From Schizochytrium sp. TIO01 (Eukaryota; Protista; Bigyra: Labyrinthulomycetes), in NCBI GenBank assembly GCA_004764695.1, contig SMSO01000025.1, positions 1,364,001 to 1,428,000 of the forward strand: a DNA stretch of 64,000 nucleotides. Direction: 5' to 3'. The notes under the pieces are model-generated. The model ran no database searches. It was not told the DNA's origin and saw nothing but the letters and a program-made list of their open reading frames with translations. The position numbers were made by a program, and so were the translations under genes. Shown one piece after another: positions 1 through 64,000 of this stretch (position 1 is the first letter of the stretch; each line of letters starts with the position of its first letter).

Positions 1-3000
1 GGACCGCTGGCCCAGCGAGAGCACGTCAGGCAAACATCAATCATGGACATGCTACCTGTAGGAGCAGCGCCTACTTCTGCAGCACTTGAGCTCCGCATGG
101 AACGCCAATTCCTTTTGGAACTTCTTGAGGTGGCATATTCTATTCTCGACAGATACTTGAGCCGTAGCTCAAGTCTTGAAGCTACTCTAGTAAGTGACAA
201 ATCAAAACGATTTGCTGCTCAACAGCTTGAAGAAATATCATCCGAGCTCGGTGGATCTACTGGTAAACTGGCCTCTGTGAGCAGCTTTGCTTCTATCAGT
301 TCCAATCGTGCTATCCTAGATCAGCTTGCACAGCGGCTTTCAAATGTCTTCATCATGTCACAGCAAGATGTTATTAAGTGGATGCGAGAGACAGTTTTTC
401 CAGCGTTTCAACAGAGCGAAGGCTACGCTGCACTGCTTGCTCTTGTTGAAGAAGAAACAGCTGAGGCGCACCGCACACGGAAGCGCATTAACACAATTCT
501 TCATGGCCGAATCTACTCAGAACGCCTGCTTGTTCTGCGGCTCCCGCCGCGCCCAGTGTCTGACGAAAAAGCAGCAAAACTCAGTGACCCAAGCTCTAGT
601 ATTATTCACCACAACTCTAACCCACGCCTTCGTGTAAGTAAGAGTCGTATTGCTCGGCATGGGGCTGGTATGCTTGACTCCTCAGGATCGTTAAAAAACT
701 TTCTTCGTTCACACTCGCTGGGCAATCTTCAATCTTTCGGGCAAAAACAACAAGATCATGAATCGTCGCACGCAACTTTTTCTAGAACAGCATCTATTTC
801 AAAGTTCCGCCAAGACCGTGATGGAGTGTCTAAATCTCGTCGACGGATGTCTAGTTTTCTTTGGAATGGTGTTCATGCTGGTGAGGAGGATGTACCTGTG
901 ATTTCAGGTGTTGTTAAGCTCACCTGTGACCTTTTGGCTAATGAAAGGCTTCTAGAAGCGAATCCATTGGTTTGTGACTGCGATTGTCACTTTTCCTGTT
1001 CCGACGCGAACTGTACGTGCTCTTGTCTTGTACCTACTCTGTCCTTCCGTGGCGGTGGACTATTATTTCGGTCTCGGACGGAGTTCACCTTAGACCCGAA
1101 TCACCGTATCTTCTCGGCCTCAGGAGGACACAGCGCAAAATCTGAGGATGTCTCTGGTTACCGTGGTCGATCACCAACTGTAGAGGATGAAGATGATACA
1201 GAAGAGGAAACAGAGGGCTATGACGAGGAGGCAAGTGACGCCAACTCATCTCCGTCTGCGCCCAGCAATCAGCAAAGTGGATCTAACCCACACTTCAAGG
1301 GCATTGAAAGCCTAGAGAACCTATCTGGGTTGCCACCTGATCTCCATGCCTATATGCTCCCACTCGGACTCAGTGTACGAATCATTGATCTTGAGCACGC
1401 TGATGCAACAGCAAACGAAAAACTCAAGGTTAACCTTTGGCTTCGACCTACTACAGACCCAGAGAATCTTGGTGGCTTCATTCAGCCTGCGCCTAGGCCC
1501 CGCCGTTCATTTACACGTATTACAATTCGCGAAGTTATTGGTGAGGAGACTTTGGTGCTCACTGCCGCTGATCGGCAGACGGAGATCTGTTATGTGCGGG
1601 AACAACGTATGAGCCCTGCGGAGCGCAAGGAATGGATTGCTGGTGTTCGCGAGCAAGTTATGGAGATGACCCCACCACCGGTTGTCCACCCTATGGTCAT
1701 GCCATGTCGCCTTCACCGTCGTCCAGAGCGTACAAGCAAAACCCGTTTCTGGTATGGTGCTGTACACACTGCATATCGTCTAATTCAAGTTGATTGTCCT
1801 CTTGCGTCCAAGCGAGATGCGGAAGAATCAAATCTTGACGAGGAAGAAGAAAACTTAAAAAACCTTGACTCTACAAACGATGAGGCAGAAGTGACCACAA
1901 CAGATGATGGTTATCACGAAATTGTGGTTCGACTCGCAAAACATGCTCGGTATGGGCTTGGCATGAACCTAGCGCTTACTAGGGCTGGTTTTGTTGAACT
2001 TGAGTCTTTCATTACGCGCCTTGATGGTAACGTGTGCCCTGCGGCCCGGTGTGGAGCCTTGCAGATCGGCGATATTCTGATATCTGTGAATGACCGGGCT
2101 GTGTCAAATCGTCTATTCTCAGATGTTATTGATCAAGTTGTCCGTGCATCAAGCCCAATCAAATTTACGTTTGTACGAGGCTACACCCACAAAATTGAGC
2201 GCTGCCTTTCATGCGGCAAAACCAAGTGCGAGCCAACTTTTGCATTTGTGCCCGAAAGTGTTGCACTTCTATCCTACGGCCGGCCCCTCTACCAGCAGCT
2301 TCGCCGGTCTATTGATGAAGTACTTCCGCATGTGTCAGAGGCTAGTATTGATATTGAAGATCTAACCAGAACACTCAAAAAGCTCAATGCCTACATGCGC
2401 CATGAAATCTCCCATGGCCCATCATTGAGCCTCACCCCTGGACCGGCACGCCCGTACTTTCCCTTCAAACAACTGTTTAAGTTCATTCGCAAGGAACATG
2501 TGGCAGATGTCTTGGCGAGCCTTTTGCTGAACCGCCCACTTCTCCTTCTCTCCGATAGCATGTCAGCTCTAGTATTTGTTGCTGAAGCTCTACGATCAAT
2601 GCTTTGGCCTTTTGTCTGGAAGCACCCGTTTAACCCTGCTTTGCCTATCCCTTTGTGTAGAGCATTTGCTGAACGCCGTGCACAGAAGATGGAAGAAATC
2701 GAGGCTTTGCGTAACGATAAAGCATCCTCACGTCAATTCCGGTACATGAGTTCACCCTTCTTCTTTGGTATCTGCACGCGTGGTATGCATGCTAGAGATT
2801 CTTATTTGGGAGAGTTTGTCGGTTACGATGACATTCGAAACTACATGATGTACGAGCATGATAACCTTCGGCCTATGGACCGATTCTTGGCCGTTCGATC
2901 TCTCGAACCGCTACTTTTGGATGGAACTCTTCTCTTAGATATTGATTCGGATTTGCTGGACATTCCCAAGCCTTCTCAATCAGATCTTCAGAATCTTGCA

Positions 3001-4581
3001 GACCAACAACAGGCGCAGAGTAACGCGGGTCGCTCCTTAGACCCATTGTCCCCTTCGAACAATACTGATTGGGCCCTTGATCGTGATCGTCGATTGGCTT
3101 TGACTCGATTTAGCCATCCTCTCTTTCGTCTTGACGACACTGTGGTATCCCGTCGTGCCCGCACTTCGTCTGTGAGTTCTGCTACATCTACATTGAGTAT
3201 GGGATCTCCTCCAGTTGCGCAAGAGACGATGATTCCAAGCTTTCCTGAGGGCCTTCGAGACAAGCTCTTGGAGGAATGGGCTGCTATTCCTGATGAACAC
3301 GCTAGCCTTTTTGCGTATCATGAGAAACTCATGCACGTCCATGCGAAGCTTTTGCACAATTACCGTGCTTACTGCCTGACACATGACCTTGATTTATACG
3401 ATGATTCAGAAGTCGAAGATTCAAGATATGAAGTTGATGAAGGTGAGGTTCCGAATAATATTATCCTCAGTTTCAACGTTCGGGCATTCTTAAGCAAGTG
3501 CATGCGTCTTCATCGACCATATTTGAGCGTCTTCCTCCGTACGAAGAGCTTTGCGAGCTTCCTCACGGAGAGCACGTATACTGGAAGCGATGTTCTAGAG
3601 CGCTTTTCAGAGTATGCTAGAGGATCATCATCTTTGGAGGATGTTGATCTTCGCCTTCGAGCAGCTCGCAGCCGTAGTGGCTCACAACCAAGTGGCGCAC
3701 AAGGCCGTCGCTCAAGCCTAACGGTCCTTCATGAAGAACCAAATATCCCCCTTGTTGATACGGCAGATCTCTCTGCGATGCTACCTCCACCACCGCTGGT
3801 GCCGAAAGTCCAGTCCAGCGATGATGCCGATGTTATCGTTGCTTCTGCAAACGAAAGCCCCCGGGGTCCTTATGGTACCAGCATGGACGGCGGTGAGGAA
3901 GATAACGATGATATTTACGATGAGGAGGATGACGAAGAATTTGAGGAAGACGACGAGGAGGATGAAGTCAGTGATGAGAACGACCAGGAGGATGCGGATC
4001 GTGCTGCCTTTATCAAAGAAAACGAGGAGGTTGAAAACAACTATGTTGAAGCAGAAGACGAGAGTGACAACGAAGATGCTGCCAGCGTCCCTTCTCGTGA
4101 CGAAGGTCGTGATGATGTAAACAAGTCAGACCCAACAGCATCAACTAATGAGAAACGATTGGACCCTGAGAATATTTTGGAAGACGTAGAACTTGCGGGA
4201 GCGTCATCTGCATCCAATACTGGTAAACCCTTGGCGAATGCCGACTCTGACTTCGATGGAGAAGAGGAAGAAGCTGAAGCAAGCGATCACAATGGCTATG
4301 TTGAGGACTTCGGCGAAGGTTTAAACAAGGAAGATTCCACTAAGGCTAAATCTAAAGCTATGGAACTAGGTGATAAGCACGATGAGGTGTCTGACGATGA
4401 AGATGAAGATGCTGAGGACAAAGGAGATGCCCATGCCGGCCGCATTGAGGATTTTGGTGAGGGTATTAAAACAAAATCGTCAAAGGCTCCTGAAACTACA
4501 GCATCTGCTGCCAGGCAAAACGCTAGCGACGCCAGCGATGATGATCATGAGTCAACAAATGGCGTTGTCGACGAATTGTAA
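1..4581 (+). CDS. RGS-domain + DENN-module (uDENN-PDZ-cDENN-dDENN) protein with acidic tail; 5' end probably outside window
   Basis: Frame is open from base 1 (first ATG 43). RGS C-terminal motif VFIMSQQDVIKWMRETVFPAFQQSEGY; uDENN-like LPPDLHAYMLPLG and FWYGAVHTAYR; PDZ (RLAKHARYGLGMNL...PAARCGALQIGDILISVN...IKFTFVRG); cDENN PFKQLF...VLASLLLNRPLLLLSDSMSALVFVAEALRSMLWPFVWKHPFNPALP; dDENN LLHNYRAY...FNVRAFL...YLSVFLRTKSFASFL; D/E-rich C-terminus. Confidence 0.8.
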   Translation, partial: GPLAQREHVRQTSIMDMLPVGAAPTSAALELRMERQFLLELLEVAYSILDRYLSRSSSLEATLVSDKSKRFAAQQLEEISSELGGSTGKLASVSSFASISSNRAILDQLAQRLSNVFIMSQQDVIKWMRETVFPAFQQSEGYAALLALVEEETAEAHRTRKRINTILHGRIYSERLLVLRLPPRPVSDEKAAKLSDPSSSIIHHNSNPRLRVSKSRIARHGAGMLDSSGSLKNFLRSHSLGNLQSFGQKQQDHESSHATFSRTASISKFRQDRDGVSKSRRRMSSFLWNGVHAGEEDVPVISGVVKLTCDLLANERLLEANPLVCDCDCHFSCSDANCTCSCLVPTLSFRGGGLLFRSRTEFTLDPNHRIFSASGGHSAKSEDVSGYRGRSPTVEDEDDTEEETEGYDEEASDANSSPSAPSNQQSGSNPHFKGIESLENLSGLPPDLHAYMLPLGLSVRIIDLEHADATANEKLKVNLWLRPTTDPENLGGFIQPAPRPRRSFTRITIREVIGEETLVLTAADRQTEICYVREQRMSPAERKEWIAGVREQVMEMTPPPVVHPMVMPCRLHRRPERTSKTRFWYGAVHTAYRLIQVDCPLASKRDAEESNLDEEEENLKNLDSTNDEAEVTTTDDGYHEIVVRLAKHARYGLGMNLALTRAGFVELESFITRLDGNVCPAARCGALQIGDILISVNDRAVSNRLFSDVIDQVVRASSPIKFTFVRGYTHKIERCLSCGKTKCEPTFAFVPESVALLSYGRPLYQQLRRSIDEVLPHVSEASIDIEDLTRTLKKLNAYMRHEISHGPSLSLTPGPARPYFPFKQLFKFIRKEHVADVLASLLLNRPLLLLSDSMSALVFVAEALRSMLWPFVWKHPFNPALPIPLCRAFAERRAQKMEEIEALRNDKASSRQFRYMSSPFFFGICTRGMHARDSYLGEFVGYDDIRNYMMYEHDNLRPMDRFLAVRSLEPLLLDGTLLLDIDSDLLDIPKPSQSDLQNLADQQQAQSNAGRSLDPLSPSNNTDWALDRDRRLALTRFSHPLFRLDDTVVSRRARTSSVSSATSTLSMGSPPVAQETMIPSFPEGLRDKLLEEWAAIPDEHASLFAYHEKLMHVHAKLLHNYRAYCLTHDLDLYDDSEVEDSRYEVDEGEVPNNIILSFNVRAFLSKCMRLHRPYLSVFLRTKSFASFLTESTYTGSDVLERFSEYARGSSSLEDVDLRLRAARSRSGSQPSGAQGRRSSLTVLHEEPNIPLVDTADLSAMLPPPPLVPKVQSSDDADVIVASANESPRGPYGTSMDGGEEDNDDIYDEEDDEEFEEDDEEDEVSDENDQEDADRAAFIKENEEVENNYVEAEDESDNEDAASVPSRDEGRDDVNKSDPTASTNEKRLDPENILEDVELAGASSASNTGKPLANADSDFDGEEEEAEASDHNGYVEDFGEGLNKEDSTKAKSKAMELGDKHDEVSDDEDEDAEDKGDAHAGRIEDFGEGIKTKSSKAPETTASAARQNASDASDDDHESTNGVVDEL

Positions 4582-6863
4582 ACATAGAGCACAGCATGCG
4601 AAGGCATTAAAAGTACACATAAATAGCGCTTCTCTTTTTTTTTTTCTATCTCAATGCATTTCGACGGCCTCCCTTGTTTGCTATTTACACCATTTCCCTG
4701 CTGTGTACTATCTTCTAGCATAACGAGGTTCATTATATCTACAACAGGCATCAAGGATTTTGCTTAAACCATGAAAGATGCTCAGCTTGAGAATCTCAGC
4801 TAGAACCCACATTTCTCTTTATTTCACTAAAGGTGTCATTATATTATTGTTTTCACGACAGTAAATAGCATCTTTTCTTAATTTTATAAAACCACACATC
4901 TCCTGAAGTTCGTTACTCTCAACTTGTCATGCCATCACAGTGCCAGGAAACCTTTCAGGAAAGCATGAGCTCACTACTACCGATTCCATGACAATGAAAA
5001 TTCTTTTCGCCACTTTGGGATTCTTAACCACCGCTGGTCCCTAACGTAACTCCTCTATCCCAAACCACCCCAAAGTCATACGTTACGCTCAACGATGTTC
5101 TTTCCCTTGTTCTGTTCCAAATTATCTTAAATTGCTTCGCCGCCACGGGATAGCAGAGTAGTGGCTGAGAAAGAAAGAGAAAGAAAGAAAGAATAATTGA
5201 ATGCATTTATTTCAAGTTGGTTAAAGATTGACGCTTGATCATAAGAGAAGATGTGTTGCAAAGCTGAAGAAGACGGGTCCAGGCGACTATGGACATGCTT
5301 TCGTGAAGATGACAAGCATCGCATAGCATTCTCACAACCGACATTTCCCTCAATTATGGGATGAGGAGCGAGAGAACACCATCAAACTTTCCATCGCTGC
5401 TCCTTTTTATTGTAATAGGTGGTTAGTCCTTCATTCACTCAGGAGAGGACGCAACTCCTACAGTTTAGGGTAACAGTGATACCTATATGGAGGTTGGGAG
5501 CGCAAATTGTGCGGCGGTGAGATGTGTGGCGTTGATGCGAGGGATGGGCCTCAAAGAAGGCCTTTATGCGCATGAATCAATGTTTTCCGAAGAAGAGTGG
5601 CCTGGAGGCCTTTTATACATGCCTCCTTTGACCCAAAAGTCCTGCTGTCGCGCAATCCACCCAGAATCATTTGGGTGGCCATCTTCGCCAAGTGTTCCCT
5701 TTGTTCCATATGTTCCATAAGATCCGACAGCGGCGGCACTTGAAAGGCTTTAAAAAAGAAAAAGAACGCTAAAAACAAAGAAGAGAACAGGGCAGCCTCG
5801 GCACTACTAATGTTTGTGGTATGATGTGGATAGTGACATGGCAGAGCGGAGTGTTTAAATTATGTAATGCTTTATGATTTATAACTTGTTTATTTGATGG
5901 TTGAATGAACGAACGTTGCGAATGTACTTTGAATGAGCGTAATTGATGCAGCGAAGAAGAGACCGCTCGAGGGGTTTGCATACTTATGAGCTGTTCGTGC
6001 CTGACACCTCTACTGAGGTTGATTTCATATCCACCGCGCTGTGGGACAAATGACATCGCTTATCTTCGTCATGGTTTTACATTATAAAATAAGGTGAATT
6101 TATAAAATTGTGCGAGCTTTCGTTTCCTCGCAGATCACAACTCTCGCAATGGTAATTCATTTCTAGGTAGCGAGCAACCGGAAAGTAGCTTTATGGTCTG
6201 TAATGAATGCATATTATCTTCAGGTTCGTGCGATGTATATCATGAATCGGTGACCAATGTTAATCAATCGTACAATTAATTTCATCATGCGTGAGCAACT
6301 GATTGAGTGATAGATAAGCCGGCAGCGTTCTTTCATATTCTAAAAAAGAACGATAGAAAGCACTGGCCAGCCTATGGCGCAATTACTACAAACTGTAGCA
6401 ACTCAATAAGATCAAGAATAAAAATAAATGTCGATGTGGGTACTGTGATGTTTTGAAGGTGCCGATTGTAGTTAAGTAGAGGAGCGAAGGAAAGAAATAA
6501 TGAATGAAATGATTGATTAATTAATTAATTAAATACATACATACAATAATGAAGGGATAAGAAGAACAAGAAGAACAAGGCGGAGAAGAAGAAGGAGAAG
6601 AGAAGAGAAAGAGGTCTCACGTTTGTGGCGGCAGAAGTCGAGGAGCTAGAGTCCGGAAGGCACGGACGCTTAGCAGGTTCACGCGGCGGGCTGGAGGTCC
6701 GCAATACTCTCTCGGGTGCACTTTCCTCCGTCGGAACTTGTTCTCCGGCGCGAACACTTGTGGGGTCTGTCTGGATCGAGGAGGCTACAGGCAGCGAGCT
6801 AGTTAAACTGAGCGATCTCGCTCGTTAACTTCATCAACAACAGCTACATATCTTGAGAGCAAA

Positions 6864-8468
6864 ATGGCCTCTTACGAAGACAACTACGGCGAGGAACAGG
6901 GCGGCGACTATGGCGAGGACTACGGCGACTATGGCGAGGACTACGGCGAGGGCGAATACGGTGGGTACAATGACACCATGGCCAGCGACTTCAACTTGCT
7001 GGACCGTGTTCGCGTTTTCGTGCAGGATTTCCACGCCAAGATTTCGGCTAACAAGGTCCTCGACGTCCGCAACCTTTACTGCAAGGAGTGGTCGAGCATC
7101 ACCAGCGCTTACTACAAGGACATTGAGTGGCCGCGTGCCGACGAGGTCGCTGGTCTTTGCGACAACGACCAGACGTTTCTGTTATTCTACAACGAGCTGT
7201 ACTACAGGCACATTTTTGTGAACTGCGAGCCTCTGATTCACCACCGCTTTGAGTCGTGGAACAACTACCGCGCTCTCTTCGATAAGGTTCTCGAAAACGA
7301 TGAGCTCCGCGGCCGTATGATTCCTAGTGAGTGGGTGAACGACATGATTGACGAGTTTCTGTACCAGTTCCAGGACTTCTGCAGATACAAGCACGACGTC
7401 GGTAGCCTTTCTGAGGATGAGAGCCGTCTTCTTGAGGAGAACCCGAACGTGTGGGCCACCGAGACTGTGCTTGGATACCTGACTTCCTTCATGCAGCAGT
7501 CTGGCGTCGTCCCGATGCTGGAGGCGTCCAAGAACCTTCAAGGCGCCCGCCTCAATGTGCTCCAGTCTCTTGGTTACTTCAGTATCTTCGGTCTGTGCCG
7601 CATGAACTGCCTCATGGCTGACTACCGCCGTGCCGTCGCCGTTCTTGCACCGGTCGACACCGATGACAAGCGTGCTCTTTTCACGCGTGTTCCGGGCTGC
7701 CACGTGACTCTCTTCTACTACCTTGGTTTTGCCTATCTTATGATGAGGAGATATGCTGATGCTCTTAGCGTGTTTTCCGCTGTCCTATTGGCACACCGTG
7801 GCTCCTCTAAGGACAGGAACACTTCGTTCGCCGATGGCCAGATCCACGGCAAGTATGACCGCATCCGTGCTCTCGCCGCGATGGCCATTTCTCTGAGCCC
7901 CGGTATGCGTGTGGACCAGCAGGTCTCTTACGTGATCTCGGAGAAGCACGCAGACAACTTGCTGCTCCTGAACAAGCGCGACGAGTCGACTTTTGAGTCT
8001 CTTTTCAGCTACGCGTGCCCCAAGTTCATCGTGCCGGGTAACCCGAACTTCGGAGACCTTGGAAACCGCCACCAGGAGGCATACCGTCTGCAGTTGAAGT
8101 TGTTCCTGTACGAGGTGCGCCAGCAGGCAGCTATCCCTACGATCAGGTCGTACCTGTTGCTGTACACGTCGATTCCCATCACCAAGCTCGCCAAGTTCTG
8201 CGAGATGCCGCCCGAGAGGTTCCGGGAGTACCTCTGCCTGCTCAAGTCCACCGCCAACCAAGTGGTGCACCAGGATGGCACACCGGCGCTCGAGGGAACT
8301 CTGCAGGTGGTGAACGATATTCACTTCTTCATTGTAGGCGACATGGTCTTCATGGACGAGACCAAGCAGCCCCAGCGCTTTGCGCAATACTTCATGACCT
8401 ACGCTCTCAAGTTCCAGCAGACCATCGACGACATGGCCGAGCTCAAGGACACCGCTGCCGCGCGTTAG
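6864..8468 (+). CDS. EIF3L: Eukaryotic translation initiation factor 3 subunit L
   Basis: 534-aa intronless ORF with family motifs LFYNELYYRHIF, RFESWNNY, W..DMIDEFLYQFQDFC, LGYFSIFGLCR, YYLGFAYLMMRRYADA, LFSYACPKFI, TIRSYLLLYTSI; strong C/G-ending codon bias. Confidence 0.96.
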   Translation: MASYEDNYGEEQGGDYGEDYGDYGEDYGEGEYGGYNDTMASDFNLLDRVRVFVQDFHAKISANKVLDVRNLYCKEWSSITSAYYKDIEWPRADEVAGLCDNDQTFLLFYNELYYRHIFVNCEPLIHHRFESWNNYRALFDKVLENDELRGRMIPSEWVNDMIDEFLYQFQDFCRYKHDVGSLSEDESRLLEENPNVWATETVLGYLTSFMQQSGVVPMLEASKNLQGARLNVLQSLGYFSIFGLCRMNCLMADYRRAVAVLAPVDTDDKRALFTRVPGCHVTLFYYLGFAYLMMRRYADALSVFSAVLLAHRGSSKDRNTSFADGQIHGKYDRIRALAAMAISLSPGMRVDQQVSYVISEKHADNLLLLNKRDESTFESLFSYACPKFIVPGNPNFGDLGNRHQEAYRLQLKLFLYEVRQQAAIPTIRSYLLLYTSIPITKLAKFCEMPPERFREYLCLLKSTANQVVHQDGTPALEGTLQVVNDIHFFIVGDMVFMDETKQPQRFAQYFMTYALKFQQTIDDMAELKDTAAAR

Positions 8469-9103
8469 ATGCTAGCTTTCATGAACGATCGAACAAAGGA
8501 ACAAAAGAACTACCTTGTTCTTCTTCACATTCGTATTTCCTGACAACACCTACCATTACTACAAGAATAACGACTTCTCTAGCCGCAAATACGAGATCGA
8601 CGCCTCCGTTTACACGATTTGTTCTTCCTGATGATAATGCATAGGATGCATAGGATGATGGCGAGGTCATGTCTGATCGCAAGCTCAGGAAAGCGAGGCA
8701 TCTATTTCACAATCCAGCCAACAACAACAACTTGACGACACCCAACCCATAACTACTAAATAAACCCTCTTGCTAACCAAACCCTCTTCATCTTCTCTCT
8801 CCAGCTTTGGTAGCTGAATGGGAAATGCACCCATTTTAGTCACTTCAAGTCTGGCAGTTTTAGAGTTGCTGCACATACCCACGTGGGCCAAACCACGACC
8901 TAATGCAATTGTATCTTGTTTCAACATTTTCGTCTTGACGTAGGACCAAACCCTTAATTAGACCTGCATAACCCATGAGAAAAAAATACCTTCAGCAAGC
9001 AAGCTCCATAATTGCTTGTCTTTTATCCTCCACATTTCCATTACACAACCTCAAGATTCGTAAATGAGTTCTTTTTCTTTTCTTCTATTAATGATGAGCA
9101 AAC

Positions 9104-9174
9104 ATCAAACAAACAAACAAACAAACAAGCGAATTGACGAACGAACCAAAGGAATGAATGAATGAATGAATGAA
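9104..9174 (+). repeat. (AAAC)n and (TGAA)n microsatellites upstream of NCBP2
   Basis: caaacaaacaaacaaacaaacaa followed by gaatgaatgaatgaatgaatgaa. Confidence 0.85.
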
Positions 9175-9486
9175 TACTAAGTTTTGCCTAATTGGATTAG
9201 CCCGCCCTTAGGATAGTCTCTTTCCTTATAAACATTCCAAATAACACTTTCCCAGTATAAACACTAATATTGGTGGATAATATGTGTCATGATGATTAGC
9301 GAAGACCAAATAGATAACAAGGGAGAGCAAGCCTCGAAACATCAACACAAACCGCGCTAGGTTCCACTGGCCAACCCTGGACGAATCGACCAGCAAATAT
9401 AGCCAGACCTTCCTCGTTTGCGAGGGTGGTCGTCTTTGCAGCAAACAGCACACCGTTTGCGTTGTCGTTTGCCTGATTCGATCATC

Positions 9487-10386
9487 ATGGCAACGCTGCT
9501 GGAGCAAACGAGGGCGCGACCTGCGAGAGAGTACTTTGACAAGACTCTGTTTGCATCCTTAGCAGCGCATCAGGCTGCGAAGGAGCGGTCGAGCACGGTT
9601 TATGTGGGTGGTCTGTCCGAGTTTACGACGGAGCAGCAGTTACACGCAGTCTTCTCGCTGTGCGGCAGCGTTCGCAGAGTCGTTATGGGCCTTCACCGTG
9701 TAGAACGTAAGCCGTGCGGCTTCTGCTTTGTAGAGTTTGAGCGCCGACAAGCCGCAGTAGATGCCGAGAGACTCTTGAGCGGAATTGAGCTTGATGCCAA
9801 GGCTATCAAAGTTGAGATTGACCCGGGTTTTGTCGACGGAAGGCAGTACGGAAGAGCTCGTAGTGGAGGACAAGCACAAGAAGACCGCAGAGGAAACCAA
9901 CAAACCTTTGGATTCGGAGGCGCAGGAACCCAAAACTCATCGAGATCTCACACACATAGACGATTAAGAGACACAAGGGATTCGAGGGACCAGAGGGGAC
10001 ATCGTGGTGCTAGGAACTGGGAGCCCAGAGGACGGAGAGATCGTGGTGACAGAGATCGTGGTGACAGAGATCGTGGTGATAGAGATCGTGGTGATAGAGA
10101 TCGCGGTGATAGAGATCGCCGCGATAGAGAACGCCGCGACCGAGACCGTGAGGGGGGGCATATTTCTCGAGAGTCTCTAGAGAGAGAAAGATCCGCGCCT
10201 GCCCAACGAGATCATTCGAGAGCGGCCTCGGAAACTGTAACGACAACTACTACAAAGAGACCAAGAGCAGAATCAAATGATTCCGCAGGATCTGATGATG
10301 AGGAAACGCTTAGAAGACGCAGAGCCAGACGCCAGAGGACCCGGAGGCGGTCTGGCTCAGACTCGGACTCTTCAGATTCTGATTAA
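9487..10386 (+). CDS. NCBP2: Nuclear cap-binding protein subunit 2 (CBP20) with long Arg/Asp-rich C-terminal tail
   Basis: RRM with STVYVGGLSEFTTEQQL, VRRVVMGL, PCGFCFVEF and the CBP20 signature DPGFVDGRQYGRARSGGQ. First ATG is at 9487; the ORF-track start 9418 is TTG. Confidence 0.9.
   Translation: MATLLEQTRARPAREYFDKTLFASLAAHQAAKERSSTVYVGGLSEFTTEQQLHAVFSLCGSVRRVVMGLHRVERKPCGFCFVEFERRQAAVDAERLLSGIELDAKAIKVEIDPGFVDGRQYGRARSGGQAQEDRRGNQQTFGFGGAGTQNSSRSHTHRRLRDTRDSRDQRGHRGARNWEPRGRRDRGDRDRGDRDRGDRDRGDRDRGDRDRRDRERRDRDREGGHISRESLERERSAPAQRDHSRAASETVTTTTTKRPRAESNDSAGSDDEETLRRRRARRQRTRRRSGSDSDSSDSD
10036..10140 (+). repeat. 15-bp coding tandem repeat (RDRGD)n in NCBP2 tail
   Basis: agagatcgtggtga(c/t) x5, followed by two degenerate copies. 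Confidence 0.9.
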
Positions 10387-11100
10387 ATTTGATGTTGTCT
10401 CTGATGGACTGCTTGAATGGACACCTCGAGGAAGATCACGTTGAACATTCGACCCTGACTCTGCATAAAGGTCTAGTTTGGTGAAGGTCCCAAGCCTAAA
10501 CCGCCTTGGAAACTCTGGCAAATCATGCCCCTTGATAAAGATGTAATTGTCACCGACGCGAGACGAGCAGCTTTACGCGACCCAATCACGAAGCAAAGAA
10601 ACTACTACCTTTAGGTTCATCCTTCTTATTTTCTCACTCATGAGGGGGGTTGTTTTAGAGCTGATGGACTAGCTGTAGATAGCTAGCCTAAATAACTCAG
10701 CTTCATGAGCAAAACCTGATTGCATACTTTCATTTATCGATACTGCTACTCTTATTCACACCACACAATAAACCCACTAAATACACATTTACTTCGCCTT
10801 TCATTTGCTCCACATTTATCCTACAAATCTTTTTCTCTGTCGTCCAGACATCATAACAATCGTAAATTCCCGCTAGCAATTTCATTTATCTTTGTAAGGC
10901 ATCCAAACAAGTCTAGTCTTTTCACTCGCCTGCCCAAGTACGAAAAGATCAATTATGCTAGCAAGAGAGAAACAGAGTTGAGGAGAATAATCAACATTGC
11001 TCATTTACAAAGACAATTTGATAGTTTTACAACATGTATTCTTCCTTTACCTACAAGATCTACAACTTGTTTTTTTGAAATTTAAAAAAAGGAAAATCAA

Positions 11101-14100
11101 TTAAAGCTTAGTAAGCTTTTCAAGCTGATCTCCCCAGTAAACCGACCAGCGATTCTCTTCAGCCAGCATCCCACGGAATTTAGTGTCTACCCCAGTACAA
11201 GCTTCACGAAACCACTCTACAAAACTATCATATGCCCGGTGTCTCTCTAAAATGACACTACGATGTTGCATCGTATCAAGAGTCTCCTTGGAGTCCACTA
11301 GGATCTGCGACGGGGTTTGTACTACATCACCCTCAGATCCAGGCTCGGGTAGACCCTCATCAAGTCTGTTGTCAAATGCAGTGCGAAGCTTGTTTAGGGA
11401 CACACTATCCAAAATGGGCCATGACTTCCGAACAAGGCCACGCGGATCCATATTAGCAAGGCCGTCAGCATCATTCTGTTCCTTTGTTTCTACCTGAAGG
11501 CGGGTTTTTCGCAGCCTTCGCAACCCCATACGCTTCGTAACAACCTCGTCATCCCCGGGCAAAGCACGTAGGTCGATAGGAAGAATCATGGAGTCTAACA
11601 ACATTAAAAGTGTGCATGAACACAACTTCAGTGCCTCAGAAAACGTGTCTGCCTCTTTACGAAGACCTTGAAGAATCTCAGTATGCGTACTTTGCAGCTT
11701 TTCCCTTGAACTCTCCAGACGAGACTTTTCACTTTCGCACAACTGAGCAAGATCCATTTTATGATTTGGATCTCCAATGATGGGTCGCAAAAGATTCCTA
11801 TGGCCGAGACGCATTTTTTCACTCCGTCTATGAAATTCAGCAAAATCTGCTTCTTGATCTTCACGTGAAAGATTTCCATAATATTGTGCGCGAAGAACAA
11901 AGTACCCAAGAGCTACTGCAGGTGCTTCGACTAAAAGCTCTTGCGTGTGTGTAATCTGTTCTCGAAGGCGGCGCGAGGCATCCTCCTGTGCTTGTCGACC
12001 TTTCTCTTCAAACTCACGCAGAAAAACAACAAGAGACTCCGGTAGGAGCTCACCGTCGGGCGTGAGCCTCTTCCCGGATTCCAAGAGCTCGCTCATCATA
12101 CCTTCGGCCTCATATAGCTCAGTTGTGTCCTTTCGACACTGTGCCTGTGCACTTTCTAGGACCGCACGAAAGGTTCCCTCCTGGCTCACGCCTGTTCCCA
12201 TTGCTACTGTCACAGCCTCCTCATTCATACCTTCAACAAGAGGGTCATTTGGAAGGTCCTGCAACTCAAGAGTTTCTGGCTTAGGAGCTTGATCAAAGTC
12301 CTTCAAGAACTCTAAATATTTTGCACGCCTCCATGTACACTTGCGGATAGAGTCAATGACAATCTTGATACGTAAAGCTAGTGACTTCGTTTCCTCGGCA
12401 ATGTTTTGGGCACTTGCTGAATGTATCAGCATCTCAAGCTCACGGATCAAGCCATCGATGAAGGTTTCACCGGCCTTAGAGCGAGATAGCTCTGAACGGA
12501 GTCTCTCTTGTGCCTTGCGTCGAGGAGCACCGTATTTACGACCAAGGCCCTCTCGTACTGAAAGTGCTTGTAAGCATTGCTCAAAATTCTGTGTTAAAGC
12601 AGAAGACATGGTAACACGTGTATCTTTGATCAAGGTAAAGAGACTTTGCAGTTCTTCGGCACGAGTTTGAATATCACGAATTACCCTCTCCTCCACAAGA
12701 GCCAAAGCCCGTCGCTCATTGGCAATCTCATCCTGGTTATAATCACCTCCACTTTCGAATGGAGTACAAGTCGAAAGAAACTGGCGATTCATATCTAGTA
12801 GTTCATTGTTTCGACGCACAAAAGGCATCAATGCTTCCTTTTCGTCCTCCATTGCATCTTTGAACGAGGCTACCGTATCTTTGCCCTTTTTAGCAAGACC
12901 TTGGAGGGCTGCAGCGTTTGACTGTGCCTCCAAATGCAGCTGTAGACCATTCATAAACTGCTTAAACTTGCGCAGTGCTTCCTTAACTTTTCCTAACTTT
13001 CGTTGAAACTGCTGACCTTGATGTGTGTTTTTCAGCTGGAATGCACGTACATGCCTGTCGTGGCGTTGCTGATGTTGTAATAGCTCCCCAGCTCGAGGTT
13101 GTTGAAACTTTACATCAGTGCGGCCCTTTCGAGGCCAGTGTAAACGAAGACGCTCTTCGAGCTCTTCAGTGTAGTCTTCACAGCGCTCACTGCAAAGAGA
13201 TTCCATCTCTGACTCTCGGTGGGCTCTATACTCGCAAGTGGAAGCGAAAACAGCATCCCGTAGCTGCTCAATTAATGGAATCACGTGTTCCTCCTTAATT
13301 GAAAGACTTGCCCATGATTGAATAGGTTTTGACGCATGTGCTTCTGGCTTTTCTGACTCTTTGCTCTTATCGAGAGCATCCACTGGCATCTCGATTGTTG
13401 ATGAAATTTCACATTTGTCATCTACAATATCATCCTCAACGCCAACATCCTTTGCATCGACATTTAAAGCCTGCTCGTTATCATTCTCAGACGCAACGAC
13501 ATCGTTTTGAGACCCGCTATCTGACACTGCATCTTCCTGATGTGTCCGTTCATCCTCAAGGATCAGTGCTGCTTTTTCTTCTTCGCTCAGAGGTAGTTTT
13601 AAGAGGAACACTGCGAGATCTTTAGAGGTTCTATCTTGTTCAAAGTGGAATTTAGATTTGAAGATAAAGGAGAGAGGTCGAAGCGTTGATGAATCACCCT
13701 CTGAGGGTGTTTCACCAGGGTCAATACTCCGCTCTTTAAAACTTTGATTTGTGTCCTCTTCAGTACCGCTGTTACTGTTTTTCTCAACGTCGTCACCTGG
13801 TGATAACCCTCCATCCTCAGAACTGTATTCGTCAACGAGTTCCGGGTCTGCCAAGCCTTCTTTGACCTCGCTACCACCTCCATCATTAGCAATTGAATTC
13901 TCCAGAGGATCCACTTCATCGTTGAGAGGCTGCCGACTTCTTATATCTTCTGTCTTGCCTTCTTCAACATATGCCTGTTTTATTGGCGTGTTTATCTCCA
14001 AGCTAGAAGGTTCGCTAGCTGCCTTGGTAGTATGTTGAAACCCAAAGTGAGTTGCAACTTTGCAGTGGCTCTCATATGCCTCATTCTCAGCTCTCTTTGG

Positions 14101-16770
14101 ATGCTCACGTGACAGCACGACCCCATCATGATGATACTTTCGGTATCCAGCATCGATCTCAGCAAGTAGCTGCAGGGCTTCCTCAAAGTATTCATTAAGC
14201 GAACTTCGATCTGGAGCATGTCGAAGCCTTTCAACCGTTTCAGTGAATTGCTTCTCTTTTCTTCCGTCAGATTCTTCAAAATTATCTGCAAGATGATCTA
14301 AAGCATTTTCAAAGTTAATATCTGTTTGCTCATCTCCCTCCCTTGAGGCTTGTAGAATCTGAGCGCAGCCGGCCACAAAGTCACACAGACTCTTGGAATG
14401 AAATGCTAATCTCTGAGCCTGTTTTGCCATGTGTTCGTTTAGTGCTTGACGATACGCTTTGATCTCTTGTTGACGGAGAATCACACGATCTGTGCAATGT
14501 TTTGCAATCACCCCATCCACAGTCGTGTTCACGTTCACTTGAATACGAAGGGTATCTCTGCATGCTTGGAGCTCGTTTAAGATATCTATTGGAAGGCTTG
14601 AAGTATGGACCAGAGTTCCAAGCATTTTTTGAGCCGTACGCAAGTCTACCAAATTAATCGGTTTGGCTTTGTACGCAAGCTCTGCAGAGTTAGGATCATA
14701 GGTTTGGTGAGACTCGAAGGCCTCGGTATCATCCTCTTTATTATCATGCTCTGACTGGGAAACCCTGCTCACAGCCCCAGCTACCTCCTGTGGTGCAATG
14801 TCAGAGCTTGACTCTGTCTTAGATTCGCCAGAAATTGAAGACTCATCTTCATTCACTTCATTATTTAAGGACGGATCGACTTCCTCTAGCAGACGAATCG
14901 CTTCGGTGATTTCCTTCTCGAGATAGTTCCCGAGGGGAGAACAAGTTAAAAGAAGAAGCGTCGCTTGGCGATGTAGGATTGGCACTAACGGAGCGAGTTC
15001 TGATGTTGCTCCAACTCGAAGCTTCTCCAAAGTTGATTGAATGCCTTTGAGGTCTGAAGATTTACCCTCATCTTCATGGAGCTGCATGATGCCTCGTGCC
15101 TCGACCAAAAGCTCAATTCGGTACAATAGCTTTTCTAAGTGTTCGTTGTAAATGAGTTGTGGCTTAGCCAGAGTTGTAACGATATTTGTAAGTTCACTCT
15201 TGAGTCCCCCACTTCTGCGGAAAAAGTCATCAAGGTTATCATCCGTCATCATATTATGCAGACGCATCCTATGCTCTGCACCACGACCTCGCTCTCCTTG
15301 CGTAAAAATGTCTCCCAAGTCCGCCAAAGCAGCGTACTCATGAATTTCTGCTCGCAGCGCCTCTTGTGTTTGCTCCATGCTAGCCTTCATCTCACCTTCA
15401 TGCTTGAGAAGTGCCTCTGCAAGCTGCTCGCACTCAAGGTTTTCCTCTTCATCAAGTTTCTGAAGCGTTTGCCTAATTTCATTGATTCGCTCCATCGTTA
15501 AATGAGGGAGGTTTAAGGGAATTTCAGAGGCATTTGAATCTATAGTTGGCACAAGATGTTGAAGGTCAGAAATTAGTTCTAGCCGTTGCTCTTCATGGCG
15601 AACTCGCTGGCTCTTCTCTGCCTCTAAGATAATATCATGTCTTTCAGAAGGATCACAGAATCGATCAGAGTCCAGAAGATCACTCCATTCATGCAAAGCG
15701 CGCTCATGCCGGAGGAATCTCCATCGAGTTTCTGCCCTTTCCCAATGAGCCTTGGTATGATGAAAAACTGAGACCTGATGCCGTAGCATCCTTGCTGTCA
15801 GATCATTTTTTATTTTCAAATTGTTGATCACAACAATATTTATCTCGTGCGCCTCTCGCTCTGCAATGCGAGCTATCTCTCCTTGTAATTTGTAGCTGAT
15901 CGCAACTAGACCTTCCACAAGACTCGAGAGTTCTGTACTAGTTTGTACTGTACGATTTTCCTCTACGGCATCCAAAGCAGCGTCAAATGATAAAATAGCT
16001 TGTTTTCGCTCCTCGCAGAGAGCCCCCAGTCGTACCCAAGCCTGACAAACGTATTCATAATCTTGCATACGCAATTGAGCTTCATCGCGAAGCTCTAAAA
16101 CCACCTCACGAATTGCTTCGTCCATTGCTTCGAGTTTGTCTCGTAAATCTCGACCAAAGTCGATTACTTTCTTTTCCAAGGCATCTGATATTTCCGCAAC
16201 TTTAACTTTAAAACCTCGTAGTGCCTCATCATGGCGCAGCTGCCTAGACTTCGACATGTCTTTTACCTTAGACAAACCAGTGGAAGATTCTGTTTTTCCT
16301 GGCAGTCTGGGTAGAATTTGCACACGCGCAAGCTCATTTGCTTTAACAAGATATTCCCGTTCCTCGTTTATTGGTATTTCGGGGCGGAAACCTTCCAGCT
16401 CCTTTTTTGTCATCTTTAAATAGTCTGGCCTTAGCCTCTGCTCAAGATCTGCCTCTGCTGGTGTCAACCAAGGCTTTTCATCAGGTTTACGAGCTAAGGA
16501 TACACCTTCTTTAGCAAGAGATTTTCGAGGCGTTGCAATGCCTCGCAAAACCTGCAGTTCTGCCTGGTACCTTGTAGCTTTGCCATTTACTATAAAGTCT
16601 TCATCTTCAAAGCGACTTTCTGCTTCACTGTCGCTATCACTATCATGTGGATCATCAAGTTCGTTCACGAGGGCGCGAGCCTGAGCTTCCTCTTCTGCGA
16701 TTCTACGTTCTTCAACATCATCTTCGATGATCGCTTCTGCCCCTTGTGTGCCAACCCCGCTGAGAAACAT
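11101..16770 (-). CDS. CCDC180: Coiled-coil domain-containing protein 180 homolog (DUF4455/DUF4456; flagellar-associated)
   Basis: 1889-aa coiled-coil ORF. ELEERLRLHWPRKGRTDVKFQQPRAGELLQHQQRHDRH, FESGGDYNQDEI, GRKYGAPRR and HRNLLRPIIGDPN match recalled CCDC180 motifs; central acidic linker. Confidence 0.78.
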   Translation of the reverse strand: MFLSGVGTQGAEAIIEDDVEERRIAEEEAQARALVNELDDPHDSDSDSEAESRFEDEDFIVNGKATRYQAELQVLRGIATPRKSLAKEGVSLARKPDEKPWLTPAEADLEQRLRPDYLKMTKKELEGFRPEIPINEEREYLVKANELARVQILPRLPGKTESSTGLSKVKDMSKSRQLRHDEALRGFKVKVAEISDALEKKVIDFGRDLRDKLEAMDEAIREVVLELRDEAQLRMQDYEYVCQAWVRLGALCEERKQAILSFDAALDAVEENRTVQTSTELSSLVEGLVAISYKLQGEIARIAEREAHEINIVVINNLKIKNDLTARMLRHQVSVFHHTKAHWERAETRWRFLRHERALHEWSDLLDSDRFCDPSERHDIILEAEKSQRVRHEEQRLELISDLQHLVPTIDSNASEIPLNLPHLTMERINEIRQTLQKLDEEENLECEQLAEALLKHEGEMKASMEQTQEALRAEIHEYAALADLGDIFTQGERGRGAEHRMRLHNMMTDDNLDDFFRRSGGLKSELTNIVTTLAKPQLIYNEHLEKLLYRIELLVEARGIMQLHEDEGKSSDLKGIQSTLEKLRVGATSELAPLVPILHRQATLLLLTCSPLGNYLEKEITEAIRLLEEVDPSLNNEVNEDESSISGESKTESSSDIAPQEVAGAVSRVSQSEHDNKEDDTEAFESHQTYDPNSAELAYKAKPINLVDLRTAQKMLGTLVHTSSLPIDILNELQACRDTLRIQVNVNTTVDGVIAKHCTDRVILRQQEIKAYRQALNEHMAKQAQRLAFHSKSLCDFVAGCAQILQASREGDEQTDINFENALDHLADNFEESDGRKEKQFTETVERLRHAPDRSSLNEYFEEALQLLAEIDAGYRKYHHDGVVLSREHPKRAENEAYESHCKVATHFGFQHTTKAASEPSSLEINTPIKQAYVEEGKTEDIRSRQPLNDEVDPLENSIANDGGGSEVKEGLADPELVDEYSSEDGGLSPGDDVEKNSNSGTEEDTNQSFKERSIDPGETPSEGDSSTLRPLSFIFKSKFHFEQDRTSKDLAVFLLKLPLSEEEKAALILEDERTHQEDAVSDSGSQNDVVASENDNEQALNVDAKDVGVEDDIVDDKCEISSTIEMPVDALDKSKESEKPEAHASKPIQSWASLSIKEEHVIPLIEQLRDAVFASTCEYRAHRESEMESLCSERCEDYTEELEERLRLHWPRKGRTDVKFQQPRAGELLQHQQRHDRHVRAFQLKNTHQGQQFQRKLGKVKEALRKFKQFMNGLQLHLEAQSNAAALQGLAKKGKDTVASFKDAMEDEKEALMPFVRRNNELLDMNRQFLSTCTPFESGGDYNQDEIANERRALALVEERVIRDIQTRAEELQSLFTLIKDTRVTMSSALTQNFEQCLQALSVREGLGRKYGAPRRKAQERLRSELSRSKAGETFIDGLIRELEMLIHSASAQNIAEETKSLALRIKIVIDSIRKCTWRRAKYLEFLKDFDQAPKPETLELQDLPNDPLVEGMNEEAVTVAMGTGVSQEGTFRAVLESAQAQCRKDTTELYEAEGMMSELLESGKRLTPDGELLPESLVVFLREFEEKGRQAQEDASRRLREQITHTQELLVEAPAVALGYFVLRAQYYGNLSREDQEADFAEFHRRSEKMRLGHRNLLRPIIGDPNHKMDLAQLCESEKSRLESSREKLQSTHTEILQGLRKEADTFSEALKLCSCTLLMLLDSMILPIDLRALPGDDEVVTKRMGLRRLRKTRLQVETKEQNDADGLANMDPRGLVRKSWPILDSVSLNKLRTAFDNRLDEGLPEPGSEGDVVQTPSQILVDSKETLDTMQHRSVILERHRAYDSFVEWFREACTGVDTKFRGMLAEENRWSVYWGDQLEKLTKL

Positions 16771-16803
16771 TTTCTCTATACTAATTCGCGCTTGTGACTC
16801 TAC

Positions 16804-16917
16804 GCCTTAACCCTGTACAATTGTGCAGCTTTGCCCATGAAAGTCCGCGCGCCGTTCCTCTAAGCCTTCGCCCTGTACAATTTTGTAGCTTTGCCCATGA
16901 AAGTCCGTACGCCGTTC
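16804..16917. repeat. 60-bp tandem duplication just upstream of the CCDC180 ATG
   Basis: ccctgtacaattgtgcagctttgcccatgaaagtccgcgcgccgttc (16811) vs ccctgtacaattttgtagctttgcccatgaaagtccgtacgccgttc (16871). Confidence 0.9.
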
Positions 16918-17530
16918 AATATAGCAAGACGCTCGTTATGAAGCAATGCAACTTGTCAGGTCTACCAGCTGCCGTTGTTGCTCATTTAAATTGTACTAAC
17001 AGCTGCTCCTTCTAGCTAGTTAACATCGAAATGTACTTTTCTGCAAACAGTATCGTAGAAGCTGCACTTTATTATACTGTGAGCATAGGACTATGTCTCG
17101 TTTAATCCTTTGAGTTTGATATGCGTGTGCACACCTGCCTGCTTATAAAAATGCTTTAGCTTCACAAGGTACCTAATACTTTGATTTCACTTGCCGTGAG
17201 CCTTTCTCTTTTGTATTTTCTCAAATCTCCTTTGCTCACACAATTGAAGAAAGAAGCATCGCTCTGCTTTCCTCAACGGCTAGTTCTGTATTCCCAAGAA
17301 TAGAAAAGTCGATAGACTACTTGTAAACTAAATATGCTATTTGCAGTTTCTAGCTACAAGTGAAGTATAGGACACTCCTACTTAAATAAGTAATAGCACT
17401 TTTGCAATGGTGTTGTTTATTGTTTTTTTGTTGTTGTGATTTTTTAATTCATTAAATGTCCCTAATAGTCACAATAGTTTTCTCTCTTCATATCCAGTTC
17501 GTACACGTGGCGAGAACTGGGCTACCCAGG

Positions 17531-18616
17531 ATGAATGCTCGCGAAGCGTTTGCAGGCGCTATCATAATGGTTTCGACAGTTTCTCTGTTATCATGGGCTT
17601 GGCGACGCCAATTTGCCTGCCAGACCTCTTCAAAGGTGCTTGTCGGGGTAGATGTAGGCGGGACGTCAATTAAAGCTACTGTGCTTCATCTCGACGGGAC
17701 ACCCTGCTCTCAAATCGAGGAGCCCTTAGTCGATTGGGGTTTTGAGGCAGTATGTGCACACATTGCAAAAACTGTAGAGGCTGCCCTTGCCGAAAGCCAA
17801 AACTCTGCGAGCTCGCTTGAAGGAATTGGCATATGTGTACCTGGTCTTGTTGACGCCAATACCGGACAGGTTCTCTTTGCTGCCAATTTCCCGGCATGGC
17901 CAAGGCCGGCACCGTTTGCACAGAGCTTGGGATCCCTTTTAGGTCAAAAGCCTGTTATTGATAATGATGCAAACGCAGCACTTTGTGCAGAACTCTGGGT
18001 CGGCGCTGCTCGAGGAGCACAAGATATTGTTATGTTGACGCTTGGTACAGGGATCGGCTCTTCTATTTTGTGTGGAGGTCGCCTTCTGCGAGGTGCAAAC
18101 AATGCTGCTGGAGAACTTGGACATAGTATTCTAATTCCGAACGGTGAACGCTACTCTGAGAAAACTGGCGTCCGTGGCATTCTCGAAGACTATGCCAGTG
18201 CAAGAGCTGTGGGTGAGCTCGCTCGCGAAGCTTTGGCCCGCGGAGAGATGCCGTCTTCAAAGCTGTATCAGCTGCAAAAGAAAGGAATTGAGGTCACTTG
18301 TAAACATGTGTTTGAGCTTGCTCAGCGCGACCATGATGAGCTTGCAATGAGAATAGTAGACCAGACCGGCGAATACCTCGGCATTGCTGCAGTGAATATT
18401 GTGCGTGCTTTTGACCCTTCTATGATTTTGTTTGGAGGAGGAATGACTCGCGCTGGCAATTTTTTGCTGCAGTCTATTGAGAGAGGGTTTGCCAAACACT
18501 ACTGGACGCTCAGTAAGCCGACTTGCCACCTCGCATTTGCTGCCCTTGGGCCTGAAGCTGGAGCTGTAGGTGCTGCCTATTTGGCTCATCCCCAACACCT
18601 CAAAAGAAAACATTGA
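17531..18616 (+). CDS. ROK-family sugar kinase (glucokinase-like) with N-terminal hydrophobic anchor
   Basis: VGVDVGGTSIK, GIGICVPG, IDNDANAALCAE, LTLGTGIG, G.NNAAGELGH, LEDYASA, FDPSMILFGGG, EAGAVGAA. Start chosen at ATG 17531 (ATG 17456 is an alternative). Confidence 0.9.
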   Translation: MNAREAFAGAIIMVSTVSLLSWAWRRQFACQTSSKVLVGVDVGGTSIKATVLHLDGTPCSQIEEPLVDWGFEAVCAHIAKTVEAALAESQNSASSLEGIGICVPGLVDANTGQVLFAANFPAWPRPAPFAQSLGSLLGQKPVIDNDANAALCAELWVGAARGAQDIVMLTLGTGIGSSILCGGRLLRGANNAAGELGHSILIPNGERYSEKTGVRGILEDYASARAVGELAREALARGEMPSSKLYQLQKKGIEVTCKHVFELAQRDHDELAMRIVDQTGEYLGIAAVNIVRAFDPSMILFGGGMTRAGNFLLQSIERGFAKHYWTLSKPTCHLAFAALGPEAGAVGAAYLAHPQHLKRKH

Positions 18617-19169
18617 ATCATAACCTGAAATTAGATATTATTGTGTATGCTAAGCTTCAAAATGGGTTGAGATTCCCATCTCCATTCCTCTTATCGTTTG
18701 AGTCTCGCTAGCCAGAGCTGAGCGAAGCGAAAAGGGGAAATTGTTCTTCTATATTGTTGTATTCTTCTCTTTCCCAAGCAGCACCTGTTGTAGTAGGGTC
18801 TGTGGAGATTGAAATTTGTACAACTGCCATCAATTTATAGATGGCATGAGAAATATACCTCTTTATACTACAACAAGAGTACAGACAATCGTTTAAAATG
18901 GCTCAGCCGTTGCTGCATGTAGGTATTATCTAGGAACCTGCAGCTTCAAAGCGTCTTATAAGAATATGCTAAAGGAGCGCAGTAAGTGGGCAAAGTTCAG
19001 AAACAAAAAATGTGGCAATGAAAATATAGGAATCCTCGTGGTAATTCGTTGTTTAAAAAAATATCAAACACTAAGTAGTATGTAGGACCGCGGGAAATCC
19101 AACATGGTGCGCAGCATCCTGTTTCATCAAGCAGGAAAGAGTTGCACATATAGCAGCACATGTTCATAG

Positions 19170-20629
19170 TCATTGGAAGGTAAACAACTTAGCCATGAGG
19201 TATGCAAGTACAGCGACCAGCATGACTTGCCAAAGCGCGTACCCATTTTGGATTGTTGGGCTGGCAATTGTTGCGTCCGGTGCAGCAGTTGCCGACGAGC
19301 CTACTGCTGATCTTGCGGAACGGGTGGCAGAATCTCCCTTCTTTAAAACAGCAATCTCCTTGGTAGCATCCTTCAGAGAGGCTTTAAATCGGTCACGCTC
19401 TGCGGTGAGCTGCACAGTGAAATTAATGAGTTCCTGGTACTTCTTACGAAGCTCTGCGTAATCCTCCAGCGGAGCTTCACCCGATCCGTCCAATCCTGCC
19501 TTCTCTTTGTTCAGGTCAATACCCTGGGCAACGCTAACGTTTGACAAGTTGTTTGCGGCAAGAAGCTCATCTGTACTTTCAGGATAGTTAAAGGTACATG
19601 TTAGCTTTTTATGAACAAGCTCGTCCCGAGTGGTCTCCGCCCACATGTCTTTCAACTCGTTGCCAAGAGCCTTGCTATCGTTCTCCTTGTGGTACTCCTG
19701 CAGTTTGGGCAAAAAGGTTTCCTTCACCGCAGCACATTGAACCAAGAACTTATTATCTTTGCAATCCTGGTCAAGCTGGTTGTACCCGGTGATCTTTTCC
19801 TGGCGCAACTGCTTAGCGTCCTTGATTTGCAAGCTGATCTGCACGGAGGAGACGCTACCGACAGGGATCACCCCCTGATTTGGTCGGACCAGGTATCGCT
19901 TCGGATGTGTTGTCTTTATCTTAAAAGCTACCATCTTGTCAGACCTGTGCATAGCAACATAATTAAGTACATATCCCAAGACCGCGTTACGCCGTGAAGT
20001 GATTCCCCAGGTTTATTAATGGTCAGTATACCCACCATTCCACCAAAGCAGTGAAGCCACCAAACAAGTAATTCATGCCAAAGAATCCAAGATCATTCAA
20101 GTATACAAATGTGGGCATTCGCATGTGTAAAAAATGTTTCGTGCGTTGCGTACAGTCCGTGAGATAGTTAGTTGTCCCTGCATGTCCCATTTGTTTCTTG
20201 GTCCCGAAAGCTGTTTAGTCCATTTGACCCGACCTTCAAAGTCCATCCCACCGGCCAGAAACGTCTTCGCAGAGCTGATCACAATGTATTAAAACCCTGT
20301 GTAGCCTTCCATCGCTCATTTGCACTAAAGGTTTGATCAATAGGGTTGGATTTATTCAAAGGGCTTCTTGCCTCTACATTTGAGGCGCAGGAACGCTATA
20401 AACTTAATCAATTCCAAGCTGTCCCTAACGAGCCCAAGCTCGTTGTGTGCAAAACACTTGAAGGACCCTTCGTTACCAGCGTCAGCGTTCTCTGCGCTGG
20501 TCGATGCCTACCTGCATCTATTTGTACTTACGTGTTCTCAACCTTGAGCGTGACAGACGGTTCTTTCTCCCCCATGGGAAAGTCCACGCTCACGGGATCT
20601 AGCTTGACCAGCTGCATCTTGACCGACAT
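19170..20629 (-). CDS. VAP: VAMP-associated protein (VAP/Scs2 family, MSP domain + coiled coil + C-terminal TM); exons 20629-20532 and 19944-19170, ~290 aa
   Basis: Exon 1 MSVKMQLVKLDPVSVDFPMGEKEPSVTLKVEN ends at a GTAAGT donor (20531). The CACAG acceptor (19945) joins in frame to SDKMVAFKIKTTHPKRYLVRPNQG (MSP signature); KFLVQ; C-terminal TM YALWQVMLVAVLAYLMAKLF. Confidence 0.92.
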
Positions 20630-21534
20630 GGTGTCCGCGGCTCCGGCTGGTGGCGGTTGAGACCAGGCGGGACCTCTCGGCGCCAGGTGGCACTCTAAGC
20701 TGCTTGTGGCTTCTCAGGTGTTTCGGCCGTCGCAAGCGCTGGCAGCAATCGTCGTTTGGTCGCTTTTTCTTCTATGTATCTCGATTTTCGATTTCGCTCT
20801 CTTTCTTTCTTTCCTCCAAAATAATAGAGTTTATTTATTTTGCTATCATAATCATTCATTACCCATTTGCCTTCTTTTTTGCTATTGATCTTCAGAAAAT
20901 ACACTTTAGAAGTCTACTACAATGAAGTACGGAGATAGGCATTTGCGAAACTTGGCAAATTTCGCAATAAGGCAACCACTTCTCTAGCAAATTCCTATCG
21001 CACGCCGTGATGTGCACAGGCCCTGCGTCCTCAGCGTCTATCGTGCAGGTTTGCTTCGTCGCCCTGCTGGCAAGAGGCCCGGAAATGCGAGACTCATATT
21101 TCATTTCTACTGTAGCCTATTCATAGTTCGTTTCAACTTTCGATCTTTTAGCCAACTGGCCTATTTCGACTTTGGGCACTTGAGCAAGGTATTCTTCACT
21201 TTGCGTGCAGCGCGCACAGTACAGTATACTGACCTTCTTATAGAGATCTTCCACGCACAGTGGACTAAAGCAAGCAGACAACCACTTCGTCGTTTCGAGG
21301 AAAGAAAGCAGCGGAAAGAAAAGGCCATTACGCTTTCTTTCCTACTTTGCAGGGTAATATGCACTAGGTGATTTGATTTCTTTTACTATTTTTAATGTAC
21401 GCAAGGAGGAAGAGGCAGAAGAAGATTTTTATCTAATTTTTAATCAATTTTTTAAAATAGAAAAGTAAAACATGTTAGGTAGGTGGGTATCGCCTATTCT
21501 TACTATTTACCTAGCTTCTTTTTGTTTCTGTTTC

Positions 21535-21543
21535 AATGATAAC

Positions 21544-21621
<78 letters not shown>
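21535..21621. repeat. (AATGAT)n/(AAT)17 microsatellite
   Basis: Directly visible; pure AAT run 21571-21621. Confidence 0.95.
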
Positions 21622-21622
<1 letters not shown>

Positions 21623-22366
21623 TGATATGATATGTTACCTATCCTATAAGTAGGGTTACATACTACCTACGTTTACATACTACCTACCTTTCCTACCACC
21701 ACTCTGGAACTGATAATATGATTTTGCTTGGAAAAATAGATACGAAGTGAATAGCGAAATTCCAGACATCCAAGACATCCATGAAGATGAAAGAATGGCA
21801 TCGTGGAATAAAATACACCATTGTTCTTCACAACGCATGAACTCGGGTATTGATTTGTTGGCAACATGTTTTCTCCAATTAAATCCTTTGTGCCGCATTA
21901 CCCATCAGGCACCACCAAGGAGTAGAGGAGTAGTTCTAGCTTTGCTTTTCAGTTATACTAATTGCCTTCTGCTATTTTGGGGGGTTTTGTTATAAACTTA
22001 AAAGACCATTATTTTATTACTATTTTTATTTGTCAAGTTATTTAATTAAAATCAATTATAAAAACAAAATACTAAAGCAACAGAGTTTTGTATTGCTCAT
22101 GAGGTGGCAGAGGTGACAGAGAGGCTTTTTTATGCAACGCTGACGCATTCTTACTGCATGTTTGGCGCTCAAATGGGCTGCTTTAAGCGCCAAACAAATT
22201 GAATTCCCACGTGGAAGTACTTCCGCTAAATAATGTGGAGACTTCAGCGGATAAGGGTACAGCGCGATAGATGAACAGCCGTTTAGACAGGTAGGCAAGT
22301 ACCTACCTACTACGCTATATATGCATCTACTCCTCTGAGGCCAACTAGAAGGCTATTGTCGGGCTG

Positions 22367-22562
22367 CTCCCCTCAAAGGGGTTCTCTCCACTGGAAATAT
22401 ACACTCACAATCTTTCCAGTGGAGAAGAGAAGGTTTTCCCCTATTTGCTTTAAATTATATTGATATATGGTCAGTGGTACGGCCACTGATCTTCCACTGG
22501 AGATATGTTTTATTTTCCAGTTGTTAGTTTAACTTATTGTCGTCAGTGGAATGAGAGGGGAG
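22367..22562. other. Nested inverted-repeat element (structured ncRNA or MITE-like remnant)
   Basis: Outer ctcccctc/gaggggag; inner tctccactggaaa/tttccagtggaga; tcagtgg/ccactga; ttccactg/cagtggaa. Confidence 0.5.
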
Positions 22563-23414
22563 GTCAGAACTATTGTAAAAGAAAACACCGCAATCAGCAA
22601 CGGTCCTCGGTGGGCCTATGATTGATATAGACGTTTATCATATCCCCTAACGGAGACTCAGTATTGAAGAAGATAATAGTAACTGGGTCGTAACTTATCC
22701 CCGAGGAGGGCATAGTGGACATAAAGTTTAATCGATAAACGGCCTTCACTTGTCGTTTCTTGATTGCTTACATTTGCATGAAGATCAGTGAACGAGTGAA
22801 TGAATGAGTGAAAGAACAAAGTTCAAACGTCTTGGCCTTCAAGGTACGTGCGTCGTCCCACGCGATTGCCGAGCGGCACTGTGATCCACACGATCTCAGA
22901 CTCACCCTTATACCTGCGTCTTAGCCTTTCCTCTAGTTTTGCTTGTCGAAGGAGGCCAGATGGCAAGGGTTTAAGTTGGATTCGAAGGTGGCAACTCTCT
23001 TTCTTCGCCTTTACTTCTGCAACAGCTCGTTACTTTTCGGTTTGTTGCCTGGCTTGTATCCACGATGTTGTTTGCACCGCCCTGTCTATTCTATTTATGC
23101 TTCTCTGAAGTGTACGGGTTGACGCCGTTGGCTCCTGTTTCCAGTCTGGTTGTCTCGTTCACGTAATACAGCACAACAGTTGTGCGCTCCAGAAGGTGAA
23201 TCTGAGAAAAGAAAGTGCGGCAGAGTCGGAGCATGATGATTTACAAATTTGCAGCAGCACAGTACGGGCGACTAATGAAACTACTGCAAATTTTATCGAA
23301 ATGAGAAATGTGTCGACCTGAATGACTGACTTGGGGAATGGTGTTTAGTGCAATTGACGAATACAGAATTAAACAGGACACGTTTGTGAATCGATCAACC
23401 TCAATCTTTTAAAA

Positions 23415-24038
<624 letters not shown>

Positions 24039-25714
24039 GTCCGCAGTCGAAACAATCTTGAGTTGTCGAAATCCATGCGCGATGATTGGTCTTGCTCACT
24101 GACGAATCAGCTTAACCGGCACCCTCAATCTAAATATCAAAAGGCAGCCATGTTTGCTGTTGCCTAAGCGGCTGAAACCGTATTTTCTCTTTCCCTTGTT
24201 CATCATTGATTGCAATAGTGTGGGCATTTTTGGATCCCACTTGAAGCATTTTAACCACAAAACTATCTACCTTTTTTTAATCAGTTATAAAGAGAAAGAA
24301 CCCTTGAGCCAAGGAAAGAGTACCGAATATGTAACCAAGGTCTGAATTCCAAGTACCTCTTCCACAGGAACTCGCCACCTGACCTTACTTAGTACTTAAC
24401 AGCATCGTGTTAAACCTGCTAATACTAGGTTAGTGTTTTTAAGTCTCGAAGTAGCAATTTTACGGCGTTGCAATTAAAACTCGAGCATCGAGTTTCTGTG
24501 TCGATCGAAATGGGTGTCTTTAAATTGATGGTGGAAGTGCAGGCTTTAGATAACTACCAAGCTATGTGCTATATTAGTGATGTGCTTGACTTGAGTTTTT
24601 TTTGCCAACGCGATATTGCATGAGCATTTAAAAGAAAACAACATGAACGAGTATTTGTGGTAGAAGTACCTACCTATGTTGCTTGCGTACTCTGCTTCCG
24701 CACTGATACTAATTAGAGGTTGATTCCTTAGCAATTCTTTAACTTGAGCAGAAACTCGAGTCAAATAATTACTCATACTGCTTCCCTCTTCCTACTCTTT
24801 CAAGCTGTTTTTTAGCTTCAAGTTGATCATTGTATTTTCGTCACTATTTAGAAAAAGACTATATTTTTCTTTCTCTTTTTCTTTCTTTTTTAAATTAAAA
24901 TTATTATTTTTTAATACATATGATAGCTCTTTACTTAAATATAATACTACTAGGACCAACCTTCTCAAATTACGCACGATTATATATATATAATCGTGTT
25001 TTTTTTTTCTTTCAATTGAGAAAATAATGATGCTAAAACTTTTTAAGAGTTACTTCTGATGAAGTGAGGGTACTAGTAGTGAATTGGTAATAGCTTCTAA
25101 ATGAAAGTAATTTTACATTCTACTAAGTATGTAGCTAGCTAGCTATATTATTTTTTTTCTTAGTGCCGAGTACACAACAATAAAAATAACACCCCAATAG
25201 CAAACAAAACACGATGGTAATAGCAAACACAAAGTACGAAGAGCTGCTCTTCTCTCGCTCCATCAGCTCTACCTCGCGTCTCGTTCGTGAAGGGCAAGTT
25301 TTCTTGCAGAAATTTGTCTACTCTGGGTCAGACAGGCTTTCTCCTCAGTAGAAAGAACTGACTGGACTGTGCTCGCGTCCTTTTTTATTTTTGTGCTGGA
25401 TTGAGGCAAGAAAGCAAGCAGAGAGCACGTAGCACGACAGGAGATCCGCTGACCTTAGATTCGCTGCCCTTTCTGCAGCTTACAAAGATCTTTTAGATCG
25501 ATTGACTCGAATCCATCACAGAAACCGTGAAATTATAGTTCACTTCAAGGACGGTGCTTTTTTTTAAAATAGTGTTATTGTTGATTCTTTACGATTTTGC
25601 TCAGAATACTGCGCCTACCGAGTGCCTTGCACATCACAAAGCCTAAGGGCCAACGTTTGAAGAGCAAAGTGACATACCAGCGAAACTCAGATCGTGTGTA
25701 CAATTATCGCATCG

Positions 25715-28700
25715 ATGCAGGACCAATCTAGAGAGCTTGTGCAACGTAGTGTTCTTGTTCTCCGTCGGCTAAGGGAATCAGGGGGTAGTGCACGCCTTGC
25801 TGGTGAACGCCGTGCAAAGGTTGAAAAATTGGTTCAAGATGCTCTTTCCGGGTGTCTCATACTCATTGGCCGGCCCGAAGAGAGACGTAACGCACAGGAG
25901 ATCTTGGAATGGATTACAATGGTCTTTGAATGTGTGCAATCATGTGGTTCTGATCTTGATGTGGCTATGGCACGTGCATGCACATGTGAACTTTCTGCAG
26001 CAACAGCGCCGGCATTAATATGGAGCATAGCACAAACACTTGCAAACCCACCCCAACAACAAGAGCAATCATATTGTTCCAAAGCGGAATCAGAGAAGAT
26101 GGTATTTACTTTCAATGAGAGGCAAGAACGTGTCATCAAGAATGCTACATACCTAGCACGATTTGCTCTTCTTTGTCACACATGTGAGCTGTGCCAACAC
26201 CTTGGCGTAAGTGTGGAAGTATTGACCTCAGCAATGGCTGCCTCGTCAGACCCTTTAAGAGCTATCCTTGGCAAGTTTCATAGTTCTGGTACAAAAACAG
26301 AATCCATAATTGAAAAGACCTCTCGTTTCGCAAGTGCGTTAGCGAAGCTCCTGCAACAAATTTCATATTGCTCGGCAGAGATCGGTAGCCTCATTAGCTC
26401 ACCGAACCAGCTCAGCCACCTCCTTGTATCCTATGTAGAGCTCGGGTGGCTTGCAAGGCGGCAAGGAGATGAAAACGCCACTCCACGATGTCCGTGGAGA
26501 GTGTCTTGTTCTGGTCTCGAAGCGACACTTGAATTTTTGATGCAACGATCAGATCGTCTTGGTATCGAGGGTACAGATGTTGCATTTATTTTCTTAAAAC
26601 AAACTCAAGACTGGCCCCATGGAGATCATCACTTTCTTCTGCGTCTCTCTTCTGTCATACTGAGGTGTATCGCGGAACCCCTGCTGGACGCAGCTTCGAA
26701 AGTTGGAGTTACCACTGTTCGTGACCACGAGCAAGAACTGTCTCATATACAGGCTAACCCTCGACGAAACATTGATCTGGCATCAACACTACCACACAAA
26801 AGGACGCTTGCACATGAGGACCCTGTACGGCAGCATCTGAAAAGACTATTACAAATACTGGTGGAAAGTATTCATGGTACATTTAAAGCTGACCGGCGGA
26901 AATATCCGGGTCCCGATGTGTCTTTAAAACCGTCTGCTCATAGCTTAGCAGCTGCCCTCGCATCTCAAGCTGGTGCATCCTCTTCCTATTTGGGTGGAGC
27001 TCGTCGTGGCCGCCATAGGGAGACTGTGTCACGAGGCTGGCTTAATAATCATGGTGCTCCGATCTATGTTGGTACTCAAGAAAAGGCTGTCATGGATGTT
27101 GTTACTGGACTTGCAACAGCAATTTTTCGATTGCATGCTCAAGCTGAGGCTTTCGATCGACAAGCGAAAGGCGCCGCCATGTCACCTGATTCTTTTCATA
27201 AAAGCTTAAATCCAAGCTCTCGGTCAACGCTTTTGCCGCGTTTGGAGTTACAAAAGGCCTCCGAAGCTTGCTTTGCAAGACTAGGTGCGAGTGATGTTCA
27301 TTGGAAGACTATATGGGCAATCGGATCAAAGCAAGTATTTGCCACAGATTGGTCATCTTCTGTGTTTGAGGTATCTGCTGCAATCTTACGTAGTGCTGTA
27401 GCTTGCATGACATCTCAAGCATCCCATCTAGCTTTAAGTGGGATATCAAATGCACTTTGTGTGCTATCTCAAGAGGGCCTTACGAGTGTTCAGCAAGTGT
27501 TGATGCAGTCTCAAAAGTATCATCCTGATGTTGCAGCAAGTGGGGAATACACCATTGCCAATTATGCAGGACGCTTGATGTCTTTATTATTGTTTAGTCT
27601 ATCCTCATATGCTACTACGTGCAGAGAAGTAGGACATGACGATGAAGCAACTCCTCAGTTGCAAGCACGACTAGCATCATCTCTCACTGCACTTGTTCAA
27701 CGCGCATGCAGTGCGCGGGCTGTGTATGATCTCTCGTTGAAGGCAGTTTTAGCCTGGGTACCTGCTGTGGCTTCTGCATTAGGAAACTCTGATGAGCAAA
27801 TTGCTGTTGCAGCCCGAACCTCCTTATTAGAAATTCTACAAAGTGTTGCAATGCGCGGCTCTATTTTCGAAGATGATCGTAATGTAATTAAACGTCCTCA
27901 AAGTAAGGAAGACCTAGAGACATCTCGTGAGCAAGATATGGATGCTGTTGCGCTTCGTATATTAGAAGTTTGGAACGCTTTATACGCTACAGGTAGCCTC
28001 CCGGGATGGATTAACGAAAGCCTTGGGGATTCACTAGAGATTGACCCCTCACCCTTTTCAGACTCATATACCCAAGATATTATGCTTATGATTACCCAGC
28101 ATCACAAACTGCAGAAAAAGGGAAGTCCACTTTGGTTTAAACCTCTTATCGCAGCTCGACAGCTTCGCTCAATTCGCCAAACACTCGAAGCTGATTTACG
28201 TGTCAATCTGCTTCCCTTCCGAAATTTTCCTAGCTCCTTTATGCATGAATCAGAACAAGCTGCTCTCGGTATATCAAGTGAACTCGTCATTCCTCGCCTA
28301 AGCGCTCTCACATCGGCAATGGAAAGTTATGCTATCGCGTGGAAAGCAAGCGCTTCACGTAAAAATGATCCTCTCCTTCGTCTAGCCGCTCTGCAAGCAG
28401 GTGCAATCGGTCACCAACACGCCTTAAAAGAAGAAATGGGTGCTGCTGGTTCAATTGGTACGACTGTCCAGGCTCTCCAGTCTCTCGCAGAAGCCTTTGC
28501 AGTTTTTGACTGTGTCCGTGGCCGTCTTGCAGCTGCATTCTACATGCATGCGGCAGCTCTCTTATTGCGCGAATCAGATGATAACTGGGAGGCTGGCAAT
28601 GCATTTGCTACTGTTGCAAACTGCATCGTAGGCAAAGAAAATGAAGACTTTTTGCAAGATTGGTGATTACAAAGAAAAGAGTCAAGATACAGCCAAGAGT

Positions 28701-31040
28701 CAGATGATCAAGACTCGTGATCCGCTTTACCTGTCGATTGCGTCTGCATTTCTTCGCGAATCTATTTCATGTTTCACCGCAGCTGGAGCTAATCCGGAGG
28801 CACAACGCATTGTCGATATCCTTGAGCAGATTACTCCAATCGGGCTGCTGAAGAGTCCAGCATCCCCAAGAGTGCATGTTAGCAATCCTAGCGAGCAGAA
28901 CGCTGTGTCGTACTACTTTCTGGTTGGACGAACTGCAGTTCCTCAATCCCAAGCTTCTCCTAAACGACTTCAAGGCCCTGTACGATACCGGCAAGTTCAT
29001 CCATGGGCGCAAATTGCTTTAGAATCTTCACTCAGCGTTGTGCGCATAGTAATCAACGCACAAGCAAACTTTCATGAAAAGCGCGACCCTTTAGAAAGAG
29101 TGGAGACAGAACTTGTCGAGCGCCTACAACGAGGAACTGGACTTGCTTTAGCCGAAGGGCGTCTGACTTGGGCAATGCAAGAGCAATGGGAAGCAAATGA
29201 AACTAGCACGGTACCCAGTGCACGGTTTCATGTGGAGCCCCAGTTCCATTCTAATGTTGCAATCAGCTCGACTGGACGCTCTCAAAACGGCAAAGACGCT
29301 TTTTTCATTCGCCGCATCTGGCCGATACGAGTCAGGGATAAAAGCGTTCCAATGCTTCGCTGTCCTTCAGAATTCGCTTTACTACCTAATTCACTTGATT
29401 TGAACAGAAATTGCTCGAGTTTAAAGTCCTCCTCACCTCTGCACAGTCCATTGGAATTTTAAGTGACACAGGATTTACCAACGGCAGGCTTCCCGCAAGC
29501 TGACCCATTAAGAGTAGTTATCCGTTGTCCTTCCCCGCTTACACCGACTGTAGGAATTTGTGGCTGCTTTGTTGCCTTGCTTCGTGAGAAATATGACGAC
29601 ACATTTGAGCTTTTACGAAGGTCGCCATTCGGAAACCCTTTGCAGGGGTTTTCTGACCAGGACTTTGCATTCAAGGAGGACAATACTCTTCTGGAGGAGG
29701 GGCTTCATACTCACAGTTTTCCCCAGCAGCCTTCGAGAAATGCAAACATGGGCAGGCAGGTGGCAAGAGACGATATTCAAGAGGATATTGAACCGATCCC
29801 CCCACCGTACCCGCCCCCTGGTTATAGCGATGAGGGCGAAGACATTGCAGATATGAAACCTCCTAGTAATCCACCACCGGAGGAAAAGTCCCCAAGCCCA
29901 CAAGCAGCTATGGCAACCCTGTTGCAAGAACTTTCGGGATCATCAAAGTCACTTCTACGTTCTGTAGAAGCGCGGCCACCTTCGTCAGTAAACAGAACGC
30001 TGTCGCGTCAAGATAGCTACTCAAGTGTGGTTTCAGAGATTTCAGAAAAGCTCAAAGATCGTCGAAAGGCTGTCGACGAAGCAATCAAACTCCAAGAGCT
30101 TGGCTTAAGTGCACCCAGCAAGGATCAGAACCAATTGCCAATCTTTGACGACACTGATGACGAGACGATGCGGCCACCACTCCCCCCAAAACCAGCTCAG
30201 TTGTTACAACCATCGCGTGGCGCGGAAGATAATAAGAGTCAAACCAGCATGGAAATGCAGAGTCGACCTGCATCCAACTCCGAACCTTCAAGCTCTCAAC
30301 GTAGCGTTGATGGTGCACCCTTGAAGCCTCTAATTGTCGAATCGGAGAACCCGCTAGTTTCTGAAAATCCTGATCAAGAAATTCCAACGTTTTTACACGA
30401 GGGATTGTCTGCAAGCCCACGCAGAAAGCTAGGTGGAGTAAGCTTGACCTCTTCCCAAGCACGTACAGTGGAACATATCATTTCAACTCAAGAGGGGTGG
30501 TTTCATGGTTCGATTGTGGATCGCTCGGGACTCCGGGATGTCACTATTCGTATTGTTGGTTCGATTGATGACGCTGAGCATCCTCCTATCGCGCGGCGAC
30601 GACCGAGTCTCATAGCATCCATGCTTGCAGGAGCCGCAACAACGATCGGGCGTGCGCGAGGTGATAGCTCAGCAAGTGCTCATTCGCAGCAATCATCTTT
30701 GCACGAAAAGGAGGGAAACTCATCATCACATTTCAAATCAGTAGAGGAACATAATCCGTCGAATATTTTGGCTGGACCAGAAGTTCATACTCCTATTGCA
30801 CAAAGTCTCCAAGTATGGCTTGGGAAGCCTGGGAGTGGAATCATGCTGCGCCGTAGCCGTAGCTTCAAGGTACTGATTCAAATGAATTTGGAAAAAGTCC
30901 AAATTAGCGAAACCGTGTCTCCTGGGGTCATTAAGATTGTTGACGGCGATCACGCGAGCCCCAACCAGAGCCCCTTATTATTTCAAACAGATCACCCAGT
31001 TGAGTTTATTGCAGCTCTTCAGGCATTAAGGAATCTTTAG
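25715..31040 (+). CDS. Large helical, divergent DOCK-like protein with C-terminal Pro-rich/WH2-like and PH-like regions; reading frame broken twice (frameshift ~28640-28666; in-frame TAA 29460-29462)
   Basis: Three abutting same-strand ORFs (990, 273 and 525 aa): the first two overlap by 26 bp and the last two share a frame separated by one stop. DHR-2-like segments by eye: DNWEAGNAFATVA, FLRESISCFTAAG..PEAQRIVDIL, YYFLVG, GFPQADPLRVV. Homology is weak and the gene structure is uncertain. Confidence 0.45.
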
Positions 31041-31175
31041 ACTAATAAAGTGTTTCATTGAATTTGTTTTTTGCTTTGCTTTGATTTCAGCAAATGCATC
31101 GGTATTGAAAGGACGAATGCACTTTGAATAGTTTCATTTAAAAGTCAAAGTACAGAGATTTGCGCACAACTTTAC

Positions 31176-32722
31176 TTATTCATGCTTGGACTTAAATTTG
31201 CCTTCTTCAGGCCAGAAACGATCAAAAGCCATGTCCACAACGTGTTCCACAGGCTCATCGATGAGCATCGGCATAAAAGGGATCTGTATTTTGTGTCATC
31301 AGGTTTTCGTGAAAAAGATACTATGTTAGTCGAACTTGGCCCTTAAGCTTATAAACGTTACCAATAAAAACAAAAGACAGAAACAGGAAAATAGCGCTAG
31401 GGCTAAACACAAGCAATTCGAACAAAAAAAGGCAACAGAGCGTAGGCATGGGACAAGAGCCGAGAAATCAGAAATACACTTACAATACCCAATCCAGCAA
31501 AAACAGGACCCCACTTCTGAAAACGACCCATCTTCTTGAAGGTCTTCTCAGAGAAGTGCACACCCTGGTGAATGATCACACTCGGAAGCAGGAGACTACC
31601 AAAAACCTGGAAGGTGAGTTGTTTGGAGAACGCCCGGGTCACGTCCTCCTGGTGCTTGTGTGCATGATATGTCACAAGGCCTACATCAGCGACAACGTAG
31701 GCTATCGCAATTCCATAACCGAGGCGGACGTATTTCGGGTCCACGACGGGCCGAAAGGCCTCACCAACGTCACTAGAGAAAGCCACCTGTTTTCGTGTTC
31801 ATCAAAGTATTACAAATATAACATAAACCGGCCTCGGATTTCGATTGTTCATGTAGTCCACACAGAATCAAATAATGTTAGTTATTGGGATTCACCCTAT
31901 CTCATGTACTCTCCCAAACCTGTCTTGTTATTCGCAAAAGTGGTTTACCCTTCCACTACCTGCCGCAGTACCTTGTGCGATCTGCTTTGCACGCAATTAA
32001 GCAGTCTATTCTTTGGAGGGTTCAACGAAGACATAATAGAAACTAGAGGTGTCGATTCCCAGAGCAAGTTTCTCAGCCTCAGGGTGTATTCTTTCATATT
32101 TTCCCAGACCCTCCCTCTATTCGGGTGAGCAGCAGCGCGGCAGGGGCAGCGGAAGTGTTATGGTTGAAGAATTATGCGAGGAGCATTCTTGTCGAGACGA
32201 CAAGTGACGCGCCAGAGAAAACTTCAAGCCCAGCTTCTTTTTTACCAATAAAAAGCGAGTGGAGATCCAGGAATTCTCAAACGAAGACTTCTCCGATCTC
32301 TTATCAGGAGCCGGAGTGGTGCAAGTGCCTGCCCAAGCAACCTATGAGGCTCTCCCCCATGCTCCTAGTAGCTTCCCGTGATTTCGTCAGCGGAGTATGA
32401 ACGGATAAGGCCTCGGCGTTGGCGAATCATACACAAAGCACGTAGGGATGGGGAAAGTTACATATAACAAGAAACGAAGAAACAAAGACCATGACCAAGA
32501 CGATAGCGGCTCTCAACTTACATAGCGACTGCCCTTGGCAAGCACGCGGCCAAAGACTCTTCCGAGGCGACCGAAGTATCCAAGCACACGGAGTGGGGTG
32601 TTTTCCAGCGTCTCCTGCTGTCCCTCCTCCGAGGCGACATAGTGATTGAGTGAGGCCATGACACCACCGGGCTCTGCCTTGGAGACCTCTTGGGTCTGCT
32701 GCGGCTTGTCTTCTTGAGCCAT
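31176..32722 (-). CDS. MTFP1: Mitochondrial fission process protein 1 (MTP18 family), ~203 aa; exons 32722-32522, 31786-31484, 31283-31176
   Basis: Both introns are phase 0 GTAAGT...CAG. The spliced product has TPLRVLGY, RYVAFSSDVGEAFRPVV, YGIAIAYVVADV, TFQVFGSLLLPSVIIH, WGPVFAGLGIIPFMPMLIDEPVEHVVD, all MTP18-family motifs. Confidence 0.92.
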
Positions 32723-35700
32723 AGTGCACAGTCTGAGAGAGTACGAAGGAGATGGAAGGCGACGACGGAGGCGGTGGTGCAGCACACCGGAAGAAGCAAT
32801 CAGCGTTTGCTTCCCTACGGGGCGCCGAATGTTTGGATGAATGAATGAAAATACCTTTATCACATGATCTTCTTATTGGGCTTGCTTTCTTTTCTTTTTC
32901 TTTTTTTATATACCAATGACGATGACAGCTAGGTACTATGTAGTACTAGTCACGGCTTAGCTAGCCCAGGCAGCTCTTGTCAAGGCGAGCTTTAAGAGTG
33001 TTCTTACCCCGCTTGAGTTGAAAGAAGGTCATTGCAAACACTCTCGCTATTACCTACCTCTCTACACTCCTAGCACCTAGTCGGAGGTAATAGATTGAGA
33101 TCTTTTAGTCTGGATTGGATAAAAACAAACTCAAGCCCAAGCAGCGGCTCATTGCATTGCAACTACTAGGCTACCTTATGTCTTAATTGATTTACACTGC
33201 TCTACAGTAGTTTAGCAGCAACCACTTCTATAGTTCTTTTCGCAAAGTTCGAGTTTTGCTGCTCGCACCAGATGGAAGCATTGTGTTACAGATGGGGGTT
33301 TCAATATACTCTCACTATTCAGAGGTACTGAGTTGAATTCTTTAGTAAACTTGGGTAAAAGGTTCAAGCCAAAACAATTACTCAATACCTCTGATGGATT
33401 TTGGCGAATACAAAGAAATTTCAATGCTTCGCGACAAAGTTTGGCTTGCAGACATTAATATAAAGCGGGAAAAGCGAATAAATAACTTGAGGCCCACCCA
33501 ATTATAATTTTGCCGGAGTTCAGCGCATGAATTTCGAGGTCCCATGGCTACAATGGCCGCTAAGTTTTCAAAATAATTCCAGTATTTCAAAACTTTTCAT
33601 CTCAAATGATTTAGATGTGGTTTCCAACTTAAATGAAGGATGGTAATCTTGAGTTTTTGAACTAGAACAAACAAATATTACTAATAAGAGCTTCAAATAT
33701 CATAGTAGTCCAGTTTTTTTAGAACTCGAAAAGGCTTGTAAAGTATTATATTATGCTGTTTTGATCCTATATCCACTCCCCATGTCGATATAACATGTTC
33801 CGCACAGTTCCACTTCTTCTTCCAACAGGTGTGGCGCCTTTTTAGATTCCCTATCTATAATGTGGTGCTTTCGTGTGGTGCGAACATACCCGAATCAGTA
33901 AAACTTTGCGAATAGGGTTATTTATGGGATTGTATAAGGTATGTGCCAAAAACTAGGTTTAGTAGTTTTTGACTTTCTGACTGGAGGACCTGAGTGAGAG
34001 ATATCTAGTTTTGACCACCAGAGTTTGACCAAAAGTCAAAGGAGGTAGGTAGATATGTACCTCTGACTTGTAGGAGACGTGTCTCCTTTGTGAGCTCTTG
34101 CGGAGCTACGAACGTGGCTTAGCAGGATAGCGTGACTATACTATTTGATGTGGTATGATGTAAAAAATGTAGAGTACTGTAGGCATAATAAACTTAATTG
34201 GACGCTTCGGCATCGGCAGATGTAAGGCTCTTGGTATACACGCCTTACAAGTTTGACAAGTGAATATAAGATTGGAAATTCTGGTTGTACCAGATGGCAC
34301 GCTCTCGATTCTTTGCGTTGCTCGTATGAGCGGGAGCGTATCATGATATCTTGAAATATAGATTGAACAACCTTGAGTTGAGACAAGGTAGGCTGAGGGT
34401 AGTGACGCAAGCCTGGGCTACTGTATTTAGGATTAGATTAATATGTAAGGGATCGCCTCATTAATTGTCGTATAAAGCATCATGCTGGTGTGGTACCTTA
34501 ACCATGTCCAAAAATGACACGAATAGTGTGAAACGATACAGAACGTCGCAAACTGAAAAGGATGTAGATCGAACACTTCTAAATACATACAAATCGTTTT
34601 CTTCTTCTTTTAAATCCAAACTATGAGCTCTGTCCGGCATAAGAACTTACACGTTAATCATGAGTTTTAGCTACGTCCAAGGTCACCCAGAGCTCAGGAG
34701 ATTCTCATCTTTCTATCTCCTTTTTTTTCTTTTTTTTTCTTTTTTAATCACTTTTAACAATAAGGAGATGCGAACACCTCCGGATTCGTACAGAGTCTTG
34801 ATTACAATTGCTCTAGAGAGGACGCTACAGGACATAAACACGAGACTGTTTTATAAGGGAAGTGGGAAGGGTGGAGAGTGAGGTCAGTTGACCTTGACAT
34901 CAAATTTTGGTTATGGTTGAACAATTGATGGTGAAGGGAGTAATGCTAATAGGTTTGGACCCAAATTCCCTCTGTCAAAATCAATTTTTATAACTCTTCT
35001 TGACACTAGGTTCCAAATGTTCTAATTGATCACTCATATTGTATACATTATTGTTAACTTCTGAACATCATTTTTAGAAAGGGGTGTTCCAGCACTGATG
35101 TTATAATTTACGAAAGCTATACAACCTTGTTCAAAACACAAAAGGCGTCGTTAGAATTTATGGAACTTCCAGTAACCTATCGTCCAAAGTTTTACATAGT
35201 TTTGATGAATATGAGGCTTCTGTTGCGATTTTAGGGAAGGTTATTCAAGGATCTCGCGAAATTTAGCATTTCAGATGCTTTGGAAAGACTTAAAGAATGC
35301 TTTATTTATATGATTCTTCAAACCATAGGCAGTCCTGTGTCAATGTGATGCTGTAATTACTTGTTTTATAACTTTATCGACTTTTCCTGACTGCATTGAC
35401 TCTTTTCTATACTCCACGCAACTTTTGATTTTGTCTCGAACAAGCAATTACAGCATGCTGAAGGTTTAAAGCGAACAAAATCATTTAGCGTATCTTTGAT
35501 AGTCTCATGCCTATATCATTAGTGTCTAATATCCTGGTCTATCTATTAGGTTGAGGTTCCCCTGGGCTTGAACAAGGTGGTCTACCTCTATGACACTTTA
35601 TTATACATGGGTTCTTAAGAGCAGTGCTAACCCAAACATTACAAATTAAGGAACCATAGGTATCCTACGTTATTTTAAGGTCATGAAGCATATCGACTTT

Positions 35701-37066
35701 ATGAACACTGATTACGGGGGTCAAATACAAAGTCTGGGACCTTGCTTAAACTTATAAACATTTAATGAAATACCCTGCATCCATCGTATTACCCGGAAAA
35801 CGGATGGGCTTAGAATACAATTTGTGAGTTTATTGCTTGACTCTATACAGAATACAGAATATATGTTAACTTAGTTACGTACATGTACCTATTCATTCTC
35901 TTTTCTGAACAACCAACAACTATTCAAGGCTACATTCGAAAACGAATAGTACCTTTTGTCATCTTCACATACATACTTTGTGCCTTTTGAACATTCCACT
36001 CTAGTAGGACAGGGGTTTGTTTCAAACAATAGTTCAATTCGGAATGCTCTTTGAGGATACATCACATACTACCAGGGTATGCAAATTTAAATTGATGAAG
36101 ATTCACACAATCACCAAATACAACGGAATGAAAAGCTAGGCATATTGATAAAGCTATAAAATTATGTATTTAAATACTGGAGGCTATCATCTGCGCACTT
36201 TTCTGTATGGCTAATTGAATAAAGTAGAACTATGTTCATCTGTTATGTGCTTTCCCAAGTAGCTTTGAATGAGGGAGGTCTAAAAGACCATCATGGTTTG
36301 TCTCAGCCTCTACTTATTGGCACCGCACGTGTTGAAGATAGTGCCGCAATAGTTTCATAGTTATACGATCATCTATCGAATATTGTAAAGCATTTCCCGG
36401 CCTTTTGCTTCTCTCAAGCAGAAACGTTCAGATATAACCCTCCTTGGTTTCCTTATTATCACGGGCTCGTAGCTCTGACTGATAGTTTAAAGTTTGTCTA
36501 TCCCGATACGTCTTCTGTACGCCCTGAACTCGTTCATTTTAATTTCCTTCAGTTAAGCTATTTCAAATGCTCTTTTGATGCTTACGACGGTGCCCACTAG
36601 ACTTCTCAGTGAGCCAAACAGTTCCGATATACCCACTGAAAGAACCTTTTAACAGCATATGTAACTTGATTCGTTGAAGCCGAGCTAACGCTGATACCAA
36701 TGTCCAAGTGCATCAATCCAGTTGGAAAAATTGAAAGCGGGGGCATACATGTTGCCACGACTTCTGAGTAGAGAGTCCCTTTTCCTGGAGATCCAAACAT
36801 TTCTGGATTTCTTACTAAGTTCGTGCCAAACATGTTAATCTTGAAATGGCAATGTGCAAGGTATAGAGACATCCTCTTTGGATTTTCCATGGAGCTAGCT
36901 CAAGCCACCAGCACTAGTCTTGTATTCGACTTATTAGCGCTGATTAGTTCTTAAGGTGTCAACTTATCAAAGTTTATCATTTATTGAATACCCATCCAGA
37001 GTGGTAGGGAGCTTAAATGTAATACATTTGAAAGGTACTACGTCCTAAATTGGAAAGTGTACTAAA

Positions 37067-38406
37067 ATGATATTTCTGTACAAAGACGCATACCCATATG
37101 AGCTAGGAAGTGGAGATATGGTTTCACATTTGGATACCCCCCAACAAAATGACGAGCATGTTCAGAATGTGGATGAATCTGAGCTCAATGTCAACGATAA
37201 CTTTCAAACTACTATCGAGGAAGACTTCAGTGATACTCAAGATGATAATCCGACTAGCACATGTGAATGGGTGATGAAGTTAAATCCAGAACTGTTTGAT
37301 GCAGTGCCGCTTAAGAGTGGGACAGGCCGTATCAAATGGTCATTTGTGTATGCCCAGTGGAGACGCGTAGTGCCTCCAGTCCACATATAGGCTAGAGTTT
37401 ATCATTATCATAACAATTCACTCAAGTTTAAACGCGAAAGAGATGCTCAAAAAGACAACACTAGCCTTCAACGCGCCATGATTCGCGCAGACCGCGATTA
37501 TAGAATCCACGAAAATATGTCTTGCTCACTCCACAGAGAAGAAACACTCAGAATCAACAACTTGTCTGATTTGAAAGAGGGAGTGGAGCATCTAAAATCT
37601 CTTCCTAACATAGTTTCTCCTCCTGCTGCTGATGAAATTGATAATAATTTGATCTTTTAAAATGCAAAAAAGAAGATAATCGTGCCTGTATCACCTGGAA
37701 AACTCTGAAAACTCTGAAGAATAGCTTCAGCATCCTCTTGCGGTAGTGAAGATGACAATAGTAGACAATGTCAACCACCTTCTCAACCGCAGAGATAGTT
37801 ACATATAGAAAAGTCTGGTTGTGAAAATCTATCTTTTTCAGATTCAGAAAATGCAGCAAAGAATAAGTCTTAGTATGACTATGAATGAGAGAGACGATTT
37901 TGCCTCTCTCCAAAGTCTAAATGGGAGTGGTGCGGATAATGAAATAAATGGAAACGAAGATGTACAGGATGCTGATTTGAACAAATTTATTTTCAGAAGG
38001 TCTCGAAGATTGTCTGCATTAAGTATAGAAGAAGACAAAGCCTCCGCTAGTCCCAAACCAGGTGTGATTGAAAATCAAGAGTGTCGTATCGCTAGCACAA
38101 GCTCTGTACAAAGTACAAGAGATAGCGGTGACATACAGAAAGTATAGGCGGCAAGTTGTTAAAATCTTTTGTACGCTTAGTGCTAAACTCAAAAAACTTT
38201 CTCAACAACTAACTTTGGAGAGTATTGCACTCTGCGAAAAGGAATTCAAAACACAAGCAAATGAAGCGAGTACAAAACTTCAGTTCCGTCGATTTACGGA
38301 GGATGAGGATCAGCTCATCAAGCATATCTGGGGTTGCGAACAAATGTTGATACGGCCTCAAAAGGGAGAAACACCAATATTAAATGGACCCTTAAAAAAG
38401 CTTTAG
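37067..38406 (+). pseudogene. Decayed coding remnant (chain of short ORFs, one Myb/SANT-like motif), possibly transposon-derived
   Basis: Four co-linear plus-strand fragments (107, 60, 108 and 112 aa) with protein-like composition; FRRFTEDEDQLI resembles a Myb repeat start. No intact gene or clear splice structure. Confidence 0.3.
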
Positions 38407-39932
38407 TTATATTCAGTTGCTGTTCTAAAGCTCAGCGAGGAAGGTGACAATTACTATTACCGTAACGACGAGCAGTTGAGGTAGCGCATGAAATACATCA
38501 ATTTAAAATTAAAACAAATAAAAAGAAAAAAAGAATATTGCCAATCTCAGCAAGCAGGCCAACGAACCTACATGGGGCTCTCCCTATATACTTCCTAGAA
38601 AATGAAAAGTCGATCTTTAATTTTAAAAAAAAAATCAAAATCAAAAAAATCCAGAGTTTTTCTTTTTAGGCTTCTTGTATTATTGCAGAGGGGCTTGTAG
38701 TCTGGCAAAGATGGCGAACTCAGGAGAAAGAGAAAGAGGATGACATTTGAGTTCTTGGGTTTCGGATTTGGATACAAGCAGAATGAATGTATTTTGTCAG
38801 TCCATCGGACAGGAGAGCCATGTTAGGTTAGGTTAGATGAGTCTAGACACTTATCTGTTTATTGCTTCAGTATTTATCAAGAAATTGGCCATTCCAGGGC
38901 TCAAATCGCGCGATAGCGGTGCTGCGTCAGAGAAAATGTTAATAATTTTAAAACCTATCTAAGACCCCTCCCTACCTAGCGGTAACCATCATTAGGTTTG
39001 CATCCCGGGGCTAAAGCGCGCCGGATATTTGTACAAATATCAAGGTTCTATATAGTTTAATTTAGGTTTACATGGATGGGGAAGCCAAAATAAATAAGTG
39101 TATGAATTTAAAGTGAAAGTTTTCTGTATTAATTCGGAGGTATACAGAAAAAACTACCTGTACTAACTCGGAGGTTTTGCCCTATTCCTTTCCATATGCC
39201 TCAGAAATACTTAGAACGGAACTTGCTGTGATGTTATCGTTACTGTTACCAAACTGTCTTTAACAAACCCCTTTGAATCGCAACGTCTTTTGGTATGCCT
39301 TATTGTAGGTGAAATGACATTTAAAATTATAAACCAGGGCTTAAGGTCTATCACGATGGACATAGATATGAAGAGTTGCATATCGTCTGGTGGTGCTTTA
39401 CAGACGAATGTACCGATATTTCGTTTGCAAAACATTTACCACCTTTGAAAGTGCTATTGATTGACATACAGCTCTACAATTTTAAGCGCAAGATAACTAT
39501 TGCAGATTAGCCCTTGTTGGGAAGCGTACAGAGGTAGTCTGGCAGAGAACGAAGTCTGCAAAGGTGGGGAGTGAGGCCTGTCAAATAATGACCTAAATAT
39601 GCTTCTTTTTATTTTGCCTTGAGGTTCTGGATACTGGCAGGTTGAGTTAGGGAATACCAGGTTAGGCAAGGTATACTTCAAACAACTATGCAAAAACGCA
39701 TCAAATAACCTCATCAGTTTCTAGTAATGGGAAAATTCAATTGTGTCCACGCAAACAGTGGTTGAATATACATCAATCCATCTCTACTACACGTAGGACC
39801 TATCAACGTAAAGCAATGACATATCACAACTAAGATGTAACAAATGGAATAGCAAATCTGGAAGCTAGCAACGATGTAAATAGAGTTTGAAATGGTTAAA
39901 TTAGCAGCCGAACAATATTGTTTGTTGCAATC

Positions 39933-40672
39933 GCAAGGCACAAGAATACAAACCTACGCTACAGTACCAAATCAACCAATGGAAGTACGTGGCGTACTGT
40001 TGGGAGATATTTGGAGGTAATTTGATCGGAGTTTCCCAAGAATATATACCTTTGGACTAGTTGTGGCGATGAATAATATGGTAGTATGTTTTTCCGAGAT
40101 GGGTAGCAGCCACAAATATCGTTCATAACAGTTTAATTGTATCACTCTACAGAAAACAATTATTGTCAATCAAAATTAGAAGTGCTGCAGCAGACCTGTA
40201 TCAAAGTTCACACCGTCTGTGATTGTTAAAATGAGAAATGGTGTAGTTTCGTTCGTGGAAGAGCAAGACACAAGGATACGAACATACGCAAAAGTACCAA
40301 AGCAACCGATAGGAGTACATAACGTACTGTTTGGAGCCATTTGGAATTAATGTGATCGACCTCTCCCAAGAATATGCACTTTTGGACTAGTAGTGGCGAT
40401 GAATGATATTGTAGTGTGTGTTTCCCGAGATGGGTAGCAGCCACAAGTATCATTTATAATAGTTTAACTGCACCACTCTACTGAGCGCAAGCATTGGCAA
40501 TCAGGCATTAGAAGTACACTGTAGCAGTCCTGTAATAAACTTCACAGCGTCTATGATTGTTAAAATGAGAAATCGTATAATATCATGACTTTAAGAGCAA
40601 GTAATCGAGATACACATCTACTATACTACTAAAGTAAACTATTCAATATGTACTATTGGGAGGTATTTGAAA
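39933..40672. repeat. ~330-bp degenerate tandem repeat (2 full copies + partial third)
   Basis: agtaccaa at 39963 and 40293; shared blocks cccaagaatat, tttggactag, gtggcgatgaat, ccgagatgggtagcagccacaa, gattgttaaaatgagaaat; third copy starts ~40596. Confidence 0.9.
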
Positions 40673-41271
40673 CACTAAAGTGATTTCTAATAATCAATAC
40701 CTACCTACCTCAGAAACTCCAGTAGTTATACATCGTAAAGTAGCATCACTTCCAGAGTAAGGAGCAGATAGATACAGAATATATCATTTAGTTGCCGGTA
40801 ACACACAGTAGACTGCGAATAAGTATATACCAGTAGTAGGGCAAGTTTCATTCGAAAACTTTAGTGATATCAGATTAGAGTGTAGACGTTTCGAACGTAG
40901 AATAGTGTCTGAAAAAAAAGAAAAGAAAAAAAAAAAAGACTCTTCTAACACCATGCCACGGGCAAGTAAAATAAATGAACATGCCCTCTGAGTCAAACTG
41001 TAAATTTGTATCAATGGCTTGATACAATTGGTTAGACCCAAATGAAGTCGGCACCCAAGTGCTCCTTGTCCTCATTCCTGTCACCGATCCCACCTCCTCA
41101 ACAACCCAAGCTGGTACCAGTAGCTTTATAGTACGAGACCGACCAAACTGCAAAGAATAAAAAAGAGAAAAGATATTGAAGATGTATATATCCTCTCTAC
41201 AGCAATGACGTAATATAATATTGTTTGTAATATTGTTTAATTTATTTAAGGGATGTCTAACTATATGCTCT

Positions 41272-44200
41272 TTAACACGTTCCGTCAGCCGAGAATACTA
41301 ACACGGTGTATTTCCAGTCTCCATTACCATTGTAGGCCGTAGATGCATCAACATTTGAGATACGAACCTTAATGCCACCAGTGGTAGCCCAGGAGTTCCA
41401 CAGAATATTTGTAATAATAGCATTTGCATCGGTAGGAGGTGTCACAAACACGAAATCTCCTTCTGATGCATTCGTCACGGTTGCGGTATAAGTAGTTTCA
41501 GCCCCGCTCGCGATAGTCGATGCTGAGGCGTCAATTGTGATTGATCCCCGGATAATCTTCTGAAGTTTCGCACATGAAGACCCGCCAAGTTGAAATCCAT
41601 CTGAAGCGAAACGTGCCACCTCTGATGAACCCGCCTGAAGAATAGTCGAACCAGAGCTGGAACCTCCAGTTCCAGTATTAAGAGTAATATCTCCGCCAGA
41701 AGTCGATGTTCCAATTCCTGATGTAATACTAATACTTCCACCATTTGCAGTTCCAGTACCGCTTGTGATTGAAAAAGCTCCACCGGTAGAAGAAGCACTG
41801 GTTGAGGCACCAGAAGAGATAGTGACAGCACCTCCTGTTGTTCCTGAATTAACTGATAGAGAAATAGCACCAGACGCACCACTGGTCGACGTTCCAGATG
41901 AAATCTCAACAGCACCGGAAGCTCCACTCGCTGTTGTTCCCGACGAAATTTTAACATCACCGCTTGTTCCAGTAGAGACACCGCTACCCGTTGACAGCGT
42001 TACATGTCCTGTCGATGCACTATTGTAGAGGCCAGATGCGAGAGTGAGACCGTTCTGACCATTTGATTCTACGGTGACACCGACTGCGGTGTTAGACGCA
42101 ATCGATGATATCGAAATTGCAGTTCCCGTGAGACCAAGAGAGGTTGTTGATGACGAGTCTCCGATTGTTATAGAAGTTCCATAGAGCAAGGTAGACGAAG
42201 AGCTAATTGTCTGAATTGAATTTCCTGCAGCATTTTTGAAGACAATGCTACCATCTGCTGCGGTTCCAGTTCCTGGCTGAAGAACCACATCACCACCAGT
42301 TGCAGTAGTTCCACTAGCAGCACCACCGACTAGTTTAGCCATGCCACCAGTACCACTGGTGACGGATGATGCGCCAGCTGTCATCGTCAAAGCACCACCA
42401 GTAGCGGCTGAAGACGAGCCAGCGGTTGCCAAGATAGCCCCACCAGCGCCACTGAGGCCAGCGCCAACTGAGAGAGTGATACCACCTCCAGTACCAGATG
42501 TTGCAGCTCCAGTGGTGACAGAAAAGGCTCCTGTATTGCCGCTTGTTGTTGTCCCGGTCGAAAGAGTAATCGCACCACTGGCACCTGATGAACTGGAAGC
42601 CGCGGTAGTGAGAGAGATAGTTCCACTGGCGCCTGAGCTAGCTCCACTAGTAATGGTTACACCGCCACCAGTGCCACCCGAGCCGGCTCCAGCAGTCAAA
42701 GAAATACCGCCTCCGGTTCCGCCAGTCGTGCTTGTGCCAGAGCCTGCAGTAAGAGACACTGAACCACCAGATTGGCTGTCCCCGCTGGTAGTTCCGGCTG
42801 TCACTGTAATACTACCAGAAGTTGTTGTAGAAGATCCGACAAGAAGTGAAATACCACTAGCAGAGCCAGAGCCTGTAGATAACGAGATTGTTCCAGACGC
42901 ACCACTGGTCGACGCTCCAGATGAAATCTCAACAGCACCGGAAGCTCCACTCGCTGTTGCTCCCGACGAAATTTTAACATCACCGCTTGTTCCAGCAGAG
43001 ACACCGCTACCCGTTGATAGCGTTACATCTCCTGTCGATGCAGTATCGTAGAGGCCAGATGCGAGAGTGAGACCGTTCTGACCGTATGATTCTACGGTGA
43101 CACCGCCTGCGGGGTTAGACGCAATCGATGATATCGAAATTGTAGTTCCCGTGAGACCAAGAGAGGTTGTTGATGACGAGTCGCCGATTGTTATAGAAGT
43201 TCCATAGAGCAAGGTTGACGAAGAGCTAATTGTCTGAATTGCAGTTCCTGCAGCATCTTTGAAGACAATGCTACCACCTGCTGCGGTTCCAGTTCCTGGC
43301 TGAAGAACCACATCACCACCAGTTGCAGTAGTTCCACTAGCAGCACCACCGACTAGTTTAGCCATGCCACCAGTACCACTGGTGACGGATGATGCGCCAG
43401 CTGTCATCGTCAAAGCACCACCAGTAGCGGCTGAAGACGAGCCAGCGGTTGCCAAGATAGCCCCACCAGCGCCACTGACGCCAGCGCCAACTGAGAGAGT
43501 GATACCACCTCCAGTACCAGATGTTGCAGCTCCAGTGGTGACAGAAAAGGCTCCTGTATTGCCGTTTGTTGTTGTACCGGTCGAAAGAGTAATCGCACCA
43601 CTGGCACCTGATGAACTGGAAGCCGCGGTAGTGAGAGAGATAGTTCCACTGGTGCCTGAGCCAGCTCCACTGGTAATGGTTACACCGCCACCAGTGCCAC
43701 CCGAGCTGGCTCCAGCAGTCAAAGAAATACCGCCTCCGGTTCCGCCAGTCGTGCTTGTGCCAGAGCCTGCAGTAAGAGACACTGAACCACCAGATTGGCT
43801 GTCCCCGCTGGTAGTTCCGGCTGTCACTGTAACACTACCAGAAGTTGTTGTAGAAGATCCGACAAGAAGTGAAATACCACTGGCAGAGCCAGAAGTGGAT
43901 GAGCCTGTAGATAACGAGATTGCTCCAGACGCACCACTGGTCGACGCTCCAGATGAAATCTCAACAGCACCGGAAGCTCCACTCGCTGTTGCTCCCGACG
44001 AAATTTTAACATCACCGCTTGTTCCAGCAGAGACACCGCTACCCGTTGACAGCGTTACATCTCCTGTCGATGCAGTATCGTAGAGGCCAGATGCGAGAGT
44101 GAGACCGTTCTGACCGTATGATTCTACGGTGACACCGCCTGCGGGGTTAGACGCAATCGATGATATCGAAATTGTAGTTCCCGTGAGACCAAGAGAGGTT

Positions 44201-47200
44201 GTTGATGACGAGTCGCCGATTGTTATAGAAGTTCCATAGAGCAAGGTAGACGAAGAGCTAATTGTCTGAATTGAATTTCCTGCAGCATCTTTGAAGACAA
44301 TGCTACCATCTGCTGCGGTTCCAGTTCCTGGCTGAAGAACCACATCACCACCAGTTGCAGTAGTTCCACTAGCAGCACCACCGACTAGTTTAGCCATGCC
44401 ACCAGTACCACTGGTGACGGATGATGCGCCAGCTGTCATCGTCAAAGCACCACCAGTAGCGGCTGAAGACGAGCCAGCGGTTGCCAAGATAGCCCCACCA
44501 GCGCCACTGAGGCCAGCGCCAACTGAGAGAGTGATACCACCTCCAGTACCAGATGTTGCAGCTCCAGTGGTGACAGAAAAGGCTCCTGTATTGCCGCTTG
44601 TTGTTGTACCGGTCGAAAGAGTAATCGCACCACTGGCACCTGATGAACTGGAAGCCGCGGTAGTGAGAGAGATAGTTCCACTGGCGCCTGAGCTAGCTCC
44701 ACTAGTAATGGTTACACCGCCACCAGTGCCACCCGAGCCGGCTCCAGCAGTCAAAGAAATACCGCCTCCGGTTCCGCCAGTCGTGCTTGTGCCAGAGCCT
44801 GCAGTAAGAGACACTGAACCACCAGATTGGCTGTCCCCGCTGGTAGTTCCGGCTGTCACTGTAATACTACCAGAAGTTGTTGTAGAAGATCCGACAAGAA
44901 GTGAAATACCACTAGCAGAGCCAGAGCCTGTAGATAACGAGATTGTTCCAGACGCACCACTGGTCGACGCTCCAGATGAAATCTCAACAGCACCGGAAGC
45001 TCCACTCGCTGTTGCTCCCGACGAAATTTTAACATCACCGCTTGTTCCAGCAGAGACACCGCTACCCGTTGATAGCGTTACATCTCCTGTCGATGCAGTA
45101 TCGTAGAGGCCAGATGCGAGAGTGAGACCGTTCTGACCGTATGATTCTACGGTGACACCGCCTGCGGGGTTAGACGCAATCGATGATATCGAAATTGTAG
45201 TTCCCGTGAGACCAAGAGAGGTTGTTGATGACGAGTCGCCGATTGTTATAGAAGTTCCATAGAGCAAGGTTGACGAAGAGCTAATTGCCTGAATTGCAGT
45301 TCCTGCAGCATCTTTGAAGACAATGCTACCACCTGCTGCGGTTCCAGTTCCTGGCTGAAGAACCACATCACCACCAGTTGCAGTAGTTCCACTAGCAGCA
45401 CCACCGACTAGTTTAGCCATGCCACCAGTACCACTGGTGACGGATGATGCGCCAGCTGTCATCGTCAAAGCACCACCAGTAGCGGCTGAAGACGAGCCAG
45501 CGGTTGCCAAGATAGCCCCACCAGCGCCACTGAGGCCAGCGCCAACTGAGAGAGTGATACCACCTCCAGTACCAGATGTTGCAGCTCCAGTGGTGACAGA
45601 AAAGGCTCCTGTATTGCCGCTTGTTGTTGTACCGGTCGAAAGAGTAATCGCACCACTGGCACCTGATGAACTGGAAGCCGCGGTAGTGAGAGAGATAGTT
45701 CCACTGGCGCCTGAGCTAGCTCCACTAGTAATGGTTACACCGCCACCAGTGCCACCCGAGCCGGCTCCAGCAGTCAAAGAAATACCGCCTCCGGTTCCGC
45801 CAGTCGTGCTTGTGCCAGAGCCTGCAGTAAGAGACACTGAACCACCAGATTGGCTGTCCCCGCTGGTAGTTCCGGCTGTCACTGTAACACTACCAGAAGT
45901 TGTTGTAGAAGATCCGACAAGAAGTGAAATACCACTGGCAGAGCCAGAAGTGGATGAGCCTGTAGATAACGAGATTGCTCCAGATGCACCGCTTACGGTT
46001 GCGCCTGTGGAAAGCTGAATAGCTCCGCTTATACCAGTGCCAACACCCGCTGGAGAGCTGAGGGTAATCATGCCACTTGAAGTGGCAGATCCAGTTCCTG
46101 AGGTGAGGGTGATGTCGCCTCCAGTTGCAGCACTTGAAGTGCCTGCGCTTAAAGTAATGCTACCGCCTTTACCGGTATTGCCAGATCCAACGCTGAGTTG
46201 GATTGCACCGCCAGCACCTCCAGACGCAGATCCAGATTTAAGCACAATGGCTCCAGAACCTCCACTCGAAGCGATCCCGGTACTTACTGTGATCATTCCA
46301 CTTGAAGTTCCTGAAGCCACTGCCGAACCCACAGTGACAGCGCCTGAAGCACCAGATGAGCTTGTTCCTGAGACAAGAGTTACAGCACCTCCTGTTGCTC
46401 CAGCTCCAGCTCCAGCAGAGAATGACAGTGCACCGCCCTCTCCACTTCCAGCTCCCGCTGTTATCGTCACTGCACCACCAGCTGAATTATCGGCTGTTTT
46501 ACCAGCGGTAATCAAGACATCAGAACCCACGCCGGAGTCTGTATCACCAACAGAGAGTGAGATACTCCCAGCACTGGCACTCTTGGCAGCACCTGATGTA
46601 AGAGTTATTGTACCTGTAGCACCGGACGTGCCTCCAGTCGTTGCCCCGGTGCTCAGGGAGATAGCTCCACTTGCGCCCGTACCAGATACTGCTGCTGTGG
46701 ATAAGGAAATGGCGCCACTTGATGTCGAAGAACTCGCTCCAGAGATGAAGGTGAGAGATCCGCCCGTAGACTGAGATCCAAGACCACCTGTTAGTTTGAC
46801 TTCACCACCTTGACCACCTGTGCCACTTGAACCGGCACCTCCAGTAATCTGAACGGCGCCGCCTGCCACGCTGTTAGCTGTAGTTTCACCTCCAACAATA
46901 GAAACCATTCCACCGGCACCAGTGTTACCAGAGCCGACTTGAATGACAATATTGCCTCCTGCACCGTTCTGAGCAGTGCCAGATGAGACAGTTACAATAC
47001 CACTTGTTCCTGAAGTTGAGGTTCCTGAAGCAACTGTGACTGTTCCAGACAAAGCAGCATCAGACGATTGAAGGGTTGTTGCGCCACTTGTTCCAGTTGA
47101 TGCTAGAGAGCTGGTTCCTGAGTAAAGATTAAGAGCCCCACCAGCTGCCGCACTACTCGAGCCAGCTGTGACTGTTACAGCCCCACCAGCTGCATTGGAT

Positions 47201-50200
47201 GAAGATCCCGCAGTAATAACTACAGCCCCGCCAACTCCAGAATTGCCAGATCCAACAGAGAGGGTAATCGAACCTCCAGCCCCACTAACCCCTGTGCCTG
47301 TAGATATGCTGATAGCTCCAGACGAGCCAGCTGTGGACGAACCTGTGGAGACCGTAATTGTTCCAGTCACACCACTGGATCCTGCGTTTGGAGTAGATAT
47401 TACGATACCACCACTGGAAGTAGCAGTACCCTCACCGCTTCGCAGAGAGAGAGTGCCTCCAGAGGAGGCAGTGCCTGCTCCAGCCTCAATGGTAATTGCA
47501 CCACCAGCTCCTCCAGTCGAAGTTGTTCCGTCTCCACCATAAATGTAAACAGCCCCGCCAGCCTTTGAGTTGGCTGAAGTGTGTCCAGCCTGAAGCAAGA
47601 TATCACCTCCGGCACCGCTTGTACCTGATCCAACACTTAATGTAATTTGACCGCCTTCGCCATTTGCAGTTGTTGCTCCACTTTGCAGTGTTATGTCTCC
47701 AGAGTTTCCACTTGTGGTCGTGCCCGAGGACAGGGTAATGGAGCCAGAAGCACCGCTTGTGCCAGCATTTGCACTCTTTATTGTAATACTACCACTGGAG
47801 GCGGATGTTGACCCCCCAGACTGAATAAGAACATTTCCTCCTGTTAGACCGACTGATGTTCCTGCATAAAGGCTCAGTTGTCCACCTGGACTTCCAGAGC
47901 CGGCCCCAACAGCAATAGTGATAGGTCCTCCAGATCCTCCTGCATTTGCTGTACCCGTAGATATAGTAATAGAGCCAGAGGTGCCAGATGTTGAAGTGCC
48001 AGTCTTAATTGTTAGCGCTCCACTAACGCCTGTTGTCCCAGAATCAGCACTTTTCAGAGTTACATCTCCGCTTGTCGATTCCGTACTTGCACCTGAAGAT
48101 AGAATTAATGCACCGCCAGTCAAAGCTGTTGAGGTGCCACCTGAGACAGTTGCACTACCGCCAATACTATTCGTGCTCGAGGTGCTCGCACCACCAGTCA
48201 CCGAGATAGCACCACCTGTTTTAGACGCTGCACTTGTGGATCCTCCACTTAGTGTAACAGTTTGGCCATCACCTGCTGTACTCACTCCAGGGTTCATTGT
48301 AATTGCACCTGCCTGACCATTTGAGCCTGTGCCAGTTACGAGCTGGATATCGCCGCTTTTTCCCGAAGTTGAGCTACCAGTAGATATAAAGATAGAACCA
48401 CTGACACCAGATGTACCAGCATTCGGTGTTTTAATGTAAATATGTCCACTTGACGAGTCTGCACTACTGCCCGAAGTAAATGTCAGCGAACCACCAGTAA
48501 GGTGTTGAGCTAGTCCTCCAGAAATCAAAACTGCACCTCCAACGCTATTTGTTACGCTAGAGCTTGCACCAGCAGTGAGAGTTAAGGCTCCACCTGTGGA
48601 GGTAGCTCCAGATGCAGACCCGGCAGCAATCGTAATAGCCGCACCTGAAATAGTATTCGCCGAACTAGTCCCAGCAGAAATAACAACACCTCCACTAGTT
48701 GTGCCAGTACTAGTGGACAATGTGATAGAACCTGTAGATCCACTTGCAGAAACGCCGGATGCAATGGTAACACTGCCACTCGATGATGCAGTACCTGCAC
48801 CAGAAGTGATTGAAACTGCTCCGCCGGTATGTGCACCAGCTCCAGCAGTCAGAGTTATTCCACCTCCAGTCGCGGCAGAGGAGTGAGTTGACTGACCAGC
48901 AGTAACTGTTACACTTCCACCTGTCGCAGCAGGTCCACTGCCAACACTCAACGAAATTGATCCACCAGCTCCTGCAGTACCAGCTGTGCCAGTCGACACA
49001 GTGAATCCTCCAGAGTTACCACTTGAAGACGAGCCTGTTGAAATACTCACCGAACCGCTAGCTCCACTGGTACCCGCATTTGGAGTGATCAAAGTGATTG
49101 CGCCAGTTGTAATCCCAGATCCAGAGGTAAACGTCAATGCACCTCCTGTTCCAGATGTTGAGCCACCGCCAATCAGTTGAACAGAGCCACCAACACCCGA
49201 AGATGTTGAGCCACCCGTAAGTTCCACTGAGCCGCCAGTGCCCGTACCACTTGCACCACCGCCATTCAGATTCAATGCAGCCCCGCCAGCATTAGTACCA
49301 GTGCTCGTACTCGGGCCAATCGTGATGGCACCTGAGGTTCCTGAGGTTGTAGTACCACTAGAAATCGTAACAGTTCCAGACGTACCAGTGGTTCCAGTGC
49401 CTGAAGTCAGAGAAAGAGCCCCGCCAGATGTTCCACTGCCAGCATCGATGCTTGCATCGCCTCCAACAGTACTACCTACACCAGCTGCAAGAATGAGGTC
49501 ACCACCAACATCGTTGCTACTGTCACCAGCAGTGACTGTTACTGCACCGCCAGTGCCTGAGGTGCTAGTTCCGGTTGAGATCGTGATCGAACCACCAGCC
49601 GTTGTTGCTGTACCGGTACTCAAGGTCAGCGATCCCGAAGCACCTGCGGTTCCTGAGCCTGATCGGATGGTCACTGCACCAGAAGAAGCAGCGTCACTAC
49701 TTCCAAACATAGCAGTTCCACTTGTAGTTGAACCAGATCCTGAGAACAACGACAAACCACCGCCACTTGCTCCAGACGATACTCCACCGTTGATCGTAAC
49801 AGTTCCTGCCACACCTGATACACTAGTTCCCGCGTAAATGTTGACACTACCCCCTGTTGCGCTAGTTCCAGATGTCTGGCCACCACGAATTGTCACGCTT
49901 CCTGCATTCCCAGCAGTACTCAAACCAGGAATCAACTTAATCTCACCAGTAGAACCTGCAGATGTTCCAGTTGAAATAGTGACAACCCCCGTTGATCCAC
50001 TTGTCGAGGAACCTGAACCCAGATCCACAGTACCAGATACTGCTGATGTTGTTCCAACCCCTGAAGTAATTGAAACTGCTCCGCCGGTATGTGCACCAGC
50101 TCCAGCAGTCAGAGTTATTCCACCTCCAGTCGCGGCAGAGGAGTGAGTTGACTGACCAGCAGTAACTGTTACACTTCCACCTGTCGCAGCAGGTCCACTG

Positions 50201-53200
50201 CCAACACTCAACGAAATTGATCCACCAGCTCCTGCAGTACCAGCTGTGCCAGTCGACACAGTGAATCCTCCAGAGTTACCACTTGAAGACGAGCCTGTTG
50301 AAATACTCACCGAACCGCTAGCTCCACTGGTACCCGCATTTGGAGTGATCAAAGTGATTGCGCCAGTTGTAATCCCAGATCCAGAGGTAAACGTCAATGC
50401 ACCTCCTGTTCCAGATGTTGAGCCACCGCCAATCAGTTGAACAGAGCCACCAACACCCGAAGATGTTGAGCCACCCGTAAGTTCCACTGAGCCGCCAGTG
50501 CCCGTACCACTTGCACCACCGCCATTCAGATTCAATGCAGCCCCGCCAGCATTAGTACCAGTGCTCGTACTCGGGCCAATCGTGATGGCACCTGAGGTTC
50601 CTGAGGTTGTAGTACCACTAGAAATCGTAACAGTTCCAGACGTACCAGTGGTTCCAGTGCCTGAAGTCAGAGAAAGAGCCCCGCCAGATGTTCCACTGCC
50701 AGCATCGATGCTTGCATCGCCTCCAACAGTACTACCTACACCAGCTGCAAGAATGAGGTCACCACCAACATCGTTGCTACTGTCACCAGCAGTGACTGTT
50801 ACTGCACCGCCAGTGCCTGAGGTGCTAGTTCCGGTTGAGATCGTGATCGAACCACCAGCCGTTGTTGCTGTACCGGTACTCAAGGTCAGCGATCCCGAAG
50901 CACCTGCGGTTCCTGAGCCTGATCGGATGGTCACTGCACCAGAAGAAGCAGCGTCACTACTTCCAAACATAGCAGTTCCACTTGTAGTTGAACCAGATCC
51001 TGAGAACAACGACAAACCACCGCCACTTGCTCCAGACGATACTCCACCGTTGATCGTAACAGTTCCTGCCACACCTGATACACTAGTTCCCGCGTAAATG
51101 TTGACACTACCCCCTGTTGCGCTAGTTCCAGATGTCTGGCCACCACGAATTGTCACGCTTCCTGCATTCCCAGCAGTACTCAAACCAGGAATCAACTTAA
51201 TCTCACCAGTAGAACCTGCAGATGTTCCAGTTGAAATAGTGACAACCCCGTTGATCCACTTGTCGAGGAACCTGAACCCAGATCCACAGTACCAGATACT
51301 GCTGATGTTGTTCCAACCCCTGAAGTAATTGAAACTGCGCCACCCGCAGCAGACCCTTGGCCAGCAGTAAAAGTCAACGCACCTCCAGTAGCAGCATTGG
51401 ACGTTCCTGCAGAAATCGCAACAGCACCACCAGTGCCAGATGAGCTAGCGCCAGCAGTCAATGTAATTGCACCTCCAGCAACAACACTGGCAGCATTGGC
51501 AGCACCGGCCAAGATCTGAACACCACCACCAGTGCCAGTAGCACTGCCACCTGCAGATAGCTTCACAAGACCTCCGCTGCCAGCTGTGGATGCGGTGCTT
51601 GTTGATAGAGTCAATGCACCAGTTGATCCAGAGGTAGCTGTACCAGTTGAAATAGTCACAGCACCACTTGTGCCTAGAGCAGCAGTACCAGATGCGATCG
51701 TTACAGCACCACCAGCAGTTGAGCCAGCTCCAGAAGTAAGATCGATATGTCCGCCGATTCCTGCAGATGAGGCTCCTGAAGTCAAGGTGATAGCCCCACC
51801 AGTTCCAGAGCCAGTGAGTCCACCGGCAGTCAGGACGATGTTTCCTGCAGTACTAGACGTCGCACCGGTGCTGAGTGTCAATGTTCCACTAGTACCAGTG
51901 GTAGTCGTACCTGTCTTCACAGTGATTGAGCCACTGTTGGTTGCATCAGGAGTTGCAATGGTTACTGCACCACTGGAAGTTCCGTCACCAGAATTAAAAC
52001 TCAACGATCCACCAGTACCAGAACTATCAGCACCGCCATCAATCGTCACATCGCCGCCAGTACCTCCGGTACTCGAGCCACCTTTCAGTACCAAGGTACC
52101 ACCTGTATTAGCTCCAGTCGTAGCTCCGGCTTGAACTGTAACATCACTGCCATCCGTACTGCTATCACCAGCACTGATCGTAACTGTACCTGCAGTAGTG
52201 CTGGCAAGTCCAGATGAAAGCACAATCGACCCAGAGGTACCGCTTGCACTTCCGGTTGACAATGTCAGAGGACCACTGAAAGATGTGGTTGCCGCCGATG
52301 CAGCACTGCCAATCGTCACGGCTCCAGAGCTAGTACTTGAACCAGAAGTAAAAACAAGCGCACCACCTATTCCACCAGTGGCGATACCCGCAGTCAGCGT
52401 GATATCGCTTCCTGTAGTCTGGCTGGTCGAACCAACACTGAGTGTGATTGCACCTGCAGACCCACCAACCGCAGTGCCAGTTGACAACGACACGGCACCG
52501 GAAGTACCAGCACTGGAACTGCCCGTAGAAAGACCAATGGCGCCAGTTCCAGTTGATCCTGATGAAGTCAAAGTAATTGCTCCACTACTGACCGATCCAG
52601 ATCCTGACGTCACAGCGATTGCACCACCTGTGCCAGTTGTTGCCGTACCAGAACTGATCACTACTTGGCCACCAGTACCGGAGGTACTATCACCAGCGTA
52701 CATGTTCACAGCACCACCGACCATACCAGAAGCTACAGTTTTGCCTGCGTAAATCGACACGGCTGCTCCGTTACCGCCAGAAGAGACACCAACTGACAGC
52801 GTCATTGCGCCCGCGGTACCTCCGGAGCCAGCGTTGCTGGTGGAAAGTGTTAAACTGCCACTGCCAGCAGTACTGGATGCCGCACCACTTGAAATGCTGA
52901 CAGCACCGCTTAGTCCGGTTCCTCCAGCGCCTGAAGTAATTGTAACTGCGCCACCCGCAGCAGAGCCTTGGCCTGCTGTAAATGACAAGTCACCACCCGT
53001 AGCAGCTGTAGCCTGACCTGCAGTGATGGTTACATCACCACCCGCAGTACTGCCACTGCCGACAGTTATCGAGATAGCACCTCCAGCACCACCTGTACCT
53101 GCGCCACCAGTCTGAATTGTAACACCACCAGTGGTACCACTTGATGATGTGCCAGTACTGATTGTGATACCGCCGCTAACTCCACTTGTACCACTGTTGG

Positions 53201-56200
53201 GAGTGGTCATAGAGATAGAACCACTGGTAACACCACTGCCTGAAGTGAAGGTCAATGCACCACCAGTAGTGGTAACGGAAGCTCCCGCAGTAATTGCAAC
53301 AGCACCACCAGTGCCAGATGAGCTAGCACCAGCAATCAATGTGATCGCTCCTCCAACAGCGTTTGCAGCATTGGCAGCACCGGCCAAAATCTCAACACCA
53401 CCACCAGTGCCAGTAGCACTGCCACCTGCAGACAACTTTACAAGACCTCCGCTGCCAGCTGTGGATGCGGTGCTTGTTGATAGAGTCAATGCACCAGTGG
53501 ATCCAGAGGTAGCTGTACCAGTTGAAATAGTCACAGCACCACTTGTGCCTAGAGCAGCAGTACCAGATGCGATCGTTACAGCACCACCGGCAGTTGAGCC
53601 AGCTCCAGAAGTAAGATCGATGTGTCCGCCGATTCCTGTAGATGAGGCTCCTGAAGTCAAGGTGATAGCCCCACCAGTGCCAGATCCAGTGAGTCCACCG
53701 GCAGTCAGGACGATGTTTCCTGCAGTACCAGACGTTGCACCGGTGCTGAGTGTCAATGTTCCACTAGTACCAGTGGTAGTTGCACCTGTTTTGATAGTGA
53801 TCGAGCCACTAGACACTGAATCGGCACTTGAAAATGTCGCATCTCCACTGGTCGACCCTGTGCCAGTTGTAAAGGTAAGTTCACCGCCAATACCTGAAGA
53901 ACTAGAACCAGCAGATAAAATGACAGTTCCACCAACACCATTGGCGCCTTGACTAGCGCCTGCATATAATGACACAGAACCTCCAGTCTTACTTGCAGCT
54001 GTTGTTAGACCAGCAGTCAATGTAATAGTACCACCATCGTTAGTATCACCATCACCAACAGTCATCGAGATGACGCCACCACTACCAGAGGTGGCATCTC
54101 CAGTACTAACAGTAATGGAACCTGTCGATCCTTGTGCTGATGAACCAGTAGACAGCGAGATTCCACCACTAATACCAGAAGCCCCCGAGTTTGGTGTATT
54201 CAATGAAATGATTCCAGTAGTCACCCCAGAACCAGATTTCAAAATTAAAGATCCACCAGTACCAGTACTATCAGGACCGCCATCAATCGTCACATCGCCG
54301 CCAGTACCTCCAGTACTCGAGCCACCTTTCAGTACCAAGGTACCACCTGTATTAGCTCCAGTCGTAGCTCCGGCTTGAACAGTAACATCACTGCCATCCG
54401 TACTGCTATCACCAGCACTGATCGTAACAGTACCTGCAGTAATGCTGGCAAGTCCAGATGAAAGCACAATCGACCCAGAGGTACCGCTCGCACTTCCGGT
54501 TGACAATGTCAGAGGACCACTGAAAGATGTGGTTGCCGCCGATGCAGCACTGCCAATCGTCACGGCTCCAGAGCTAGTACTTGAACCAGAAGTAAAAACA
54601 AGCGCACCACCTGTTCCACCAGTGGCGATACCCGCAGTGAGCGTGATATCGCTTCCTGTGGTCTGGCTGGTCGAACCAACACTGAGTGTGATTGCACCTG
54701 CAGACCCACCAACCGCAGTGCCAGTTGACAACGACACGGCACCGGAAGTACCAGCAGTGGAACTGCCCGTGGACAGACCAATGGCGCCAGTTCCAGTTGA
54801 TCCTGATGAAGTCAAAGTAATTGCTCCACTACTGACCGATCCAGATCCTGACGTCACAGCGATTGCACCACCTGTGCCAGTTGTTGCCGTACCAGAACTG
54901 ATCACTACTTGGCCACCAGTACCGGAGGTACTATCACCAGCGTACATGTTCACAGCACCACCCACCATACCAGAAGCTACAGTTTTGCCTGCGTAAATCG
55001 ACACGGCAGCTCCGTTACCGCCAGAAGAGACACCAACTGACAGCGTCATTGCGCCCGCGGTACCTCCGGAGCCAGCGTTGCTGGTGGAAAGTGTTAAACT
55101 GCCACTGCCAGCAGTACTGGATGCCGCACCACTTGAAATGCTGACAGCACCGCTTAGTCCGGTTCCTCCAGCGCCTGAAGTTATTGTAACTGCGCCACCT
55201 GCAGCAGAGCCTTGGCCTGCTGTAAATGACAAGTCACCGCCGGTCGAAGCTGTAGCCTGACCTGCAGTGATGGTTACATCACCACCCGCAGTACTGCCAC
55301 TGCCGACAGTTAAAGAGATAGCACCTCCAGAACCACCTGTACCTGCGCCACCAGTCTGAATGGTAACACCACCAGTGGTTCCACTGGATGATGTGCCAGT
55401 ACTGATTGTGATACCTCCGCTAACTCCACTCGTACCACTGTTGGGAGTGGTCATGGAGATAGAACCACTGGTAACACCGCTGCCTGACGTGAAAGTCAAT
55501 GCACCGCCAGTAACAGCATTGGACAATCCTGCAGAAATTGCAACAGCACCACCAGTGCCAGATGAGCTAGCGCCAGCCGTCAATGTGATTGCACCTCCAG
55601 CAACGACACTAGCAGCATTGGCAGCACCGGCCAAGATCTGAACACCACCACCAGTGCCAGTAGCACTGCCACCTGCAGACAACTTTACAAGACCTCCGCT
55701 GCCAGCTGTGGATGCGGTGCTTGTTGAAAGAGTCAATGCACCAGTGGATCCAGAGGTAGCTGTACCAGTTGAAATAGTCACAGCACCACTTGTGCCTAGA
55801 GCAGCAGTACCAGATGCGATCGTTACAGCACCACCAGCAGTTGAGCCAGCTCCAGAAGTAAGATCGATGTGTCCGCCGATTCCTGTAGATGAGGCTCCTG
55901 AAGTCAAGGTGATAGCCCCACCAGTGCCAGAGCCAGTGAGTCCACCGGCAGTCAGGACGATGTTTCCTGCAGTACCAGACGTTGCACCGGTGCTGAGTGT
56001 CAATGTTCCACTAGTACCAGTGGTAGTAGTACCTGTCTTCACAGTGATTGAGCCACTGTTCGTTGCATCAGGAGTTGCAATGGTTACTGCACCACTGGAA
56101 GTCCCGCCGCCAGACTGCAGGGTGACTGCACCACCAGTACCAGTACTTGAATCGGCGCCGCCATTAATGGTGACTTGACCGCCAGTACCAGATGCACTTG

Positions 56201-59200
56201 CACCACCCGCTAGTGCGAGCGTTCCACCAACTGCAGATGCGAAAGTGGTCGCACCACCAGTCAAAGTTGCACCAGCACCATTGGCACCGGCGGTTGTGCC
56301 TGCACTAATGGTGATAGCTCCACCTGTGCCACTTGAAGCGCCAGACGCGATTGTAACATCTCCAGAGACCCCACTTGAGGAATCTCCAGTGACAATATCA
56401 ATAAAGCCACTAACAGCGCCACTCTGAGCAGCACCGGCAGCAGTAAGAATAGAAACGGAGCCACTCGATGCGCCAGTTGAAGTGCCAGCGCCTGAAGTCA
56501 TAGAAATGCTTCCGCCTGTGTTAGCACTTGAACTACCTGCGCTAAAAGTGAGGGCGCCACCAGTACCACTGCTGCTGCTACCAACAAAAAGTGAGATGTC
56601 ACCACCCTTGCCAGCCACGGCAGTACCAGTGCTTATTGTAACATCACCTGAGGATCCACCCGTAGCAGATCCAGTAGAAATTGTCAAAGCTCCTGTTGCT
56701 TGGGATGAGCTACTGGATATATCGACAGCGCCACTCGAGGTGCCGGAACCTGAGCTCAAGGTCAAAGCACCGCCAAATGCTGAGGACGAGACGCCTCCGG
56801 CAATGGTGACGCTACCTCCAATTCCGGTGCCACCAGAACCCGCAGTGATACCTACCGAACCACCAACAGTAGAGCCTTGGCCAGCAGTAAATGTCAATGC
56901 ACCGCCTGTCGCAGCTGTAGCTTGACCTGCAGTGATGGTGACACCACCACCCGCAGTACTGCCACTGCCGACAGTTATCGAGATAGCACCTCCAGCACCA
57001 CCAGTACCTGCGCCACCAGTCTGAATTGTAACACCACCAGTGGTACCACTTGATGATGTGCCAGTACTGATTGTGATACCGCCGCTAACTCCACTTGTAC
57101 CACTGTTGGGAGTGGTCATAGAGATGGAACCACTGGTAACACCGCTGCCTGACGTGAAAGTCAATGCACCGCCAGTAATAGCACTGGATAATCCTGCAGA
57201 AATCGCAACAGCACCACCAGTGCCAGATGAGCTAGCGCCAGCAGTCAATGTAATTGCACCTCCAGCAACGACACTAGCAGAGTTGGCAGCACCGGCCAAG
57301 ATCTGAACACCACCACCAGTGCCAGTAGCACTGCCACCTGCAGACAACTTAACAAGACCTCCGCTGCCAGCTGTGGATGCGGTGCTTGTGGATAGAGTCA
57401 ATGCACCAGTTGATCCAGAGGTAGCTGTACCAGTTGAAATAGTCACAGCACCACTTGTGCCTAGAGCAGCAGTACCAGATGCGATCGTTACAGCACCACC
57501 AGCAGTTGAGCCAGCTCCAGAAGTAAGATCGATGTGTCCGCCGATTCCTGTAGATGAGGCTCCTGAAGTCAAGGTGATAGCGCCACCAGTGCCAGAGCCA
57601 GTGAGTCCACCGGCAGTCAGGACAATGTTTCCGGCAGTACTAGACGTCGCACCGGTGCTAAGTGTCAATGTTCCACTAGTACCAGTGGTAGTAGTACCTG
57701 TCTTCACAGTGATTGAGCCACTGTTCGTTGCATCAGGAGTTGCAATGGTTACTGCACCACTGGAAGTTCCGTCACCAGAATTAAAACTCAACGATCCACC
57801 AGTACCAGTACTATCAGCACCGCCATCAATCGTCACATCGCCGCCAGTACCTCCGGTACTCGAGCCACCTTTCAGTACCAAGGTACCACCTGTATTAGCT
57901 CCAGTCGTAGCTCCGGCTTGAACTGTAACATCACTGCCATCCGTACTGCTATCACCAGCACTGATCGTAACAGTACCTGCAGTAGTGCTGGCAAGTCCAG
58001 ATGAAAGCACAATCGACCCAGAGGTACCGCTTGCACTTCCGGTTGACAATGTCAGTGGACCACTGAAAGATGTGGTTGCCGCCGATGCAGCACTGCCAAT
58101 CGTCACGGCTCCAGAGCTAGTACTTGAACCAGAAGTGAAAACAAGCGCACCACCTGTTCCACCAGTGGCGATACCTGCAGTGAGCGTGATATCGCTTCCT
58201 GTAGTCTGGCTGGTCGAACCAACACTGAGTGTGATTGCACCTGCAGACCCACCAACCGCAGTGCCAGTTGACAACGACACGGCACCGGAAGTACCAGCAG
58301 TGGAACTGCCCGTGGACAGACCAATGGCTCCAGTTCCAGTAGATCCTGATGAAGTCAAAGTAATTGCTCCACTACTGAGTGATCCAGATCCTGACGTCAC
58401 AGCGATTGCACCACCTGTGCCAGTTGTTGCCGTACCAGAACTGATCACTACTTGGCCACCAGTACCGGAGGTACTATCACCAGCGTACATGTTCACAGCA
58501 CCACCGACCATACCAGAAGCTTCAGTTTTGCCTGCGTAAATCGACACGGCAGCTCCGTTACCGCCAGAAGAGACACCAACTGACAGCGTCATTGCGCCCG
58601 CGGTGCCTACGGAGCCAGCGTTGCTGGTGGAAAGTGTTAAACTGCCACTACCAGCAGTACCGGCTGCCGCACCACTGGAAATGCTGACAGCACCGCTTAG
58701 TCCGGTTCCTCCAGTGCCTGAAGTTATTGTAACTGCGCCACCCGCTGCAGAGCCTTGGCCTGCTGTAAATGACAAGTCACCACCCGTAGCAGCTGTAGCC
58801 TGACCTGCAGTGATGGTTACATCACCACCTGCAGTACTGCCACTGCCGACAGTTATCGAGATAGCACCTCCAGCACCACCTGTACCTGCGCCACCAGTCT
58901 GAATTGTAACACCACCAGTGGTACCACTTGATGATGTGCCAGTACTGATTGTGATACCGCCGCTAACTCCACTTGTACCACTGTTGGGAGTGGTCATAGA
59001 GATGGAACCACTGGTAACACCGCTGCCTGACGTGAAAGTCAATGCACCGCCAGTAATAGCACTGGATAATCCTGCAGAAATCGCAACAGCACCACCAGTG
59101 CCAGATGAGCTAGCGCCAGCGGTCAATGTGATTGCACCTCCAGCAACGACACTAGCAGAGTTGGCAGCACCGGCCAAGATCTCAACACCACCACCAGTGC

Positions 59201-62200
59201 CAGTAGCACTGCCACCTGCAGACAACTTAACAAGACCTCCGCTGCCAGCTGTGGATGCGGTGCTTGTGGATAGAGTCAATGCACCAGTTGATCCAGAGGT
59301 AGCTGTACCAGTTGAAATAGTCACAGCACCACTTGTGCCTAAAGCAGCAGTTCCAGATGCGATCGTTACAGCACCACCAGCAGTTGAGCCAGCTCCAGAA
59401 GTAAGATCGATGTGTCCGCCGATTCCTGTAGATGAGGCTCCTGAAGTCAAGGTGATAGCCCCACCAGTGCCAGAGCCAGTGAGTCCACCGGCAGTCAGGA
59501 CGATGTTTCCTGCAGTACCAGACGTTGCACCGGTGCTGAGTGTCAATGTTCCACTAGTACCAGTGGTAGTAGTACCTGTCTTCACAGTGATTGAGCCACT
59601 GTTCGTTGCATCAGGAGTTGCAATGGTTACTGCACCACTGGAAGTCCCGCCGCCAGACTGCAGGGTGACTGCACCACCAGTACCAGTACTTGAATCGGCA
59701 CCGCCATTAATGGTGACTTGACCGCCAGTACCAGATGCACTTGCACCACCCGCTAGTGCGAGCGTTCCACCAACTGCAGATGCGAAAGTGGTCGCACCAC
59801 CAGTCAAAGTTGCACCAGCACCATTGGCACCGGCGGTTGTGCCTGCACTAATGGTGATAGCTCCACCTGTGCCACTTGAAGCGCCAGACGCGATTGTAAC
59901 ATCTCCAGAGACCCCACTTGAGGAATCTCCAGTGACGATATCAATAAAGCCACTAACAGCGCCACTCTGAGCAGCACCGGCAGCAGTAAGAATAGAAACA
60001 GAGCCACTCGATGCGCCAGTTGAAGTGCCAGCGCCTGAAGTCATAGAAATGCTTCCGCCTGTGTTAGCACTTGAACTACCTGCGCTAAAAGTGAGGGCGC
60101 CACCAGTACCACTGCTGCTGCTACCAACAAAAAGTGAGATGTCACCACCCTTGCCAGCCACGGCAGTACCAGTGCTTATTGTAACATCACCTGAGGATCC
60201 ACCCGTAGCAGATCCAGTAGAAATTGTCAAAGCTCCTGTTGCTTGGGATGAGCTACTGGATATATCGACAGCGCCACTCGAGGTGCCGGAACCTGAGCTC
60301 AAGGTCAAAGCACCGCCAAATGCTGAGGACGAGACGCCTCCGGCAATGGTGACGCTACCTCCAATTCCGGTGCCACCAGAACCCGCAGTGATACCTACCG
60401 AACCACCAACAGTAGAGCCTTGGCCAGCAGTAAATGTCAATGCACCGCCTGTCGCAGCTGTAGCTTGACCTGCAGTGATGGTGACACCACCACCCGCAGT
60501 ACTGCCACTGCCGACAGTTATCGAGATAGCACCTCCAGCACCACCAGTACCTGCGCCACCAGTCTGAATTGTAACACCACCAGTGGTACCACTTGATGAT
60601 GTGCCAGTACTGATTGTGATACCGCCGCTAACTCCACTTGTACCACTGTTGGGAGTGGTCATAGAGATAGAACCACTTGTAACACCACTGCCTGAAGTGA
60701 AGGTCAATGCACCACCAGTAGTGGTAACGGAAGCTCCCGCAGTAATCGCAACAGCACCACCAGTGCCAGATGAGCTAGCACCAGCAGTCAATGTGATCGC
60801 TCCTCCAACAGCGCTTGCAGCATTGGCAGCACCTGCAGAAACTTGAACCGACCCCCCGACACCGGTCGCACTACCGCCAGCAGACAACACGACATTCCCA
60901 GCTGTTCCTGACGTTGCTTCACCAGTTGAAATAGTTACAGTTCCCGTTCCGGTAGTTCCAGATGTACCGGAAGATACAGTTACACCACCACTCTTCAGGC
61001 TGCCACCTGTGCCTGACGTGATTGTAACTGCACCACCACTTGTTGAGCCCTGGCCAGCAGTAAATGTCAATGCACCGCCCGTCGCAGCTGTAGCTTGACC
61101 TGCAGTGATCGTTACACCACCACCAACAGTACTGCCACTGCCGACACTCATCAAGATAGATCCTCCAGCACCACCTGTACCTGCGCCACCAGTCTGAATC
61201 GTAACACCACCAGTGGTACCACTTGATGATGTGCCTGTACTGATTGTGATACTTCCGCTAACTCCACTTGTACCACTGTTGGGAGTGGTCATGGAGATAG
61301 AACCACTGGTAACACCGCTGCCTGACGTGAAAGTCAATGCACCGCCAGTAACAGCATTGGACAATCCTGCAGAAATCGCAACAGCACCACCAGTGCCAGA
61401 TGAACTAGCGCCAGCGGTCAATGTTATTGCACCTCCAGCAACGACACTGGCTGAGTTGGCAGCACCGGCCAAGATCTCAACACCACCACCAGTGCCAGTA
61501 GCACTGCCACCTGCAGACAACTTAACAAGACCTCCGCTGCCAGCTGTGGATGCGGTGCTTGTGGATAGAGTCAATGCACCAGTTGATCCAGAGGTAGCTG
61601 TACCAGTTGAAATAGTCACAGCACCACTTGTGCCTAGAGCAGCAGTACCAGATGCGATCGTTACAGCACCACCAGCAGTTGAGCCAGCTCCAGAAGTAAG
61701 ATCGATGTGTCCGCCGATTCCTGTAGATGAGGCTCCTGAAGTTAAGGTGATAGCCCCACCAGTGCCAGAGCCAGTGAGTCCACCGGCAGTCAGGACAATG
61801 TTTCCGGCAGTACTAGACGTCGCACCGGTGCTAAGTGTCAATGTTCCACTAGTACCAGTGGTAGTAGTACCTGTCTTCACAGTGATTGAGCCACTGTTCG
61901 TTGCATCAGGAGTTGCAATGGTTACTGCACCACTGGAAGTTCCGTCACCAGAATTAAAACTCAACGATCCACCAGTACCAGTACTATCAGCACCGCCATC
62001 AATCGTCACATCGCCGCCAGTACCTCCGGTACTCGAGCCACCTTTCAGTACCAAGGTACCACCTGTATTAGCTCCAGTCGTAGCTCCGGCTTGAACTGTA
62101 ACATCACTGCCATCCGTACTGCTATCACCAGCACTGATCGTAACAGTACCTGCAGTAGTGCTGGCAAGTCCAGATGAAAGCACAATCGACCCAGATGTAC

Positions 62201-64000
62201 CGCTTGCACTTCCGGTTGACAATGTCAGTGGACCACTGAAAGATGTGGTTGCCGCCGATGCAGCACTGCCAATCGTCACGGCTCCAGAGCTAGTACTTGA
62301 ACCAGAAGTGAAAACAAGCGCACCACCTGTTCCACCAGTGGCGATACCTGCAGTGAGCGTGATATCGCTTCCTGTAGTCTGGCTGGTCGAACCAACACTG
62401 AGTGTGATTGCACCTGCAGACCCACCAACCGCAGTGCCAGTTGACAACGACACGGCACCGGAAGTACCAGCAGTGGAACTGCCCGTGGACAGACCAATGG
62501 CTCCAGTTCCAGTAGATCCTGATGAAGTCAAAGTAATTGCTCCACTACTGAGTGATCCAGATCCTGACGTCACAGCGATTGCACCACCTGTGCCAGTTGT
62601 TGCCGTACCAGAACTGATCACTACTTGGCCACCAGTACCGGAGGTACTATCACCAGCGTACATGTTCACAGCACCACCGACCATACCAGAAGCTTCAGTT
62701 TTGCCTGCGTAAATCGACACGGCAGCTCCGTTACCGCCAGAAGAGACACCAACTGACAGCGTCATTGCGCCCGCGGTGCCTACGGAGCCAGCGTTGCTGG
62801 TGGAAAGTGTTAAACTGCCACTACCAGCAGTACCGGCTGCCGCACCACTGGAAATGCTGACAGCACCGCTTAGTCCGGTTCCTCCAGTGCCTGAAGTTAT
62901 TGTAACTGCGCCACCCGCTGCAGAGCCTTGGCCTGCTGTAAATGACAAGTCACCACCCGTAGCAGCTGTAGCCTGACCTGCAGTGATGGTTACATCACCA
63001 CCTGCAGTACTGCCACTGCCGACAGTTATCGAGATAGCACCTCCAGAACCACCTGTACCTGCGCCACCAGTCTGAATTGTAACACCACCAGTGGTACCAC
63101 TTGATGATGTGCCAGTACTGATTGTGATACCGCCGCTAACTCCACTTGTACCACTGTTGGGAGTGGTCATAGAGATGGAACCACTGGTAACACCGCTGCC
63201 TGACGTGAAAGTCAATGCACCGCCAGTAATAGCACTGGATAATCCTGCAGAAATCGCAACAGCACCACCAGTGCCAGATGAGCTAGCGCCAGCGGTCAAT
63301 GTGATTGCACCTCCAGCAACGACACTAGCAGAGTTGGCAGCACCGGCCAAGATCTGAACACCACCACCAGTGCCAGTAGCACTGCCACCTGCAGACAACT
63401 TTACAAGACCTCCGCTGCCAGCTGTGGATGCGGTGCTTGTTGAAAGAGTCAATGCACCAGTGGATCCAGAGGTAGCTGTACCAGTTGAAATAGTCACAGC
63501 ACCACTTGTGCCTAGAGCAGCAGTACCAGATGCGATCGTTACAGCACCACCAGCAGTTGAGCCAGCTCCAGAAGTAAGATCGATGTGTCCGCCGATTCCT
63601 GTAGATGAGGCTCCTGAAGTCAAGGTGATAGCCCCACCAGTGCCAGAGCCAGTGAGTCCACCGGCAGTCAGGACGATGTTACCTGCAGTACCAGACGTTG
63701 CACCGGTGCTGAGTGTCAATGTTCCACTAGTACCAGTGGTAGTTGCACCTGTTTTGATAGTGATCGAGCCACTAGACACTGAATCGGCACTTGAAAATGT
63801 CGCATCTCCACTGGTAGAACCTGTGCCAGTTGTAAAGGTAAGTTCACCGCCAATACCTGAAGAACTGGAACCAGCAGATAAAATGACAGTTCCACCAACA
63901 CCATTGGCGCCTTGACTAGCGCCTGCATATAATGACACAGAACCTCCAGTCTTGCTTGCATCTGTTGTTAGACCAGCAGTCAATGTAATAGTACCACCAT
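41272..64000 (-). CDS. Giant Gly/Ser/Thr/Ala beta-repeat fibre-like protein (>=~7,575 aa, 5' end beyond window; single 1-bp frameshift at 51246-51249)
   Basis: The 4263-aa and 3307-aa ORFs share the same repeat (GG-x-[VI]-[TS]-[ILV]-[TS]-[AST]-G, ~13-16 aa). Restoring one C at 51246 (C4 here vs C5 in the twin copy at 49986-49990) fuses them. The frame is open to the window end. Non-repetitive C-terminal domain at 41272-41622. Confidence 0.88.
41860..45990 (-). repeat. Four tandem ~1023/1032-bp (341/344-aa) modules in the C-terminal part of the giant gene
   Basis: Equivalent positions 42341, 43364, 44396 and 45419 (spacings 1023, 1032, 1023); alternate copies share a 9-bp indel. Confidence 0.93.
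48809..51337 (-). repeat. Near-perfect 1260-bp (420-aa) tandem duplication within the giant gene
   Basis: 48986/50246, 49238/50498 and 49838/51098 are identical blocks offset by 1260 bp. Confidence 0.95.
51340..64000 (-). repeat. Mosaic of shuffled 0.5-4 kb internal repeat modules in the giant gene
   Basis: Recurrent blocks at 52198/54442/57985/62158; 51532/55654/57319/63370; 56245/59788; 53753/63716. Copies differ mostly at synonymous sites. Confidence 0.92.

Follow-up and report, generated by a model that had tools for sequence, protein, structure and literature searches.

The window, by which we mean the whole stretch of 64,000 nucleotides of Schizochytrium sp. TIO01 DNA that was analysed, covers no more than the final fifth of one giant gene of about 105,000 bases. 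Taken in full, our observations are best explained, and in our judgment probably explained correctly, by one native, intron-free stramenopile gene of about 105 kb whose product, a precursor of about 35,060 amino acids, is predicted to be secreted and would form a trimeric fibre and cleave itself.

RESULTS

One reading frame of about 105 kb

The minus-strand frame that ends at position 41272 runs 82 kb beyond the window to an ATG at C24:1,510,460 (window-equivalent coordinate 146,460), giving a gene of ~105,186 nt and 35,060 codons with an intron count of 0 and a predicted precursor of ~35,060 amino acids and ~3.26 MDa. Within the window, two minus-strand open frames (41275 to 51195 and 51192 to 63983, open at the window edge) amount to ~7,590 codons, and the original prediction of more than 22.7 kb of continuous coding sequence was borne out apart from one probable homopolymer break, while its size of more than 7,500 amino acids proved an underestimate of about fivefold. 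The gene had also been called intronless, in agreement with read-set contigs of 17 to 35 kb that cover it and are free of joints. In the unique 5' third (33 kb), a first open stretch of 4,478 codons is followed by a second of 6,683, which forms the unique portion of one unbroken stretch of 10,882 codons. From N to C terminus, the product consists of a signal peptide, PSI Cys-rich domains, ~6,100 amino acids of repeat units, two Peptidase_S74 domains, ~28,000 amino acids of repeat units, and a 115-amino-acid head. The features are as follows, with window-equivalent coordinates for those outside the window.

41272 to 41274, minus strand: stop codon of the giant gene
41275 to 41640, minus strand: C-terminal head domain, all-beta, ~115 amino acids, starting near ARFASDG at 41616
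41641 to 51245, minus strand: 15-residue repeat units in 1023/1032-nt and 1260-nt higher-order repeats
42004 to 42246, minus strand: transition module, copy 4 of 4, non-repeat, 82 amino acids (IVFKNAAG...VTLSTG)
43027 to 43269, minus strand: transition module, copy 3
44059 to 44301, minus strand: transition module, copy 2
45082 to 45324, minus strand: transition module, copy 1
51246 to 51249, minus strand: G4 run with apparent frameshift, G5 in an otherwise identical paralogue
51250 to 64000, minus strand: repeat units continuing in the same frame, ~9.96-kb super-repeat
Near 92,070 (window-equivalent): further frame break
Starts at 127,337 and 125,549 (window-equivalent), minus strand: two S74 domains, outside the window
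Near 146,100 (window-equivalent), minus strand: PSI domains, outside the window

Frame breaks and selection

The assembly of the giant gene carries about 15 frame breaks, and 72 kb of it are near-identical repeats whose copy number rests on one assembly, features that would be expected of a decaying pseudogene or of a repeat array swollen by misassembly. We consider such an explanation very unlikely, since 4/4 independent runs remove the sole testable break, at window-equivalent 133,030, by a 1-base deletion and so mark it as an assembly error, each further isolated break that was examined differs from its paralogue by a single base, and the clustered ones lie in an indel-dense patch. In the window, the two open frames are split only because the run at 51246 to 51249 lacks a G that would make it G5. 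The 101 nt around it show 100% identity, apart from this base, with a paralogous copy 1,260 nt downstream, and the assembly probably has a homopolymer error here. At about 100,450, the paralogue has CC and one C is absent here, and the cluster at 72.7 to 75.4 kb contains 42 single-base indels in 2.9 kb relative to its paralogue, as in an unpolished patch. The frame breaks thus look like assembly errors, with the read check resting on one break.

The long open stretches of the unique 5' third likewise argue against decay, as does the finding that every repeat period outside the indel-dense patch is a multiple of 3. Moreover, strain single-nucleotide polymorphisms in the gene comprise 27 synonymous and 9 nonsynonymous changes against a chance expectation of 27% synonymous (pN/pS, ~0.12), and the gene is under purifying selection. 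It was found in runs from ten studies, under ten organism labels. The assembly sizes of runs X1, X17, and X19 (18 to 39 Mb compared with a 64-Mb genome, at depths of 12 to 138) suggest that these runs may be transcriptomes.

A strict 15-residue repeat

The autocorrelation of hydrophobic residues peaks at 15 residues in all parts of the protein, which corresponds to ~500 units within the window, the number of short strand units originally proposed, and ~2,250 in the entire protein. Each unit consists of a GGxFxFxxG strand (F being a hydrophobic residue) followed by a Gly/Ser/Thr loop, with hydrophobic residues alternating i/i+2 within the strict period, merely 2 to 3 large hydrophobic residues per unit, and Gly columns at 7/8 spacing that are kept across 54 diverged repeat copies. 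The composition is 24% Gly, 17.5% Ser, 15% Thr, 11% Ala, 18% Val plus Ile plus Leu, 0.06% Cys, and 0.7% Pro. The units matched no Pfam or PHROG family, the repeat matches among those listed in a genome search all lie inside the giant gene, and no paralogues of the terminal domains were found in the genome. Transition-like modules also sit ahead of the head in the homologues P0036, P0045, P0048, and P0049.

With Gly, Ser, and Thr making up 58% of residues and no Pfam match for the repeats, one might think of a disordered, mucin-like coat protein, heavily O-glycosylated and without a regular fold. Mucin-like sequences would be Pro/Thr/Ser rich, aperiodic, and disordered, whereas the low Pro content, the strict hydrophobic period with its i/i+2 alternation, the conserved Gly columns, the confident structure predictions, and the S74 chaperones within the gene make this interpretation extremely unlikely. 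Disordered repeats had been named beforehand as an outcome that would speak against a fibre; what we found is a periodic sequence with a confidently predicted fold.

Predicted trimeric shaft

Structure prediction of the repeats as a homotrimer gave ipSAE values of 0.92/0.94/0.92 compared with 0.00 for the best control (ipSAE being the model's own confidence, with a calibration that was made on dimers), and pLDDT values of 90 to 92. The predicted trimer has ~2,500 contacts with a main offset of i to i+15, that is, a stagger of one unit between chains, and its interface is made of the GGxFxFxxG segments. The AF2 monomer of the repeats, in contrast, reached a pLDDT of 76 and contained no strands by DSSP, so the comparison of monomer with trimer that had been proposed with the original prediction came out on the side of the trimer. 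The proposed Foldseek search of the repeat model against the PDB matched nothing, and the only fold matches of the monomer model were weak ones to single HylP chains (6wv2, Z 3.9; 2c3f, Z 3.6). The repeats have no sequence relatives in the PDB and hence nothing for the prediction to have memorised. A relative, P0019, matches DUF2345 of VgrG weakly. The trimer model fits a parallel, intertwined homotrimer with a triple-stranded beta-helix.

A fibre built from a monomeric beta-solenoid, as in bacterial giant adhesins, ice-binding proteins, or filamentous haemagglutinin, would be compatible with short Gly-flanked strands carrying Thr/Ser ladders, and some insect antifreeze solenoids share the 15-residue period. 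We nevertheless regard it as improbable, given that the monomer model has no intrachain strands and matches no solenoid, that prediction confidence is much higher for the trimer than for the monomer, that the same gene has S74 trimerisation chaperones embedded in it, and that each unit has so few large hydrophobic residues. Of the two architectures in the original prediction, the modelling thus favours the triple beta-helix over the single-chain solenoid.

The shaft of adenovirus and reovirus fibres, a trimeric triple beta-spiral, has a 15-residue pseudo-repeat with conserved Gly turns, and the giant protein resembles it in repeat length, in Gly turns, and in its predicted trimeric state. The two differ in other respects: no fold match to it appeared among 48,161 PDB representatives, the second half-unit lacks a second hydrophobic strand, and the intrachain hairpins that it implies were absent by DSSP from the monomer.

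Our results lead us to propose that three chains would wind into a triple-stranded beta-helix in which each 15-residue unit contributes one interchain strand of ~10 residues (GGxFxFxxG) and one surface loop. With a rise of ~0.48 nm per unit, a value drawn from geometry that another intertwined fold would alter, ~2,250 units would give a total length of ~1.05 micrometres, in place of the few hundred nanometres estimated originally.

The N terminus and two internal S74 domains

The recovered 5' end encodes a hydrophobic signal sequence, which had been singled out as a point to check, followed by Cys-rich domains of the PSI (plexin-semaphorin-integrin) type (PF01437; 27.8 and 24.5 bits compared with a gathering cutoff of 23.1, with the Cys pattern), a second Cys-rich copy being visible by eye. 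The giant product is, from its sequence, predicted to be secreted. Two stretches match Peptidase_S74 (PF13884), the intramolecular chaperone auto-processing (ICA) domain of phage tailspikes and MYRF, with 89.7 bits and an E value of 1.4e-25 in Pfam (cutoff, 22) and with 59.2 and 43.3 bits in a genome profile scan. They also match the MYRF ICA structure 7dc3 (E value, 1.9e-10), which is the best PDB sequence match. The domains lie at residues ~6,375 and ~6,971 and carry the motifs SDRRIK and SDQRIK. In endosialidase NF, the Lys of the catalytic dyad follows the Ser by five residues at the start of the domain, and the motifs of the giant gene have the same spacing at the same place; the homologues P0021, P0100, and P0101 have SDRRIK, SDQRIK, and SDKRIK. 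By analogy with phage endosialidases and MYRF, the S74 domains may nucleate trimerisation of the upstream fibre and then cut themselves at the first Ser, which would leave two fibres, one of ~190 nm with the PSI domains and one of ~0.87 micrometre, and a short piece from between them.

The C-terminal head

As originally described, the protein ends in a globular domain without a hydrophobic tail of the transmembrane or GPI type. The AF2 model of this head (pLDDT, 88; pTM, 0.77) is all-beta, of the beta-sandwich type. Its fold matches are to distal domains of phage tailspikes and pyocin fibres and to H-type lectins, at middling Z scores of 5.2 to 6.9 (all below 8): Discoidin I H-lectin (6.9), phi297 gp61 (6.5), Kp32gp38 (6.3), LKA1 gp49 (6.1), the R2 pyocin fibre (5.7), and HPA (5.5). 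Searches of BFVD returned tail-fibre C termini with a probability of 1.0 and a TM score of ~0.6. The modelled head thus resembles these distal domains and, together with the two internal S74 domains, the confident trimer prediction, and the signal peptide and PSI domains at the 5' end, supports the extracellular, tail-fibre-like architecture first suggested.

By sequence, the head has only 41 relatives among 1.84 billion representatives, almost all of them C-terminal. It matches no Pfam profile, including H_lectin (PF09458), and no PHROG profile, and BLASTP found no similarity to the C-terminal domain of P0016 (Chloropicon cluster). PHROG 17585 is connected to the head only indirectly, via P0060, in which the head is fused to a tailspike-like protein with a PHROG match. 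A lectin-like head at the distal end of a long fibre would bind a ligand, probably carbohydrate.

Homologues and genomic setting

The same architecture is present in the homologues P0014, P0100, P0101, and P0021 and in P0104 of the oomycete Aphanomyces. An N-terminal homologue is found in Aphanomyces, with more relatives in marine metagenomes. The only named N-terminal relative that we found, H310_14209 of Aphanomyces invadans, is a chimeric gene model, which is why such genes are largely invisible in protein databases. Aurantiochytrium literature searches and one proteome paper on thraustochytrid zoospores and vegetative cells yielded no mention of such a gene.

Instead of being a host structural gene, the locus might be a fibre gene, endogenised or still tied to a virus, that came from a polinton-like virus, a giant virus, or a phage. 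Polinton-like viruses of protists commonly have S74-terminated fibres of up to 3.9k amino acids (PMC12220804), the nearest neighbours of the head are proteins of tailed phages, and P0060 provides the link to a PHROG-matching, tailspike-like protein. We think this unlikely, however, as the flanks (25 to 40 kb on each side) contain ordinary cellular genes and no viral hallmarks, and the codon usage of the gene is that of its neighbours. The signal peptide and PSI domains, the N-terminal homologue in an oomycete genome, the purifying selection, and the presence of the gene in runs from so many studies and organism labels also speak for a cellular gene, whose fibre modules possibly have an ancient viral origin.

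DISCUSSION

Among the closest counterparts of the giant protein are phage tailspikes and fibres (the K1F/NF endosialidase and the L-shaped T5 fibre pb1), in which, as here, the S74 Ser...Lys motif directly follows a Gly-rich beta-helical shaft. Their intertwined trimeric shaft is predicted here as well, and our modelled distal beta-sandwich resembles their C termini at middling Z scores. Unlike the genes of these phage proteins, the giant gene is a cellular eukaryotic one; its product, which carries a signal peptide as well as PSI domains, is 25 to 30 times longer, two S74 domains lie inside it and are flanked on either side by fibre, its C-terminal end is the head and not a chaperone, and its 15-residue unit fits no Pfam or PHROG family. 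A one-unit offset between face-neighbouring strands from different chains, as predicted here, is seen in the triple beta-helices of HylP1-3 and T4 gp5/VgrG, although the HylP match is weak and without sequence similarity, and the giant protein has units of 15 rather than ~8 to 10 residues and thousands rather than tens of layers.

Among the S74 proteins of cellular eukaryotes, MYRF is to our knowledge the only one that has been studied well. It has a beta-helical stalk, and its S74 domain, which is internal as in the giant protein, forms trimers and cleaves itself (PMC8326128, PMC3742443). MYRF is, however, a transcription factor of the endoplasmic reticulum membrane that has an Ndt80 DNA-binding domain and whose stalk is very short, whereas the S74 domains here are followed just by fibre repeats and the head, with no DNA-binding or transmembrane domain. 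The fibres of polinton-like and giant viruses of protists are large and modular and combine S74 domains, repeat shafts, and lectin-like binding domains (PMC12220804), but they reach at most ~3.9k amino acids, have a C-terminal S74 domain, and use laminin-G, collagen, and PTR modules, while the giant gene has a cellular setting and native codons.

In size, the precursor belongs with titin, PKZILLA-1 (45,212 amino acids and 4.7 MDa, ~25% larger than titin), and PKZILLA-2 (3.2 MDa) (10.1101/2024.01.29.577497). It differs from them in having one uninterrupted frame and one simple repeat and in being predicted to be secreted and self-cleaved, and it does not work as an enzyme assembly line, as the PKZILLA proteins do, or as a sarcomeric spring, as titin does. 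If the assembly is right, it would be one of the three or four largest predicted proteins of any organism, comparable to titin and PKZILLA-2, and would be encoded without introns.

Our findings suggest that the product may serve as an extracellular adhesive or tethering filament or as a surface hair; the candidate roles in the original prediction were adhesion, hairs, and ectoplasmic-net structure. A bolder reading, which we put forward as speculation and consider doubtful, is that this is the longest uninterrupted protein-coding frame yet described, encoding a self-processing polyprotein that yields triple-beta-helix filaments of micrometre length, a phage invention co-opted by stramenopile cells. 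Hairs of zoospores, cysts, or the cell surface, for example, could owe their shafts or thin terminal filaments to it, and in oomycetes and other marine protists the same gene would be masked by broken gene models.

The giant gene would show that the phage design, in which a self-cleaving S74 chaperone folds a Gly-rich triple beta-helix, is at work in free-living eukaryotic cells and is not confined to MYRF and to the viruses of such cells. Enlarged about 30-fold, the design would here give filaments that can be seen by light microscopy. The regular 15-residue unit offers a possible scaffold for rigid nanofibres, and the protein is a candidate molecule for surface fibres of labyrinthulomycetes and oomycetes that still await characterisation.

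Extent, layout and surroundings of the giant gene

As had been proposed for this part of the DNA, coding sequence fills the last 22.7 kb of the window; it lies on the minus strand, in two very long open reading frames (ORFs; 41272-51195 and 51192-63983) that are split by a single-base shift only, and no stop closes the upstream ORF before the window ends. The window is positions 1,364,001-1,428,000 of contig C24 (SMSO01000025.1) in a 64-Mb, 37-contig eukaryotic assembly, and a further 109 kb beyond it were examined for continuation of the frame. With a few frame changes, the frame runs to an ATG at window-equivalent 146,460 (window numbering carried on past position 64,000), giving a span of 105,186 nt, or ~35,060 codons, and a product of ~3.26 MDa (computed at 93 Da per residue), so that the gene is about five times larger than the more than 7,500 residues of the original prediction. 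The repeat periods are all multiples of three, except inside one defective patch; a main caveat is that repeat copy number depends on one assembly.

Features of the giant gene and its flanks (window-equivalent positions)
146,460-113,000, minus: zone 1, the 5' third, with no repeated 24-mer
127,337, minus: Peptidase_S74 domain 1, at residue ~6,375
125,549, minus: Peptidase_S74 domain 2, at residue ~6,971
113,000-83,000, minus: zone 2, 651/657-nt tandem units of 217-219 aa, each 14 short units
83,000-50,000, minus: zone 3, a complex super-repeat of ~9.96 kb
50,000-41,275, minus: zone 4, 1260-nt and 1023/1032-nt repeats and the C-terminal globular domain (head)
Flank, one side: DENN, eIF3L, CCDC180-like ciliary protein, ROK kinase, VAP/MSP
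Flank, other side: presenilin, OSCA/RSN1 channel

The repeats of zone 1 have diverged at the protein level. The flanking genes are ordinary cellular genes, the codon usage of the giant gene is that of its neighbors, and its raised G+C stems from second codon positions (GC3, 0.32 to 0.36). No other copy was found in the genome, where both terminal domains are without a paralogue, and no repeat match fell outside the gene among the matches listed (59 weaker ones were not listed).

Within the window, positions 11101-16770 (minus) hold a 1,889-aa intron-free ORF with DUF4455 and DUF4456 (CCDC180-like), which we take to be a ciliary protein family; if so, a flagellate stage would be expected in the organism. 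Three abutting ORFs of 990, 273, and 525 aa without a Pfam family (25694-31040, plus) may be one larger gene divided by frame errors or short introns. The ~9 kb beyond the giant gene stop (32100-41270) have a low G+C (0.38 to 0.41) and no ORF of at least 120 aa.

Frame breaks, selection and expression

Isolated frame breaks lie near window-equivalent 133,030, 100,450, 92,070, and 51,24x. Some ten more are clustered between 75,400 and 72,740. The break at 133,030 is in unique sequence, and one base is absent exactly there in all four runs, from four studies, which restores the frame; the 6-kb stretch around it is fully covered in each run by 5- to 35-kb contigs with no joint, so there is no intron there. 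At 51246-51249, the assembly has G4 where a paralogous copy 1,260 nt downstream, otherwise 100% identical across 101 nt, has G5, and at 100,450 one C of a CC pair is missing relative to the paralogue; near 92,070, the alignment is locally noisy. The clustered breaks fall in a patch inside the repeat array (72,740-75,400; C24:1,436,740-1,439,400), and this 2.9-kb patch differs from the paralogue 9.96 kb away by 42 single-base indels and 38 mismatches, which looks like an unpolished long-read stretch of the assembly. In the 651-nt tandem zone, one copy at ~108,400 reads RIRLDYRRWHTASSSG and all others RIRLTTGAGTASSSG; the variant is probably a compensated pair of close indels, that is, assembly noise.

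Strain-distinguishing substitutions in the 6-kb stretch number 36, of which 27 are synonymous and 9 non-synonymous, against a chance expectation of 27% synonymous, and the resulting pN/pS of ~0.12 shows the frame to be under purifying selection. Over C24:1,494,031-1,500,030 (L018), position 3000 and 35 other sites differ among runs; runs under several organism labels diverge from the assembly by only 0.03 to 0.4%, and the read run X1, near-identical to it, may stem from the source strain.

Expression of the giant gene is a prediction. Three runs covering it have small assemblies (18 to 39 Mb) at depths of 12 to 138, which would fit transcriptomes, although their identity as RNA is a guess. Among homologues of the head, P0026 carries the source label 'merc' and run accession ERR1712003, presumably from a marine metatranscriptome catalogue.

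A putative secreted protein with a regular repeat shaft

Recovery of the 5' end, proposed earlier as a check for a signal peptide or anchor, led to the ATG at C24:1,510,460. The protein begins MSRIHK; next come a 16-residue hydrophobic segment, FLGMFALLALMNIAAV, which is either a cleaved signal or an anchor, and two Cys-rich modules, the second of which is a PSI domain by Pfam (27.8 and 24.5 bits; cut-off, 23.1). Since PSI domains lie outside the cell and are held by disulphide bonds, the giant protein would enter the secretory pathway and is probably secreted.

Translation of the window gives 24% Gly, 17.5% Ser, 15% Thr, 11% Ala, and 18% Val, Ile, and Leu together, with 0.06% Cys and 0.7% Pro. 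In every part of the protein, hydrophobic residues recur with a 15-residue period and i/i+2 alternation; ORF pieces between frame breaks were searched separately, and none extended across a stop. In consensus, each unit reads G-G-x-[IVL]-x-[IVLF]-x-x-G and then has 5 to 8 Gly/Ser/Thr-rich residues, and an alignment of 54 diverged copies shows Gly columns conserved at 7- and 8-residue spacing. Composition and period thus bear out the repeats of hydrophobic/Thr-Ser strands and Gly/Ser/Thr turns in the original prediction, and ~2,250 units make up the whole protein.

Predicted trimeric structure of the shaft

A monomer model of a 440-aa stretch, built from an alignment of the diverged repeats within the gene itself, reached pLDDT 76 and pTM 0.61, and DSSP assigned it no intrachain secondary structure. 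Foldseek returned no match for it, and an exhaustive structural comparison gave only five chains with a Z of at least 2, of which three are single chains from the triple-stranded beta-helix of streptococcal phage hyaluronidases (6wv2, Z 3.9; 2c3f, Z 3.6; 2wb3, Z 2.5) and another belongs to a phage tailspike. Weak as they are, the matches all but point one way. When three copies of 300 shaft residues were predicted together, ipSAE was 0.92, 0.94, and 0.92 in three runs (best of three controls, 0.00), reaching a mark that 21 of 30 solved homodimers and none of 23 solved single chains attained, a calibration outside which a trimer falls. The trimer models have pLDDT 90 to 92, at least 79% contact agreement between runs, and ~2,500 interchain contacts. 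The repeat has no similar sequence in the PDB (best E, 0.29), so a memorized complex does not explain the prediction.

In the contacts of highest confidence, residue i meets i+15 (range, 14 to 17) of the next chain, that is, one unit on, and the contact segments are exactly the GGxFxFxxG strands (F, hydrophobic residue), with the Gly/Ser/Thr loops excluded. A triple-stranded beta-helix calls for just this modeled register. The shaft is therefore predicted to be an intertwined trimer, in line with the earlier trimeric beta-helical reading, in which strands on each face would alternate between chains A, B, and C and every unit would add one 0.48-nm layer. At ~2,250 units, the shafts would total ~1.05 micrometers, longer than the few hundred nanometers first suggested.

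The head and the internal S74 domains

The last ~115 residues form a distinct C-terminal domain without a hydrophobic tail, as anticipated. Its AF2 model is all-beta (pLDDT 88, pTM 0.77). Foldseek against the PDB gave weak matches to phage tailspike C-terminal domains (LKA1 gp49, phi297 gp61, and Pam1) and H-type lectins, and an exhaustive aligner matched it to the discoidin I H-lectin domain (Z 6.9), phi297 gp61 (Z 6.5), Kp32gp38 (Z 6.3), LKA1 gp49 (Z 6.1), R-type pyocin fibers (Z 5.6 to 5.7), and Helix pomatia agglutinin (Z 5.5). A viral structure library yielded ~50 tailed-phage fiber or tailspike C termini (probability, ~1.0; TM, ~0.6), and in a language-model atlas the head adjoins tailed-phage clusters, K1-lyase_C, Gp53-like_C, and H_lectin. 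Since these scores are all middling, they show that the modeled head is similar to distal domains of phage fibers, with membership unproven. In phage fibers, the N terminus is proximal and the binding C terminus distal.

A scan for islands of deviating composition identified two internal Peptidase_S74 domains (Pfam, 89.7 bits, E 1.4e-25), with no further copy in the gene; among PDB sequences, they match the MYRF ICA domain best (7dc3, E 1.9e-10). Both start S-D-x-R-I-K, with Ser and, five residues on, Lys, which we take to be the catalytic dyad of the self-cleaving chaperone. A non-repeat transition module of ~85 aa precedes each, and four similar 82-aa modules lie within the window (42004-45324). 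Three further S74 loci occur in the genome, on C6, at C34:4,630,228, and at C36:3,326,875. The C6 locus (C6:1,308,509-1,311,679) encodes a separate phage-like fiber protein: its ORF spans at least 594 aa and combines Asn-rich repeats of beta-helix-like character with a coiled coil and an S74 domain at the C terminus.

Relatives

The homologue search proposed earlier found relatives in an oomycete, in Chloropicon, and in marine metagenomes, which indicates that the family is spread among marine protists. The JGI metagenome protein P0014 has the same N-terminal signal, PSI domain, and repeats, and Aphanomyces invadans H310_14209 (P0104) is 42% identical to the giant protein's N terminus. The P0104 gene model is chimeric, its PSI-plus-repeat N terminus being fused to PTHB1/BBS9 domains, as is that of P0006 (repeats and an IFT140/172 TPR piece), so automatic annotation evidently breaks such genes. 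P0100 (Tara Oceans), P0101, and P0021 carry repeats on both sides of an S74 domain, and a cluster of shorter relatives contains a Chloropicon roscoffensis protein. The head is rare (41 relatives among 1.84 billion representatives), almost always at the extreme C terminus and mostly after the same 15-residue repeats; its relative P0060 follows a beta-helix protein of tailspike type that has a match to a phage PHROG at its end. Judged from these sequences, the family is probably old within stramenopiles.

Proposed working and meaning

Our results lead us to predict trimerization, cleavage, and a role for the protein by analogy with phage endosialidases, T5 pb1, and MYRF, the models for the S74 mechanism (PMC8326128, PMC3742443, PMC4690869). 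The precursor would enter the endoplasmic reticulum, where each S74 domain would trimerize, template folding of the upstream beta-helix, and then cut the chain at its own first Ser, while the C-terminal 28,000 residues would be nucleated by the trimeric head or the transition modules. Three products would result: a PSI-bearing fiber of ~190 nm; a short middle piece with S74, ~26 units, and a transition module; and a ~0.87-micrometer fiber with S74 domain 2 at its start and the lectin-like head at its end. By analogy with phage fibers and H-type lectins, we propose that the protein forms an adhesive or tethering filament outside the cell, with a carbohydrate-binding tip; surface or zoospore hairs, cyst attachment fibers, and net-associated filaments are speculative candidates.

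PKZILLA-1 (45,212 aa, 4.7 MDa) is ~25% above titin, and PKZILLA-2 has 3.2 MDa (10.1101/2024.01.29.577497); the giant protein is in the same size class, here in one exon. Polinton-like and giant viruses of protists have fibers on the same building principle (PMC12220804), which they share with phages and MYRF and which joins a triple beta-helix rich in Gly to an S74 chaperone and a beta-sandwich at the distal end. What would be new is a secreted structural gene of this principle that is cellular and eukaryotic, with S74 used internally between fiber segments, i.e., as a polyprotein, a PSI N terminus, a regular 15-residue unit with no family match, and a size of the titin and PKZILLA class within one exon.
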